Positions 1 to 62,000 of a stretch of DNA of 62,000 bases are shown in pieces. The stretch comes from Chiloscyllium plagiosum (lineage: Eukaryota), in NCBI RefSeq assembly GCF_004010195.1, contig NC_057754.1, positions 9,953,562 through 10,015,561 of the forward strand, written 5' to 3'. Positions within the stretch are counted from its first letter, which is position 1. Every line of letters begins with the position of its first letter. Position numbers and translations under genes: made by a program. The notes under the pieces are model-generated. The model saw only the letters and a program-made list of their open reading frames with translations. It ran no database searches and was not told the DNA's origin.

Positions 1-666
1 CAGCAGGTAGTGAAGGCGGCTAATAGCATGCTGGCCTTCATAACAGGAGGGATTGAGTATAGAAGCAAAGAAGTTCTTCTGCAGTTGCACAGGGCCCTGG
101 TGAGACTGCACCTGGAGTATTGTGTGCAGTTCTGGTCTCCAAATTTGAGGAAAGACATTCTGGCTATTGAGGGAGTGCAGCGTAGGTTCACGAGGTCAAT
201 TCCTGGAATGGCGGGATTACCTTACACTGAAAGACTGTAGCGACTGGGCTTGTATACCCTTGAGTTTAGAAGACTGAGAGGGGATCTGATTGAGACATAT
301 AAGATTATTAAAGGATTGGACACTCTGGCAGCAGGAAACATGTTTCCGCTGATGGGTGAGTGCTGAACCAGAGGACACAGCTTAAAAATACGGGGTAGAC
401 CATTTAGGACAGAGATGAGGAGAAACTTCTTCACCCAAGAGTGGTGGCTGTGTGGAATGCTCTGCCCCAAAGGGCAGTGGTGGCCCAGTCTCTGGATTCA
501 TTTCAGAAAGAGTTGGATAGAGCTCTCAAAGATAGTGGAATCAAGGGTTATGGAGATAAGGCCGGAAGAGGATACTGATTAGGAATGATCAGCCATGATC
601 ATATTGAATGGCGGAGCAGGCTCGAGGGGCTGAATGGCCTACTCCTGCACCTATTGTCTATTGTCA
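1..666 (+). mobile_element. CR1-clade LINE, 3' end (ORF2 C-terminus, 3' UTR, (CTATTGT)n tail)
   Basis: ORF 10-240 contains LEYCVQFWSP...IEGVQRRFTR, typical of the CR1 ORF2 C-terminus; in-frame stops; ends GGGCTGAATGGCCTACTCCTGCACCTATTGTCTATTGTC. Confidence 0.9.
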
Positions 667-679
667 ATTATCTATTGTC

Positions 680-1120
680 TAAAACACCATTTGCTTTCTG
701 AACAACCCTATCCACTAGGGTGGCAACTTTGAGGGATCTATGTACTTGAACACCAAGATCCCTCTGTTCCTCCACACTGCCAAGAATCCTGTCTTTAATT
801 CTATGTTCAGCATTCGAGTTCGACCTTCCAAAATGCATCATGTCACATTTATCCAGGTTGAACTCCATTTACCATTTCTCAGCCCAGCTCTGCATCCTGT
901 CTCTGTCATGCTGCAGCCTGCAATAGCCCTTGGTACTATCAACGGTACCTCCAACCTTTATGTCATCTGCAGGACCCCACTCAACACTGACCTCCAGGCA
1001 GAATACTTTCCATCTACAACCACTCTCCGCCTTCAGTCAGCCAACCAATTCTGAATCCAGATAGCCACAACTCCCTGTATCCCATACTTCCTGACTTTAT
1101 AAATGAGCCTAACATGGGGA
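680..1120 (-). mobile_element. CR1 LINE ORF2 fragment
   Basis: ORF 668-868: MEFNLDKCDMMHFGRSN...QRDLGVQVHRSLKVA. Confidence 0.85.
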
Positions 1121-1489
1121 GGAGGTACTGGAGGTCTTGAGAGGCATAAAGGTAGATAAATCCCTGGAACCCAATCAACTATGTCCCAGGAGATTGTGGG
1201 AAGCTAAGGAAGAAATTGTAGGGACCCAGCAAAGGGATTTGTTTCATCTCTAACCACTGGTGGGATGGTGGAAGACTGGAGGGTGGTTAATGTTGTTTAT
1301 TTTTGAAAAGTCTGTAACGTGAAGCCCGGGAACTATATACTGGTGAGCCTGATAACAATGGTGGGTAAGCTGTTGAAGGGGATTCTGAAAGGTAAGAATT
1401 ACATTCATTTGGAATGGCAAGGACAGATTAGTCAGTTTTGTGCATAGGGAATTCGATCACACAAAGTTGGTTGAGTTAGAATTAGATGG

Positions 1490-1650
1490 AAGTGGATACT
1501 GCAGATTCTGGAGATTAGAGTGGTGCTGGAAAAGCACAGCAGGTCAGGTAGCATTCCTGATGAAGGGTGTTTGCCCGAAACGTCGATTTTCCTGCTCCTT
1601 AGATGCTGCCTGACCTGCTGTGCTTTTCCAGCACCACTCTAATCTTGACT
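1490..1650. mobile_element. Palindromic Penelope-like terminal fragment (family A)
   Basis: Inverted arms ~1511-1554 and ~1603-1645 flank a hammerhead-like core at 1557-1584. Confidence 0.75.
1557..1584 (+). ncRNA. Minimal hammerhead ribozyme motif (PLE family A)
   Basis: CTGATGA-A-GGGT-GTTT-GCCC-GAAACGTC: conserved CUGAUGA and GAAA boxes, stem II, ACGU palindrome, GUC triplet. Confidence 0.7.
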
Positions 1651-1973
1651 TAGATTAAGAATCCCTCCAGTGTGAGAACAGGCCCTTTGGCCCAACAAGT
1701 CCACACTGAAACTCTGAAGAGTAACCTACCCAGACCCATTCTCCTACACCTACCCCTGATGAATGCACTTAACCTACGCATCCCTGAACACTATGGGCAA
1801 TTTAGCATGACCAATTCATCTCACGTGCACATCTTTGGATCGTGGGAGGAAACCCTTGCAGACATGGGGAGATTGTTCAAACTCCACACAGACAGTCGCC
1901 CAAGGCTGGAATCGAACCTGAGCCTCTGGCACTATGAGGTAGCAGTGCTAACCACTGAGCCACCATGCCACCC
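1651..1973 (-). mobile_element. HE1-type tRNA-derived SINE
   Basis: Reverse strand starts GGGTGGCATGGTGGCTCAGTGGTTAGCACTGCT (A box) with a GGTTCGATTCC B box and a CR1-like 3' tail. Confidence 0.88.
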
Positions 1974-2789
1974 GAAAGTCTTTCTTGAGAACAAGGCAAA
2001 GACGATAGTTGAGGGCAGAGGGACAGATGTTGTCCACATGAACTTTAGGAGGGCCTTTGGCAAGGTTAGTAAAGCTAAATCACATCAGATCCAGGGACAC
2101 CTTGCCAATTGGATTCAAAATTGGCTTGCTAGCAGGAGATACAGGGTATTAGTGGAGGGTTGTTTTTTGGACTGGAAGCCTATGAGCAGTGGTATTCCAC
2201 AGAGATCGGTGTTCATTCCACTGTCATTTGTTATGTAAATGAATGATTTGGATGTGAATTTAGGAAGCATGGTTAGTAAGTTTGTGCATGAGAACACAAT
2301 TGGATGTAAAGCGAAGTGTGAGCAAGGTTATCTAAGAGGATGATAAGAATTGATCAATTGGGCCAATTTGCTGAGGTTTGGCTGATAGTTTTAATTTGAA
2401 TAAATGTCTGGTATTGCATTTTGGTAAGACAAACAAGGGCAGGACTTACACAGGTGATTGTAGGGCCCTGGGTAGTGTTTTCGAACAGAGAACTAGGGGT
2501 TCAGGTAGAGAGATCCTTGAATGTAGTGTCACAGGTAAAAGTGCGGTGAAGAAAGCATTAGTTACACTTACCTTCATTAGTCAGAGTACTGAGCACAGCG
2601 GCTGGGACATTATGGTTGCAGCTGTAAAGGACATTGGTGAGGCGACTTTTGGAGTATTGTGTCCAGTTCTGGTTGCCCTGTTATCAGAAGGATATTACTG
2701 AATTCAAAAGGTGGCCAGGAAGGACTTACAATGTTGTTACCGTGATTGGGGGGGGTTGAGTTCTAAGGAGAGGCTGGGTGGAATCATAG

Positions 2790-3060
2790 TATCACTGTGC
2801 AGATAGAGTCTGCACTAACTTTTCCAAAAAGAATCCAATCTCACCCAGCCTATTCACATAACCCCACAGTTATCATAGCTAACCCGTTGGGCTTGCACAA
2901 TCCTGGACATTATGGGCAATTTAGCATGGTCAATCCACCTGCACATCTTTGGACTATGGGTGGAGACCAGACCATCCGATACAAACCCACGCAGACACAG
3001 GGAGGATGTGCCAACTCCATACAGTCACCCAAATGGAATTGAATCCAGGATCCCTGGAAA
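2790..3060 (-). mobile_element. Degenerate HE1-related SINE
   Basis: Contains the core GGGCAATTTAGCATGGTCAATCCACCTGCACATCTTTGGACT shared with the other SINE copies. Confidence 0.7.
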
Positions 3061-3814
3061 AGTAAGGCAAGTTCATTCAGCCCTTTAGATTTTGTAGCAG
3101 CTTGATACAACTGAGCTATCTCATAGGCTAGTTCAGAGTCAAGCATTCATAAGTAACAATACACAAAGTAAAATTCCTGAACCAGGGTGACCAAGAATGA
3201 TTTTATGATCCTCATTAGACCCTCACATCTAGTTATAGATTTTAAATTAGTTATTGCTGTGTTGAGATTCTCATACCCTTTCCCCAGAGCTTTACCTTAT
3301 CACTGAATTTCTCAGCAAAGAACACACACTACACCATCGTTTACCATTCATCAGTTTGCCATCAATGGCCATTTCAATGTTTTCTTTTCAATTTCTGATT
3401 AATAGTTTAATATTCATATTGTACATGATGCGATGCAAGGAACTGTCACTGTCCCTTGCAGTGTTTTTTGTAGATAGTTGAGGCAACACTAACTTGGTGC
3501 AGTGTGAAACTAGCTGCTGATTGAGTGAGTACATATGAACTGGTGCTCTGTGCAAATCCAATTTCATCTGATTAGCTGACCTTTCTTAACAAAAGGTAAT
3601 CTGATTAAGGATATAATGTAAATGCAAAGATTGCTTTAAAAAGGAATCAGGAGAGCCAAGATGGTGGAAGGTAAAGCATTAATATGCAAAATTATCTGAA
3701 GCAAAAGGAAACTAGCATTGTATGGAAATAAAGAATAGAAATTAATTCCCAAACTGAGCATCCATGTGTTATTGGTATATTCACCATGTCATTCTCTTTC
3801 TTTTTTTTTTGCAG

Positions 3815-4719
3815 GCAATCTGGTGGCGATTGTGATTCTCTCCCGTGGAAAATGCGGTCTGTCTAAATGTATCACACGTTATCTGGTTGCTATGGCAGTG
3901 GCAGATCTATTTGTGATAATATTTGATGTCATATTGTATGAGATTAAAGGCATATATTTTTCCTATACATTTCTGGACTACACACCCATTTGTAGTCTTA
4001 ATATTGCCCTGGTTTTCACAGCAATTGATTGTTCTGTCTGGCTAACTGTTACTTTCACCTTTGATAGATTGATTGCCATTCGCTGCCAAAAGGTGAGGGA
4101 AAGGTATTGCACTGAAAGAACCGCGACCATAATTATAGCCACTGTGTTTGTATTGAGCATCATAGAAAACATTCCAATCTATTTTGAGAATGAACACCAG
4201 GAAATCATTGACAATATAAAGTGGTTCTGCAGTGTAAAATCAAACCTTTCAAATTTACCGATATGGGTAGCATACTTCTTCTTTGACATTACCTTAACCC
4301 CATTTCTACCATTTGTATTGATCGTGCTGCTGAATGCTTTGACCGTACAGCACATTATCCAGGCCAATGATGTTAGGAAAGGACTCCGAGGAAGCAAAAA
4401 CTGTGATGATCCTAATGACCCGGAGATGGAGAATCGGAGGAAATCGATCATATTATTGCTGGCTATCTCCACCTGCTTTATACTCTTATGGATGATAACT
4501 TTTGTACATTTTGTTTGCACACAATTTGCTGGCATTCAGTTTATGCTTACAGATTATAGTGACCCCTTTGCCATCATGGAACATACTGGATACATGCTGC
4601 AGTGTTTGAGTTCCTGCACAAACACCATTATTTATGCAGTGGCACAGTCTAGGTTCAGAGAAGAATTGAAGAAAATCGTTAAATATCCTTTCACTTTGAT
4701 TAAGTTTGCTTTTTCATAA
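3815..4719 (+). CDS. GPR139-like orphan class A GPCR, 3' coding exon (end of TM1 to C-terminus); short first exon not found in the window
   Basis: Polypyrimidine tract plus AG at 3813-3814 (phase-1 intron); open frame GNLVAIVILSR...LVAMAVADLF (TM2)...FTFDRLIAI (DRY variant)...LTPFLPF (TM5)...CTNTIIY (NPxxY variant)...FREEL (helix 8); TAA at 4717-4719. Confidence 0.88.
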
Positions 4720-4797
4720 TTCTAAAATGAAATGGCACCCAATCTCAGAAGTTAACCAACGTCGATTAAAATATGTTCTCTGAATCCATTGACGAGC

Positions 4798-4912
4798 TTT
4801 CTTTCTCTCTCTCTCTCCTTTCTAATTTTCCTTCTCACTCTCATTCTCCCTCTCACCCTCCCTTCCTATCTTTGCCTCTCTCTCTCTCTCACTCTCTCTC
4901 TCTCTCTCTTTC
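4798..4912 (+). repeat. Imperfect (TC)n microsatellite
   Basis: CT-rich run with pure (TC)n stretches. Confidence 0.85.
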
Positions 4913-5223
4913 GATCTCTAACTTTCTTCTCTGCAAACTCTTTTCATGAAATACTGAATGGAGTAAAACGCAGACAAAATACAGATTCATTGTGACAAGT
5001 AGCAGGCAACATTCTTGCCAAACAAGTGCCAGGCATTACCATCTCAAACAATCATCACCTGTTGTACTTTAATGGATGCAACATTGTTGAGTCCTGCATC
5101 AACAAAAGTTAGAATTGATATTGACCAGAAATCGAATTCAACCAGCCATATCAATACTACAGCCGCATCACAGGCTAGGATTCTGCAGCGAGGAACTCAA
5201 CTCATGATTATCAAAAGCAAGGC

Positions 5224-5352
5224 AGAAGTGGGTACTGCAGATGCTGGAGATTAGAGTCAAGATTAGTGTGGTGCTGGCAAAGCACAGCAGGTCAAACAGC
5301 ATCCGAGGAGCAGGAAAATCAATGTTTCAGGTAAAAGCCCTTCATCAGGAAG
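5224..5352 (-). mobile_element. PLE family A terminal fragment inside an old LINE remnant (~5015-5465)
   Basis: Reverse strand CTGATGAAGGGCTTTTACCTGAAACATTG..., a CpG-decayed version of the hammerhead motif plus the family A tail. Confidence 0.75.
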
Positions 5353-5465
5353 CAAGTCCACTATCAACATGGCACTGATTCGAAGGGTGACTGAATGCTC
5401 CCCAATTGCCTGGAAGAGTGCAGAACCACCACCACTTAAAAAAGCTTGATACCATCCAGGACAAG

Positions 5466-6222
5466 CATAGAATAGTACAGGCCCTTTGGCCCTCAATGTT
5501 GTGTCAGCCTTTCAACCTACTCTAAGATCAAACCAACCAACATACCCTTCATTTTACTATCATCCATGTGCCTATCCAAGAGTCACTTTAATGTCTCTAA
5601 TGTATCTGACTCTACTACCACTGCTGGCAGTGCATTCCACGCACCCACCACTCTGCATAAAGAACCTACCTCTGACATCTCCCCCATACCTTCCTCCAAT
5701 CGTCTTAAAATTATGCCCTCTCATGACAGTCATTCCTGCCCTGGGAAAAAGTCTCTGACTATCCATCCTATCTGTGCTTCTCACCATCTTGTACACCTCT
5801 ATCAAGTCACCTCTCATTCTTCTTCACTCCAATGAGAAAAGCCCTCGCTCCCTCAACCTTTCTTCATAAGACATGCCCTCCAGTCCAGGCAGCATCCTGT
5901 TAAATCTCCTCTGTGCACTCTCTAAAGCTTCCACATCCTTCCCATAATGAGGCGATCAGAACTGAACACAATATTCCAAGTGTGGTCTAACCAAGGTGTT
6001 ATAGAGCAGCAGCATAACCTCATAGCTCTTAAACCCAATCCCCCGCTAATGAAAGCCAACACACCGTATACCTTCTTAACAACCCTATCAACTTCAGTGG
6101 CAACTTTGAGGGATCTATGGGCGTGGACCCCAAGATCTCTCTTATTCTCCATATTGCCAAGAATCCTGCCTTTAACTCTGTGTTCTGCATTCAAATTCAA
6201 CCTTCCAAAGTGAATCACTTCA
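5466..6222 (-). mobile_element. CR1 LINE 3' fragment
   Basis: ORF 5572-5817: MRGDLIEVYKMVR...RGHNFK...FFMQ. Confidence 0.88.
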
Positions 6223-8445
6223 TATGTACAACAAAGAACGAACAAAAGAAAATTACAGCACAGAAACAGGCCCTTCGGCCCTCCAAGCCTGCGCTGATCC
6301 AGATTCTCTATCTTAACCTGCTGCCTATTTTCTAAGGGTCTGTATCCCTCTGTCCTCTGTCCATTCATGCATCTATATACATTTTAAATGATGCTATTGT
6401 TCCTGCACCTACCACCTCCAGGCACCCACCACCCTCTGCGTGAAGAACTTTCCCCATATATCTCCCCTAAACTTTCCCCTTTCACTTTGAGCTCATGACC
6501 CCTAGTAAATGAATCCCCCATCTTGCTATCCATCCTGTCTACACCTCTCATGATTTTGTAGGGCTCAATCAGGTCCCCCCTCAATCTTCTTCTTTCCAAT
6601 GAAAATAATGCTAACCTACTCAACCTCTCCTAATAGCTAGCACCCTCCATATCAGGCAACATCCTGCTGAACCTCCTCTGCACCCTCTCCAGAGCATCCA
6701 CATCCTTTTGGTAATGTAGCAACCAGAACTGTACCCAGTATTCCAAATGTGGCCAAACCAAAGTCTTATTCAACTGCAACATGACCTGCCAACTCTTGTA
6801 CTCAATACACCGTCCGATGAACGAAAGTGAGCTGTATAACTTCTTGACCACTCTATTGACCTGCGTTGCCACCTTCAGGGAACAATGGACCTGAACACCC
6901 AGATCTCTCTGTCCATCAATTTTCCATTTACTGTACAGTTGGTTCTTGAATTAAATCTTCCAAAATGCATCACCTCATATTTGTCCAGATTGAACTCCGT
7001 CTGCCATTTCTCTGCCTAACTCTCCAATTGATCTATATTCTGCTGTATTCTCTGACAGTCCTTCTCACTACCTGCTACTCCACCAATCTTAGTGTCATCT
7101 GAAAACTTGCTAATGAGGCAACCTACACCTTCCTCCAAATAATTTATGTATATCACAAACAACAGTGGTCCCAGCACAGATCCCTATGGAACACCACTGG
7201 TCACTGGTCTCCATTTTGAGAAGCTCCCTTCCATTACTACTCTCTGTCTCCTGTTGACTAATAAGTTCTCTACCCATCTCGCTAGAACATCCTGGACCCC
7301 CCCCCCCCCAACCCCGTGACTTCACCTTCTCCATCAGCCTACCATGGGGGACCTTATCAAATGCCTTACTAAAGTCCATGTATGTGACATCTACATCCCT
7401 TTCATCATCAATCAACTTCATCACCTCTTCAAATCATTCTATTAGGTTTGTAAGACATGACCTTCCATGCACAAAATCATGTTGCCTATCACTGATAAGC
7501 CCATTTTCCTCCAAAATGGGTATATATCCTATCCCTCAGTTTCTTCTCCAGTAGCTTCCCTACTACTGACGTCAGGCTCACCAGTCTATAATTACCTGGA
7601 TTATCCCTGCTACCCTTCTTAAATAAGGGGACATTAGAAATTCCCCAGTCCTCTGCGACCTCCCCATCTTCAAGGATGCTGCAAAGATATCTGTTAAGAC
7701 CCCAGCTATTTCCTCTCTCACTTCCCTCAATAACCTGGGATAGATCCCATCCAGACCTGGGGATTTGTCCATCTTAATCCTTTTGGAATACCCAACACTT
7801 CCTCTCTCCTTATGCCAACTTGGCCTAAACTAATTAAAGATCTATCCCTAACCTCAACATCCGCCATGTCATTCTCCTCGGTGAATATCTATGCAAAGTA
7901 CTCATTAAGAATCTCACCCATTTTCTCTGACTCCATGCATATCTTTCCTCCTTTGTCCTTGAGTGGGCCAACCCTTTCCCTAGTTACCCTCTTGCTGCTT
8001 ATATATGAATAAAAGGCTTTGTGGTTTTCCTTAACCCTGCTCGCTGAGGATATCGCATGACACTTTTTAGCCCTCTTAATTCCTCATTTCAAATTGGTCC
8101 TACTTCCCCGATATTCTTCCAAAGCTTCGTCTGTCTTCAGTCGCCTACACCTTATGTAAGCATTCTTTTTCTGCTGAGCTAGTCTCACAATTTCACCTGT
8201 TCCCTAATCTTGCCATTTCTATCCCTTATTTTCACAGGAACATGTCTTTTCTGCACTCTAATCAACCTCTCTTTAAAAGTCCCCCCACATATCAAATGTG
8301 GATTCACCTTCAAACAGCTGCTCCCAATCTACATTCCCCAGCTCCTGCCGAACTTTGGTATAGTTGGCCATCCCCCAATTTAGCACTCTTCCTTTCGGAC
8401 CACTCTCCTCCTTGTCCAAGAGTATTCTAAAACTTATGGAATTGA

Positions 8446-9368
8446 TGAAGATCTGGACTCCCCAGAGGTCTCTCTGTTCCACAATCGGTCAATAAACACT
8501 AGCAATTCAGTCTGGCTCTGTCAGATTTCACACTTTATTCAATCTTGGCCGGGCACAGGTTGTCCAGCAACACAGACATTAAACATTTCTGTGTCCCTCA
8601 GAGAAATTGCTGCACATGGTTTAAGACAAAGACATTTTTGTATCTTTTTTGAAAAGAGCAGATTCAAACAATTCCGAATCAAATTTAATAAAATGACATT
8701 ATTAACAGCAGCTTAACCCAATGATATTTCCTGGGAACCAACTTTGTTTTACACATCCAAGCTTCTTTATCTCCTTCTGCACCTGTGTTTGCAAGGTCAG
8801 TTAGGATGGCTAGTAATGCAGCACGGTGGCTCAGTGGTTAGCACTGCTGCCTCACAGTACCAGGAAGCCGGTTTGATTCCTGTATCGGGCGACTCTCTGT
8901 GTGGAGTTTGCACATTCTTCCTGTGTCCGTGTGGGTTTTCTCCATGTGCTCCGGTTTCCTCCCACAGTCCAAAGATGTGTAGGTTAGGTGATTTGGCCAT
9001 AGTGTTAGGTGCATTAGTCAGGAGTAAATGTAGGGGAATGGGTCTGGGTGGGTTACTCTTTGGAGGGTCGCTCTGAACTTGTTGGGCTGAAGGGCCTGTT
9101 TCCACACTGTAGGGACTCTTATTTAGTCTAGTTATTTCTATGCTGTAAAGGAAGCATTATTTGCTAATCTCTGTTACAGTACCCTATGGTTAATTCAGGA
9201 ATGCAGCTTTTTGCAGTGTTAAAAGCCATTTTAAGCAGATTTGTCAATTTGCAGCCTAGAAGCCACTTTGTCATGTTACTTGCATTAGGAAGCCATTTTG
9301 TTGTTAGTAAGAGCATGTATTAAATGGTTTTTCCTGACAACAGCTGGTATTCAGATTTCAGATCCTCA
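8446..9368 (-). mobile_element. Solo LTR (probably ERV-type) containing a SINE
   Basis: TG...CA ends with imperfect inverted termini (TGAAGATCTGGACTC vs reverse complement TGAGGATCTGAAATC); 4-bp TSD TTGA/TTGT; minus-strand AATAAA at 8534-8539; host CR1 resumes exactly at 9369. Confidence 0.75.
8818..9130 (+). mobile_element. HE1-type SINE
   Basis: GCAGCACGGTGGCTCAGTGGTTAGCACTGCTGCCTCACAG...GAAGGGCCTGTTTCCACACTGTA. Confidence 0.9.
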
Positions 9369-9525
9369 TTGTGATCACTATTCCCAAAATAATCCCCTTC
9401 TGAAACTTCAACCACATGGTCGGGCTCATTTCCCAACACCAGGTCTAGTATGGCCCCTTCACGAGTTGGACTATTTACATACTGCTATATAAAACCATCC
9501 TGGATGCTCCTTACAAATTCTGCTG

Positions 9526-10380
9526 CTCGAAGGTAGAAGACAGAGGGTGGTGGTGGAGGGTTGTTTTTCACACTGGAGGCCTGTGACCTGTGGAGTGCCA
9601 CAAGGATCGGTGCTGGGCCCTCTACTTTGTGTCATTTACATAAATGATTTGGATGCGAGCATAAGAGGTACAGCTAGTAAGTTTGCAGATGACACCAAAA
9701 TTGGAGGTGTAGTGGACAGCGAAGAGGGTTACCTCAGATTACAGCAGGATCTGGACCAGATGGGCCAATGGGCTGAGAAGTGGCAGATGGAGTTTAATTC
9801 AGATAAATGTGAGGTGCTGCATTTGGGGAAAGCAAATCTTAGTAAGGTCCTCGGGAGTGTTGCTGAACAAAAAGACTTTGGAGTGCAGGTTCATATTCCT
9901 TGAAAATAGAGTCACAGGTAGATAGGAGAGTGAAGAAGGCGTTTAGTATGTTTTCTTTTATTGGTCAGAGTATTGAGTACAGGGGTTGGGAGGTCATGTT
10001 GCGGCTTTACAGGACATTGGTTAGGCCACTGTTGGAATATTGTGTGCAATTCTGGTCTCCTTCCTATCGGAAAGATGTTGTGAAACTTGAAAGGGTTTGG
10101 AAAAGATTTATAAGGATGTTGCCAGGGTTGGAGGATCTGAGCTACAGGGAGAGGCTGAACGGGCTGGGGCTGTTTTCCATGGAGCGCGGAGGCTGAGGGG
10201 TGACCTTATAGAGGTTTACAAAACTATGAGGGGCATGCATAGGATAAATAGGCAAAGTCTTTTCCCTGGGGGCCGGGTGCTGGCAGGTGGGACTAGATTG
10301 GGTTGGGATATCTGGTCGGCATGGACGGGTTGGGCCAAAGGGTCTGTTTCCATGCGGTACATCTCTATGACTCTATGACT
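9526..10380 (+). mobile_element. 5'-truncated CR1 (HER1-like) with TCTATGAC tail
   Basis: ORF 9547-9903: GVPQGSVLGPLL...KFADDTK; tail TCTATGACTCTATGACT. Confidence 0.92.
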
Positions 10381-11796
10381 CCAGACCTCTAACACATAAG
10401 TGAATCCCAGTCAATATTGGGAAAACTAAAATCTCCTATCACCACCACCCTATTGCTCCTACATCTTTCTATGATCAGTTTACATATTTGTACCTCTATC
10501 TCACATTCGCTGTCGGGAGGCCTGTAGTACAGCCCCAACATTCTTACTGCACCCTAACCTTTTTCTGAGCCTTTGCCCATATTGCCTCACTGCTTGAGTC
10601 ATCCATAGTGCACTCCTTCAGTACAGCTGTGATCTCCTCTCTGACCAGTAATGCAACTCCTCCACCCCATTTGCCTCCCTCTCTATCCTGCCTGAAGCAT
10701 CCATATCCTGGGATATTTAGTTGCTAGTTATGCCCTTCCCTCAACCTAGTCTCAGAAATAGCAGTAACAGCATACTCCCAGGTACTAATCCAGGCCCTAA
10801 GTTCATCTGCCTTACCTACTATACTTCTCACATTAAAACAAATGCACCTCAGACCACCAGTCCCTCTGCGTTCATCCTCCACTCCCTGCCTACTCTTCCC
10901 CTTAGTCACGCTAACTTCATTATCTAGTTCCTTGCAGGCTTTAGTTACTACCTCCTTACTGTCCACAAACCCCTGCCACATTAGTTTAAACCTCCCTAAC
11001 AGCGTTAGTCAAAGCACCCCCTAGGAAATTTGTTCCAGTCCAGTCCAAGTGTAGACCGTCCAATTTGTAATGGTCCCACCTTCCCCCAGGACTGGTCCCA
11101 ATGTCCCAAAAATCTGAACTCCTCCCTCCTGCACCATGTCTCAAGCCACACATTCATCCTGCTTATTCTATCATTCCTACTCTGATTAGCATGTGACACT
11201 GGTCGCAATCCTGAGATTACGACCTCTGAGGTCCTGCTTTTTAACTTGACTCTTAACTCCCTAAATTCTGCTTGTAGGACCTTATCCCGTTTTTTTACCA
11301 ATCTCATTGATGCCTATATGCACCACGACAGCTGGCTGTTCACCCTCCTCCTTCAGAATGTTCTGCAGTCCATCCGAGACATCCCTGACCCATGGAGGCA
11401 ACGTACCATTCGGGAGTCTCATTTTTGACAACAGAACTGCCTATCTACTCCACCTTCAATTGAATCCCCAATGGCTATAACCTTCCAATCTTTTCCCGCT
11501 CTTCTCTGTAGCAGAGCCAGCCAGGGTGCCACAAACCTGGCTACTGCTGCCTTCCCCTTGTGAGCCATCTCCCCCAACGGTATCCAAAATGGTGTACCTG
11601 TTTTGGAGGGAGATGACTGCAGGAGACATCTGCACTGCCTTCCTGCTCTTTCCCTGCCTTTTGGTCACTCATTCCCTTTCTCCCTCAGCAATCCTGGTCT
11701 GTGGTGTGACCATTCACTAAATGACCTCCTCAGCATCGCAGATGCTCCAAAGTGAGTCCATCCGCAGCTCCAGAGCCACCATGCGATCTAACAAGA

Positions 11797-14230
11797 GGTT
11801 AGACCACTTTTCCAGGTTGAACTCCATCTGCTTCTTATCAGCCCAGCTCTGCATCCTGTCAATGTCCCATTGCAACCTACAACAGCCCTTCACACTATCC
11901 ACAACTCCACCAACCTTCGTGTCATTAACAAACTTACTAACGCACTCTTCCACTTCCTCATCCAAGTCATTTATAAAAATCATAAAGAGCTGAGATCCCA
12001 GAGCCGAGCCCTGTGGAACGCCACTGGTCACCGAGCTCCAGGCTGAATACTTTCCACCAACTACCACCCTCTGTCTTCTGTGGGCCATCCAATTCTGTAT
12101 CCAGATTTCCCTGGGAGAAAGTGAGGACTGCAGATTCTGGAGATGAGAGTCGAGAGTGTGGTGCTGGAAAAACACAGCAGGTCGGGCAGCTTCCAAGGAG
12201 CTGGAGAATCGATGTTTCAGGCATAAGGCCTTCATTAGGAATTCCTGATGAAGGAATTGTGCCCGAAACGTTGATTCTCCTGCTCCTTAGATGCTGCCTG
12301 AGCTGCGTGCTTTTTCCAGCACCACACTCTCAAGCCAGATTTCCCTGTATCCTATGTCTCCTTACTTTCGGAATAAGCCTACCATGGGGAACCTTATCAA
12401 ACACCTTGCTAAAATCCATCCACTGTTTACCTTCATCGGGTTTTGTCACATCCTCAAAGAATTCAATAAGGTTTGTGAGGCATGACCTGCCCCCCCCCCA
12501 AAGCCATTTTGACTATCTCTATGCTTTTCCAAGTAATCATAAATCCTGTCTCTCAGAATCCTCTCCAAAAGTTTCCCCAACACTGACGTAAGACTGACTG
12601 GTCTGTAATTCTCAGGATTATCACTATTCCCTTTCTTGAACAAGGGAATAATATTTGCCACCTTCCAATCATCTGGTACTACTCCAGTGGACAGTGAGGA
12701 TGCAAAGATCATCGCCAAAGGTGAAGAAATCTCTTCCCTCACTTCCTGTAGTAACCTTGGGTACATCCCATCTGACCCAGGGGATTTATCTATCCTTAGG
12801 TTTTTCAAAATTTCAGCACATCCTCCTTCTGAGCAATAATCTGTTCTAACATATCAGTCTGTTACACGCTATCCTCTGAAACATCAAGGACCCTCTCAGT
12901 AGTGAGTACTGAAGCAACGTATTCATGAAGGACCTCCTCTACTTCCTCCAACGCAGGGCTTAAATTCCGTCCACTAACCCTGATTGGCCCTACCCTCACT
13001 CTGGTCATCCTCTTGTTCCTCACATACATGTAGAACACCTTGGGGTTTTCCTTAATCCTATCTGCCAAGGGTTTTTCATGCCCCCTTCTAGCCTAAGTCC
13101 AATCTTCAGTTCCTTCCTGGCTACCTTGAAGCTCTGTCTGAACCCTGCCTCCTCAAGCTTCTTTCTTCCTTTTGACTGGATGTTCCACATTCCTTGTCAT
13201 CCAAGGTTCCTACCATCCATTCCTTGCCTCAGTGGGACAAATCTGTCCAGCACTATCAACAGGAGCTCCCTAAACATCCTTCACATTTCTATTGTGCATT
13301 TTCCTGAGAAAAGCTGTTCCCAATTTTTGCACTCCAGATCCTGCCTAATCCACACTGTAATTCTCCCTCCCACAATTAAAAACTTTCCCATACTGTCTGT
13401 TCCTATCCTTCTCCATGAGTATCGTAAAGGTCATGCAGTTGTGATCACTGTTAGTGAAATGCTCTCCCACTGAGAGATCTGATATCTCTCAGCACCAAAT
13501 CCGATATAGCCTCCCCTCTCGTCGGCATATCTACATATTGCGTCAGAAACACTTCCTGGCCACATCTTACAAAAACTGCTTAATCCAAACTATTTGAACT
13601 AAGTACGTTTCATTCAAGATGAGGGAAGTTAAAGTCACCCATGACAACAACCTTTTTACTTCCAAAATCTGCCTCCCAATCTGATCCTCCGTGTCTGTAT
13701 TGCTACTGGGGGGGAGGGGCGGGGTGGTGCTGTAGAAATCTCCCAATAAAGTCACTGCTCCTTTCCTGTTTCTAACTTCCACCCATACTGACTCTGTAGA
13801 CAATCCTCGATGATCTCGCTTTCTGCAGCTGTCATACTATCTCTGATTAGCAATGCCACTCCTTCACTACTTTGACCTCTACCCCTATTCCTTTTGAAAC
13901 ATCTCAACTCTGGAACATCCAACAATCATTCCTGCCCCTATGATATCCAAGTCACCATAATGGCCACAACATCATAGTTCCAAGTACTGATCTATGTTCT
14001 GAGTTTGTCATCCTTGTTCCTGATACTTCTTGCATTAAAATGACACACTTCAACCCATCACACTGACTGCAGCTTTGCCGTATCAAGTCCCTATCCATCT
14101 TTACAGACTCTCTGCATGCTGTATCTGGCTGTTCATTACCTACTCCATCCTCGGATCCTTAGCTCCAGTTCCCACTCCCCTGCTAATCTAGTTTAAACCC
14201 TCCTGGTGAGCTTGGCAACCACCTGCCTGG
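11797..14230 (-). mobile_element. CR1 ORF2 (endonuclease-RT) fragment
   Basis: GVPQGSALG, KSPGSDGMYPRLL, NYRPVSLTS and ESVWVEVRN motifs in minus-strand ORFs. Confidence 0.88.
12114..12334. mobile_element. Palindromic PLE family A insertion with 13-bp TSD
   Basis: TSD CCAGATTTCCCTG at 12101-12113 and 12335-12347; two back-to-back hammerhead motifs around the centre GGAATTCC (12238-12245). Confidence 0.85.
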
Positions 14231-14394
14231 GATATCGGTGTCCCTCCCATTCAGATTAAAATTGATGTCAGAAGCCAAACTTTGATTTATGAATTAATTC
14301 ATAATCATCTGCCATTTCTGCTGAAGTTATAACTCTATGCCCTACTCTGTGAGTTCTCACTACTAGTTCTCACTAGTGAATTTAGAACTCCTCG

Positions 14395-15320
14395 GGAGCA
14401 CCTGATGCAGTAAGTGAGGATTGGAGGAGAGGCAGATGAATGTCTGCCTCACCTGGAAGGATTGTTTGGGGCCCTGGATGGAGGTGAGGGGTTGGTGTAC
14501 TGGCAAGTTTTGCATCTTTTCCGGTTGCAGGGGAAAGTACTGAGGGGGGCTGGAGAGGTTTGGTGGGGACAGTGGCGTGAACCAAAGATTGGCGAAGCAA
14601 TGGTCCTTGTGGATGGCAGAGAGTGCTGGGGAGGGGAAGATGTTCTTGGGGTCTAGTTGGAGTTGGCAGAAGTGATGAGTCCGATGTGGAGATTGGTGGT
14701 TGCTAGGTGAGGACAAGGGGGAGACTGTCTTTATAACGTTTGGAGGAGGGGTATTAGAGCAGTGGAGTGAGGATTGGAGGTGGTGCGGCTGACGGCTGTC
14801 TAGATGACAGAGGGAGGAATAACGCGTTGTTCGAAATAGTTGGACATGTGGGATGCTTGGGAGTGGAATGCCCCCTCATCTGAGCAGATGCAACGGAGCA
14901 ATTGAGAAAACGGGGTGGAGGTCTTGCAGGACAGTGGGTGGAAAGAGGTGTAGTCCAGGTAGTTATGGGAGTCTGTGGGTTTACAGTAAATGCTCGTCTG
15001 GAGGCTGTCGCCCGAGATGGAAATGGGGAGGTCAAGAAAGTGGAGGGAGATGTCCGAGATGGACTAAGTGAATTTAAGGACGGGGTGGAAGTTGTGGGTG
15101 AAGTCGATAAACTACTCCCCTTCAACCTGGGTGCAGGATGTAGCTGTCACTAACCCACCACCCGTCCCTCTCCTCACCCAAAACCCTTCGCCACACCCCC
15201 CTCCCAACTTTATCTTCAGCTCCCCTTACACCCACCCCCAGTCCTGAAAAGGTTTGACTTCTCCAACCTCTGATGCTGCCTGGCTTGCTGTGTTCTTCCA
15301 GCCTCCTGCTTGTCTAACTT
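14395..15320 (-). mobile_element. Penelope-like element RT/linker fragment with inverted terminal piece (15110-15320, +)
   Basis: Minus-strand frames give FHPVLKF..SISDISLHFLDL, YCKPTDSHNYLDY and FPCNRKRCKTC (PLE RT thumb and Cys linker). Confidence 0.8.
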
Positions 15321-15447
15321 TGTTTGAATCAGCAATACTCATTTGGCCAGTTGCCAATTCATTTGCTTATCTCAAAAGATATGAAAAAGGCTTCTCACCC
15401 TTCTTGTCAAACGTTGGCGATGCTTGGATATATTTAAACAGATCCAT

Positions 15448-15717
15448 GATGCGGAGGAGCCGGAGTTGGGTTGAGGTGGACAACGTTAGAAATCACACAA
15501 CACCAGGTTACACACAGAGGGTGGTACGCATATGGAATGAGCTGCCACATTGTTGAGGCAGGAACCTGAGGGGCAACGTGCTAGCTTTCAGAGCGTCGCT
15601 CCTTCTTCAGGGAGCTCGTCAACCTCACTAGCTACCTGACAAAGGAGCGTGGCTCCGAAAGCTTGCACTTCCAAATAAAGCTGTTGGACTATAACCTGGT
15701 GTCGTGTGACTTTTAAC
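15448..15717. mobile_element. Palindromic PLE family C insertion with 14-bp TSD
   Basis: TSD TTAAACAGATCCAT at 15434-15447 and 15718-15731; inverted hammerhead motifs at 15582-15610 (-) and 15636-15664 (+). Confidence 0.8.
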
Positions 15718-15891
15718 TTAAACAGATCCATCAGGCCTTTGGTTACCATGGGTTTGCTCTTCATCATTGTCCTCATCACTATTCCCACATTTTCCTTTAC
15801 CTCCGTCATTTTAAGTTGACTTTCACTTTTTATTGCCAACCTCCGAAGTTCAACATCTCTCTCTGTATCCCTTTCTTTTGCCAAGGCTGGT

Positions 15892-17650
15892 GGAGTCATG
15901 GAGTCGTACAGTAGAGACAGGCCCTTTGACCCAAACTGATCGATGCTGACCAAAATGTCCAACTACACAAACCCCATTTCCCTGCACTTGGCCCATATCC
16001 TTCTAAACCTTTCCTGTCCATGTACTTGCTAAGATGCTGTTAATGTACCCGCCTCAACTACCGTGGCTGCTCATTCCATATGTGTACCATCCTCTGTGCA
16101 AAAATGTTGCCCCTCAGGTTCCCTTTTATTGTTTCCCCTCTCACCTTAAAATGATGCCCTCTAGTCCGCGATTCACCATCCCTGGGAAATAGACTGAGTG
16201 CATTCACCATGTTCTTATACATTTCTATAAGATTCCCCCTCAGTCTTCTATACTCTGAAGAAAAAAGTCCTAGCTTGTCCAACCTCTCTGACCATTGAGT
16301 CCTGGCGACATCCTTGTAAATTTCTTCCGCACTCGTTCCAGTTCAATAACATCCTTCCCATAGCAAGGTGACCAAAACTGAACATAATACTCCAAGTGCA
16401 GCCTCACCAACGTCCTGTACAACTGCAACATAACTTCTCAACTTCTATAATCAATGCCCTGACTGGTGAAGGCCAGTGTGCCAAAAGCTGCCTTCACTGC
16501 CCTGTCTACCTGTAACTCCACTTTCAGAGAATCGTGCACCTAAACTCCAACATCTTCTGTTCCACTGCACTCTTTAAGGCCCAACCATTCACCATGAAAC
16601 TCTTACCTTGATTTGACTTCCCAAAATACAACACCTCACACTTATCTATATGAAACACCATTTGCCATTTCTCAGCCCATTTCCTCAGCTGATCAAGGTC
16701 CTGCTGCAATTTCTGATAACCTTACTCATTGTCCATGATTCCATCTATTTTAGTGTCATCAGCAAATGTATTAATCATGCCTTGTACATTCTCATCCAAA
16801 TCATTCAAAAAGATAACAAACAGCAATGGGCCCAGCACCAACCCCTGAGGCACTCCACTAGTCTCAGGCCTCCAGTCTGACAAGCACCCTTCCACTATTA
16901 CCCTCTGCTTCCTACCATCAAGCCACTTGTGTATCCAATTTGCCAGGTCCCCCTGGTTCCATGTGATCTAACTTTCCAGAGCAGCCTACCATGTGGAAAC
17001 TTACCAAAGACCTTACTGAAATCCATATAGACTACATATACCGCCCCGCCCTCATCAACCTTCCTGGTCACTTCATCAAAGAACTCCAACAAATTTGTGA
17101 GGCAAGATCTCGCACTCACAAAGCCATGCTGACTACTCCTAATCAAACTCTTTCTTTCCAAATATCTTATCTCTCAGAATCTTCTCAAGTAACTTACCTA
17201 CTACCGATGTTAAGCTGACTGGTGTAAAGTTCCCAGGTTTCTCTTTGCAGCCCTCCTTGAGTAATGGCACAACATTCACTCCCCTCCAGTCTTCCTGGAT
17301 CTCACCCATGGCTAATGATGAGGCAAAAATATCAGCCAGGGCCCCTGCAATTTCTTCTGGTGTCTTGCAGTGTTCTTGGATATGTCTGGTCACGACTAGG
17401 AGATTTATCCACCTTCATGCACTCTAATATGTCCAACACGTCCCTCTAGTGTGATATGGACCGTCCCCAAGATGTGACCACTAACTTCCCGTCAAGTTCC
17501 CAAATCTTCATGTCTTTCTGCATGGTCAACACAGAAGAGAAATATCTATTGAAGACCTTGCCCATCACCTGCACTTCCACGCATTCATGTCCACTTTAGT
17601 CCTTGAAGAATCCTATTCTCACTCTAGTTATTCTTTTCCCTTTAAAATAT
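15892..17650 (-). mobile_element. CR1 LINE, 3' half
   Basis: SQHGFVSARSCLTNLLEFF, YMDFSKVF and LRGNLIEMYK motifs; 3' UTR near 15900. Confidence 0.9.
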
Positions 17651-18494
17651 TGAAATTTGGATTCACCATTATCTTCTCAGCTTTTTCTGTTTCTTCTGCT
17701 TTCGATCATAGCATAAACTGTTTCATTTCATTTTCATATTCAAGCTGTTTTAATTCTTTTGCTCTGTGTTCTGCTGCAATTATCTCTCTCTTTTGCTTTT
17801 GCCTCTCTTTCTTTGCCCATTTCCACTGCCTCTCATTCAACCTGCTTCAGTGGCAACTGAATTTTAGCAATTTTCAATGATTCCAATTGCATTCCTGTCA
17901 ATTGTAATTACTGAAGCATTGCTAGAATTGTCTTCCCTTTCCTCACAGACCAGGTGATTGCAAATACAGCTTGTCTGCCGACTCCAAAAGATTTGCCTTC
18001 CTCACCTTCTGTAAATCACTGAAGTGACTTCTTCCACACCCAGGAATCTCTTAGCCATCAAAAGACGCAATATTACACATGGCACATTTATTTAAATCAA
18101 TTAAATGCAACACCTGAAAAGAGAACATCAATGCTCTCCACTCACTGTCTCTGAGTTCATTGATCCTAAACTCAACCTGGAAATAGAGATTTTGATCCCA
18201 GACAATATTGTCCAATTTTGTTATGGACCAGATCAGACACTTGTTCCCCACATCCCCTACCCCACACAAAGTAGATAGACTAGACCCGAACACTTACAGT
18301 CACTGAAAGGCAAGTGTAAGGCTCTGCGTTCCTGTTATAAGACCACTAGCCTTTAAGCAAAGCTCATTTTATTCTTACAACATAGTTAAAATACAAATGG
18401 AAAGCAGAATTGGCATAACTTCAACTCTATTGAAGTACTTAACAAGATAATATATGCTGATCATCAACTGCTCCAACATAGGCAGCAACCATTG

Positions 18495-18690
18495 GGGATT
18501 GGTTTAGCTTAGTTGGCTGGATTGTTGGTTTATAGAGCAGGGTGAGTTCAATTCCCATCGCTGGTTTGAGGTTACTGTGAAGGACTATTCTTCCCTCACC
18601 TGAAGTCTGGTGGCCCTGAGGTTAAATCACCACCAGTTGCTTCTCTCTAATGAAAGAGCAGCCCCTATTGTCTGGTGAGACTATGGTGAC
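18495..18690 (+). mobile_element. Second tRNA-derived SINE family
   Basis: A-box-like GGTTTAGCTTAGTTGG and B-box-like GAGTTCAATTCC; body CCTGAGGTTAAATCACCACC recurs inverted at ~54340-54490. Confidence 0.6.
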
Positions 18691-19044
18691 ACAGCTACCG
18701 GCAGCATTCTATTGTGTTTCAGTTTTGATATAATAAGGTGGGATTCGAGGTTCATCCTCATTTTCCCTGTGAACTGGCTGTACGGTGGGGTTTGGGGGTC
18801 TGACTTTGCTGCCCCTTTCCCCTGTAAATTGCTGCTTTTTGTAAACTGCTATTCATTGTTAACTGTTCAGTCATAATTTGTACTGGTTAATAAAAAAAGG
18901 ACAGTTTTATTCTCACACGCTGTTTATCGCCAGTCCAGAAGAAAGAAACAATCTACCCCTTTTGATTTTTTTAAGTGGAAGCCTCACTGTCTAAAACTTA
19001 AATGTAGCAGCCAGGAACTCAAGCTTTTAACTCATCGTCCAGAT

Positions 19045-20505
19045 TGTTGACTTGCTCACTGAGCTGGTAGGCTTGCTCACAGACGTTTCATCATCATTCT
19101 AGGTAACATCATCGGTGAGCCTCTGCTGAACCATTGGCATGCTGTCCTGCTTGCTATGTATGTGTCTGGGTCTGCTGGGCTGGGTGGCATCCTTTTCAGT
19201 TTTGGTGCCATTTCTGTTCATTTGTGGTTGGTGTATGGGGTCCATCTCTACATGTTTGTTGATGGAATTCTGGATTGAATACCAGACTCCTAAGAATTCC
19301 TGTGCATGTCTCAAGCTGGCTTGTCCCAGGATGGATACATTGCCCCAGTTGAATTTTGATTGTTCATGTGTATGGATACAAATGAAAACTGGTCATGTTG
19401 TTTGGTGGCTACTTAGTGTTTGTGTACCCCGGTGGCTAATTCCCTTCCTGCTTCCCGTATATAGCGTTTCTGGCAATCTTCACATGGTATTCTGTATATA
19501 ACATTAGTTCTGCTAGTTGTGGGTATGGGATCATTTGTACTTGTTAGCAGCTATCGTAGTGTGGTAGTTAGTTTGTGGCCTACCATAATACCCGGGGTTG
19601 GAATAGCCTGGTGGTCATTTCTGATGTGTCTTTAATGTCTGGCAGTGTGGCCAGTTTGTCTGGACGTGTTGTCGCTTCCCATTGTGGACTGTCAGGTAAG
19701 CATCAATGGACTATGCTTTTTGGGCACCCGTTGTTTCTGAGAATGTTGTGTAAGTGTTCTTTTTTGGCTTTGCACAGCTCCGGGGTGCTGCAGTGTGTCC
19801 CGGCTCGCTTGAACAATGTTCTGATGCAGCTCCATTTGTGGGTTTTGGGATGGTTGCTGTTGTAGTTGAGTACTTGGTCTATATAGGTGGCCTTCCTGTA
19901 TACACTGGCCTGGAGCTTCCCATTGGTCTTGCATTCAACCATTACGTCTAGGAATGGAAGCCAGTTGTAATTCTCTTCTTCCTTGGTGAACTTCATGCTG
20001 GTAAGGATGTTGCTTATGAGTTGATGGGTTTCCTTTAGCTGCCCGCGTTTGATAATGACAAAGATGTCATCCATATAGCTGATCCACAGTTTAGGCTGGA
20101 TAATGGGCAGAGGTGTCTGTTCTAGTCTGTGCATGACAGCTTCTGCTATTAGTCCTGATATTGGAGATCCCGTGAGTATGCCGTTGATTTGTTCATATAC
20201 CTGGACAACGTATCCATCCTAAAACAAGCCAGATAGCGACATGCACTGGAATTCCTGGAAGCCTAGCACTCAACACGGAATGCCATGAACAAACATGTAG
20301 AGTTGGACCTCATACACCAACCACAAAGGAACAGAACCAACAACAAAACCAGAAATGATGCCATCCAGCCCAGCAGACCCAGACATCTAAATACCAAACA
20401 GGACAGCACACCAACACTTCACTGGAGACTCACTGATGATGTTACCACAATGGTGACTAAACATCTGAGAACAAACCTACCAGCTCAGCGAGCAAGTCAA
20501 CAATC
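19045..20505 (-). mobile_element. Penelope-like element (family D): RT plus GIY-YIG remnant, with inverted terminal repeat 20207-20505 (+)
   Basis: ORF 19703-20134: PKLWISYMDDIFVI...LPFLDVMV...VYRKATYIDQVLNYNSNHP; ORFs 19099-19314 (-) and 20285-20695 (+) share NKHVE.D.IHQP, showing the inverted duplication. Confidence 0.9.
20429..20469 (+). ncRNA. Hammerhead ribozyme motif (PLE family D), mutated
   Basis: CTCA-CTGATGA-T-GTTACC-ACAAT-GGTGAC-TAAACATC-TGAG: stems I and II pair; GAAACGTC altered to TAAACATC. Confidence 0.6.
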
Positions 20506-21797
20506 TCAATCTTTTGTTTCAGTAAAAGTCAAACACCCAGGGAGAACTCAGAAGCTGTTTACCAACTTTCCGTCTGAAGGAGACATTCTGTTACCACTGT
20601 GGCAAAACCTCTCTGCAAGAGAAGCAGCACAGGACAGATTGCTCTTAAAGGCACATTACCGTCACACTTTCCCCATCACCCTTGGAGAGCGCTAGCTGGT
20701 AAGTTCACTGGTAAAGCATCAGAATTACGATGCAGCCATACGGCTGCAGCAGGGTTAAGGAACAGGTTCGAACAAATCACTGTTTACAATGTAGGCCAAA
20801 AGATAGTGCAGACACTCATTCAAAAACTGTTCAAAGTTTTTACTTTCCAGGAGGGTGCTGAAGGAGATGACGGAGAGGTTTTGATGGAGAGTTCCAGAAC
20901 ACGATGCCTCGTGAAATATATTCGCACATCCCTGCTATCCTCCTCTCAATCCTTTTCTGCAACTTAATGAGGTTACTTCTGGGCAACATCCTCATTTCAT
21001 GGTCCCAGGTATATTCTATAAACTGCAAAGTCCTCAGCCCAAAAAAATGCTGTTTTCCTGTTTTCACTTGAGAGCCCAGCTTCAGTGGGAATTCCCAGGA
21101 AATTCCAGCTTCATCTGACCTTTGTCCGACAACTGCTTCCTCACATCACCTGAAACAACTTTGTGCTCATTTCCTTGTTGTTTTGGTCTTCCCAGGGAGG
21201 ACAGTATGTTGCTGTGCACCATCTAATCCCTTAATCACTCAAATAGGAAGGACCAAGACCATCAAAACTCACACAAATCCAAGACTACAAGAGCATTGGC
21301 AATAGACGCAATGGACTGAATGGCCTCATTTCATGCCTTAAGCATTCTTTGACTCTCATCTGTTCTATTACTTCTAGAAGCTTAGGAACAGACCAATATG
21401 CCATTCAACCCCTTAAGCATGTTCCACTAGTCAATGAGATCATGGCTGATCTGTAATCTAAATACACCTGCCATTGGCCCATTTCCCTTAATACCATTCT
21501 TTAATGAAGAAAATCTAGCTCAGATTTAAAACTAATAACAGACCTAGCACCAGTTGTGGACAAGAATGCCAAACATACACACCCTTTGTCTATAGAAGTG
21601 CGTGCTAGCATCTCTTATGAATGGCCCTAATTCTCAGACTATACACCTAATTCTAAAATCCCCAAACAGTGGAAATAGTTTCTTTATCTACCTTGTCTTT
21701 TGCTGTTAACATCTTGAAACTTCGATCTGATCACCCTTAACCTTCCAAATTCTGGAGAAATTATGCCTAATTTGTATAATTCCTCCTCATAACTTAG

Positions 21798-22016
21798 GAG
21801 AAAGTGAGGACTGCAGATGCTGGAGACCGGAGTTGAAAAGTGTGGTGCTGGAAAAGCGCAGCAGGCCAGGCAGCATCCGAGGAGCAGAAGAATCGACGTT
21901 TCGGGCATAAGCCCTTCTTCAGGAATGAGGGCTTATGGAGAAGGGCTTATGCCTGAAACGTCGATTCTCCTGCTCCTCGGATGCTGCCTGGCCTGCTGCA
22001 CTTTTCCAGCACCACA
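21798..22016. mobile_element. Palindromic PLE family A insertion with 15-bp TSD
   Basis: TSD CTCCTCATAACTTAG at 21783-21797 and 22017-22031; arms ~21840-21918 and ~21938-22016 nearly perfectly complementary. Confidence 0.88.
21895..21922 (-). ncRNA. Minimal hammerhead ribozyme motif, best-preserved copy
   Basis: Reverse strand CTGAAGA-A-GGGC-TTAT-GCCC-GAAACGTC. Confidence 0.75.
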
Positions 22017-23289
22017 CTCCTCATAACTTAGCCCATGAAGGTATCATTCTTGTAAATTAACCTTGCACTCCCTTCAACGCCAATATATCCTTCCTATGGT
22101 GTGGTCCCCAGAACTGCTCACAGTACCCCAAGTGTGATCGAAGCAGAGTTTTGTATAACTGCAGTACAACTTATGCATTGTTGTATTCCTGTCCCAAGAT
22201 ATAAAGGCCACCATTCAATAGTTTTCTTGATTATTTTCTGACATTTTAAAGATCTACACATCTGAACCCACCAGTCTCTTTGGACATCCACTATATTTAA
22301 CTTCATAAGATCTAAAAAGTTACCTGATATATCCGTTTTCACTCCAAATGGATAACCTCACACTCACCTACATTAAACTTCATCGGCCATATTTTTGTCC
22401 ATTCACTTCCCTTTGTAAGTTTATGGTATTATTGACAGTGTCACCAGCAAATTTGGATACGTGACTTTCAATACAAATATCTCAGTCGTTAATAAATAAT
22501 GTGCATAACTAAGGAACTTTACACAGATCCTTGTAGGACACCTCTGGTCACATTGCTCCAACTTGAGTACCTACCTATTATTTCTACTTTCTATCGCCTA
22601 ATGCTCAAACAATTCCCCAGCCATGTCAGCAGTTGGCTTCAGTTCGATAGGCTTCGATCTCAGAGAACAGTCTTGAGCATGGATTCTTTTCAAATGCTAC
22701 TAGAAATCCATATATAGATATTCCATTGTCCACTGTTTTCGTCACCTCTGCAAAAAATGAGGTTTGTCAGCTATGACCGACCTTTTAGAATTAGATTTTA
22801 TTGTCACCTGCCTTGAATCCATGCTAGCTCTCCCTGATAAACTGAAAAATTAATGTGTTCAGTTACCCCTTCCTTAATTATAGACTCCGACAATTTCCCC
22901 ATCACAGATGATGGCTACCTTGTCTGCACTTGACCAGTTTTCCTCTTTCACACTTCTTAAAAAGATGGAGTGGCATGTGCAATTCTCCAATCCAGAAGGA
23001 CATCTCCTGTATCGAGGGAAGTCTGAAAGATTATAGTTGTGGCCTCTGCAATGTGCTTCCCCTGGATGGAAATTGCCAGGTCCGGTTGATCGGTCACTCT
23101 TTGATTCCATTAATGTTCTCATTATCGATGTTTTTATTCAGTCCCTGTTCCCGAGCCACCATTCATTTCTTTGGGTCTTCCTCCTTTTCTACTGGAAATG
23201 CTGAGGCAAAGTAACTACTCAACATACCTGCCATTTCCTAATATTCATTCCCCACTTTTAATACTGAGTGGGCCAACAATATTGAGTAG

Positions 23290-23793
23290 GGCGACACGGT
23301 TTTCTTATTTCATTGTTTGCCCCCCCCCGCTTACGTCACTCATTTCCCTAAGACTGATCCCACAACTTCTGTTTATCCGGCCTTGTCCGTGACAAATGCC
23401 TATCTCTGGCCCCATAAGGTCGTTTGACGTCATCCCATCCTTTGCTTACCATTATCTACTCCCTCCATCTGCGCTGCCCCTCACAGCATCTTATCACTAA
23501 GCCCTTTTAATTGGGGTTTGTTCCTGTGTCTCTGTACAAGTGGGAAACCTACTGTTTATACAGGCCTCTCTTCACAGCATTTTATCTAGTGCCTGTATTT
23601 CTACCATTGTTTTGTAATCACGTCTCATGCTGACATACCATTTTTTTAATGGATTATATACTTCCTCTATGTAGTCCCCATTCTTGTTAACTCAGCTCTT
23701 AGCTGAGAAACAATCACAAATTAATGTGAATTCATTTACTCTGTATCAGAACTTATAATTGCAGAATTAACATTAATTCACCTATATCCCACA
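23290..23793 (-). mobile_element. Truncated LTR of the same family as the solo LTR at 39346-39887
   Basis: Shares CCATTATCTACTCCCTCCATCTG, AATTGGGGTTTGTTCCTGTGT and the end CCTATATC(C/T)CACA. Confidence 0.75.
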
Positions 23794-24234
23794 ATGGGCA
23801 TAACTGCAACCCTACCAAAACTCTCAGGGAGCTCAAAGCTGTTTACCCACTATTTCTGAAGGAGACATTTCTGTGGAAACATCTCTTTGCAAGAGCACAT
23901 CACAAATATCTCTTGAAGGCACAGTACCATCATAATATATCACTGTAAACTTTTTCTTATTGAATTAGATGTCCCTGGCAAATTTCCGTCCATGATCCCT
24001 TTTAACAGCTCTAATGAGCTGCATTGTGGCCCTTTGGCAGTCTGTCTATCTTTCTCATTCAGCAGCACTTGTGCCGGCTTTGCATTGTTGGAAGCCTTTT
24101 CTTTTAGTTTTATGCTGCTCCATATCTCTTTAATTGTCCACGGCTTTCTTTTCTGGGATGTGGAGCGTTTTTCTCTGGGGGTGTAAGATGGCTTTGCACT
24201 AAATGCTTCTTTAAACGTTGTACACTGTTCTTTG

Positions 24235-25350
24235 AAACAAAAAAGCAAAAGAACCGCAGATGCCGGAAAACAGAAACAAAAACATAAATTACTGGAATAA
24301 AGTAAACAGATTTGGCAATATCTGTGGAAAGAAATCAGAGTTAACATTCCGGGTCCAGTGACCCTTCTTCAGAACTGATGGTAGTTGGTTTTAATGCAGT
24401 CAATAGGGTGGTGAGAGGTAACAAGGTGTAAATGATAGGTGGAGATAGAGCCCAAAGAGAGAGAAGGAGAGTTGGACAGACAAAGGAATGGTTCACTGTC
24501 AGCCTGGGAGAATGGATAGCTGCTCAATGGGGACAATTCGTGGCTAATAGTGGGTTGTGGGTAATAGCAGACCATGTGATATCAAGGTCTGGTGTGTGGG
24601 GTTGGGGGAAGGACATGGGAGATGGTGCTTCAAGCCCTAAAACTGTTGAACTCAATATTGAGTCCAGAAGGCTTTAGAGTTCCCAAGCAGAAAATGAGGT
24701 GTTGTTCTTCCAGCTTGCACTGAGCTTCACTGGAGCAAGGCTGAGACAGAGATGTTGGCCAGGGAACAGGGTGAGGTGTTGAAGTGGCAGGCAACTGGAA
24801 GCTCAGGGTTTTTTTTTTGTGGGCAGAACATAGGTATTCTGCAAGGCGGGCACCCGGTCTACGTTTTATTTCCCCAGTGTAGAGGAGACCACATTGTGAG
24901 CAGCGAATTTAGTAAATGGTATTGGGAGAAGTACAGGTAAAGCACTGTTTCACCTGGAAGGCGTGTTTGAGGCCTTGGATATTGAGGAAGGAGGGAGGAA
25001 ATAAATGGACAGGTGTTACACCTTCTGTAGTTGCAGAGGAAGGTGCTGTGTGGCTCTCAGATGGAGTGTTGGGAGTGAAGGAGAAGTGGGCTGGAGGAAA
25101 TAATCCTTGAGGAAGGCTGACAAGGGATGGGAGGGGAATATGTATCTAGGGGCATCCCACTAGAGGTGACAGAAACAATGACCAATAATCCTCTGGATGT
25201 GGATGCTGGTGGGGTGGTAGGTGAGGACAAGGGGGAGAGGAGTTGTGGGCTGAATTGCAGGAGATAGGTCAGACCCAGCTGAGGGCCCTGTCAACTACAA
25301 CACTGGGGAATCCTTATTTAAGTATAATGGTGGACATTTTGGAGCCTCCC
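24235..25350 (-). mobile_element. PLE family B, 3' part (GIY-YIG remnant and terminal repeat)
   Basis: Reverse strand has YIGE-like TGGTCTCCTCTACACTGGGGAA and a terminal AGTT-CTGAAGAAGGGTCACTGGACCCGGAATGTT-AACT hammerhead-like motif (24339-24376). Confidence 0.75.
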
Positions 25351-26515
25351 GTTGTCAAAGTTAAAAATCACACAACACCAGGTTATAGTCCAACAGGTTT
25401 AATTTCAGAGCGCCGTTCCTTCATCAGGTGGTTGTGGAGTTCACAATTATAAGACACAGAATTTATAGCAAAAGTTTACAGTGTGATGTAACTGAAATTA
25501 TACATTGAAAAATACCTTGATTGTTTGTTAAGTCTCTCATCTGTTAGGATGACCATGATAGTTTCGCTTCTTTCATATGTAAATCACAAAACTCTTCTTA
25601 AAAGTTACATTCTCAGGTTAAATGTAACAATTGGTGTCAGCCCAGATAAGATGTTGAAGGTGTTAGCCCCCTGTGTTTTGTTGTCTGTGCCATAATGTTT
25701 AGACTGATTCTAATCTAAAAAATGAGTTAACAGAGTCTTACATGGATATATGCAGTTTTGAGCAAAGTACAATGTAATTCTGCAAGTACAAATTCACCCC
25801 ACAAATGTATATGTGTGCATGTGGGTTTTTTTTGTGTGTATGTCTGTAGTGGGGAGTTGTGAGTGTCTGTGAGAGAGCATGTATATGTGTGTGTGTGCAT
25901 GAGTGTAAAGGGGACTAAGTCTGTGAGAGGGTGCATATGTGAGTATGGGGAGTGTGTTGTCTGTAGGAGTGCGTATGTGTGTGTCTGGGGTGGGGGGTTG
26001 TGTGTTTGTGAGAGAGTGTATATGTGTGTGAGTGTGAAGTGATTTAAGTTTGTGAGAGGGTGCATGTTTGTGTGTGTATAGTGCAATGGGGGTCACCTAT
26101 GGTGTGACATGAACCAAAGGTCCCGGTTGAGGCCCTCCCTATGGTTACCGAACTTAGCTATCAGCCTCTGCTCGACCACTTTTTGTTGCTGCCTGTCCCG
26201 AAGTCCACCTTGGAGGATGGTCACCCTAAGGTCCGAGGTTGAATGTACTGGACCACTGAAGTGTTCCCCAACTGGGAGGGAACACTCCTGTCTGTTGATA
26301 GCTGTGCAGTGCCCATTCATCTGTTGCTGTAGCCTCTGCTCGGTTTCACCAATGTACCTTGCTTCAGGGCATCCTTGCCTACAGCATATGAGATAGACAT
26401 CGTTGGCTGAGTCGCATGGGTACCTGCCACGTATATGGTGGGAAGTGTCCCCATGTGTAATGGTGGTATCCATGTCCACAGTCTGACACATCTTGCAGCG
26501 CACGTTAGAGAACAG
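25351..26515 (-). mobile_element. PLE family C, GIY-YIG endonuclease C-terminus, (CA)-rich region and terminal repeat
   Basis: RCKMC...NDVYLICCRQGCPEARYIGETEQRL...VGEHF...EQRLIAKF in ORF 26093-26983; (GT)-rich tract 25810-26085; CTGATGA motif at 25421-25427 (-). Confidence 0.88.
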
Positions 26516-26889
26516 GAAGAAGGCCAGAGGGAGGGGTCCAGGTTGAGGGACAGTGTTGGAGCTGGGAGAAGGGATCTGTGGGATGAGGGGAGGACTGTTG
26601 TTTGAAGAAATGAGGTGAAGGAAAAAAAGTTCAACGTCATGTTGTGCCCGAAATTTGTTAAGGTGCGGTTGCAGAGGGATAACACAGACCTTTGCTGCAT
26701 ACAGAATGTTCAGCATCAGAGACCAGAAGGGCAGAAAGGATATACAATAAGTGGTGGGGTTGGGAGCTAGGTGGGAATCAGAGGGAAGGTTCCAGATTAT
26801 TCCAGTTCTGGGTATCCTTGTACATGAGATGCAGAAAACTAGTATGCAGGTTTCACAGGTAATAAGAGGGCAAATAGAATCTTGGTTAA

Positions 26890-27340
26890 CGATTTTGGAG
26901 AAGATTTGTAGCTCAGGTTGATGTAAAGTATGTAGGTTAGCTTGCTGAGCTTGAAGGTTTGTTTTCAGATGTTTCGTCACCATGACTAGGTAACACCATC
27001 AGTGAGAGTCTCCAGAGAAGCACTGGTGGTATGTCCTGCCTCTCTATTTATTGGGCTTGGTTTCTTAAGGATCCATTAGATACTACCAGCAAAACTAACG
27101 TCATTTACAAGATACCATGCAAGAACTGTAAAATAAAACACTACATTGGACAAACTAGCAGGAAACCTGCCACCAGGATACATGAACACCAAACGAGAAT
27201 TCCTAGACGCATGGCATTATAACCAGAATTCCATCAATAGACACATCGACTTAGATCCCATCTACCTTCCCTTGAAAAAATAACCAGAAATGACATCACC
27301 TACTTTAAGAAACTAAGCCCCATAAATAGAGAGGCGGGAC
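26890..27340. mobile_element. PLE family D remnants in inverted arrangement
   Basis: Minus-strand terminal repeat with hammerhead motif at 26968-27002, then plus-strand NVIYKIPCKNC..HYIGQTSR (GIY-YIG). Confidence 0.75.
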
Positions 27341-27509
27341 ACACGGCTGATGGTCTGATGTTCTAAATAGTGAAGCAATGTTTCATTTCTCCACTTTCTA
27401 TGTTCCTGTCTGATCTGTGTTTGCTATAATGGTATAGCAATTGAGCAGCTATTGGGACAATGATAAGATTAGTTAAATATTCATTTTAAATCTGGGTTGC
27501 ATCAAACAG

Positions 27510-27945
27510 AGAACAGAACAGCACAGGAACAGACCTTTCGGCTTACCATGTCCACGTCAACCATGACGCCATTCTAAATTAACCCCATTTGCCTGCACTA
27601 TGTCTGTATCCCTTTATTTCCTGCCTGCGTGTGTGTCTATATGCCTCTTAAACATTGCTATCATATCTACCTCCACCATCTCCTCCGGCAGCACGCTCCA
27701 GGCATTTACCATTCTCTGTGTAAAAAACCAGCCTCGCAAATCTCCTTCAAACATTACCCCTCTCATCTTAAACCGATACGTCTGGTTATTTAACCCTGGG
27801 AAAAAGGACTCCAACTATCCAGCCTAAACATCCTTCTCAGGTCATCATTTTTGCAGTTCTCCCCTCAGCTCTAACAAAATAATCCAAATTTGTTTAACCT
27901 TTCCCTGTTAGCCCCTACACTCTAATCCAGGCAATGCACTGGTCA
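27510..27945 (-). mobile_element. CR1 3' fragment
   Basis: ORF 27614-27814: FFTQRMVNAWSVLPEEMVE. Confidence 0.85.
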
Positions 27946-28076
27946 AAATAAAAACCGAAAGAACTGTGGATGCTGTAAGTCAGAGTGAAATTGCTGGAAA
28001 AGCTCAGCAGCTCTGACAGCACCTGCGCAGGGAAAGCAGAGTTAACGTTTCCGGTCTGGTGACACTTCCTCAGAAT
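27946..28076 (-). mobile_element. PLE family B terminal fragment
   Basis: Reverse strand CTGAGGA-A-GTGTC-ACCA-GACCG-GAAACGTT-AACTC (core 28044-28073). Confidence 0.75.
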
Positions 28077-28624
28077 GTACTGGTCAATCTTTTTGCTTCC
28101 ATGCTGTACGATTCTATGAAGCTATAACTCACCCTGTATTACCAGCGTAAACTGCACTGAACGCTGAGCTCACTGGTGATCTGATAGAAATGCACTGGAA
28201 AGTAACAGGGAACGAAGGGAACACTTATTTCAAATAATTTCACCCATCTGAAATCCCAACCAAATATTTACATTCTTGTTAAAAAGTGCTGTAATTTTAT
28301 AATTCCTGATGGCAAATAAATTTTCAGATTATTTCTGTTCGACCACTCTCTCCCCTGGTGGCAAACAGCAAGTTGCATTGACACCTGATAACCGTTTCAC
28401 ACATGCTACTCATTACAAAAGCTGCTTTTCGTGGATTATTTTCTTCAACTACCAGTAAAACGACAGCATTTGAACTTCCTTGTCATCAATGGATTTGATT
28501 TCCCGGCCATCGGAAGAATACACAGGAAGAATACTGCAGACATTGACACCTCTGTTGCAGCTCTGAGGGAGCACTGCATTATCAGAGGGAACATCTTTCA
28601 AATGCGAACTTCTACAAACGGGTC

Positions 28625-29103
28625 AAAAATAGAACATAGGCCAGTACAGCACATTGTGTTGTGCCGAATATGATGCCAAATTAAACTGATCCCTTCTGCT
28701 TGCTCTTGGTCCATATCCCTCCATTGCTTGTATATTTATGTGCTTATCCGAAAGTCCCTTAAACACCTCTATTGTATCCGCCTCCAACGCCATCCCTGGC
28801 AGTGTGTTCCAGATACAGGCCATTCAGCACACTGAGTCTGCACCAACTACCCGAAGAGCATCCCACCCAGATTTACCCTCTCCCCCATCCTACGCCCATA
28901 CCCCACATTTACTATGGCTGATCCTGCACATCTCTTTTTACTATGGGGCAATTTAACACAACCAACCACCTAACTGACACATCTTTCAACTGTTGGAGGA
29001 AACCCACACAGACACGGGGAGAATGTGCAATCTTCACACAGTCGCCCAAGGCTGGAAATGAATGCAGTGAGGCAGTGCTATTCACGGTGCCACCATGCCA
29101 CCC
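28625..29103 (-). mobile_element. CR1 3' tail (28625-28815) followed by a degenerate HE1-related SINE
   Basis: WNTLPGMALEADTI motif; SINE head GGGTGGCATGGTGGCACCGTG on the reverse strand. Confidence 0.7.
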
Positions 29104-29409
29104 TATGAGCTGCCATCCTCAGCTCAATGTAACTAACCCACATGGTCTTTCCATGCATGTAGTATAAGAAGTTCTTACTTATTCCTAATTTCCTTCCTGA
29201 ACGTAATGACCGGATGCCAGTAGAATCCCTGTTTTATGATCTTGGGCTGTCCATATTACAGAAAGATATATTTACAACAGAGATATTGTAAAAGAGTGAT
29301 ATCTGCAATAAGGAGACTGTTCTTTGAATGAGATTGAGGAGACTCTGTATTCTCTGTTCCTGAAAAGAATGAGGTAATTTCAGAAAAAAAACTTGAATAT
29401 TCTTTTATG

Positions 29410-29940
29410 GAATGAGTTGCCAGAGGAAATGGTGGAAACTGGCACAATTACAATCATTTAAAATGCATCCGGACGGGTATATGAATGGGAAGGGTTGAGG
29501 GTGATGTGGGCCAAGGGCTGGCAATTGGGACGAGTTTAGGTTGGGATACCTGGTTGGCATTGATGAATTGGACCGAAGGGTCTGTTTGTGTGCTGTACAT
29601 CGCTACGGTTCTAGGTCACCACAGGCGGCTGCAGAATGGACATTTCCTCTGTGGGCTCCAGAATCGGGGACACAGTCTCAGATTAAAAAGTAATCCAGTT
29701 GTGACAGAGATGAAGAGGTACCTATTTGGTCAGAGATTGGTGAACCATGGGAATTCACAACTGCAGAGATCTGTGGAAGCTCAGTCATTAATCAAGTTCG
29801 AGAGAGAGATTGACAGATTTCTAGTTACAATATAGCAAGGGATAGGGGTCAGCACTTGATTATGCCATTGAGAGAGACAATCAGCCATGATCTAAAATGG
29901 AGGAGCAGGCTGGACGGGCTGAGTGGCCTACTGTTGTGCT
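29410..29940 (+). mobile_element. Two short CR1 3' fragments
   Basis: GGAATGAGTTGCCAGAGGAA...GGACCGAAGGGTCTGTTT and ...GGGCTGAGTGGCCTACT 3' UTR signatures. Confidence 0.7.
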
Positions 29941-30596
29941 CCAACACAGCTTGTGTTCAGTGAGATTTAATCAACCCCCAAATGAGTCTGTACATATGCA
30001 ACTCATATACTAACAGTTTGTGTATCAGTTCAGTGAGACATCATCACCAAGTGACTCTGTATAAATAAATGCTTTTTCCTGCACTCACAACTTGACCTGA
30101 ACCAACACCTACCATTATACTCATTAGGAGTCTGGGTGTAGAAGAGACTTCAACTAGCCACCCATAACATCAGAGACAATAAGAAACCTGTCCAAAGGCA
30201 GTTCAGAAACTCAACATCATCATGGTGAGTTTGGCCCTTGAGGGAGGGAAATAGAGAAAAGCAGCAAGAACGGCAGATCGGATTGTCTCAATTCTCAAGA
30301 CAAAGAAACTCCATGAGCTCCTCGCACTTGTTTTTGGAGGTACGTGGGAGATAGAGAGCATTACAGCCCTTCAAAAGTACTGATGTAGAAATTAAAACTC
30401 AACTGTGTGTGTGTGTGAGAGAGACAGACACACACACAAAGGACATTTAGTTGATTTACAGAGTATTAACATCCATTACTGGGTTGTTTACTAAAATCAG
30501 CAGAAACAGATGTCATTGAACATGATTCAGGCTTGGATGTAATTAACAGCAAAATCCAATCATGGAGAGACAGCTCTTTATTCAGAGAGATTGTAT

Positions 30597-31214
30597 TTAC
30601 TGGTGAACGCGTTGGTGTGTCAGCAGGTTGGATGCTTGACTGAATCCTTTCCCGCACACAGTGCAGATGAATGGCCTCTCCCCAGTGTGAACTCGCTGGT
30701 GTCTCAACAGGATGTATGATCGAGTAAAATCCTTCCCGCACTCAGAGCAGGCGAACGGCCTCTCCCCAGTGTGAACTCGCTGATGCCTCAGCAGGTGGGA
30801 TGACTCCGTGAAACCCTTCCCGCATTCAGTGCAGGTGAAAGGTCTCTCCCCAGTATGAACTCGCTGGTGTCTCCGCAGCCGAGATGACTCGGTGAACTCC
30901 TTCCCACATTCAGTACAGATGAACGGTTTCTCCCCAGTGTGAACTCGCTGGTGTGTCAGCAGGGTATATGACCGAGTGAATCCCTGCCCACACCTGGGGC
31001 AGGTGAATGGCCTTTCTCCCGTATGGCTGCGCCAATGAGTTTCTAGGTCAGACGGGTAATTGAATCCCTTCCCACAGTTTTCACATTTCCAAGGTTTCTC
31101 TCTGTTGTGACTGCATCTATGTCTCACCAGGCCAGATGATTGGCTGAAGCCTCGCCCACACACAGAACAGGTGTACAGATTCTCTTGACTGTGAACAGTG
31201 CTTTTTCCTTCCAT
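30597..31214 (-). CDS. C2H2 zinc-finger protein, 7 tandem fingers, 205 aa, no effector domain
   Basis: Seven C-x2-C-x12-H-x3-H units with TGE(K/R)PF linkers; ATG in ACCATGG Kozak context preceded by an in-frame stop; splice acceptor TTCATTTTCCAG (exon starts 31318); minus-strand AATAAA at 30577-30582. Confidence 0.9.
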
Positions 31215-31439
31215 GGTCTAAGACATATTCAACTCCTGATGAACATAGCGTCTCTGGCAGGTCTTGATCTGATGTTTGATTTGAGCTTCCTTTCTGTAAA
31301 TCCTCCCTTTCCAATTCCCTGGAAAATGAATTTGAAACAAGAAAGCAGCCAATTGACATAAAAACCCAACTGCATTTGTAACGTCCTTAAATAAGGGAAC
31401 CTGCCACCTAGTCAGGACCATTCAAGACTCTGGTCTCTC

Positions 31440-32420
31440 GGAGGAGTGTTCTGGGAAGGAGCAGGAAAAGGATATGGACTGGCATTGGCAAATAAGATTA
31501 AGAAAAATCCCACGGTGTTTTATAGAGGTTTAAGGAGCAAGACGATAGCTCGGGAAAGAGCAGGTCCACTCAAGGGAAAAACAAAAAGAGGGAATTTATG
31601 TACGAAGCCAGAGGAAGTGGGTGAGATCCTTAACGAGTACTTTGCATTGGTATATTCACAAAGGAGAAGAATATACTGGATGGAGGGGGATTGGGGGGAA
31701 GTCTTGGAAGGGGTATGTTCATAATCTAAGGCATGTCAATATGAAAAAAGGAAGTGGCATTGGATGTTTTGGAAAGCAAGTCCCCACGACCTGATGAGAC
31801 CTATCCCAGTATGTTGAGGGAAGTAGATGAGGAAATTGCTGAGACCTTGTACGAAGTCTTTGCATCCTCTTTAGTCACAGGAGAGGTCCCAAGGGACTGG
31901 AGAATAATCAATGCTGTTCCTTTGATTATTCAGGGCATTATAGTCAATCCAGGAATTTACAGGCTGGTGAGCCTTATGTCAGTGATATGGAAATTATTGG
32001 AAAAGACTCTAAGGGAGAAGATTTTCTCACATATTGGAAAATATAGATTTATTAGAGATCGGCAGCGCAGCTTTATGTGGGGAAGGATGTGTGTCATTGA
32101 GATTTTTCAGGAAGTGACAAAGATGAAAACTGAGTGAAGGGTGGTATATGGATTTTAGACAGGCCTTTGACAATGTCCTTCATGGCAGGCTGACACAAAA
32201 GATGATCCATGGTGAGCAGACAACATGGAGACAAAACTGGGTTAGTCATAGGAGACAGAGTAGCAAAGGAAGAGTATTTTTCTGACTGGAGATCTGTGGC
32301 CAGCGATGTTCTGCAGGCATCAGTGCTGCAACCCCTGTTGTTTGTAATATATAAATGACTTGGAGGAGAATTTAGGAGGCCTGATTCATAAGACTGCGAA
32401 TGACACAAAGCCTGTGGGGG
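31440..32420 (+). mobile_element. Decayed CR1 ORF2 fragment
   Basis: KSPRPDETYPSMLRE...NPGIYRLVSLMS in ORF 31754-32137. Confidence 0.8.
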
Positions 32421-32429
32421 AACTGCAGA

Positions 32430-32830
32430 TTGTGTTTGACTCACTGCCAGATCTCTTCCAGGTATGCTCACCTTAAAGAAGTTCTGCTCCTCCCTCCAGC
32501 TGCATTTCTGTTCCAAACTTTTTCTTGTTCACGTTCATGCTTGAATTGTCCCCATTAGCAGCTACTGATTCCTCCAGACTGATCTTTATACAGTCCTTTG
32601 TCTGTCCAACTATGTTTTTCTCTTTCTCTCTCTCTCTCTCTAGGCTCTATCTCCACGTATTGTTTACTCGCCCCACCCCCCACCTCATCTTCCGCATAAA
32701 TACCGACCTTTTCCTGGATACCATCAATTGTGAAGAAGGGTCGTCAGACCCACAATGTTAAGTCTGATTTCTTTTCACAGATGCTGCCAGACTTGCTGAG
32801 TTTTTCCCAGTAAGTCCTGTTTTTGTTGCA
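32430..32830 (+). mobile_element. PLE family B 3' end, decayed
   Basis: GTGAAGAAGGGTCGTCAGACCCACAATGTTAAG...TCACAGATGCTGCCAGACTTGCTGAG matches the reverse complement of 24290-24376. Confidence 0.7.
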
Positions 32831-33004
32831 CGTGATTATATCGAGAATTTTAAAAGGACGTTGTTAAATATTTGAGAATGAGGAACTTTCAGACCTTGAA
32901 ACAGCAAGTCAGTGTGTAAGACTATACAGAGTTGCTCTTTCAATGAGACAGCAGAAACACAAAGGGTTGAATGGCTTCCTTCTACCCTATAAAATAGGGC
33001 TGAG

Positions 33005-34185
33005 TTAGCACGGCTTTGTCAAGGCAGGTCATGCCAGATAAATGTGTTGGGATTGCTCGAGGAGGGAACAAAGAAGTTAGGCAAAGGAGACAGTGGATGT
33101 GATCTATTTGGATTTCAAGAAGGCCTTTGACAAGCTGCTGCACAGAAGGCAGCTATATCAGATAGCAGTCTATGGTATTTGGGGCACTGTACTGTAATGG
33201 AGAAAGGATTGGCTGTCTGGCAGAGAATGGGGAAAATGTGTCCTTTTCAGGATGGCAGCTGGTGACTGCTGGAGTTCTGCAGGAGTCAGTGTTGAGACCA
33301 TAACTGTTCACGTTTTACGTTAATGATCTGGACAAAGGACTTGAGGGCATTGTTGCTAAGTTTGCAGATGACACAAAGATGGCTGGAGGGACAGGTAGTA
33401 TTGAGGACGCCGGGAGGCTGCAGAAGGAATGGACAGAAAAAATAATAGTGGCAGATGGGATACAATGTGAGAAAGTGTGAGGATATTCAGTTTGATGTGA
33501 AGATTATAAGCATAGACTATTTCCAATTAGGAAAAGACTTGAAATCTGAATCACAACGGGACTGAAGAGTTCAGGATCCTCTTAAGGTTACTTACAGGTT
33601 CAGTTGGCAGGAAGGCAAATGCAGTGTAAGAATTCATTTTTAGAGGGTTAGTATACAAGAGCAGAGATTTACCGCTGAGGTTGTATAGAGCTCTGGTCAG
33701 ACAGCATTTGGAGTATCATGAGCTACTTTGGGTCCTGTATCTAAGGAAGGATGTTCTTGCATTGGAGGGGGTCCAGAGAATGTTGACAAAAATGATCCTG
33801 GGGATCAAGGGCTTGTCAGATGAGGTGCAGTTGAGGACTCTGTGTCTGAACCCAATATAGGTGGATCTCATTGAAACATACAGAGAGAGTGGAAGTAGAG
33901 GAGATGTTTCCACTAGCAGGAGAGACTAGGACCTGAAAGCACAGCCTCAGAGTGAAGGGACAACCCTTTAGAACTGAGATGCGGAAGAATTTCTTCAGCC
34001 AGAGAGTGATGAATCTGTGGAAGGCTGTGAAGGGCAAATCATTGTGTGTATTAAACTTATAGATAGGTCCTTGATTAGTAAGGGGATCAAGGGAGATGGC
34101 AGGAGAATGGGATTGAGAAACATTCAAGCTATAATTGAATGGCATAGAGACATGATGGGCCAAATGGCCTACATCTTATGGTCTT
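33005..34185 (+). mobile_element. CR1 LINE 3' half, decayed
   Basis: GATTTCAAGAAGGCCTTTGACAAG and AAGTTTGCAGATGACACAAAG (KFADDTK); 3' UTR GGGCCAAATGGCCT. Confidence 0.85.
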
Positions 34186-34859
34186 GCAATACACATTTTA
34201 GAGTCTACCAGTGGCCATTTAATTCCTCAAGGCAGTTCAAATGTGCAATGAGATTAGGGCTGATTTGTGACCAAACCCTCTAACAACTACCCTTGCTCCA
34301 TATCTCTGAATAGGTTTGGTTCACAAAGATCTATCAACGTCAGGTTGATCAAGCGTGGACTGAGGGAAATCGGCTCAAAACTTGACCAACTTTATCTGGA
34401 GAATGTTCCCTTATTACACTTTTGAAAGATGCAGCTCAAACCCTTGGATTCCCCACACAGTGGAAATAGTTCCTCTTTATCTTCCTAAGCTGAACATTTT
34501 CACCAAACTATTCCACCACTGTCTAAGTTCCAGGGAATCCAACGTTTCTGATGAGACGATGCTTTTGGCAGAAGGTCAGGGAACGTATGACATAGAAACT
34601 GAAGTAGACCATTCAGCCTCTGGAGCCTGCTCAGTCATTCAAAAAGGCTATTGCTGATCTGCTTGTGTTTTGAATTTCACATTTCCATCTCCTCCAGAAA
34701 ATGCTTCATTCCCTTGCACAACACAAATCTATTCCTCTCAGTCTTCAAAACAATCAATGGCCCTGCCTCCAATGTCCCTTCTGAGACAGAGAGTTCCATC
34801 TTAACATTTAACGTGGGAATGTCTAGTGATGAATGCATTATTTGCAACTCCTCAGATAC

Positions 34860-35650
34860 TGAAGTTGTCCATACCCAATTGCAGCAAGACCAGGACAATT
34901 TGCAGGTTTTGCTGACAATTAGCAAGTAACATTTCTGCTGCACATGTGATAGGCAGTGGCAATGTCCAACACAGCAGAATTGAATCATCATATTCCAATG
35001 CATTACCTTTGTTGAATCCTCCACTATCATCATCATGGGGGTTACCACTGACCAGAAACTGAACTGGATTATTACCACATAAATATCTTGTCAATGGTTG
35101 GATTGCAGAAGCCAGGAATCGTGCAGCGATCAATTAACCTCCTAACTCCCCAAAGCCTGTCCACCATCTACAAGACACAAGTCAGAAGTGTGATGGAATA
35201 CGCTCCACTTGCCTGGATGAGTGCAACTCCAACAATAAGAAGCTCGACACCACCTAGGACAAAGCGGCCTGCTAGGATGACACTCTGTCTCCCACCATCA
35301 ATATTCACATCTTTCACCATCAATGTGCAGTGGCAGCTGTTTGTACCAGCTAAACGATATACTGTAGAAATTCACCAAGGTTCTTTAGGCAGCATACAAG
35401 GACAAATGCAGCAGATACATGTGAACACCAGCACTTGCCAATGACACCCCAAGCCACTCACCATCTATATCAGTATATACATTCCTTTACTGTCACTGGG
35501 TCAAAATCCGAAGGGCATTGTGGGTTTGCCTGCCTCAAATGGATGCCAACAGTTTCAGAAGGCAGTTCACCACCAGCTAAGGCAATTAGGGTTGGACAAT
35601 AAATGTTGGTCCAGCCAGTGACAGCCACATCCTCTGAATAAGCAAAATAA
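34860..35650 (+). mobile_element. Old non-LTR retrotransposon 3' fragment (same family as ~5015-5465)
   Basis: LLTPQSLSTIYKTQVRSVMEYAPLAW in ORF 35088-35444, a LINE post-RT motif; A-rich end near 35640. Confidence 0.75.
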
Positions 35651-36613
35651 AACAAAAAGCCTCAGCTTACACACACGTGGGACTCTACTCATCACCTTGT
35701 GCCAAAGACACAAAGACCCATTTATGTCCACTCTCTGTTTTCTGCCAGAGCCCAGTGATCTTCTATTCACACTAATACGTTAATGCCTATACTATGAGTT
35801 TGTATTTTCTCCAAAAGCCTTTGTGGTGGCAAGTTATCAAATGCCTTCCGGAAATCCAATTCAGTGCATCTACCAGCTTCCCTTTATCCACAGCTCATGT
35901 TACTCCTTCAAAGAAGTTTTTGGGAGAGGCAACACATATTTAATGATACAAGTGGAAAGAATATGCAGAGACAGAGCAATTTGAACTTTCTGAGATGACA
36001 GGACATATTGCAAGCAGTTAGCAAAACATATTGGAGTTTGGGCTCCACTAAAATTGAGGTAAAAGCAGGGGAACTATGATTAGTGGTAAGTCCGAAAAAA
36101 TTGGACGGATTCTTGGGGCAATCAAACTGATTAGAAAAAAGAGAAACTAGAGCACGCAAGGAAGGAGAGACATTAGTGTACTAGTGTTGTCATTAGATGA
36201 CTGAGTCAGAGGTGCAGTCTTATGGGCTCAAATCACAAAAGGTTGAATGGATTTTAAATTAAATTCTGTATAAGCAAACAAAGTGGGTAGTGAAAGCTCA
36301 TTTACATTTCTGCGCCTCTACTACTTTCAGACATGGAAAGCTGGTTGACACGTGATTCCACACCCTGCACTTTTAGGTACCTTAGCAAATTGCTCTCTTT
36401 TGAAAAATTTAGCCTGCCAATTCAGCAAGCAATGGTGTGTTGCGGGACAATGGAATATAAAAGTGGGGGCATAAGCCTGCACTTGTACAGGGTATTGGTG
36501 AGACTGGGATACCATGTATAATATCAGTCTCCTGGTGTATAATGGCATTAGTAGTTCATAGAATGGATACAAAACTGATTCCTGGGAAGAGGGGATTAGT
36601 TAATGAGGAAATT

Positions 36614-36939
36614 GGGGGCAGCACGGTAGCTCAGTGGTTGGCACAGCTACCTCACAGCACCAGGGATTCCAGCCTCGGGCAACTGTCTGTGTGGAGTTTG
36701 CACATTCTCCCCATGTCTGTGTGGGTTTCCTCCAGGTGCTCTGGTTTCCTCCCACAATCCAAAACTATGCTGGTCAGGTGAATTGGCCATGCTAAATTGC
36801 CAATAGTGTTAGGTGTATTAGTTGGAGTAAATTTAGGGTATGGAAATGGGTCTGGGTGGGTTACTCTTCGGAGGGTCGGTTTGGACTTGCTGGGCTGAAG
36901 GGCCTATTTCCACACTGTAGATAATCTAATCTAATCTAA
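36614..36939 (+). mobile_element. HE1-type SINE with (CTAAT)n tail, within a decayed CR1 (~36400-37300)
   Basis: GGGGGCAGCACGGTAGCTCAGTGG...ATAATCTAATCTAATCTAA. Confidence 0.9.
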
Positions 36940-37939
36940 GTTTGCACAGGCTAAACCTGCATTTTGTGGGGTAGAAGGTGAAAGGCTGCTTCACCTTGTG
37001 GAAGTGCTAGAACTAGGGAAATAAGTTTAAACAGGAGGGTAATTATAAAAGCCTTTTAAGAAAATTGGGACATTTTATTCCCATGAGTCTTTGGAATTAT
37101 TCATCACCCCCCTACCCAAAGAACGGTGGACACAGAATCATTGAACATGTTTAAGACAGAGGTAGCAAGATTCCTGATTAACAAGGAAATCAAATTATAT
37201 CAGAGGTAGCCTTGAAAATGGAGTGAGACCAGTATCAGATAAGCCCAAACTTACTGAAAGGCAAAATAGGTGCATTAGGTCAAGTGGCCTACTCAGGACC
37301 TTGAATCAGAGAGAATTACCAGAATGTTACCAGGAAATTTTGGCACAAAGTTACCTTGAAGAGGCTAAGTTTGTTGCCTGCGAGCAAAGAGGTTGAAGGG
37401 ACATTTGGAAAGATTTAGATGAGGTAGGGCAAGAAAAAGGTGATGGTCTGAAGATTGAGGAGAAAGATTTAAGGTTTGGACAAGAGAAGCAGCGGGAGAG
37501 AGCTCATTTTAAAATAATGAATGGCAATACTCAGTCCACTCTGGCTGCCTGAGTGGGAACAAGGGGATCAATACTTTAAAAGAAAGGAAATTGGAAAGGC
37601 ATTTGAGGGAAATAAATCTGTAATGCTTTGGGGAGAGTTGGGAAATGAGACTAACAGCATTGCTCTCCAGAGGGTTGGTATGGATGAAAGAGGTCAATGG
37701 CCTGTATCAGTGCCACATTGAGTTCAAGCGCAATGTGTGCAGCCTCTGCTCACCATGTAAACCCTACATCCAGGTGTCAGTGGCACTGCTGTCGGAGGAA
37801 GGCCCACACAGGCTCTCCTTCAGGAGTGGTGCCGAGACCTGGGCACATCCTCCAGGGCAGCTCTGGGCAGGATTTCAAATAACTTGGGGATTTTCAAGTG
37901 ACACTGATCTCGGAAATCTTTTCCCACAGACGACCCTTC

Positions 37940-38380
37940 TTTTTACCTTGCACGGTGAAAGGCCGATGATATTGAGGTGCTGGTGAAGGGAGTGACCCTG
38001 TCAGGTCAACGCTTCCCCTTGAGTTGTGCTACAAAAGGAGTGGACAGAAAGCCCCGCGCTCTCTGTCCGGGACACAATGTTCCGGCTCGAGACTGCCGCA
38101 GCCTGGCCGCGCCCCTCATTCACCTCGGTTGGTTGGGAAGCCAGAGGAAATCCCCGCCCCTCCGTTACCATTGGTCTTGAGCCGCCGTCAATCATTCAGA
38201 CGGAATCGGCATGTTACCAATCGAGGCTTGGAGTCTGCGCAGTACGAGGGATGGCCACCTGGAGGCGGTGATTTGTGACTTCTGCAAACAGTCCGGAAGG
38301 GTCGATCTGGCGGGTAGGCTGCACGAAGTGTTCAGCGCAGGTCTCAATCTCCAACCGAGTGACTTTTAAAGCAAATGACG
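37940..38380. promoter_or_regulatory. CpG-rich, probably bidirectional promoter between divergent ZNF loci
   Basis: Local CpG enrichment; GC box CCCCGCCCC at ~38152-38160; ATTGG at ~38170 and CCAAT at ~38217 in opposite orientations; candidate minus-strand donor AAG|GTAAAA at 37947/37946. Confidence 0.65.
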
Positions 38381-38384
38381 GCCT

Positions 38385-38722
38385 TGTGTAGGAAAGATGT
38401 TGTTAAACTTGAGAGGGTGCAGAAAAAATGTACAGAAGTGTTGCTGGGACCTCAGCGAGAGGCTGTAAAGGCTGGAGCTATTTTCCCTGGAGTGTTCAAG
38501 GCTGAGGGGTGACCTTACAGAGGTTTATAAATTATGTGGGGTATGGATAGGATGAATAGTCAAGGTTTTTTCTTCCTCGGGTGGGAAGTCCAAACAAGAG
38601 GATATAGGTTTAAGGTGAGAGGGGAAGGATTTAGAAAGGACCTGAAGTCTCATGCAAAGGGTGGTGCATGTGGAACAAGCTGCCAGAGGAAGTGGTGGAG
38701 GCTGGTACAATTACAACATTCT
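38385..38722 (+). mobile_element. CR1 3' fragment
   Basis: AGGAAAGATGTTGTTAAACTTGAGAGGGTGCAG...GGCTGAGGGGTGACCTTACAGAGG. Confidence 0.85.
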
Positions 38723-39102
38723 CTCTCACTTTTTTGTTTTCAATCAATTTCACAGAATATTAGAAGGGGAAGATTTGCATTGAGGAGACTTAAATCAAAT
38801 ATCACATCAGGATGGGAGTTATCCAATTTATTGTACCCTGAATACCATTGGATATTAAACGTAGAGGAAAAAGCACCATTCACAGGATGAGAAACCATGC
38901 ACATATTATATATGTAGACAAAACTTCAGAACATAAATGCAGTCACACTGTAGAGATGCCATTCATCTGTTCTAAGTGTGGGAAAGGATTCACTTGATCA
39001 TCCAGACTGCTGTAACAAATGGTTCACACTGAGGAGAGACCTTTTAAATGCCCAGACTGTGGGAACAGCTATAAAAATTCTGGGGCCCTGATGTCCCACC
39101 AA

Positions 39103-40010
39103 CATGGTGGCTCAGTGGTTAGCACTGCTGTCTCACAGTGCCAGGGACCCAGGTTCGATCATAATCCTCTTGTGATTGTCTGTGTGGAGTTTTCAGATTC
39201 TCCCTGTGTCTGCATGGGTTTCCTCTGGGTGCTGCAGTTTCCTTCCACAGTCCAAAAATGTGCAGTTTAGTGGGTTGGTCATGTTAAATTGCCCACAGTG
39301 TCTAGAGATGTGCAGGCTAGGTGGATTAGCCATGGGAAATGCAGGTGTGAGAAACAAAGCTCACTCACTTCAATAATTTCAGTCTGAGACAAGATCTGAA
39401 TCAGTAGTGTCATTTATTTCACTCATGCAAGAGGGTGCGATGTCCACTGTCTACAAGACAGGGACACACACACTCTGAATTCAACGAATCCTATTTTTTT
39501 ATCCCATTGCTCCTTCCCGTTTACATCTTCCACTTCTCTAAGACCGACACCCATTACTCCTGTTTATCTCTTGCCTTATCTGGCCTTGTCTGTGACAAAA
39601 TGCTTATGTCTGGCCTCACAAGGCCGTTTTACCACATCCCGCTGTGGCCCATTGTTAGGTATATCCTTTCTTCCCCATTATCTACTCCCTCCATCTGTGC
39701 TTTCCCCAACCATACTGATCCTTATGATCTTTCAATTGGGGTTTGTTCCTGTGTTTCTGTGAAAGTGGGAAACAGATTCTTGTTGACTCAGCTCTTAGTT
39801 TAAACAATTACACACTGGTGTGAGTTCACTTACCTTGCATAAGTAATTATAATTGCAGAAGTAACACTACTTTACCTATATCTCACACAGGCTTCTAGGG
39901 ATAATGTAGGCTGGGAGTGATCCTGTGTGGGATGCTGTTTGGAGGGTTGGTATAGACTCAGTTGAATGGCCTGCTTCCACACTGTAGGGATTTTATGATT
40001 TTCTATGATT
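39103..40010 (+). mobile_element. HE1-related SINE split by a solo LTR
   Basis: Head CATGGTGGCTCAGTGGTTAGCACTG at ~39103; tail GAATGGCCTGCTTCCACACTGTAGGGATTTTATGATT at ~39965-40010. Confidence 0.8.
39346..39887 (-). mobile_element. Solo LTR (542 bp)
   Basis: TGTGAGA...TCTCACA inverted termini; perfect 4-bp TSD CAGG (39342-39345, 39888-39891); minus-strand AATAAA near 39413-39418. Confidence 0.88.
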
Positions 40011-41450
40011 CTCACACTGTTGAGAGAATGTTCAAATGCTTTCACTGCAGGACTGGGTCAGGCAATCATTCTGAACTCATTGATCATCAGAGGATTCACA
40101 CCAGGGAGAGACCATTCACCAGCTCAGAATGCAGTATGTGATTCATTCAATTATCCATCCTAATGAAACACCAACAAGTTCACACTGAGGAGAGATCTTT
40201 TAAATGTCCAAACTGTAGGAAGTTCTGTAAAAGCTCTGGGCCCCTGATATACCATCAACGTGTTCACACTGATGAGAGACCTTTCACGGTGGGGCTGGAT
40301 GTAAGTGTTCATCGCAACTCACTGCACACTGGGAAAGATTATTCACCTGCACTTAGTGTGTTAAGGGATTCACTCATAGATCCAACATGCTGAAACACCA
40401 GTGAGTTCATACAGAGATGAGGTCTTTTAAATGCCCAGACTGTCAAACATAGAACACAGGAACGGGTACTTCGGCCCATGATATTGTGCCGAACATGACA
40501 CCAAGTTAAAGAAATCCCTTCAGTCTGCAACTGGTCCATATCACTCCATTTCTTGCATATTCATGTGCTTATCCAAAAGACCCTTAAATGCCCGTAATGT
40601 ATCTGCTTCCATCACCACCCCTTCCAGACACCACCTTTTTCTGTGTAAACATTCCTGCCCCCCACAACTCCTTTGAACTCTTCCCCCTTACCTTGATATT
40701 AATCATTTCAAGTCTGGAAAAAGATTCTGACCATCAACCTGTATCTATGTATCTCTCCTCAGCCTCTGCCACTCCATAGAAAATAACCTTAGCTTTTCTA
40801 GCCTTTCCTTATAGTTCATTTCCTCTAATCCAGGCAGCATCCCAGTAAACCTCTTTTTCACCCTCTTCAAAGCCTCCGTATCCTTCTTGTAATATGGTGA
40901 CCAGAATTGAATGCAATAAGTGTTGCCCAGCCTTACAAAGTTACAACATAACATCCTGATTCCTGTATTCAATTTCACGACCAGTAAAGGCAAGCAAGTC
41001 ATACGCTGCATTTACCACCTCATCCACTTGCATGGCTACTTTCAAGGAGCTATGGACTTGAACCCCAAGATCCCTCTGTGTCAATGCTGTTTAGGATCCT
41101 GCTATTAACTCTATACATTTCCTTAAATTCAATCTCCCAAAGTGCTCCACCTCATACTTATCCGGATTAAACGCCATCTGCTATTTCTCTGCCCATATCT
41201 TCAACTAATCTATATACTGCTGTGTCCTTTCACAACCTTCTGCGCTATCCACAATTTCACTGAGCTTGTCTGCAAACCTATTAACCCACCTATCAAGATT
41301 TTCACCCAAGTCATATATATGTATCACAAACAACAGGGGTCCCAGTATGGATCCTGCGGAACACCATTAGTCATGGACCTCAGCCAGAAAACCACCACTA
41401 CACCCTGCCTTATATGGGCAAGCCAATTCGGAATCCACATGTCCAAGTCA

Positions 41451-41780
41451 GATTAGATTAGATTAGATTCAATTCCCTACAGTGTGGAAACAGGCCTCTT
41501 TGGCCCAGCAAGTCCACACCAACCCTGTGAAGAGTAACCCACCCAGACCCATTTCCCTTTGACTAATGCACCTAACACTATGGGCAATTTAGCTTGGCCA
41601 ATCCACCTAAGCTGCACATCTTTGGACTGTGGGAGGAAACCGGAGCACCCGGAGGAAACCCACGCAGACACAGGGAGAATATACCAACTCCACACAGACG
41701 GTCACCCGAAGCAGGAATCGAACCTGAGTCCCTGGTGCTGTGAGGCTGCAGTGCTAACCACTGAGCCACCGTGCTGCCCC
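41451..41780 (-). mobile_element. HE1-type SINE with (CTAAT)n tail
   Basis: Reverse strand GGGGCAGCACGGTGGCTCAGTGGTTAGCACTG...; tail reads (GATTA)n on +. Confidence 0.92.
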
Positions 41781-41782
41781 AA

Positions 41783-41863
41783 GGCAGCGGTGGGAGTCGA
41801 ACCCACACCTCCGTGGAGGCTGAAACCTTAATCCAGCATCTTAGACCGCTCAGCCAAGGCACC
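41783..41863 (-). pseudogene. tRNA-Leu(AAG) pseudogene fused to the SINE 5' end
   Basis: GGTGCCTTGGCTGAGCGGTCTAAGATGCTGGATTAAGGTTTCAGCCTCCACGGAGGTGTGGGTTCGACTCCCACCGCTGCC; about 13/81 differences from the vertebrate Leu-AAG sequence as recalled; long variable arm; acceptor stem disrupted. Confidence 0.85.
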
Positions 41864-44239
41864 AAGTCACCGTGGATCCCATGCATCTTAATTGTCTGGA
41901 CAAGCCTACAATGTGGGACCTTGTTGAAAGCCTTACTAAAATCCATGTAGACAACATCCAGTGTTCTACCCTCGTCAATCACCTTCGTCACCTCCTATAT
42001 CAAAATTCAATCAAATCAGTAAGTCATGACCTGGCCTGTAAAAAGCTATGCTGTTTCTAATTAGGCCATGCTTTTCCAAGTGTGCATAAATCCTATCCCG
42101 AAGAATTCTCTCCAATAGCTTCCCAACTATTGATGAGACTCACTGGTCTATACTTTTCTGAGTAATTCCTTTTCTCTTCTTGAACAGAGGAACAACTTTA
42201 ATTATTCACCAGTCCTCCGGGACCTCTCCAGTGGGTAGCAACGATACAAAGATCTTGGTCAAGGCCCGGCAATCTCCTCTCTTGCCTCGCTCAATAACCT
42301 GGGGCACGTACCATCGGGTCCTGGGGAATTATCTACTTCAATGCTACTCAAGAGACCCAACACCACTTCTTTCTTGATCTCAACATGCCCTAGCACATTC
42401 AGGTCACTGGACGCAAACCATCAACTCTGATTTCTCTTCACAAATGGCTTCAGGCCTGCTCAGCTTTTCCAGCAATTTCTGGTTTTGATCCCAGCATTTT
42501 GACATGCTCACTAATCTCACTGTCCTCCATATCCTTCTCCTGGGTGAATACCGATGCAAAATACTCATTTCGGATCTCGCCACATCCTGTGCTTCCAAGC
42601 ACAAGTTCCCTCTTTTATCCTTGATTGGTCCTACCTTCTCCTTAGTTATCCTTTTGTTTTTAATGTATGTATATAGAATGCCTTGAGATTCTCTCTAACA
42701 CTACTTGGCAAGGTCATTTCATGGCCCCTCCTTGCTCTCCTAATTCCCTGCTTTCTTTATATTCCTCATGGGCCCTGATGGATTTTAGCTTCCTAAACCT
42801 TACATATGGTTTTTTTTTCCCTTTTGACTAAATTCACTAGCTCCGTCATTATCCAAGAGTCCCTTACCTTACCATCCATGTCCTTCCTCCCTTATTGAAA
42901 CATGCTGGTCTTCAACTTTGACCGGAAGGTCTTCAAACCATGCCTACATATTAAATGTGAACTTGCCTGATAACAGCTCTTCCAATTAACACTCCCTAGC
43001 TTCTGCCTAATTCTGATGTAATGTGCCTTTCCCCAAGTTAGCTTCCTACAAAGCTCTGACTTATTCATAGCTCTCTAAAAGCTTAAGGAATTGTAATCAC
43101 TGTTTCCAAATGCTCTCCCACTGAAAAGTCAGTCATCTGACCAGGCTCATTAGTTTCAGTATAACCCCTCCTCAAAGTGGACTACTCACGCACCTTTTCA
43201 AGAAACCCTCTTGGATGCCCAGTCTACGGTCTGAAGAAAACCCAGTCAATATTGGGGAAGTTAAAGTCCCCCCACTATGACAATCCTGTTGTAATTGCAT
43301 CTTTTCATGATCTGCTGTCATATCTTTTCTTCGATGTCTCAGTGGTTGTTGAGGGGCCTATAGTATGATCCTATCTAAGTGATTGTACCCACCTTATTTT
43401 TGAGCTCGACTCATATTGCTTCAGTGGATGGACCCTCCAGTATGTCCCCGCTGAGTGCAGATGTGACATTGTCCCTAATTAGTAATGCATATCTTCCACC
43501 TCTTTTACCTCCCTCTCTATCTTGTTGGAAGAAATGAAACCTGGGAACATTCAGCATCCAGTCCTGTCCCTCTCTCAACCATGTCTCTGTAATGGCCACA
43601 ATATCTTAGGGCCATGTACTGGTCCAGGCTCTAAGCTTCTCTGCCTTACCTATAATATTGCTTGCATTGAAATAAACCCACTTCAGTCCATTTGCACCAT
43701 CATGTTCATTTACCTGTCTGCCTCTCCTTCCTTTCTGATTTACTGATCCTAACATCTACCTTCCCCTCAATCCCTCCACCTGCTGACCTACTGCTCTGGT
43801 TTCCAGCTCCCTGCCACTCTTGTTTAAACTCTCTTGTGAAATTGCAACAAAAACTCTGTGGACTTGATTTCCAGTTAAAATGTTCACATGAATGAGAATG
43901 TTCAGTGTGATCAAATCCCTGCTTGATAGTGTCCCTACCTCTTGGCCAGAAGATCTGGTTTCACTCCCATCTGCCATCCAAACAGTTTGACTTTTTTATT
44001 GATGTGTCATGTACATTGGGATCTGTTTCTGCTGAAGTTAATGAACTCCAGCTCAGTTAAAGGGACTCCCATTCTAGATGACAGTGAAATAAACACACTT
44101 TGTGTTAAACACTCTATATTGAATATTTTTAATCTCATCAGCACAAGTTAATGGAACATATGTTCCAAGGCATTGATTACATCTCAGATACTATCAGAAA
44201 AGCAAACATAGAGCTGTGGATACTAGAAACCTGAAACCG

Positions 44240-45960
44240 TCTGATGTTGGTGGTGGGCAAGAAGTTGGAGGGAATCCTGAGGGACAGGATGTTCATGTAT
44301 TTGGAAAGGCAAGGACTGAACAGGGATAGTCAACATGGCTTTGTGCGTGGAAAATCATGTCTCACAAACTTGATTGAGTTTTTTTAAGAAGTAACAAAGA
44401 GGATTGATGAGGGCAGAGCGGTAGATGTGATCTATATGGACTTCAGTGTGGGCGGCACAGTGGTTAGCACTGTGCCTCACAGCGCCAGAGACCCAGGTTC
44501 AATTCCCACCTTAGGCGACTGACTGTGTGGAGTTTGCACATTCTTCCCATGTCGGCATGGGTTTCCTCCGGGTGCTCCGGTTTCCTCCCACTGTCCAAAA
44601 ATGTGCAGGTTAGGTGAATTGGCCATGCTAAATTGCCCATAGTGTTAGATGAAGAGGTAAGCGTAGGGGAATGGGTCTAGGTGGGTTGCGCTTCGGTGGG
44701 TCGGTGTGGACTTGTTGGGCCGAAGGGCCTGTTTACCCACTGTAAGTAATCTAATCTAATCTAATCTAATCTAATCTAATCAGTAAGGCATTCAACAAGG
44801 GTCCCCATGGGAGACTGATTAGCAAGGTTAGATCTCACGGAATACAAGGAGAACTAGCCATTTGGATACAGAACTGGCTCAAAGGTAAAAAACAGAAGGT
44901 GGTGGTGAAGGGTTGTTTTTCAGACTGGAGGCCTGTGACCAGTGGAGTGCCACAAGGATCGGTGCTGGGTCCTCTACTTTTTGTTATTCACATAAATTAT
45001 TTGGATGCAAGCATAAGAGGTACAGTTAGTAAGTTTGCAGGTGACACCAAAATTGGAGGTGGAGTGGACAGTGAAGAAGGTTACCTCAGATTACACAACA
45101 GGATCTTGACCAAATGGGCCAATGGGCTGAGAAGTGGCAGATGGAGTTTAATTCAGATAAATGTGAGGTGCTGCATTTTGGGAAGGCAAATCTTAGTAGG
45201 ACTCATAAACTTAATGGTAAGGTCCTAGGGAGTGTTGCTGAACAAAGAGACCTTGGAGTGCAGGTTCATAGCTCCTTGAAAGTGGAGTCGCAGGTAGATA
45301 GGATAGTGAAGAAGGCGTTTGGTATGCTTTCCTTTATTGGTCAGAGTATTGAGTACAGGAGTCGGGAGGTCATGTTGCAACTGTACAGGACATTGGTTGG
45401 GCCACTTTTGGAATATTGCGTGCAATTCTGGTCTCCTTCCTATCGGAAAGATGTTGTGAAACTCGAAAGGGTTCAGAAAAGATTTACAAGGATGTTGCCA
45501 GGGTTGGAGGATCTAAGCTACAGGGAGAGGCTGAACAAGCTGGGGCTATTTTCTCTGGAGCGTCAGAGGCTGAGGGGTGACCTTACAGAGGTTTACAAAA
45601 TTATGAGGGACATGGATAGGATAAATAGGCAAAGTCTTTTCCCTGGGGTGGGGGAATCCAGAACTAGAGGGCATAGGTTTAGGGTGAGAGGGGAAAGATA
45701 TAAAAGAGACCTACGGGGCAACTTTCTAACACAGAGGGTGGTAAGTGTCTGGAATGAGCTGCCAGAGGAAGTGGTGGAGGCTGGTACAATTGCAACATTT
45801 AAGAGGCATTTGGATGGGTATATGATTAGGAAGGGTTTGGAGGGATATGGGCCAGGTGCTGGCAGGTGGGACTAGATTAGGTTGGGATATCTGGTCAACA
45901 TGGACATGTTGGACCGAAGGGGGGGTCTGTTTCCATGCTGTACATCTCTATGACTCTATA
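44240..45960 (+). mobile_element. Relatively young 5'-truncated CR1 (HER1-like) LINE
   Basis: 253-aa open C-terminal ORF2 (45114-45875) and GVPQGSVLGPLLF; frameshift near 45100; tail TCTATGACTCTAT. Confidence 0.93.
44449..44780 (+). mobile_element. HE1-type SINE with (CTAAT)6 tail inserted in CR1 RT
   Basis: Flanked by CAGT repeats that split the CR1 GACTTCAGT|AAGGC (DFSKA) motif. Confidence 0.92.
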
Positions 45961-46075
45961 AAAGTAGAAATTTCTGGAGAAACTCAGCAGGTTTGGCACA
46001 CCTGTGGAGTTAATCTTAATAATTCAGAATATTGTGCAATTATCAGAGGACACGTCCAATTCTGACCATTACAGT

Positions 46076-46683
46076 TGTTATGGACCAGTCCTGACCCCCT
46101 CCGGACATTTCAAGAAAGTGACCCTAACTTTGCTAATTATTTTAAGCAGGTGTATAGTGGATATTCCAAGAGAGATGCAGATGGTCAAACTACTTAGTTT
46201 TAAACATAACTAACGAGATTACCGAATGAAACACAAACAAAAGAGTACAGAATACCAAATAACTTAACCTATCCGAAAACCCAACAGACTATCCGCGCTT
46301 AATAATGCTGTTCCAAATACTTGCAATAATCCCCATAAACACCCCTTGGCACAAAAGGAAAAATCAAACACAGGTTCTTACAAGAGAGATGTCAGAGATA
46401 GAGGACCAGCATGAACCTGTTTCTTTGGGACCAGCAGTTTCACAAATGACTGCTCGCTAACCAAACCAAACCAGAGAAAAGCTGAGCTGGGAGAACTGGC
46501 CACTCCCCTTTCATTGTACAAGTTTTGCTTTTTAACTTTTTGCCTGAGGCAGTACCTGTTAGCTATTAAGAAATTGTCCCTAAAACCCTTCAAACTAGAC
46601 TTTTTGGAATTGCTGCTTTTATGACCTCACTGTAAAAAAGGCCAAGGACAGCATAACCTTATTAAAGGAGCAGCACCATCACA
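46076..46683 (-). mobile_element. Solo LTR (608 bp), Gypsy-type
   Basis: TGTTATG...CATCACA termini; 4-bp TSD CAGT (46072-46075, 46684-46687); ends resemble the LTR at 18219-20666; strand inferred from that copy. Confidence 0.82.
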
Positions 46684-47239
46684 CAGTGAGGATGGTTGGG
46701 CCAAGAACACTATTATGAGGAACTCCTGCAACGATGAGCTAGGCTTGAGATGATTGACTACCGCGAACCACAAGCATTTTGGCTGAATATGATTCAAACC
46801 AATGGAGAGTGTTACCTTTGATTCTTGGTGATGTCTTAGTCAAATGTCAAGGGCAGTCACTCTCCCCTCATGTCTGGAATGCAAACATTTTGCCCATGGT
46901 TGGGCCAATGCTATAAAGAGTTCAGGAGCTGAATGGCCCTGGCAGAAGCTAAACTGAGCATTAATGATCTGGTCCCTTTCATAGTTTTGCTGACAATGAA
47001 TTGATAGGTTGATAATTGGCATGGATTTGTTCTGTATTTTGTGGACTCAACATAAGTGGGCAATTATTTTTAGATTGCCAGTTTTGTAGTTGCACTGGAA
47101 TAACGTGGCTGGGATCCACCAGTTTTGGAACACAAATCTCTCGTACTGTTGTCGGACTATTGTGCAATTTCCAATTCTTAATTTATTACCAAGAAATTGA
47201 TTAATAAAAACATCAACTTTACTGAACACTGACAAATCT

Positions 47240-47850
47240 GTGAGGGTTATTAAGGCACTTAGCACGCTTGCCTTCATTGCTCAGACCTTTGAGTATAAGA
47301 CTTGGGACGTTGGTAAAGCCATGTTTGGAGTACTGCATATCGTTCTGGTCACCGTGCTATAGGAAGGATATTATTGATTTGTAAAGGATTTCCCATTTCA
47401 GAGAAGATTTAACAGGATTTTGCTCAAACTGGAGGGTTTGATTTAAAATAAGGGTTGGATAGGCTGGGAATTACCTTACTGGAGCGCAGGAGGGTGAGGG
47501 GTGACCCTCTAGAGGTTTATAAAATCATGAGGGGCATAGATAGGTCTTTTCCCTAGGTTGGGGGAGTTCAAAACTAGGGCTTACATTTTTAAGGTGAGAG
47601 GAGAAAGATGTAAAAGGGACCTGAGAGGTAACATTTTCACAGAGAATGGTTCTTATGTAGAATGAACTGCCAGAGAAAATGGAATACAGGTATAGTTACA
47701 TTTTAAAAAACCATTTAGACAGGTACATGAACAATGAAAGTTTTAGAGGGATATGGGTAAAACGCAGGCAAGTAGGACTAGTTTACTTTGGGAAATATGG
47801 TTGGTTAGATGAGTTGGACAGAAGGGTCTGTTCCCTTGCAGGGATTCTTA
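47240..47850 (+). mobile_element. CR1 3' fragment, decayed
   Basis: GAGTACTGCATATCGTTCTGGTCACC...GAGGGGTGACCCTCTAGAGG...GAAGGGTCTGTT. Confidence 0.8.
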
Positions 47851-48002
47851 AAGCAAGCTGAGATCAATCATATTCTCATAATTTTGGCAAAACATTATTG
47901 TAAATGCTTCAACCCTTTACTTTGCAATGATGTGCTGAGCATCCCCACTATGCATGCTACAAGAGATTAATTGCTCCTTTCAGTCTGTTTTTTTTTACTG
48001 AA

Positions 48003-51000
48003 TGAAGTCAAAAATCACATGACACCAGGTTGTAGTGCAATAGGTTTACGTGAAACCGCAAGGATTCGGAGCCCCAGCTCCCTCTTCAGGCAGCTCATGA
48101 GACAGAATACATCAGACACAGAATTTATAGTAAAAGATCAAAGGGTCATACAATTTATACAAATGTATTGAACAATCCTAGATGGCTATTAAGTCTCTAA
48201 TCAATTAGAATGGAGGTACAGGTTTCGATATATTCGGCATGGACAGGTTGGACCAATAGGTCTGTTTCCATGCTGTACATCTCTATGACTCTATAAATCC
48301 CTGCCGCAAAATAATTTCAGGTTTTATCAGAATAAAGGTGACACCTTAGGTTAAACAATGCATTTTAGGTGTGAGGCCATGTTTCAAGTCTGTTTGTATC
48401 TCATCCTGGAGCCGTACTGGTTCTATTTCCGAAACAGGAATTTATAAAATGTCACTCTGACTGACTGTCTACGGATTGTGTGCCTTTTGAACAAAATAAA
48501 ATGTGTCTGCAAATATGTGCAAGGGGAGTGGAGACAGTGCATGTGTGTGTGAGGGTGTGTATGTGAGGGAGACAGTGTGGGTGTGTAAGTGCGCATGCTG
48601 TTGAGAGAGAGAGTGTGTGAGAGTCATAGAGATGTACAACACAGAAACAGACCCTTCGGTCCAATTCGTCCATGCTCGACCAGATATCCCAACCCAATCT
48701 AGTCCCACCTGCCAGCACCCGGCCCATATCCCTCCAAACCCTTCCTGTTCATATACCCATCCCGATGCCTTTTAAATGTTGCAATCGTACTAGCCTCCAC
48801 CACTTCCTCTGGCAACTGATTCCATACACGTACCATTCTCTGCGTGAAAAAGTTGCCCCTTAGGTCTCTTTTATATCTTTCCCAATTGCACGCAATATTC
48901 CAAATGTAGCCTAACCAATGTCCTGTATAGCTGCAACATGACCTCCCAACTCCTGTACTCAATACTCTGACCAATAAAGGAAAGCATATCAAATCAAACG
49001 CCTTCTTCACTATCCTATCTACCTGCGACTCCACTTTCAAGGAGCTATGAACCTGCACTCCAAGGTGTCTTTGTTCAGCAACACTCCCTAGGACCTTACT
49101 ATTAAGTGTATAAGTCCTGCTCTGATTTGCTTTTCCAAAATGCAGCACCTTGCTTACATCTAAATTAAACTCCATCTGCCATTCCTCAGCCCACTGGCCC
49201 ATCTGATCAAGATCCCGTTGTAATCTGAGGTAACCTTCTTCACTGTCCACTACACCTCCAATATTGGTCTCTTCTGCAAACTTACTAACCATACCTCCTA
49301 TGTTCACATCAAAATCATTTATATAAATGATGAAAAGTAGAGGACGCAGTACCGATCCTTGTGGTACTCCACTGCTCACAGGCCTCCAGTGTGAAAAACA
49401 ACCCTTCACCACCACCCTCAGTCTTCTACCTTTGAGCCAGTTCTGTGTCCAAATGGCTAGTTCTCCCTGTATTCCATGAAATCTAACCTTGCTAACCAAT
49501 TTCCCATGGGGAACCTTGTTGAACGCCTTACTGAAGTCCATATAGGTCACGTCCATCGCTTTGCCCACATCAATCCTATTTGTTACTTCTTCAAAAAACA
49601 CAATCAAGTTTGTGTTACATGATTTCCCATGCACAAACTAATGCTGACCATCCCTAATCAGTCCTTGCCTTTCCAAATACATGTACATCCTGTCCCTCAG
49701 GATTCCCTCCAATAAGTTGCCCACCACCAACGTCAGATTTACTGGTCGCTAGTTCCCTGGCTTGTCCTTACCACCTTTCTTAAACAGTGGCACCACATTA
49801 GGCAATCTCCAGTCTTCCGGCACCTCACCTGTGACTATTGATGATATAAATATCTCAGCAAGAGGCCCACCAATCACTTCTCTAGCTTCCCACAGAGTTT
49901 GAGGGTACACCTGATCAGGTCCTGGGGATTTATCCACCTTTAACCGTTTCAAGACATCCAGCACTTCCTCCTCTGTAATCTGGACATTTTGCAAGGTGTC
50001 ACCATCTATTTCCCCACATTCTATATCTTCAATGTCCTTTTCCACTGTAAACACTGATGCAAACTACTCAGTATCTCCCCATCTCCTGTGGCTCCACACA
50101 AAGGCTGTCTTGCTGATCTTTGAGGGGCCCTATTCTCTCCCTAGTTACCCTTTTGTCCTTAATGTAATGTATTTGTAAAAACCCACTGGATTCTCCTTAA
50201 GTCTATTTGCCAAAGCTATCTCATGTCCCCTTTTTGCCCTCCTGATTTCGCTTAAGTATACTTCTACTGTCTTTATACTCTTCTAGGGATTCATTCAGTC
50301 TATCATGTCTATACCTGACATATGCTCCCTTCTTTTTCTTAACCAAACCCTCAATTTCTTTAGTCACCCAGCATTCCCTATATCTACCAGCATTTCCTTT
50401 CACCCTAACAGGAATATATGGTCTCTGGACTCTGGTTATCTCATTTCTGAAGGCTTCCCATTTTCCAGCCGTCCCTTTACCTGCGAACAACTGACCCAAT
50501 CAACTTTTGAAAATCCTTGCCTCATATCATCAAAATTAGCCTCCTTCTAATTTAGAACTCCAACTTTTAGATCCTGTCTATCCTTTTCCATCACTATTTT
50601 AAAACTAATAGAATGATGGTCGTTGGCCCCAAAGTGCTCTCCCACTGACACCTCAGTCACCTGCCCTGCCTTATTTCCCAAGAGGAGGTCAGGTTTTGCA
50701 CCTTCTCTAGTAGGCACATCAAGGAATTGAATCAGAAAATTTTCTTGTACACACTTAACAAATTCCTCTCCATCTAAACCCTTAACACCAGTCTATGTTT
50801 AGAAAGTTAAAATCCCCTACCATTACCACCCTATTATTCTTACAGATAACTGAAATCTCCTTACAAATTTGTTTCTCAATTTCCTGCTCACTATTATGGG
50901 GGCTATAATATAATCCCAATAAGGTGATCATCCCTTTATTTCTCAGTTCAACCCAAATAACTTTCCTGGATGTATTTCCGGGAATATCTCCCTCAGTACA

Positions 51001-51740
51001 GCTGTAATGCTATCCATTATCAAAAACACCACTCCCCCTCCTCTCTTGCCTCCCTTTCTATCCTTCCTGTAGCATTTGTATTCTGAAACATTAAGCTGCC
51101 AATCCTATCCACCCCTGAGCCACATTTCTGTAATTGCTATGAGATCCAAGTCCCATGTTCCTAACCATGCCCTGAGTTCCCCTGCCTTCCCTGTTAGCCC
51201 TCTTGCATTGAAATAAATGCAGTTTAATTTACCAGTCCTACCTTGCTCTCTGCTTTGTCCCTGCCTGCCCTGTTTGACTTGCTTCTTTTCTCAACTGTAC
51301 CAGTCTCAGATTGATCTTTTTCCTCACTATCTCCCTGGCTCTCACCCCATCCCCCTTAAGTTTATTGTGAGGGAGTGTGTGTGTGTGACTGTGCTTGAAA
51401 GGGAGTATAAGGGAATATATGCCTGAGAGAATGTGAGTGCAAATGTGTGTGTATGAGAGAGGGTCTGCTTGTGCATGTGTTGTGAGAGAGTGAAAGTGTC
51501 AAGTAGTATGTGCATGTGTGAGTGTGTATGAGAGAGGGTCTGTGCGTGTGTGATTGTGTGACAGTGATTATGTCAAGGAGTAGCTGCCTGTGCGAGAATG
51601 TGAAAGTATGTGTGCATGAGAGAGTCTGTGCGAGTGTGTGTCAGGGAGTACATGTATATGCATGCGTGTCTGTTAGAGTGTATAGTGTGGTGGGGTCACC
51701 TGTAATGTAACATGAAACCAAGATCCCGGTTGAGGCTGTT
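48003..51740 (-). mobile_element. PLE family C 3' part (48003-48620 and 51362-51740) split by a CR1
   Basis: Homologous to 25351-26140 (AAAAATCACA..ACACCAGGTT, CAGACACAGAATTTATAG, GT-rich tract, GGGGTCACCT...TCCCGGTTGAGGC). Confidence 0.8.
48621..51360 (-). mobile_element. CR1 (HER1-like) ORF2, most of its length, with frameshifts and an internal deletion
   Basis: 311-aa RT ORF 48699-49634 and KSPGPDQVYP in ORF 49749-50054; endonuclease remnants up to ~51230. Confidence 0.92.
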
Positions 51741-51779
51741 CTGAATGAACAATGAACCTTCTCCAGAACAGTCCGCATC

Positions 51780-52270
51780 ATAATCGTAGCTCGGCCCCGC
51801 CCCTCTTTCATTCCGATTGGCTGGAGGACCAGTGATCTGGCTCAGACCTCCAGCCGCGCCACCCACCTTCTCTTGGCTGGGAGCTGAGCATGCGTTATAC
51901 GAGGCTTAGGGCTGAAACATCGCAGTGCCGGCGAACTGGTCTGCCGGGTGAGTGGAGCGGACAGGCGCCGGTGATTCTGTTGGACGGCAACGCTCAAAGT
52001 TCGCATAAGAAACTCCAGATTCGGCGTTTGTCAGTTGCAGGTTTGCCTCAGACAACAGGCCCCGAGTTAAGGGCTTGTGCCCGAAACGTCGATTTTACTG
52101 CTCCTCGGATGCTGCCTGAACTGCTGTGCTCTTCCAGCACCACTGATCCAGAACCCGAGTTAACGGCCGCCGGGGTTGAGAGCGCGCACATAGCCGCCAT
52201 CTTTAATGAGAGCACGGCTCTGCAGAACGCATGCGCGGCACCGAGCGTCATGGAAGCTGGCAAACCCGGA
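51780..52270 (+). promoter_or_regulatory. CpG island promoter and non-coding first exon of the downstream ZNF
   Basis: GC box 51795-51803, ATTGG 51816-51820, NRF1-like TGAGCATGCG ~51885 and CGCATGCGC ~52228, YY1-like GCCGCCATCTT 52193-52203; consensus donor CGG|GTGAGT at 51947/51948. Confidence 0.75.
52071..52153 (+). mobile_element. 83-bp PLE family A fragment with 10-bp TSD
   Basis: TSD CCCGAGTTAA at 52061-52070 and 52154-52163; insert starts at hammerhead stem II (GGGCTTGTGCCCGAAACGTC). Confidence 0.85.
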
Positions 52271-52329
52271 TGAAGAGCCCAGTGAAACAATGAGAGATTT
52301 TTCCCACACTCTGTTGTAAAGCTTGAGGC

Positions 52330-53095
52330 GACAACAACAACAACTTATATTTTAATACCGCCTTAGACATAATAAGCCATCCCAGTGCATTTCACAGAAA
52401 AGAGGTAAAGCAAGTTGTCCCCTAAAGCCACATGAAGCGATATCGTGGCAGATGATCACACACTTGGGCAAAAAAAACTTCAGTTTTAAGGAGAAAATTG
52501 GGGGAGGGAATACCAGAACTTGGCACCGAGGCAATTGAAGCTGTAGCCACCAATGATGGATCAATAAAAGTTGGGGATGCTAAAGGCCGGAATTAGAGTA
52601 GCCCAGATATTTCGGACGGTTTTTGTGGGGTCGGGGGGTTCGCAGAAATGAGGGGTGGGCCGCGGGGGAATTTGATAAAAACGAGAATTTTAAAGTCAGG
52701 ATGTTAGTTGAATGGGAGCTGGTGTACGTCAGCAAACGCAGGACTCAAGACTTTAAATTTCCAGATGTGGAAGATCGTTGAGCACAGCATTGAAGTAGTT
52801 AAGCGTTGAGGTAACAAAGGTATGAATAAGGGTTTCAGTAGCAACTACATTGAGGTAGGAACAGGCGCGAATGAGATAACTGGTGGAAACAGGCAGTCTT
52901 AATACAGATATAAGATCAGAAGCTCCTCTCAGAATCAAATGTAACACCATGTTGTGCACAGCCTGGCTGAATATCAGTGTTGCCAGAGTGAGGAATTGAG
53001 GCAGTAGCTCAGGAATGAAAATTGGAGCAGGAACTGGAAACGGTGGCTTCATTCTTCCCAATATTTAATTGGAGTTAATTAATCTGCATGAAGAG
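52330..53095 (-). mobile_element. L2 LINE 3' fragment
   Basis: ETLIHTFVTSTLNYFNAVLNDLP (L2 post-RT motif); 3' end CTGTGAAATGCACTGGGATG...AAGTTGTTGTTGTTG. Confidence 0.78.
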
Positions 53096-53148
53096 AGTCA
53101 GAAACCAGAATAGGCCAAGAGGGTGATTCCAGGTTTAATTTAGTTTGA

Positions 53149-53372
53149 GTTGAAAAGTGTGGTGCTGGAAAAACACTGCAGGCCAGGCAGCATCCAAAGA
53201 GCAGGAGAATCGACATTTCTGGCATAAGCCCTTCTTCAGGCCACACTTGGGCTTATGCCCGAAACGTCGATTCTCCTGCTCTTTGGATGCTGCCTGGCCT
53301 GCTGTTTTTTTCCAGCACCACACCTTTCAACTCTGGTCTCCAGCATCTGCAGTCCTCACTTTCTCCTAGTTC
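53149..53372. mobile_element. Palindromic PLE family A insertion with ~11-bp TSD
   Basis: TSD ATTTAGTTTGA at 53138-53148 and 53373-53383; arms ~53149-53231 and ~53249-53331. Confidence 0.85.
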
Positions 53373-54331
53373 ATTTAGTTTGAATCAGAGAGAAGGAGCA
53401 GTTGGGGATATGGATATAGAAATTTCAGCCCTGAAGATAGATTGGAGATGGCTAATAGATTTTGTGCAAGTTTTCAAAATAATGAGGGATCTGGACAGAG
53501 CAGATAGTGAGAAACTGTTTGCTCTGGTAAATGCATTGAGTGCAGATTTCAAATAATTTACAAAAGTCAAAAATATGATAGGAGAAAAGATCTTTATCAT
53601 GCAGCTAGTAATTAGAATCTGGAATGTAACACATGGAACTGTTTAGGCAGATTCAGTCAAAGTCATTATATTATTATTTGGCTAGACACAATGTATGAGA
53701 TGACAGAATCATCAGCAGAATGGCATAAGTGTCAGAGTGCTAATTCAGAGAATCCCACAACCAAAATGGGCTGAATGGCCTCCTTCTGTGCCATAGCAGT
53801 TTCGTGTTTCATGATTACTCGTTGCTGACAGTTGGTTATGAACATAAGACTGTTTTTCTCCTACTGTGTATGGTCAGTCAACGACGATCAGACTAATGTT
53901 TTGCAGTGAGTAATGATTGAAGTGAATCATCAGAGATATTGCTCTCTTTAGACGTACTTTTTTAAAAAAATCTGTTCAGAAAGAATTATCCAAAACTTTA
54001 TTTGGATTTCAACAGACATCTTTGAGAGAACAAGAAAGGAAAGATATTCCTCAAAAGCTGGAATTGTTTGTTTTAGATTTCTATCAGGTGCTCCCAGTGC
54101 TGACTTTTATCAATTTCTATTCCAGGATGTTAGAAAGAGAGAATTTGTTGATTGGAAACCTGAACTGTACATCACACCAAGATCCGAGAAGTCACTCAAT
54201 TCATCAGCACCTGAATGTTACATGCACAGATACTGGGCACTGATACCTGAATGGAAAGAGTTTACTGGTTTCACAACCTGAGAGTGTGTGTGAAAGAACT
54301 TACTGTGGAAAGAGATTTATAAAGTTAAAGT

Positions 54332-54490
54332 CAGAGAGAGAGAGAGAGAGAGACAAGAGGGGGTGGAATTAACCTGAGGGTCACTGTGCCTCAAGTGAGA
54401 AGCAAGATTAAGAAAATGGGATTTTCATGATAACATCAATTAGTACAGGAATTGAACCTGTGCTGTTGGCATCTCTCTGCATCAAAAATC
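54332..54490 (-). mobile_element. SINE fragment with (GA)n tract in the presumed ZNF 5' UTR
   Basis: Reverse-complement similarity to 18495-18690; B-box-like GGTTCAATTCCTG on the minus strand. Confidence 0.55.
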
Positions 54491-54639
54491 ACATGGTACA
54501 GGACACCCAGAAAGAGTTTTAGCCAGTTTAACACAACACCGTGAAAACATCACACCACAGTGGGGTGAAACCTGTCCTGTACCTGACCAAAGCTCGAGCT
54601 TATATTTCAACTAGGAAATCCACAAGGATTTCCTGCATC

Positions 54640-56397
54640 ATGGAGAAACCTTGGAAATGTGAGAACTGTGGGAAGGGCTTCAGATACCCATCCAGGCTGG
54701 AATATCATCGACGCAGTCACAGTGGGGCTAATACTGTGGAAAAACGATGGAAATGTGAGGATTGCGGAAAAGGCTTTGATTATCCCTGTCTGCTAGAAAC
54801 CCATCAACGCATTCACAGTGGGGTCAGGCCATTTATCTGCTGTGTGTGTGGAAAAGGATTTACAAACTCATCCAGCCTCATGTTACACCAGCAAACTCAC
54901 AGTGATGAGAGGCCGTTCATTTGTTCAGTGTGTGGGAAGGGGTTTGCTAAGTCAGCGAACCTCATGTTACATCAGCGAATTCACACTGGGGAGAGGCCAT
55001 TCAACTGCATGTACTGTGGAAAGAGGTTCAGGCAGTCATCCGCCCTCTCTGCACACCAGCGAATTCACACTGGGGAGAAGCCATTCACCTGCTCAGTATG
55101 TGGGAAGGCATTTGCTCAGTCATCCAGTCTCCAGTCACACCAGCAAATGCACAACAGGAAGAGACTAATCAGTGACACTTGCTGCAGAAAAAAGTTGTTG
55201 AAGTCTTCAGCTAACCCTATGTCATACCAGCAAGAAAAAACTGGACAGAGACCATTCACCTGCTCCATATGTGGGAAGGGATTTACTCAGTCAGCCAGCC
55301 TCATGTCACACCAGAGAATTCACACCAAACAGATGCCATTCAGTTGTACTCACTGTGGGAAGAGATTCAGATCTTCATCCAACCTCAGTGCACACCAGCG
55401 AATTCACACTGGGGAGAAGCCATTCATCTGCTGTGTGTGTCGTAAGAGATTCACTCAGTCATCCAACCTGGTGGTACACCAGCGAATTCACACTGGAGAG
55501 AGACCATTCATCTGCACTGAGTGTGGAATGGGATTCACTCGGTCAGCAAGCCTCATATTGCACCAGCGAATTCACACTGAGGAGAAGCCATTCAGCTGCA
55601 CTCACTGTGGAAAAAGTTTCAGGCAGTCATCCACCCTCACTGAACACCAACACACACACACTGGAGAGAGACCATTCATATGCTCTGAATGTGGGAAGGG
55701 ATTCACTCGTTCAGCCCGCCTCATGTCACACCAGCGAATTCACAATGGAGAGAAGCCATTCAGCTGCACTCACTGTGGAAAGGGATTCAGCCAGACTTCC
55801 GACCTGACTGCACATCAGCGGATTCACACTGGGGAAAAGCCATTTATCTGTTCTGTGTGCAGCAAAGGATTCACTCATTCATCTGGCCTTTGGTCACACA
55901 AGCGAGTTCACACTGGGGAGAAGCCATTCATTTGCACTGTGTGTGGCAAAGGATTTACTCATTCATCTGGCCTTTCATCACACAAGCGAGTTCACACTGG
56001 AGAAAAGACATTCATCTGCTCTGTGTGTGGCAAAGGATACATTCATGCATCTGGCCTTTGGTCACACAAGCAAGTTCACACTGGAGAGAAGCCATTTGTC
56101 TGCCCCATTTGTGGGAAGGGATTCACTCTTTATTCCAGCCTTTGGTCACACAAACAAATTCATGCTGAGGAGAAGCAATTTAGCTGTGTTGCTTGTGGAA
56201 AGAAGTTTGGGTCTGCATCCTATCTCAATGTACACAAGCGTGTTCACACTGGGGAAAGGCCATTCACCTGCTCCACATGTGGAAAAGGATTCACTCGGTC
56301 ATCCAATTTGCTGAGACATCAGCGAGTTTATAAGCATCTGCAGCGTTTGGATTCAACTGATATTGCTGTTGCAAATCACAGCAGTGATAATTTTTGA
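54640..56397 (+). CDS. Tandem C2H2 zinc-finger protein (~585 aa): 18 canonical fingers, one degenerate internal unit and a final finger ending in Tyr; no KRAB/SCAN/BTB
   Basis: Uninterrupted ORF; first in-frame ATG at 54640 (ATCATGG); acceptor TTTCTATTCCAG at 54125; TGA at 56395-56397. Confidence 0.93.
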   Translation: MEKPWKCENCGKGFRYPSRLEYHRRSHSGANTVEKRWKCEDCGKGFDYPCLLETHQRIHSGVRPFICCVCGKGFTNSSSLMLHQQTHSDERPFICSVCGKGFAKSANLMLHQRIHTGERPFNCMYCGKRFRQSSALSAHQRIHTGEKPFTCSVCGKAFAQSSSLQSHQQMHNRKRLISDTCCRKKLLKSSANPMSYQQEKTGQRPFTCSICGKGFTQSASLMSHQRIHTKQMPFSCTHCGKRFRSSSNLSAHQRIHTGEKPFICCVCRKRFTQSSNLVVHQRIHTGERPFICTECGMGFTRSASLILHQRIHTEEKPFSCTHCGKSFRQSSTLTEHQHTHTGERPFICSECGKGFTRSARLMSHQRIHNGEKPFSCTHCGKGFSQTSDLTAHQRIHTGEKPFICSVCSKGFTHSSGLWSHKRVHTGEKPFICTVCGKGFTHSSGLSSHKRVHTGEKTFICSVCGKGYIHASGLWSHKQVHTGEKPFVCPICGKGFTLYSSLWSHKQIHAEEKQFSCVACGKKFGSASYLNVHKRVHTGERPFTCSTCGKGFTRSSNLLRHQRVYKHLQRLDSTDIAVANHSSDNF

Positions 56398-57384
56398 GAC
56401 AAAGTGCTTGACAACGGGAGATTTGGAAGTTATTTCTAAACCGATTGCAAGTACTTCAGCCTCTGCTCTACAGACAATACATTACATCAAGATTAGATTG
56501 AACAGTAAAGTTCCGCTGGTGCTCCTGAATGAGAATGAATTAGATCTTCCACTCAGTCAATAACAAACCATAACTCTGAGTAAGAGATGGAGAGCATCAC
56601 AACAGTGAGTGGCAATTGAATAAGTGAATAAAGGATGGAGAACATTGCATCAGCGAGTAGGAATAACTCACAAAGTAAAAGATTGATGGAATATTGGATG
56701 GCATATGCCATGTGACATGTGTGGTGTAATTAACGTGGGAAAAGCATGGTGAACCTGCCTGAAAGAATTGGTCCCAGACATTCTCAGTAACATAACAACA
56801 GAACACCACTGAGTAATTATTGTGGATTGTGGCTGAGATACCATTTTAAATTCTGGATATTGACACATACTCCACAGAGAGAAAATTGACTGTAATCCAA
56901 TTGGGAGAGAAATAAACCAAACTAGATTGTGAAAATAACCTCAAAGTGGATGCAGATCAACAGAGAGGTGGCAAATCTTTAAAATCCACATTGGAACTTT
57001 ATTTAAACCATTTGGATTTATGACATGCAAATGATATAGAATTGTACGAATCAAGCTCCAGTTAGGGAGAATTAATCAAAGTTGACAGTTATCACATTTT
57101 ACTGGAAATGTTTTGACATCTGTTTATGGAGGCAGCTCAAGGGTTTTTCTGATTCGATCATTGTTGCAGCTATAGTCTGTTAGTTACAGTACATAACAAA
57201 TAAAAATAACCAGCTCCAAGTTTCAAACTAATTGGGTTACTCAGAAATCTGTTGTAAAAGGTCAATAAGGAGTTTCCCTTCTCAAGACCTGTAATAAATT
57301 GTCAGATGAAATTGTAACATTTGAATAAACATATTGAATATTAGAGGAAGCTCCCTATGTCTCACACAGATGTTGTTCATCTGA

Positions 57385-58997
57385 AGACAGTTCTGTATCC
57401 AAATGGCTAGTTCTCCCTGTATTCTGTGAGATCTAACCTTGTTAACTAGTCTACCATGAGGAACCTTGTTGAACACCTTACTTATCCATATAGATCACGG
57501 TCACCGCTCTGCCCTTAATCCTCTTTGTTAGTTCTTCAATCAAGTTCGTGAGATATGATTTACCATGCACAAAGCCATGCTGACAATCCCTAATCAGTCC
57601 TTGACTTTCCAAATACATGTAAATCCTGTACCTTAGGATTCCCTCCAAAAACTTGCCCACCGCTGATGTCAGGCTCACCAGTCTATTGTACCTTGGTTTT
57701 TCCTTACCACCTTTCTTAAATAGTGGCACTACATTAGCCAACCTCCAGTCTTCTGGCACCTCACCTGTGACTATCGATGATACAAATATCTCAGCAAGGG
57801 GCCCAGCAATCATTTCCCTAGCTTCCCATAGAGTTCTAGTGTATACCTGATCAGGTCCTGGAGATTTATCCACTTTTATGCATTTCAAGGAATCCAGCAC
57901 CACCACCTCTGTAATATGTACATTTTTCAAGATGTCACCATCTATTTCCCCACATTCTATCTCTTCTGTTTCCTTCTGCACAACAAACACTGATGCAAAA
58001 TATACATTTGGTACCTCCTCCCTCTCCTGCGGCTCCACACAAAGGCCACCTTGCTGATCTTTGAGAGGCCCTATTCTCTCCCTAGTTACTCCTTTGTCCT
58101 TATAAAATCCCTTTGGATTCTCCTTAACCCTGTTTGCCAAAGCTATCTCATGTCCCCTTTTTGTCCTCCTAATTTCCCTCTTAAGTATACTCCTACTGCC
58201 TTTCTCCTGTTGTAAGGATTCACTCGATCTCTCCTGACATATGCTTCCTTTTTCTTAAGCAAAACCTCAATTTCTCCAATCATCATTCCCTACACCTACC
58301 AGCCTTGCCTTTCACCCTAACAGGAATATACTGTATCTGGACTCTCGTTATCTCATTTTTGAAGGCATCCCATTTTCCAGCCATCCCTTTACCTGCAAAC
58401 ATCTGCCCCCCTATCAGCTTTTGAAAGTTCTTGCCTAATACTGTCAAAATTGACCTCCTTCCAATTTCGAACTCCAACTTTTAGATCCTGATTATCCTTT
58501 TCCATCACTACTTTAAAACTAATAGAATTATGGTCGCTAGCCCCAAAGTGCTCCCTCACTGACACCTCAGTCACCTCCCCTGCCTTTTTCCCAAGAGTAG
58601 GTCAGGTTTTGTACCTTCTCTAGTAGGTACATCCACATACCCAAAATCAGACAATTTTCTTGTACACACTTAACAAATTCCTCTCCATCTAAACCCTTAA
58701 CACTATGGCTTTCCCAGTCTATGTTTGAAAAGTTACAATCCCCCACCATAACCACCCTATTATTCTTATAGATAACTGTAGTCTCCTTACAAATTTGTTT
58801 CTCAGTTTCCTGCAGTCTATTAGGGGGACTATAATACAATCCCTTTCTTATTTCTGTCATTCCACCCTCAAGGTATTCCTAGGATTATCCTCCCTAAGTA
58901 CGGCTTTAATTCTATCCCTTATCAACCTGCCACTCCCCCTCCTCTCTTGCCCCCCTTTCTATTCTTCCTATGGCATTTGTATCCTGGAACATTAAGC
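57385..58997 (-). mobile_element. CR1 ORF2 5' half (same family as 48621-51360)
   Basis: 220-aa ORF 57478-58140: KSPGPDQVYTRTL...VPEDWRLANVVPLFKKG; GASDHNSI endonuclease motif. Confidence 0.9.
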
Positions 58998-59520
58998 TAG
59001 AACATTACAGAACAGAAAAAGGCCCTTGGACCACCATGACTTTGCTGTCCATGGTGCCATTCTAAATTAATCCCAGCACATGGTCCATATCCCTCTATCC
59101 CCTGCCTGTTGGTGTGTCTGTCTAAATGCTTCTTAAACTTTGTCATTGTATCACCTTCCTTCCAGGCACCTACCACATTCTGTAAAAAAACTTGTCTCAC
59201 ACACCTCTTTTAAACTTTTCCCCTCTCACTTTAAACCAATCCTTCCTAGTATTTGACACTTCCACCCACATTTCCAATCCTCTCATTCGTTGTAATTGTC
59301 TCAGGTTGGTACTCAGCCTCTGCAGCTTGAGCCAAAACAATCCAAGTTTGTCTTTTTATTATAGCTAATATACTCCAATCCAGGCAACATTCTGGTCAAT
59401 CTTTGCACCCTCCCCAAAATCCTTGAATGTGGTACCACATCAGCACACAATTCTCCAAATGTGAGCTAACTAAACGTCTATACAGCTGCAACATGATTGC
59501 CAACTTTTATAATCTGACTA
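58998..59520 (-). mobile_element. CR1 3' fragment
   Basis: FKKHLDRHTNRQGIEGYG in ORF 58997-59200 plus 3' UTR. Confidence 0.8.
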
Positions 59521-59867
59521 ATGAAAGCAGCATTGCGGCACATGTCTGCTGACAAGAATCCTTTTTAACTCTGAGGGTCTGAACTTCTTTTTAGTTCTGA
59601 CAACTTGAAAACTTTGATACAAACGTTTCCAGATTAGAGGCTTCATCAAAAGAAACTCTTGCCCTGAACAGAAAACTTCACTCACCTGCTCCACAGTCAA
59701 AACTAAGCTCATGGCTTTGGATCTGTTTTTCTCAGTGCTTTGAACTCAGCACTTTATACACTTTACCCATTTACAACACATGTCCTGCAAGACACTTGAT
59801 CAAGTCACATTTGTTATGGAAGTTATGTCTTTAGGTCACTGTTCCAAATGACTGAAGGCTTGAAAAA

Positions 59868-59995
59868 GTGAAGGGCTCCTGCCTGAAATGTCGATTTTCC
59901 TGCTTCGTGGATGCTGCCTGACCTGCTGTGCATTTCCAGCACCACTCTAATCTTGACTCTAATCTCCAGCATTTACAGTCCTCAAGTTCGCCTTC
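59868..59995 (+). mobile_element. PLE family A terminal fragment
   Basis: GTGAAGGGCTCCTGCCTGAAATGTCGATTTTCCTGCT...CCAGCACCACTCTAATCTTGACT. Confidence 0.78.
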
Positions 59996-60780
59996 AAAAA
60001 AATGATGACCATTATAGAACTGAAACTAAAACCCACCTATCTCCACCCTAAAAATCCAGATGAAAACAACTCTTAGTTAGACATTCATGCGATACCAGTG
60101 TCATGGGCATTACCTACAGTTGATTGCCATGTCAATCAGTCCTTGAATTACTTGCTAGGCACTTTCAGAGGACATTTAAGAGTCAACTACATATCTGTAT
60201 AGGCCAAAACATGTGGGACAGATCAGGTAAGGATAGCAGATTTCTTTCCCTAACATTTTATTGAGTCAGCTATTCGGTTGTCCATCTTGCTGAAACATAA
60301 GAAAGATTACAATGGGCAATGACCATTCACCAACTACACATGTTGAAATTAATTCACTTACCTATTCCATCTGTTGAGACATAAGCGACATCACAAGTAA
60401 CTACAGTTGCAAATGTAATATCTCAGATATTTTTTATTTCTTTTTGAAATGTTCTCACTCTTCCCCCACCACCCCATCCTCACCTCTGACAATAAATGAG
60501 AGGAGCTTCTGCAGCTTCTCTGTCACTAATATTAAAACAGTCCAATCAGCTCCTCTGGTGTTCCCCACAGCTCCACTAGGTACAAGGCCTTCTTAACCAA
60601 AACCAGAATTCAGATCTTTCTGCAATTATTGCCTGCCCAGTCAGGGATCACCTTGTCCATGAGGTCCACATTTTCAGCTTCATTGGCCTTATTCGCATTA
60701 AACTACCAATCATCCAATTTCCCAATGCTTACTGATACTATTATTGATCCTCTCTCTTTTCTAGCTCTATCTCCGTATTT

Positions 60781-61105
60781 TTAGATTAGATTAGATTAGA
60801 TTACTTACAGTGTGGAAACAGGCCCTTCGGCCCAACAAGTCCACACAGACCCGCCGAAGCGCAACCCACCCATTCCCCTACATTTACTCCTTTTACCTAA
60901 CACTACGGGCAATTTAGCATGGCCAATTCACCTAACCTGCACATCTTTGAACTGTGGGAGGAAACCGGAGCACCCGAAGGAAACCCACGCAGACACGGGG
61001 AGAATGTGCAAACTCCACACAGTCAGTCGCCTGAGGCGGGAATTGAACCCGGGTCTCTGGCGCTGTGAGGCAGCAGTGCTAACCACTGTGCCACTGTGCC
61101 GCCCA
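60781..61105 (-). mobile_element. Young HE1-type SINE
   Basis: CpGs largely retained; (TTAGA)n tail on +; flanking CCGTAT repeats at 60773-60778 and 61106-61111. Confidence 0.92.
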
Positions 61106-61274
61106 CCGTATCCTTGTGATTCATCATCATCAGCCACTCTCAAAAATATAATCCTTGATCCCATCTTCTACACATATTATTGTCTAATCTCAGACCTCAT
61201 TCCTTCCGTGGTGTCCTCCTTGCCCCCTCTTATTCCTCATCTACACGCTGCCATGAGGTGACATCATCCAAAAG

Positions 61275-61752
61275 CACATAGAACATAGGACAGCACAGCA
61301 AGAGAATGGGCCCTTTGGCCCACAATATTGTGCCAAACATGATGCCAAATTAAACTGATCCCTTCTGCGTAGCTGGTCCCTACACCTCCATTGCTTGCAT
61401 ATTCAAGTGCTTGTCTGCAAGACCCCTTAAACACCCCTATCTTATCTGCCTCCACCTTCAGCCCTGGCAGTGTGTTCCACATTCCTACCACTTTGTGTAA
61501 AAAAAGTGCCCCTCACATCTATTTTGAATTTTCCTCCTCCCACCTTAAATGGATGCCTCTTGCTATTAGACATTTCAACTCCGGGGAACATATTCTGACT
61601 GTCAACCCTATCTATGCATCTCATAATTTTATAGACTTCTATCAAGTCTTTCCTCAGTCTCCACCTAAGTTTTACTAGCCGCTACTGATTGCTCATAATC
61701 TCTAAGCAAGGCAGCATCCTGGTAAACCTCTCCAAAGTATCCACATCCTTTA
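61275..61752 (-). mobile_element. CR1 3' fragment
   Basis: IEVYKIMRCIDRVDSQ in ORF 61442-61645. Confidence 0.85.
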
Positions 61753-61754
61753 GG

Positions 61755-62000
61755 GTGTAGGTTTACTCACTGAGCTGTAGGTCTGATATCCAGATGTTTC
61801 ATTACCTGGCTAGGTATCATCATCAGTGGCGACCTCCAAGTGAAGCGAAGCTGTTGTCTCCTACTTTCTGTTTGTCCTGGATGGGATTCCTGGGGTTTGT
61901 GGTGATGTCATTTCCTGTTCGTTTTTTGAGGGGTTGATAGGTGGTATCTAGATCTGTGTGTTCATTTATGGTGCCATGGCATGTCTTTGCTTAGCCTGAC
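61755..62000 (-). mobile_element. PLE family D-related terminal repeat (runs off the window)
   Basis: Reverse strand CCA-CTGATGA-T-GATACC-TAGCCA-GGTAAT-GAAACATC-TGG at 61790-61829. Confidence 0.7.

Follow-up and report, generated by a model that had tools for sequence, protein, structure and literature searches.

Hammerhead motifs in the window

The window analyzed here is a 62,000-nucleotide stretch of the Chiloscyllium plagiosum genome (NC_057754.1, positions 9,953,562 to 10,015,561). It carries decaying minimal hammerhead motifs in the pseudo-LTRs of one Poseidon-type (D) and four Neptune-type (A, B, C and E) Penelope-like families (Table 1). BLAST with natural family copies as queries identified 21 copies that cover the ribozyme core (9 of family A, 3 of B, 4 of C, 4 of D and 1 of E). 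A sequence-only reading of the same DNA had proposed four families; with family E added there are at least five.

All 11 sites listed in that reading are present in the sequence, seven of them on the minus strand, where its coordinate marks the far end of the motif. The stems that it quoted are typical of the families and not literal readings of the sites. Its remark that most copies are mutated holds: core, stem II and palindrome are kept at only three of the 11 sites (1557, 21895 and 15582), and 1557 is a mutated variant with a TTTT loop. Stem II is broken at 12245 and 28044, the core is changed at 24339, 15636 and three family D sites, and at the fourth D site (61790) stem II and the palindrome have decayed. 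The core, CUGANGA ... GAAA ... UH, is kept in family-typical copies and broken in most single window copies.

Five window sites match a strict descriptor (intact core, one extra base and at least three of four stem II pairs), against a mean of 0.08 expected from 100 dinucleotide shuffles; 13 match against 2.9 in shuffles once one mismatch is tolerated. A first descriptor, lacking the extra base, missed the motifs. An Rfam scan of the window, suggested earlier as a check, gave no hammerhead match at E ≤ 1 and five sub-threshold matches to miRNA hairpins, all on inverted pairs. Rfam hammerhead models expect loops, and the minimal form has no such loops. Head-to-tail tandem units each carrying a hammerhead were not found in the window.

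Table 1. Copies of Penelope-like elements in the window, by position.
Feature	Position	Strand	Remarks
Family A (Neptune-type) inverted pair	1499..1650	+	Intact motif + from 1557; short inverted arm 1499-1555
Family A single copy	5226..5351	-	Starts 2 nt before core
Family A head-to-head pair	12112..12328	.	Long and short arm; 13-bp target duplication; both motifs mutated
Family E remnant	14380..15140	-	Broken Neptune-type RT thumb and GIY-YIG
Family E inverted terminal repeat	15186..15322	+	Absent from the sequence-only reading
Family C head-to-head pair	15453..15719	.	Minus-arm core 15610 intact; plus-arm core 15636 mutated; foreign repeat piece (~15511-15580) splits minus arm
Family D Poseidon-type insertion	19040..20506	-	Terminal repeat, motif at 19115; inverted repeat 20203-20506 (+); broken RT and endonuclease 20218 to ~19102 (-)
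Family A head-to-head pair	21797..22018	.	15-bp target duplication; minus-strand motif at 21922 intact
Family B (Neptune-type) 3' end and terminal repeat	24240..24758	-	Motif at 24372 mutated
Family C insertion	25356..26500	-	Neptune-type zinc finger and GIY-YIG remnant 26093-26500; motif at 25427
Family D inverted pair, Poseidon-type endonuclease pieces	26888..27329	.	Motif 27002 (-) mutated
Family B single short copy	27943..28075	-	Starts 1 nt before core
Family B copy	32548..32827	+	
Family B short copy	42402..42487	+	Starts inside stem II
Family C copy	48005..48149	-	Motif at 48089
Family A short copy	52069..52153	+	
Family A head-to-head pair	53146..53366	.	One long and one short arm
Family A short copy with tail	59869..59992	+	
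Family D copy	61752..61873	-	Motif at 61826 decayed

Host elements

That minimal type I hammerheads sit in Penelope-like terminal repeats, as the earlier reading had it, is borne out by the links between families and open reading frames. In most of 30 family D loci the strict motif typically lies ~570-600 nt behind the RT match, and inverted upstream copies are common. At locus L123 two direct repeats lie 2503 nt apart and an AUG opens 549 codons; at L125 an AUG of the same composition opens 195 codons. This start AUG is made up of A9, the extra base and G10.1, and the reading frame begins in the repeat. Family D translations contain an RT, whose Pfam RVT_1 score is below the cut-off, together with a GIY-YIG endonuclease at the C terminus, without a linker zinc finger. 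We take the family to belong to the Penelope/Poseidon clade, a name given partly from sequence motifs and partly from the literature, not from a tree.

Of 30 family A loci, 22 have a Neptune RT match with the motif 1.0-1.3 kb behind it. Family C has it behind a GIY-YIG match, in the same pattern as D, and families B and E have Neptune zinc finger and GIY-YIG remnants upstream of it. The Neptune-type linker between RT and endonuclease carries a CxxxxCxxC-type cysteine motif in translation; by this extra zinc finger, a published feature of the clade, and not by a tree, A, B, C and E are probably Neptune elements. A search of 50 loci turned up no Neptune copy that is full-length and has a direct repeat upstream. 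Some apparent features were discarded: several long "open frames" at searched loci, which were runs of N; a splice acceptor before the upstream motif of L125, which was sequence of the inverted copy; and Neptune matches at residues 230-249 of the L126 protein, whose source was a family A insert in the locus.

Ribozyme architecture

Strict motifs with the extra base number 50 in 573 kb, against 6 without it, and every family has the stem II opening pair G10.1-C11.1 or its decayed G-U form. Our genome samples, 100 stretches of 10 kb at round-number positions (958,450 bases), contain 97 strict motifs, with a loopless palindromic helix III that reads ACGU in 52, AGCU in 12 and one of two CpG-decay forms in 27 more. 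Stem I covaries between families, as had been claimed, with three pair types each at 2.1-1.1 and 2.2-1.2, positions that lay outside the search patterns. The pairs at 2.1-1.1, 2.2-1.2 and 2.3-1.3 are CG/UA/U.U in family A (UA in one subfamily), UA/UA/GC in B, CG/UA/GC in E, CG/AU/CG in C and AU/CG/GC in D1. Because stem III is loopless, the motifs would, by analogy, depend on dimers like the published class, whose activity is low. The motifs of an inverted pair lie on opposite strands and therefore form no dimer within one transcript.

Copy number and a hotspot of 5' ends

The 97 strict motifs in 958 kb correspond to 101 per Mb, from which we estimate 3-4 x 10^5 core-intact motifs in the genome; the first 60 stretches held 50, against a shuffle mean of 1.25. 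Repeat parts make up ~4.6% of the sampled bases (44,362/958,450), and host transcripts are therefore likely to carry many motifs, in both orientations. This very high copy number allows insertion ends to be counted.

Among 235 uncensored Neptune-type copies, 138 have their 5' end between -15 and +15 of the first core base, a 6.8-fold excess over the flanking zones (7.4-fold in the 60 stretches in which the zone was chosen and 6.3-fold in the 40 held-out stretches). The ends peak at -9 to +2 and are spread over ~30 nt, not fixed to a single base; their rate is 31 per 1000 nt in the hotspot compared with 5.7 in +16 to +45. All these ends come from BLAST and carry an uncertainty of a few bases, and the counts are too low for copies below ~45 nt. 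The predicted cut site is traversed by 199 of the 235 copies. An adjoining inverted partner pins 71 of the 138 hotspot ends, and upstream of single hotspot copies lies ordinary flank, not element (pyrimidine share 0.46 vs 0.75 in A). Flanking duplications were found at 26 of 92 single short copies (two of the 26 being a tandem array) and at none of 150 mismatched controls. One long and one short arm are present in 36 of 45 A and C pairs, and there are two 3' end positions, ~35 nt apart. The hotspot takes in 23 of 39 family C copies; in Poseidon D the excess is only 2.9-fold (p 0.05, n = 25 copies).

The cut site has 12 of the 235 ends within 3 nt of it. An apparent family A peak there (8 copies, +29 to +32) mostly dissolved on inspection into two internal deletions, two diverged relatives, one ambiguous copy and three plausible ones, for two of which stem I microhomology is another reading. 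Cut RNA may thus be used rarely, as these three ends would allow.

Initiator-like motif and RNA reads

An initiator-like YYANWYY with its A at -3 is present in 25 of 44 A, 23 of 26 B and 11 of 16 E copies, where it overlaps helix I, and in this register in none of 27 C, 31 D1 and 13 D2 copies. Families A, B and E are related and therefore do not count as three independent cases. In RNA reads of another species, depth rises ~20-40-fold at the core start, and opposite-strand joints occur there; such a step is to be expected when read-through spans many short genomic copies, and it is no proof of a start site. Those reads revealed no site on families A and D where many molecules begin or end. Family D reads have a several-fold strand bias along the reading frame, which may, depending on library orientation, reflect sense transcription.

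Comparison with known systems

The motif class itself has been described as min-HHR (Cervera and De la Peña 2014, PMC4209133), with the extra base, both palindromes (together within Schistosoma mansoni in the 2014 alignment), covariation and weak dimer cleavage. Shared with it are the core CUGANGA-N, G10.1-C11.1, a helix III without loop and palindromic at 15.2-16.2, a short helix I, covariation among several families in each genome, a majority of single truncated copies and opposite-strand pairs; its predicted dimers have low activity, as is assumed here. The 3-4 x 10^5 motifs extrapolated here compare with ~4,000 in coelacanth and 9,000 in Xenopus, counted with a different descriptor. We found no shark in the covered part of supplement file 2 of PMC4209133, and no description of a 5' end hotspot in the covered part of its text. 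The hotspot at the ribozyme front may be new: literature searches, with Repbase and subscription journals outside their scope, returned no report of it, of copies passing through the cut site in this way, of an initiator-like motif overlapping helix I, or of a shark case.

In the Anolis carolinensis Poseidon element PAc (Frangieh et al. 2024, PMC11167929), the ORF begins at stem II, two internal reverse-transcription start sites set the tail in vitro, both target strands are nicked and extended, uncut RNA is used and the ribozyme is protein-dependent. Family D resembles the PAc layout at the sequence level only; the run-off hotspot is weak in this family, its strong form being that of the Neptune-type families. 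Insertions of Penelope-like elements are known to have an inverted 5'-truncated copy, a 30-40 bp tail at one end only, target duplications, head-to-head palindromes and an initiator-like motif in the repeat (Craig et al. 2021; Arkhipova et al. 2013, PMC3846280). The copies here have these features in common with them, but the commonest product is minimal, a single insert of ~100-130 nt or a pair of ~220 nt, with ends piled at the ribozyme. Antisense self-priming, favoured by Arkhipova et al. (2013), does not account for single copies that have target duplications and show the same hotspot. Non-LTR retrozymes (bioRxiv 10.64898/2026.07.22.740005) derive from Penelope repeats, are non-coding, carry type I hammerheads and have been reported in one cartilaginous fish; they form head-to-tail tandem arrays, whereas the window copies are single or inverted.

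Origin of the short copies

The pseudo-LTRs of these Penelope-like elements hold decaying minimal hammerheads, and from these sequence data we lean towards the view that most short copies derive from uncut RNA whose 5' end would lie at the ribozyme front. The element protein would nick both target strands, and from each end reverse transcription would be primed at either of two positions, ~90 and ~125 nt beyond the core, as seen in vitro with the Anolis element (PMC11167929). Because the same priming sites are present in the upstream repeat, near the mRNA start, copying would often begin there and run off the RNA end after 100-130 nt, leaving single short inserts or head-to-head pairs. The ribozyme would be slow, requiring a partner RNA and probably the element protein too. 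Cleavage would take off roughly the first 30 nt of the mRNA and with them, in family D, the start codon; since the cut removes the mRNA front, the ribozyme would act on translation and not shape the template.

The hotspot could also be a road-block instead of an RNA end, with reverse transcription stalling or jumping at the folded ribozyme or a bound protein on a longer read-through RNA. This is possible but unlikely. It would suit the breadth of the hotspot and its presence in family C, which lacks the initiator-like motif at -3, and in Anolis the ribozyme does not cut unless the element protein is there, so that protein does affect the region (PMC11167929); yet the fold's 3' edge (+29 to +35) would be met first, and the end rate there is near background, the ends peaking instead at -9 to +2. 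We consider improbable the published model in which tandem ribozymes cut a precursor and the cut RNA, as a circular or linear unit, is the template (PMC4209133). Dimerisation in cis is conceivable for the direct pair in L123, and a few copies begin near the cut site, but 199 of 235 pass it and stop just upstream of the core, where a circle would leave no end, which counts against a circular template. In the Anolis system, moreover, uncut RNA is the dominant substrate (PMC11167929).

The sequence-only reading had instead proposed obligate-dimer ribozymes whose ACGU or AGCU palindrome could limit dimers to compatible families; for such a palindrome, selected against cross-family dimers, we see little likelihood. 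A heterodimer of C with another family retains only two of four helix III pairs, and a simple energy evaluation (E and D2 rows set aside, the E representative being mutated and D2 duplicating D1) gave -0.3 kcal/mol for A/C vs -10.5 for A/A and -17.7 for C/C. As a family filter, however, the palindrome is not supported: ACGU is common to four of five families (A, B, D and E), and only C is set apart. Model heterodimers A/B, A/D and B/D have a fully paired helix III, and their core-adjacent stem I pair fails in one or both halves; in these models stem I would already separate A, B and D, leaving the palindrome idea weak. CG, GC, UA and AU all occur in the 2014 alignment (PMC4209133), as compensatory drift predicts, and the idea would require RNAs from different families to meet.

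Copying of uncut RNA can be taken further for vertebrate Neptune elements, in a version that we regard as doubtful. Helix I would double as a transcription initiator, making the ribozyme the first structure of the capped mRNA, and cleavage, dependent on both a dimer and the protein, would switch translation off by decapping; priming at internal sites of the upstream repeat, with run-off at the cap, would have spread about a million ribozyme-only inserts over the genome.

The role of hammerheads in endonuclease-bearing Penelope elements has been called unclear in the literature, and counts of insertion ends bear on this question. The ends counted here speak against cut RNA being the main template and suggest that the RNA begins at the ribozyme. 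If the initiator and off-switch reading is true, the genome records both an uncut template and the RNA start site, and the role of the Penelope hammerhead would become directly testable.

Hammerhead motifs and their families

All 11 hammerhead sites listed by the sequence-only reading were found in the window, seven of them on the minus strand, and an intact-core descriptor (CUGANGA, one extra base, a paired stem II, GAAA and NNUH) matched five times versus 0.08 in shuffles. An Rfam search of the window returned no hammerhead match. The assignment to several Penelope-like families holds, but not their number: BLAST with natural family copies as queries recovered 21 core-covering copies in five families (A–E) instead of four. 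Most copies are decayed, as had been noted, with core, stem II and palindrome (the loopless 4-nt helix III) all kept at 3 of the 11 sites.

Positions of coding remnants and other features in the window
Feature	Position	Strand	Description
Single-exon frame	3739-4719	+	326 codons, intact-looking; rhodopsin-family GPCR (Pfam 7tm_1, E 2e-20)
LINE reverse-transcriptase fragments (many)	9493-9903, 11717-12853, 31745-32137, 41578-41994, 44770-45875, 48699-49637, 57478-58254		presumably CR1-type
Family A pair	12112-12328		inserted amid the CR1-type LINE fragments
Third remnant	14380-15140		led to family E
Broken RT frame	19703-20218		
GIY-YIG remnant	26093-26500		
C2H2 zinc-finger array	30597-31217	-	84-nt period, ~4.7 repeats
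C2H2 zinc-finger array	54532-56397	-	84-nt period, ~17.6 repeats

Used as queries against the C. plagiosum genome, the RT frame and the GIY-YIG remnant gave 30 loci each. In these the RT match is typically followed after ~570-600 nt by the family D motif, and the endonuclease match mostly after 400-1,300 nt by the family C motif; both motifs are often accompanied by an inverted upstream copy. The family A motif lies 1.0-1.3 kb downstream of a Neptune RT piece in 22 of 30 loci, and Neptune-type zinc-finger and GIY-YIG remnants precede families A and B. The clade names (Poseidon-type for D, Neptune-type for the others) are putative, having been assigned by sequence motifs.

The extra base of family D is U, and A9, this U and G10.1 read AUG, which opens 549 codons at locus L123, where two direct family D motifs are spaced 2503 nt apart. 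This resembles Anolis Poseidon, whose ORF also starts at stem II (PMC11167929). Among loci L002-L029, the commonest form of subgroup D1 carries an A.G mismatch within stem II (38 of 47 copies); L018 and L125 each have a single D1 copy with complete pairing there, and the D1 stem II region doubles as code for the first ORF residues. The TTAT form of family A (L204:8468 onward) has an AUG within the stem II loop that may be the Neptune start codon; read by eye, its frame is open and hydrophobic through the tail.

Assembly gaps (N runs) are frequent in the pyrimidine-rich 3' region that immediately precedes family A repeats (L131, L295, L301 and other Neptune loci), so full-length Neptune elements are under-assembled. 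Additional diverged Neptune-like motif variants outside the five families occur at L166:3260, L211, L247 and elsewhere, and at L230:4172-4289 (-) a 36-nt part of the family E repeat that lacks the ribozyme is tandemly repeated in a small array.

The genome was sampled in 100 stretches, each 10 kb long and placed at a round-number position on one of contigs C1-C40. Their 958,450 non-N bases contained 291 family copies and 97 strict motifs, or 101 per Mb (bootstrap 79-123), of which 39 combine a full stem II, the palindrome and two stem I pairs; the first 60 stretches held 50 strict motifs versus 1.25 in shuffles. Extrapolation from these larger contigs to 3.56 Gb would give 3-4 x 10^5 strict motifs and ~10^6 copies.

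5' ends of copies cluster at the start of the ribozyme core

The 5' ends of uncensored copies in these samples concentrate at -15 to +15 from the first core base in families A (78/127), B (30/52), C (23/39) and E (7/17); family D has 4 of 18 there. Ends fall in this hotspot at 31 per 1000 nt at risk versus 4-6 in flanking zones, an enrichment of 7.4-fold in the stretches used to choose the zone; the 40 held-out stretches gave 6.3-fold. A reference artefact was ruled out, because 71 of 138 hotspot copies are fixed by an adjacent inverted partner, ordinary flanking sequence precedes the single ones, and flanking duplications accompany 26 of 92 single short copies versus 0 of 150 controls. The predicted cut site is read through in 199 of the 235 Neptune-type copies, and 12 have an end no more than 3 nt away from it; of eight family A copies of this sort, only three looked plausible when inspected.

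The 3' ends of families A and C form two groups, at ~+85-95 and +120-128 from the first core base, and in family D RNA reads from another species the 3' ends of copies lie at two positions 37-38 nt apart. In 36 of 45 head-to-head pairs of A and C one arm is long and the other short, matching the one-end tail known for Penelope-like elements (Craig et al. 2021; Arkhipova et al. 2013, PMC3846280). The two 3' groups and unequal arms fit the pair of internal start sites and the priming on both target strands shown for the Anolis element (PMC11167929).

Stem covariation and the palindrome

Stem I is paired in every family with letters that differ between families, which bears out the proposed covariation; these positions lie outside our search patterns, and within-family stem II counts are biased by those patterns. 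Stem II varies in length and sequence between families. The structure agrees with the minimal hammerhead described by Cervera and De la Peña 2014 (PMC4209133): they report that a monomer was not cleaved and that dimers cleaved at a low level, and the supplement lists CG, GC, UA and AU palindromes, with both CG and GC in Schistosoma mansoni.

Among the 97 strict matches are 52 with ACGU, 12 with AGCU and 27 with CpG-decay forms of ACGU. The ACGU versus AGCU palindrome had been suggested to restrict dimerisation to compatible families. A model heterodimer of family C with any other keeps two of four helix III pairs, and the geometry of the idea is therefore right; as a filter, the palindrome sets apart C only, since A, B and D share ACGU. 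In model dimers (E and D2 rows dropped as unusable), A, B and D are separated from one another by the first stem I pair, and neither model dimers nor family comparison gave a sign of selection for such a filter. The two motifs of an inverted pair lie on opposite strands.

Published work already covers the motif, its location in these elements, the covariation and the dimer logic; the literature searched (Repbase and most subscription journals outside its coverage) gave no report of the 5' end hotspot or of such motifs in a shark.

Proposed origin of the hotspot

We infer that element RNA would start at about helix I, with priming at start sites of the upstream repeat followed by run-off at the 5' end of an uncut RNA template. 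An initiator-like motif with A at -3 is present in families A, B and E and absent from C and D; internal promoters and initiator-like motifs are reported for such repeats in Drosophila and rotifer elements. In another species, the depth of RNA reads steps up at the core and opposite-strand joints occur, with no peak of read begins or ends; the reads thus confirm how the copies are built but do not locate the start site. A live rival is a road-block at the ribozyme fold or at a bound protein, which would also make the hotspot. Under run-off, extension of one or both target strands would yield single or head-to-head inserts, and cleavage, if any, would remove the first ~30 bases of the RNA and, in family D, the start codon too.
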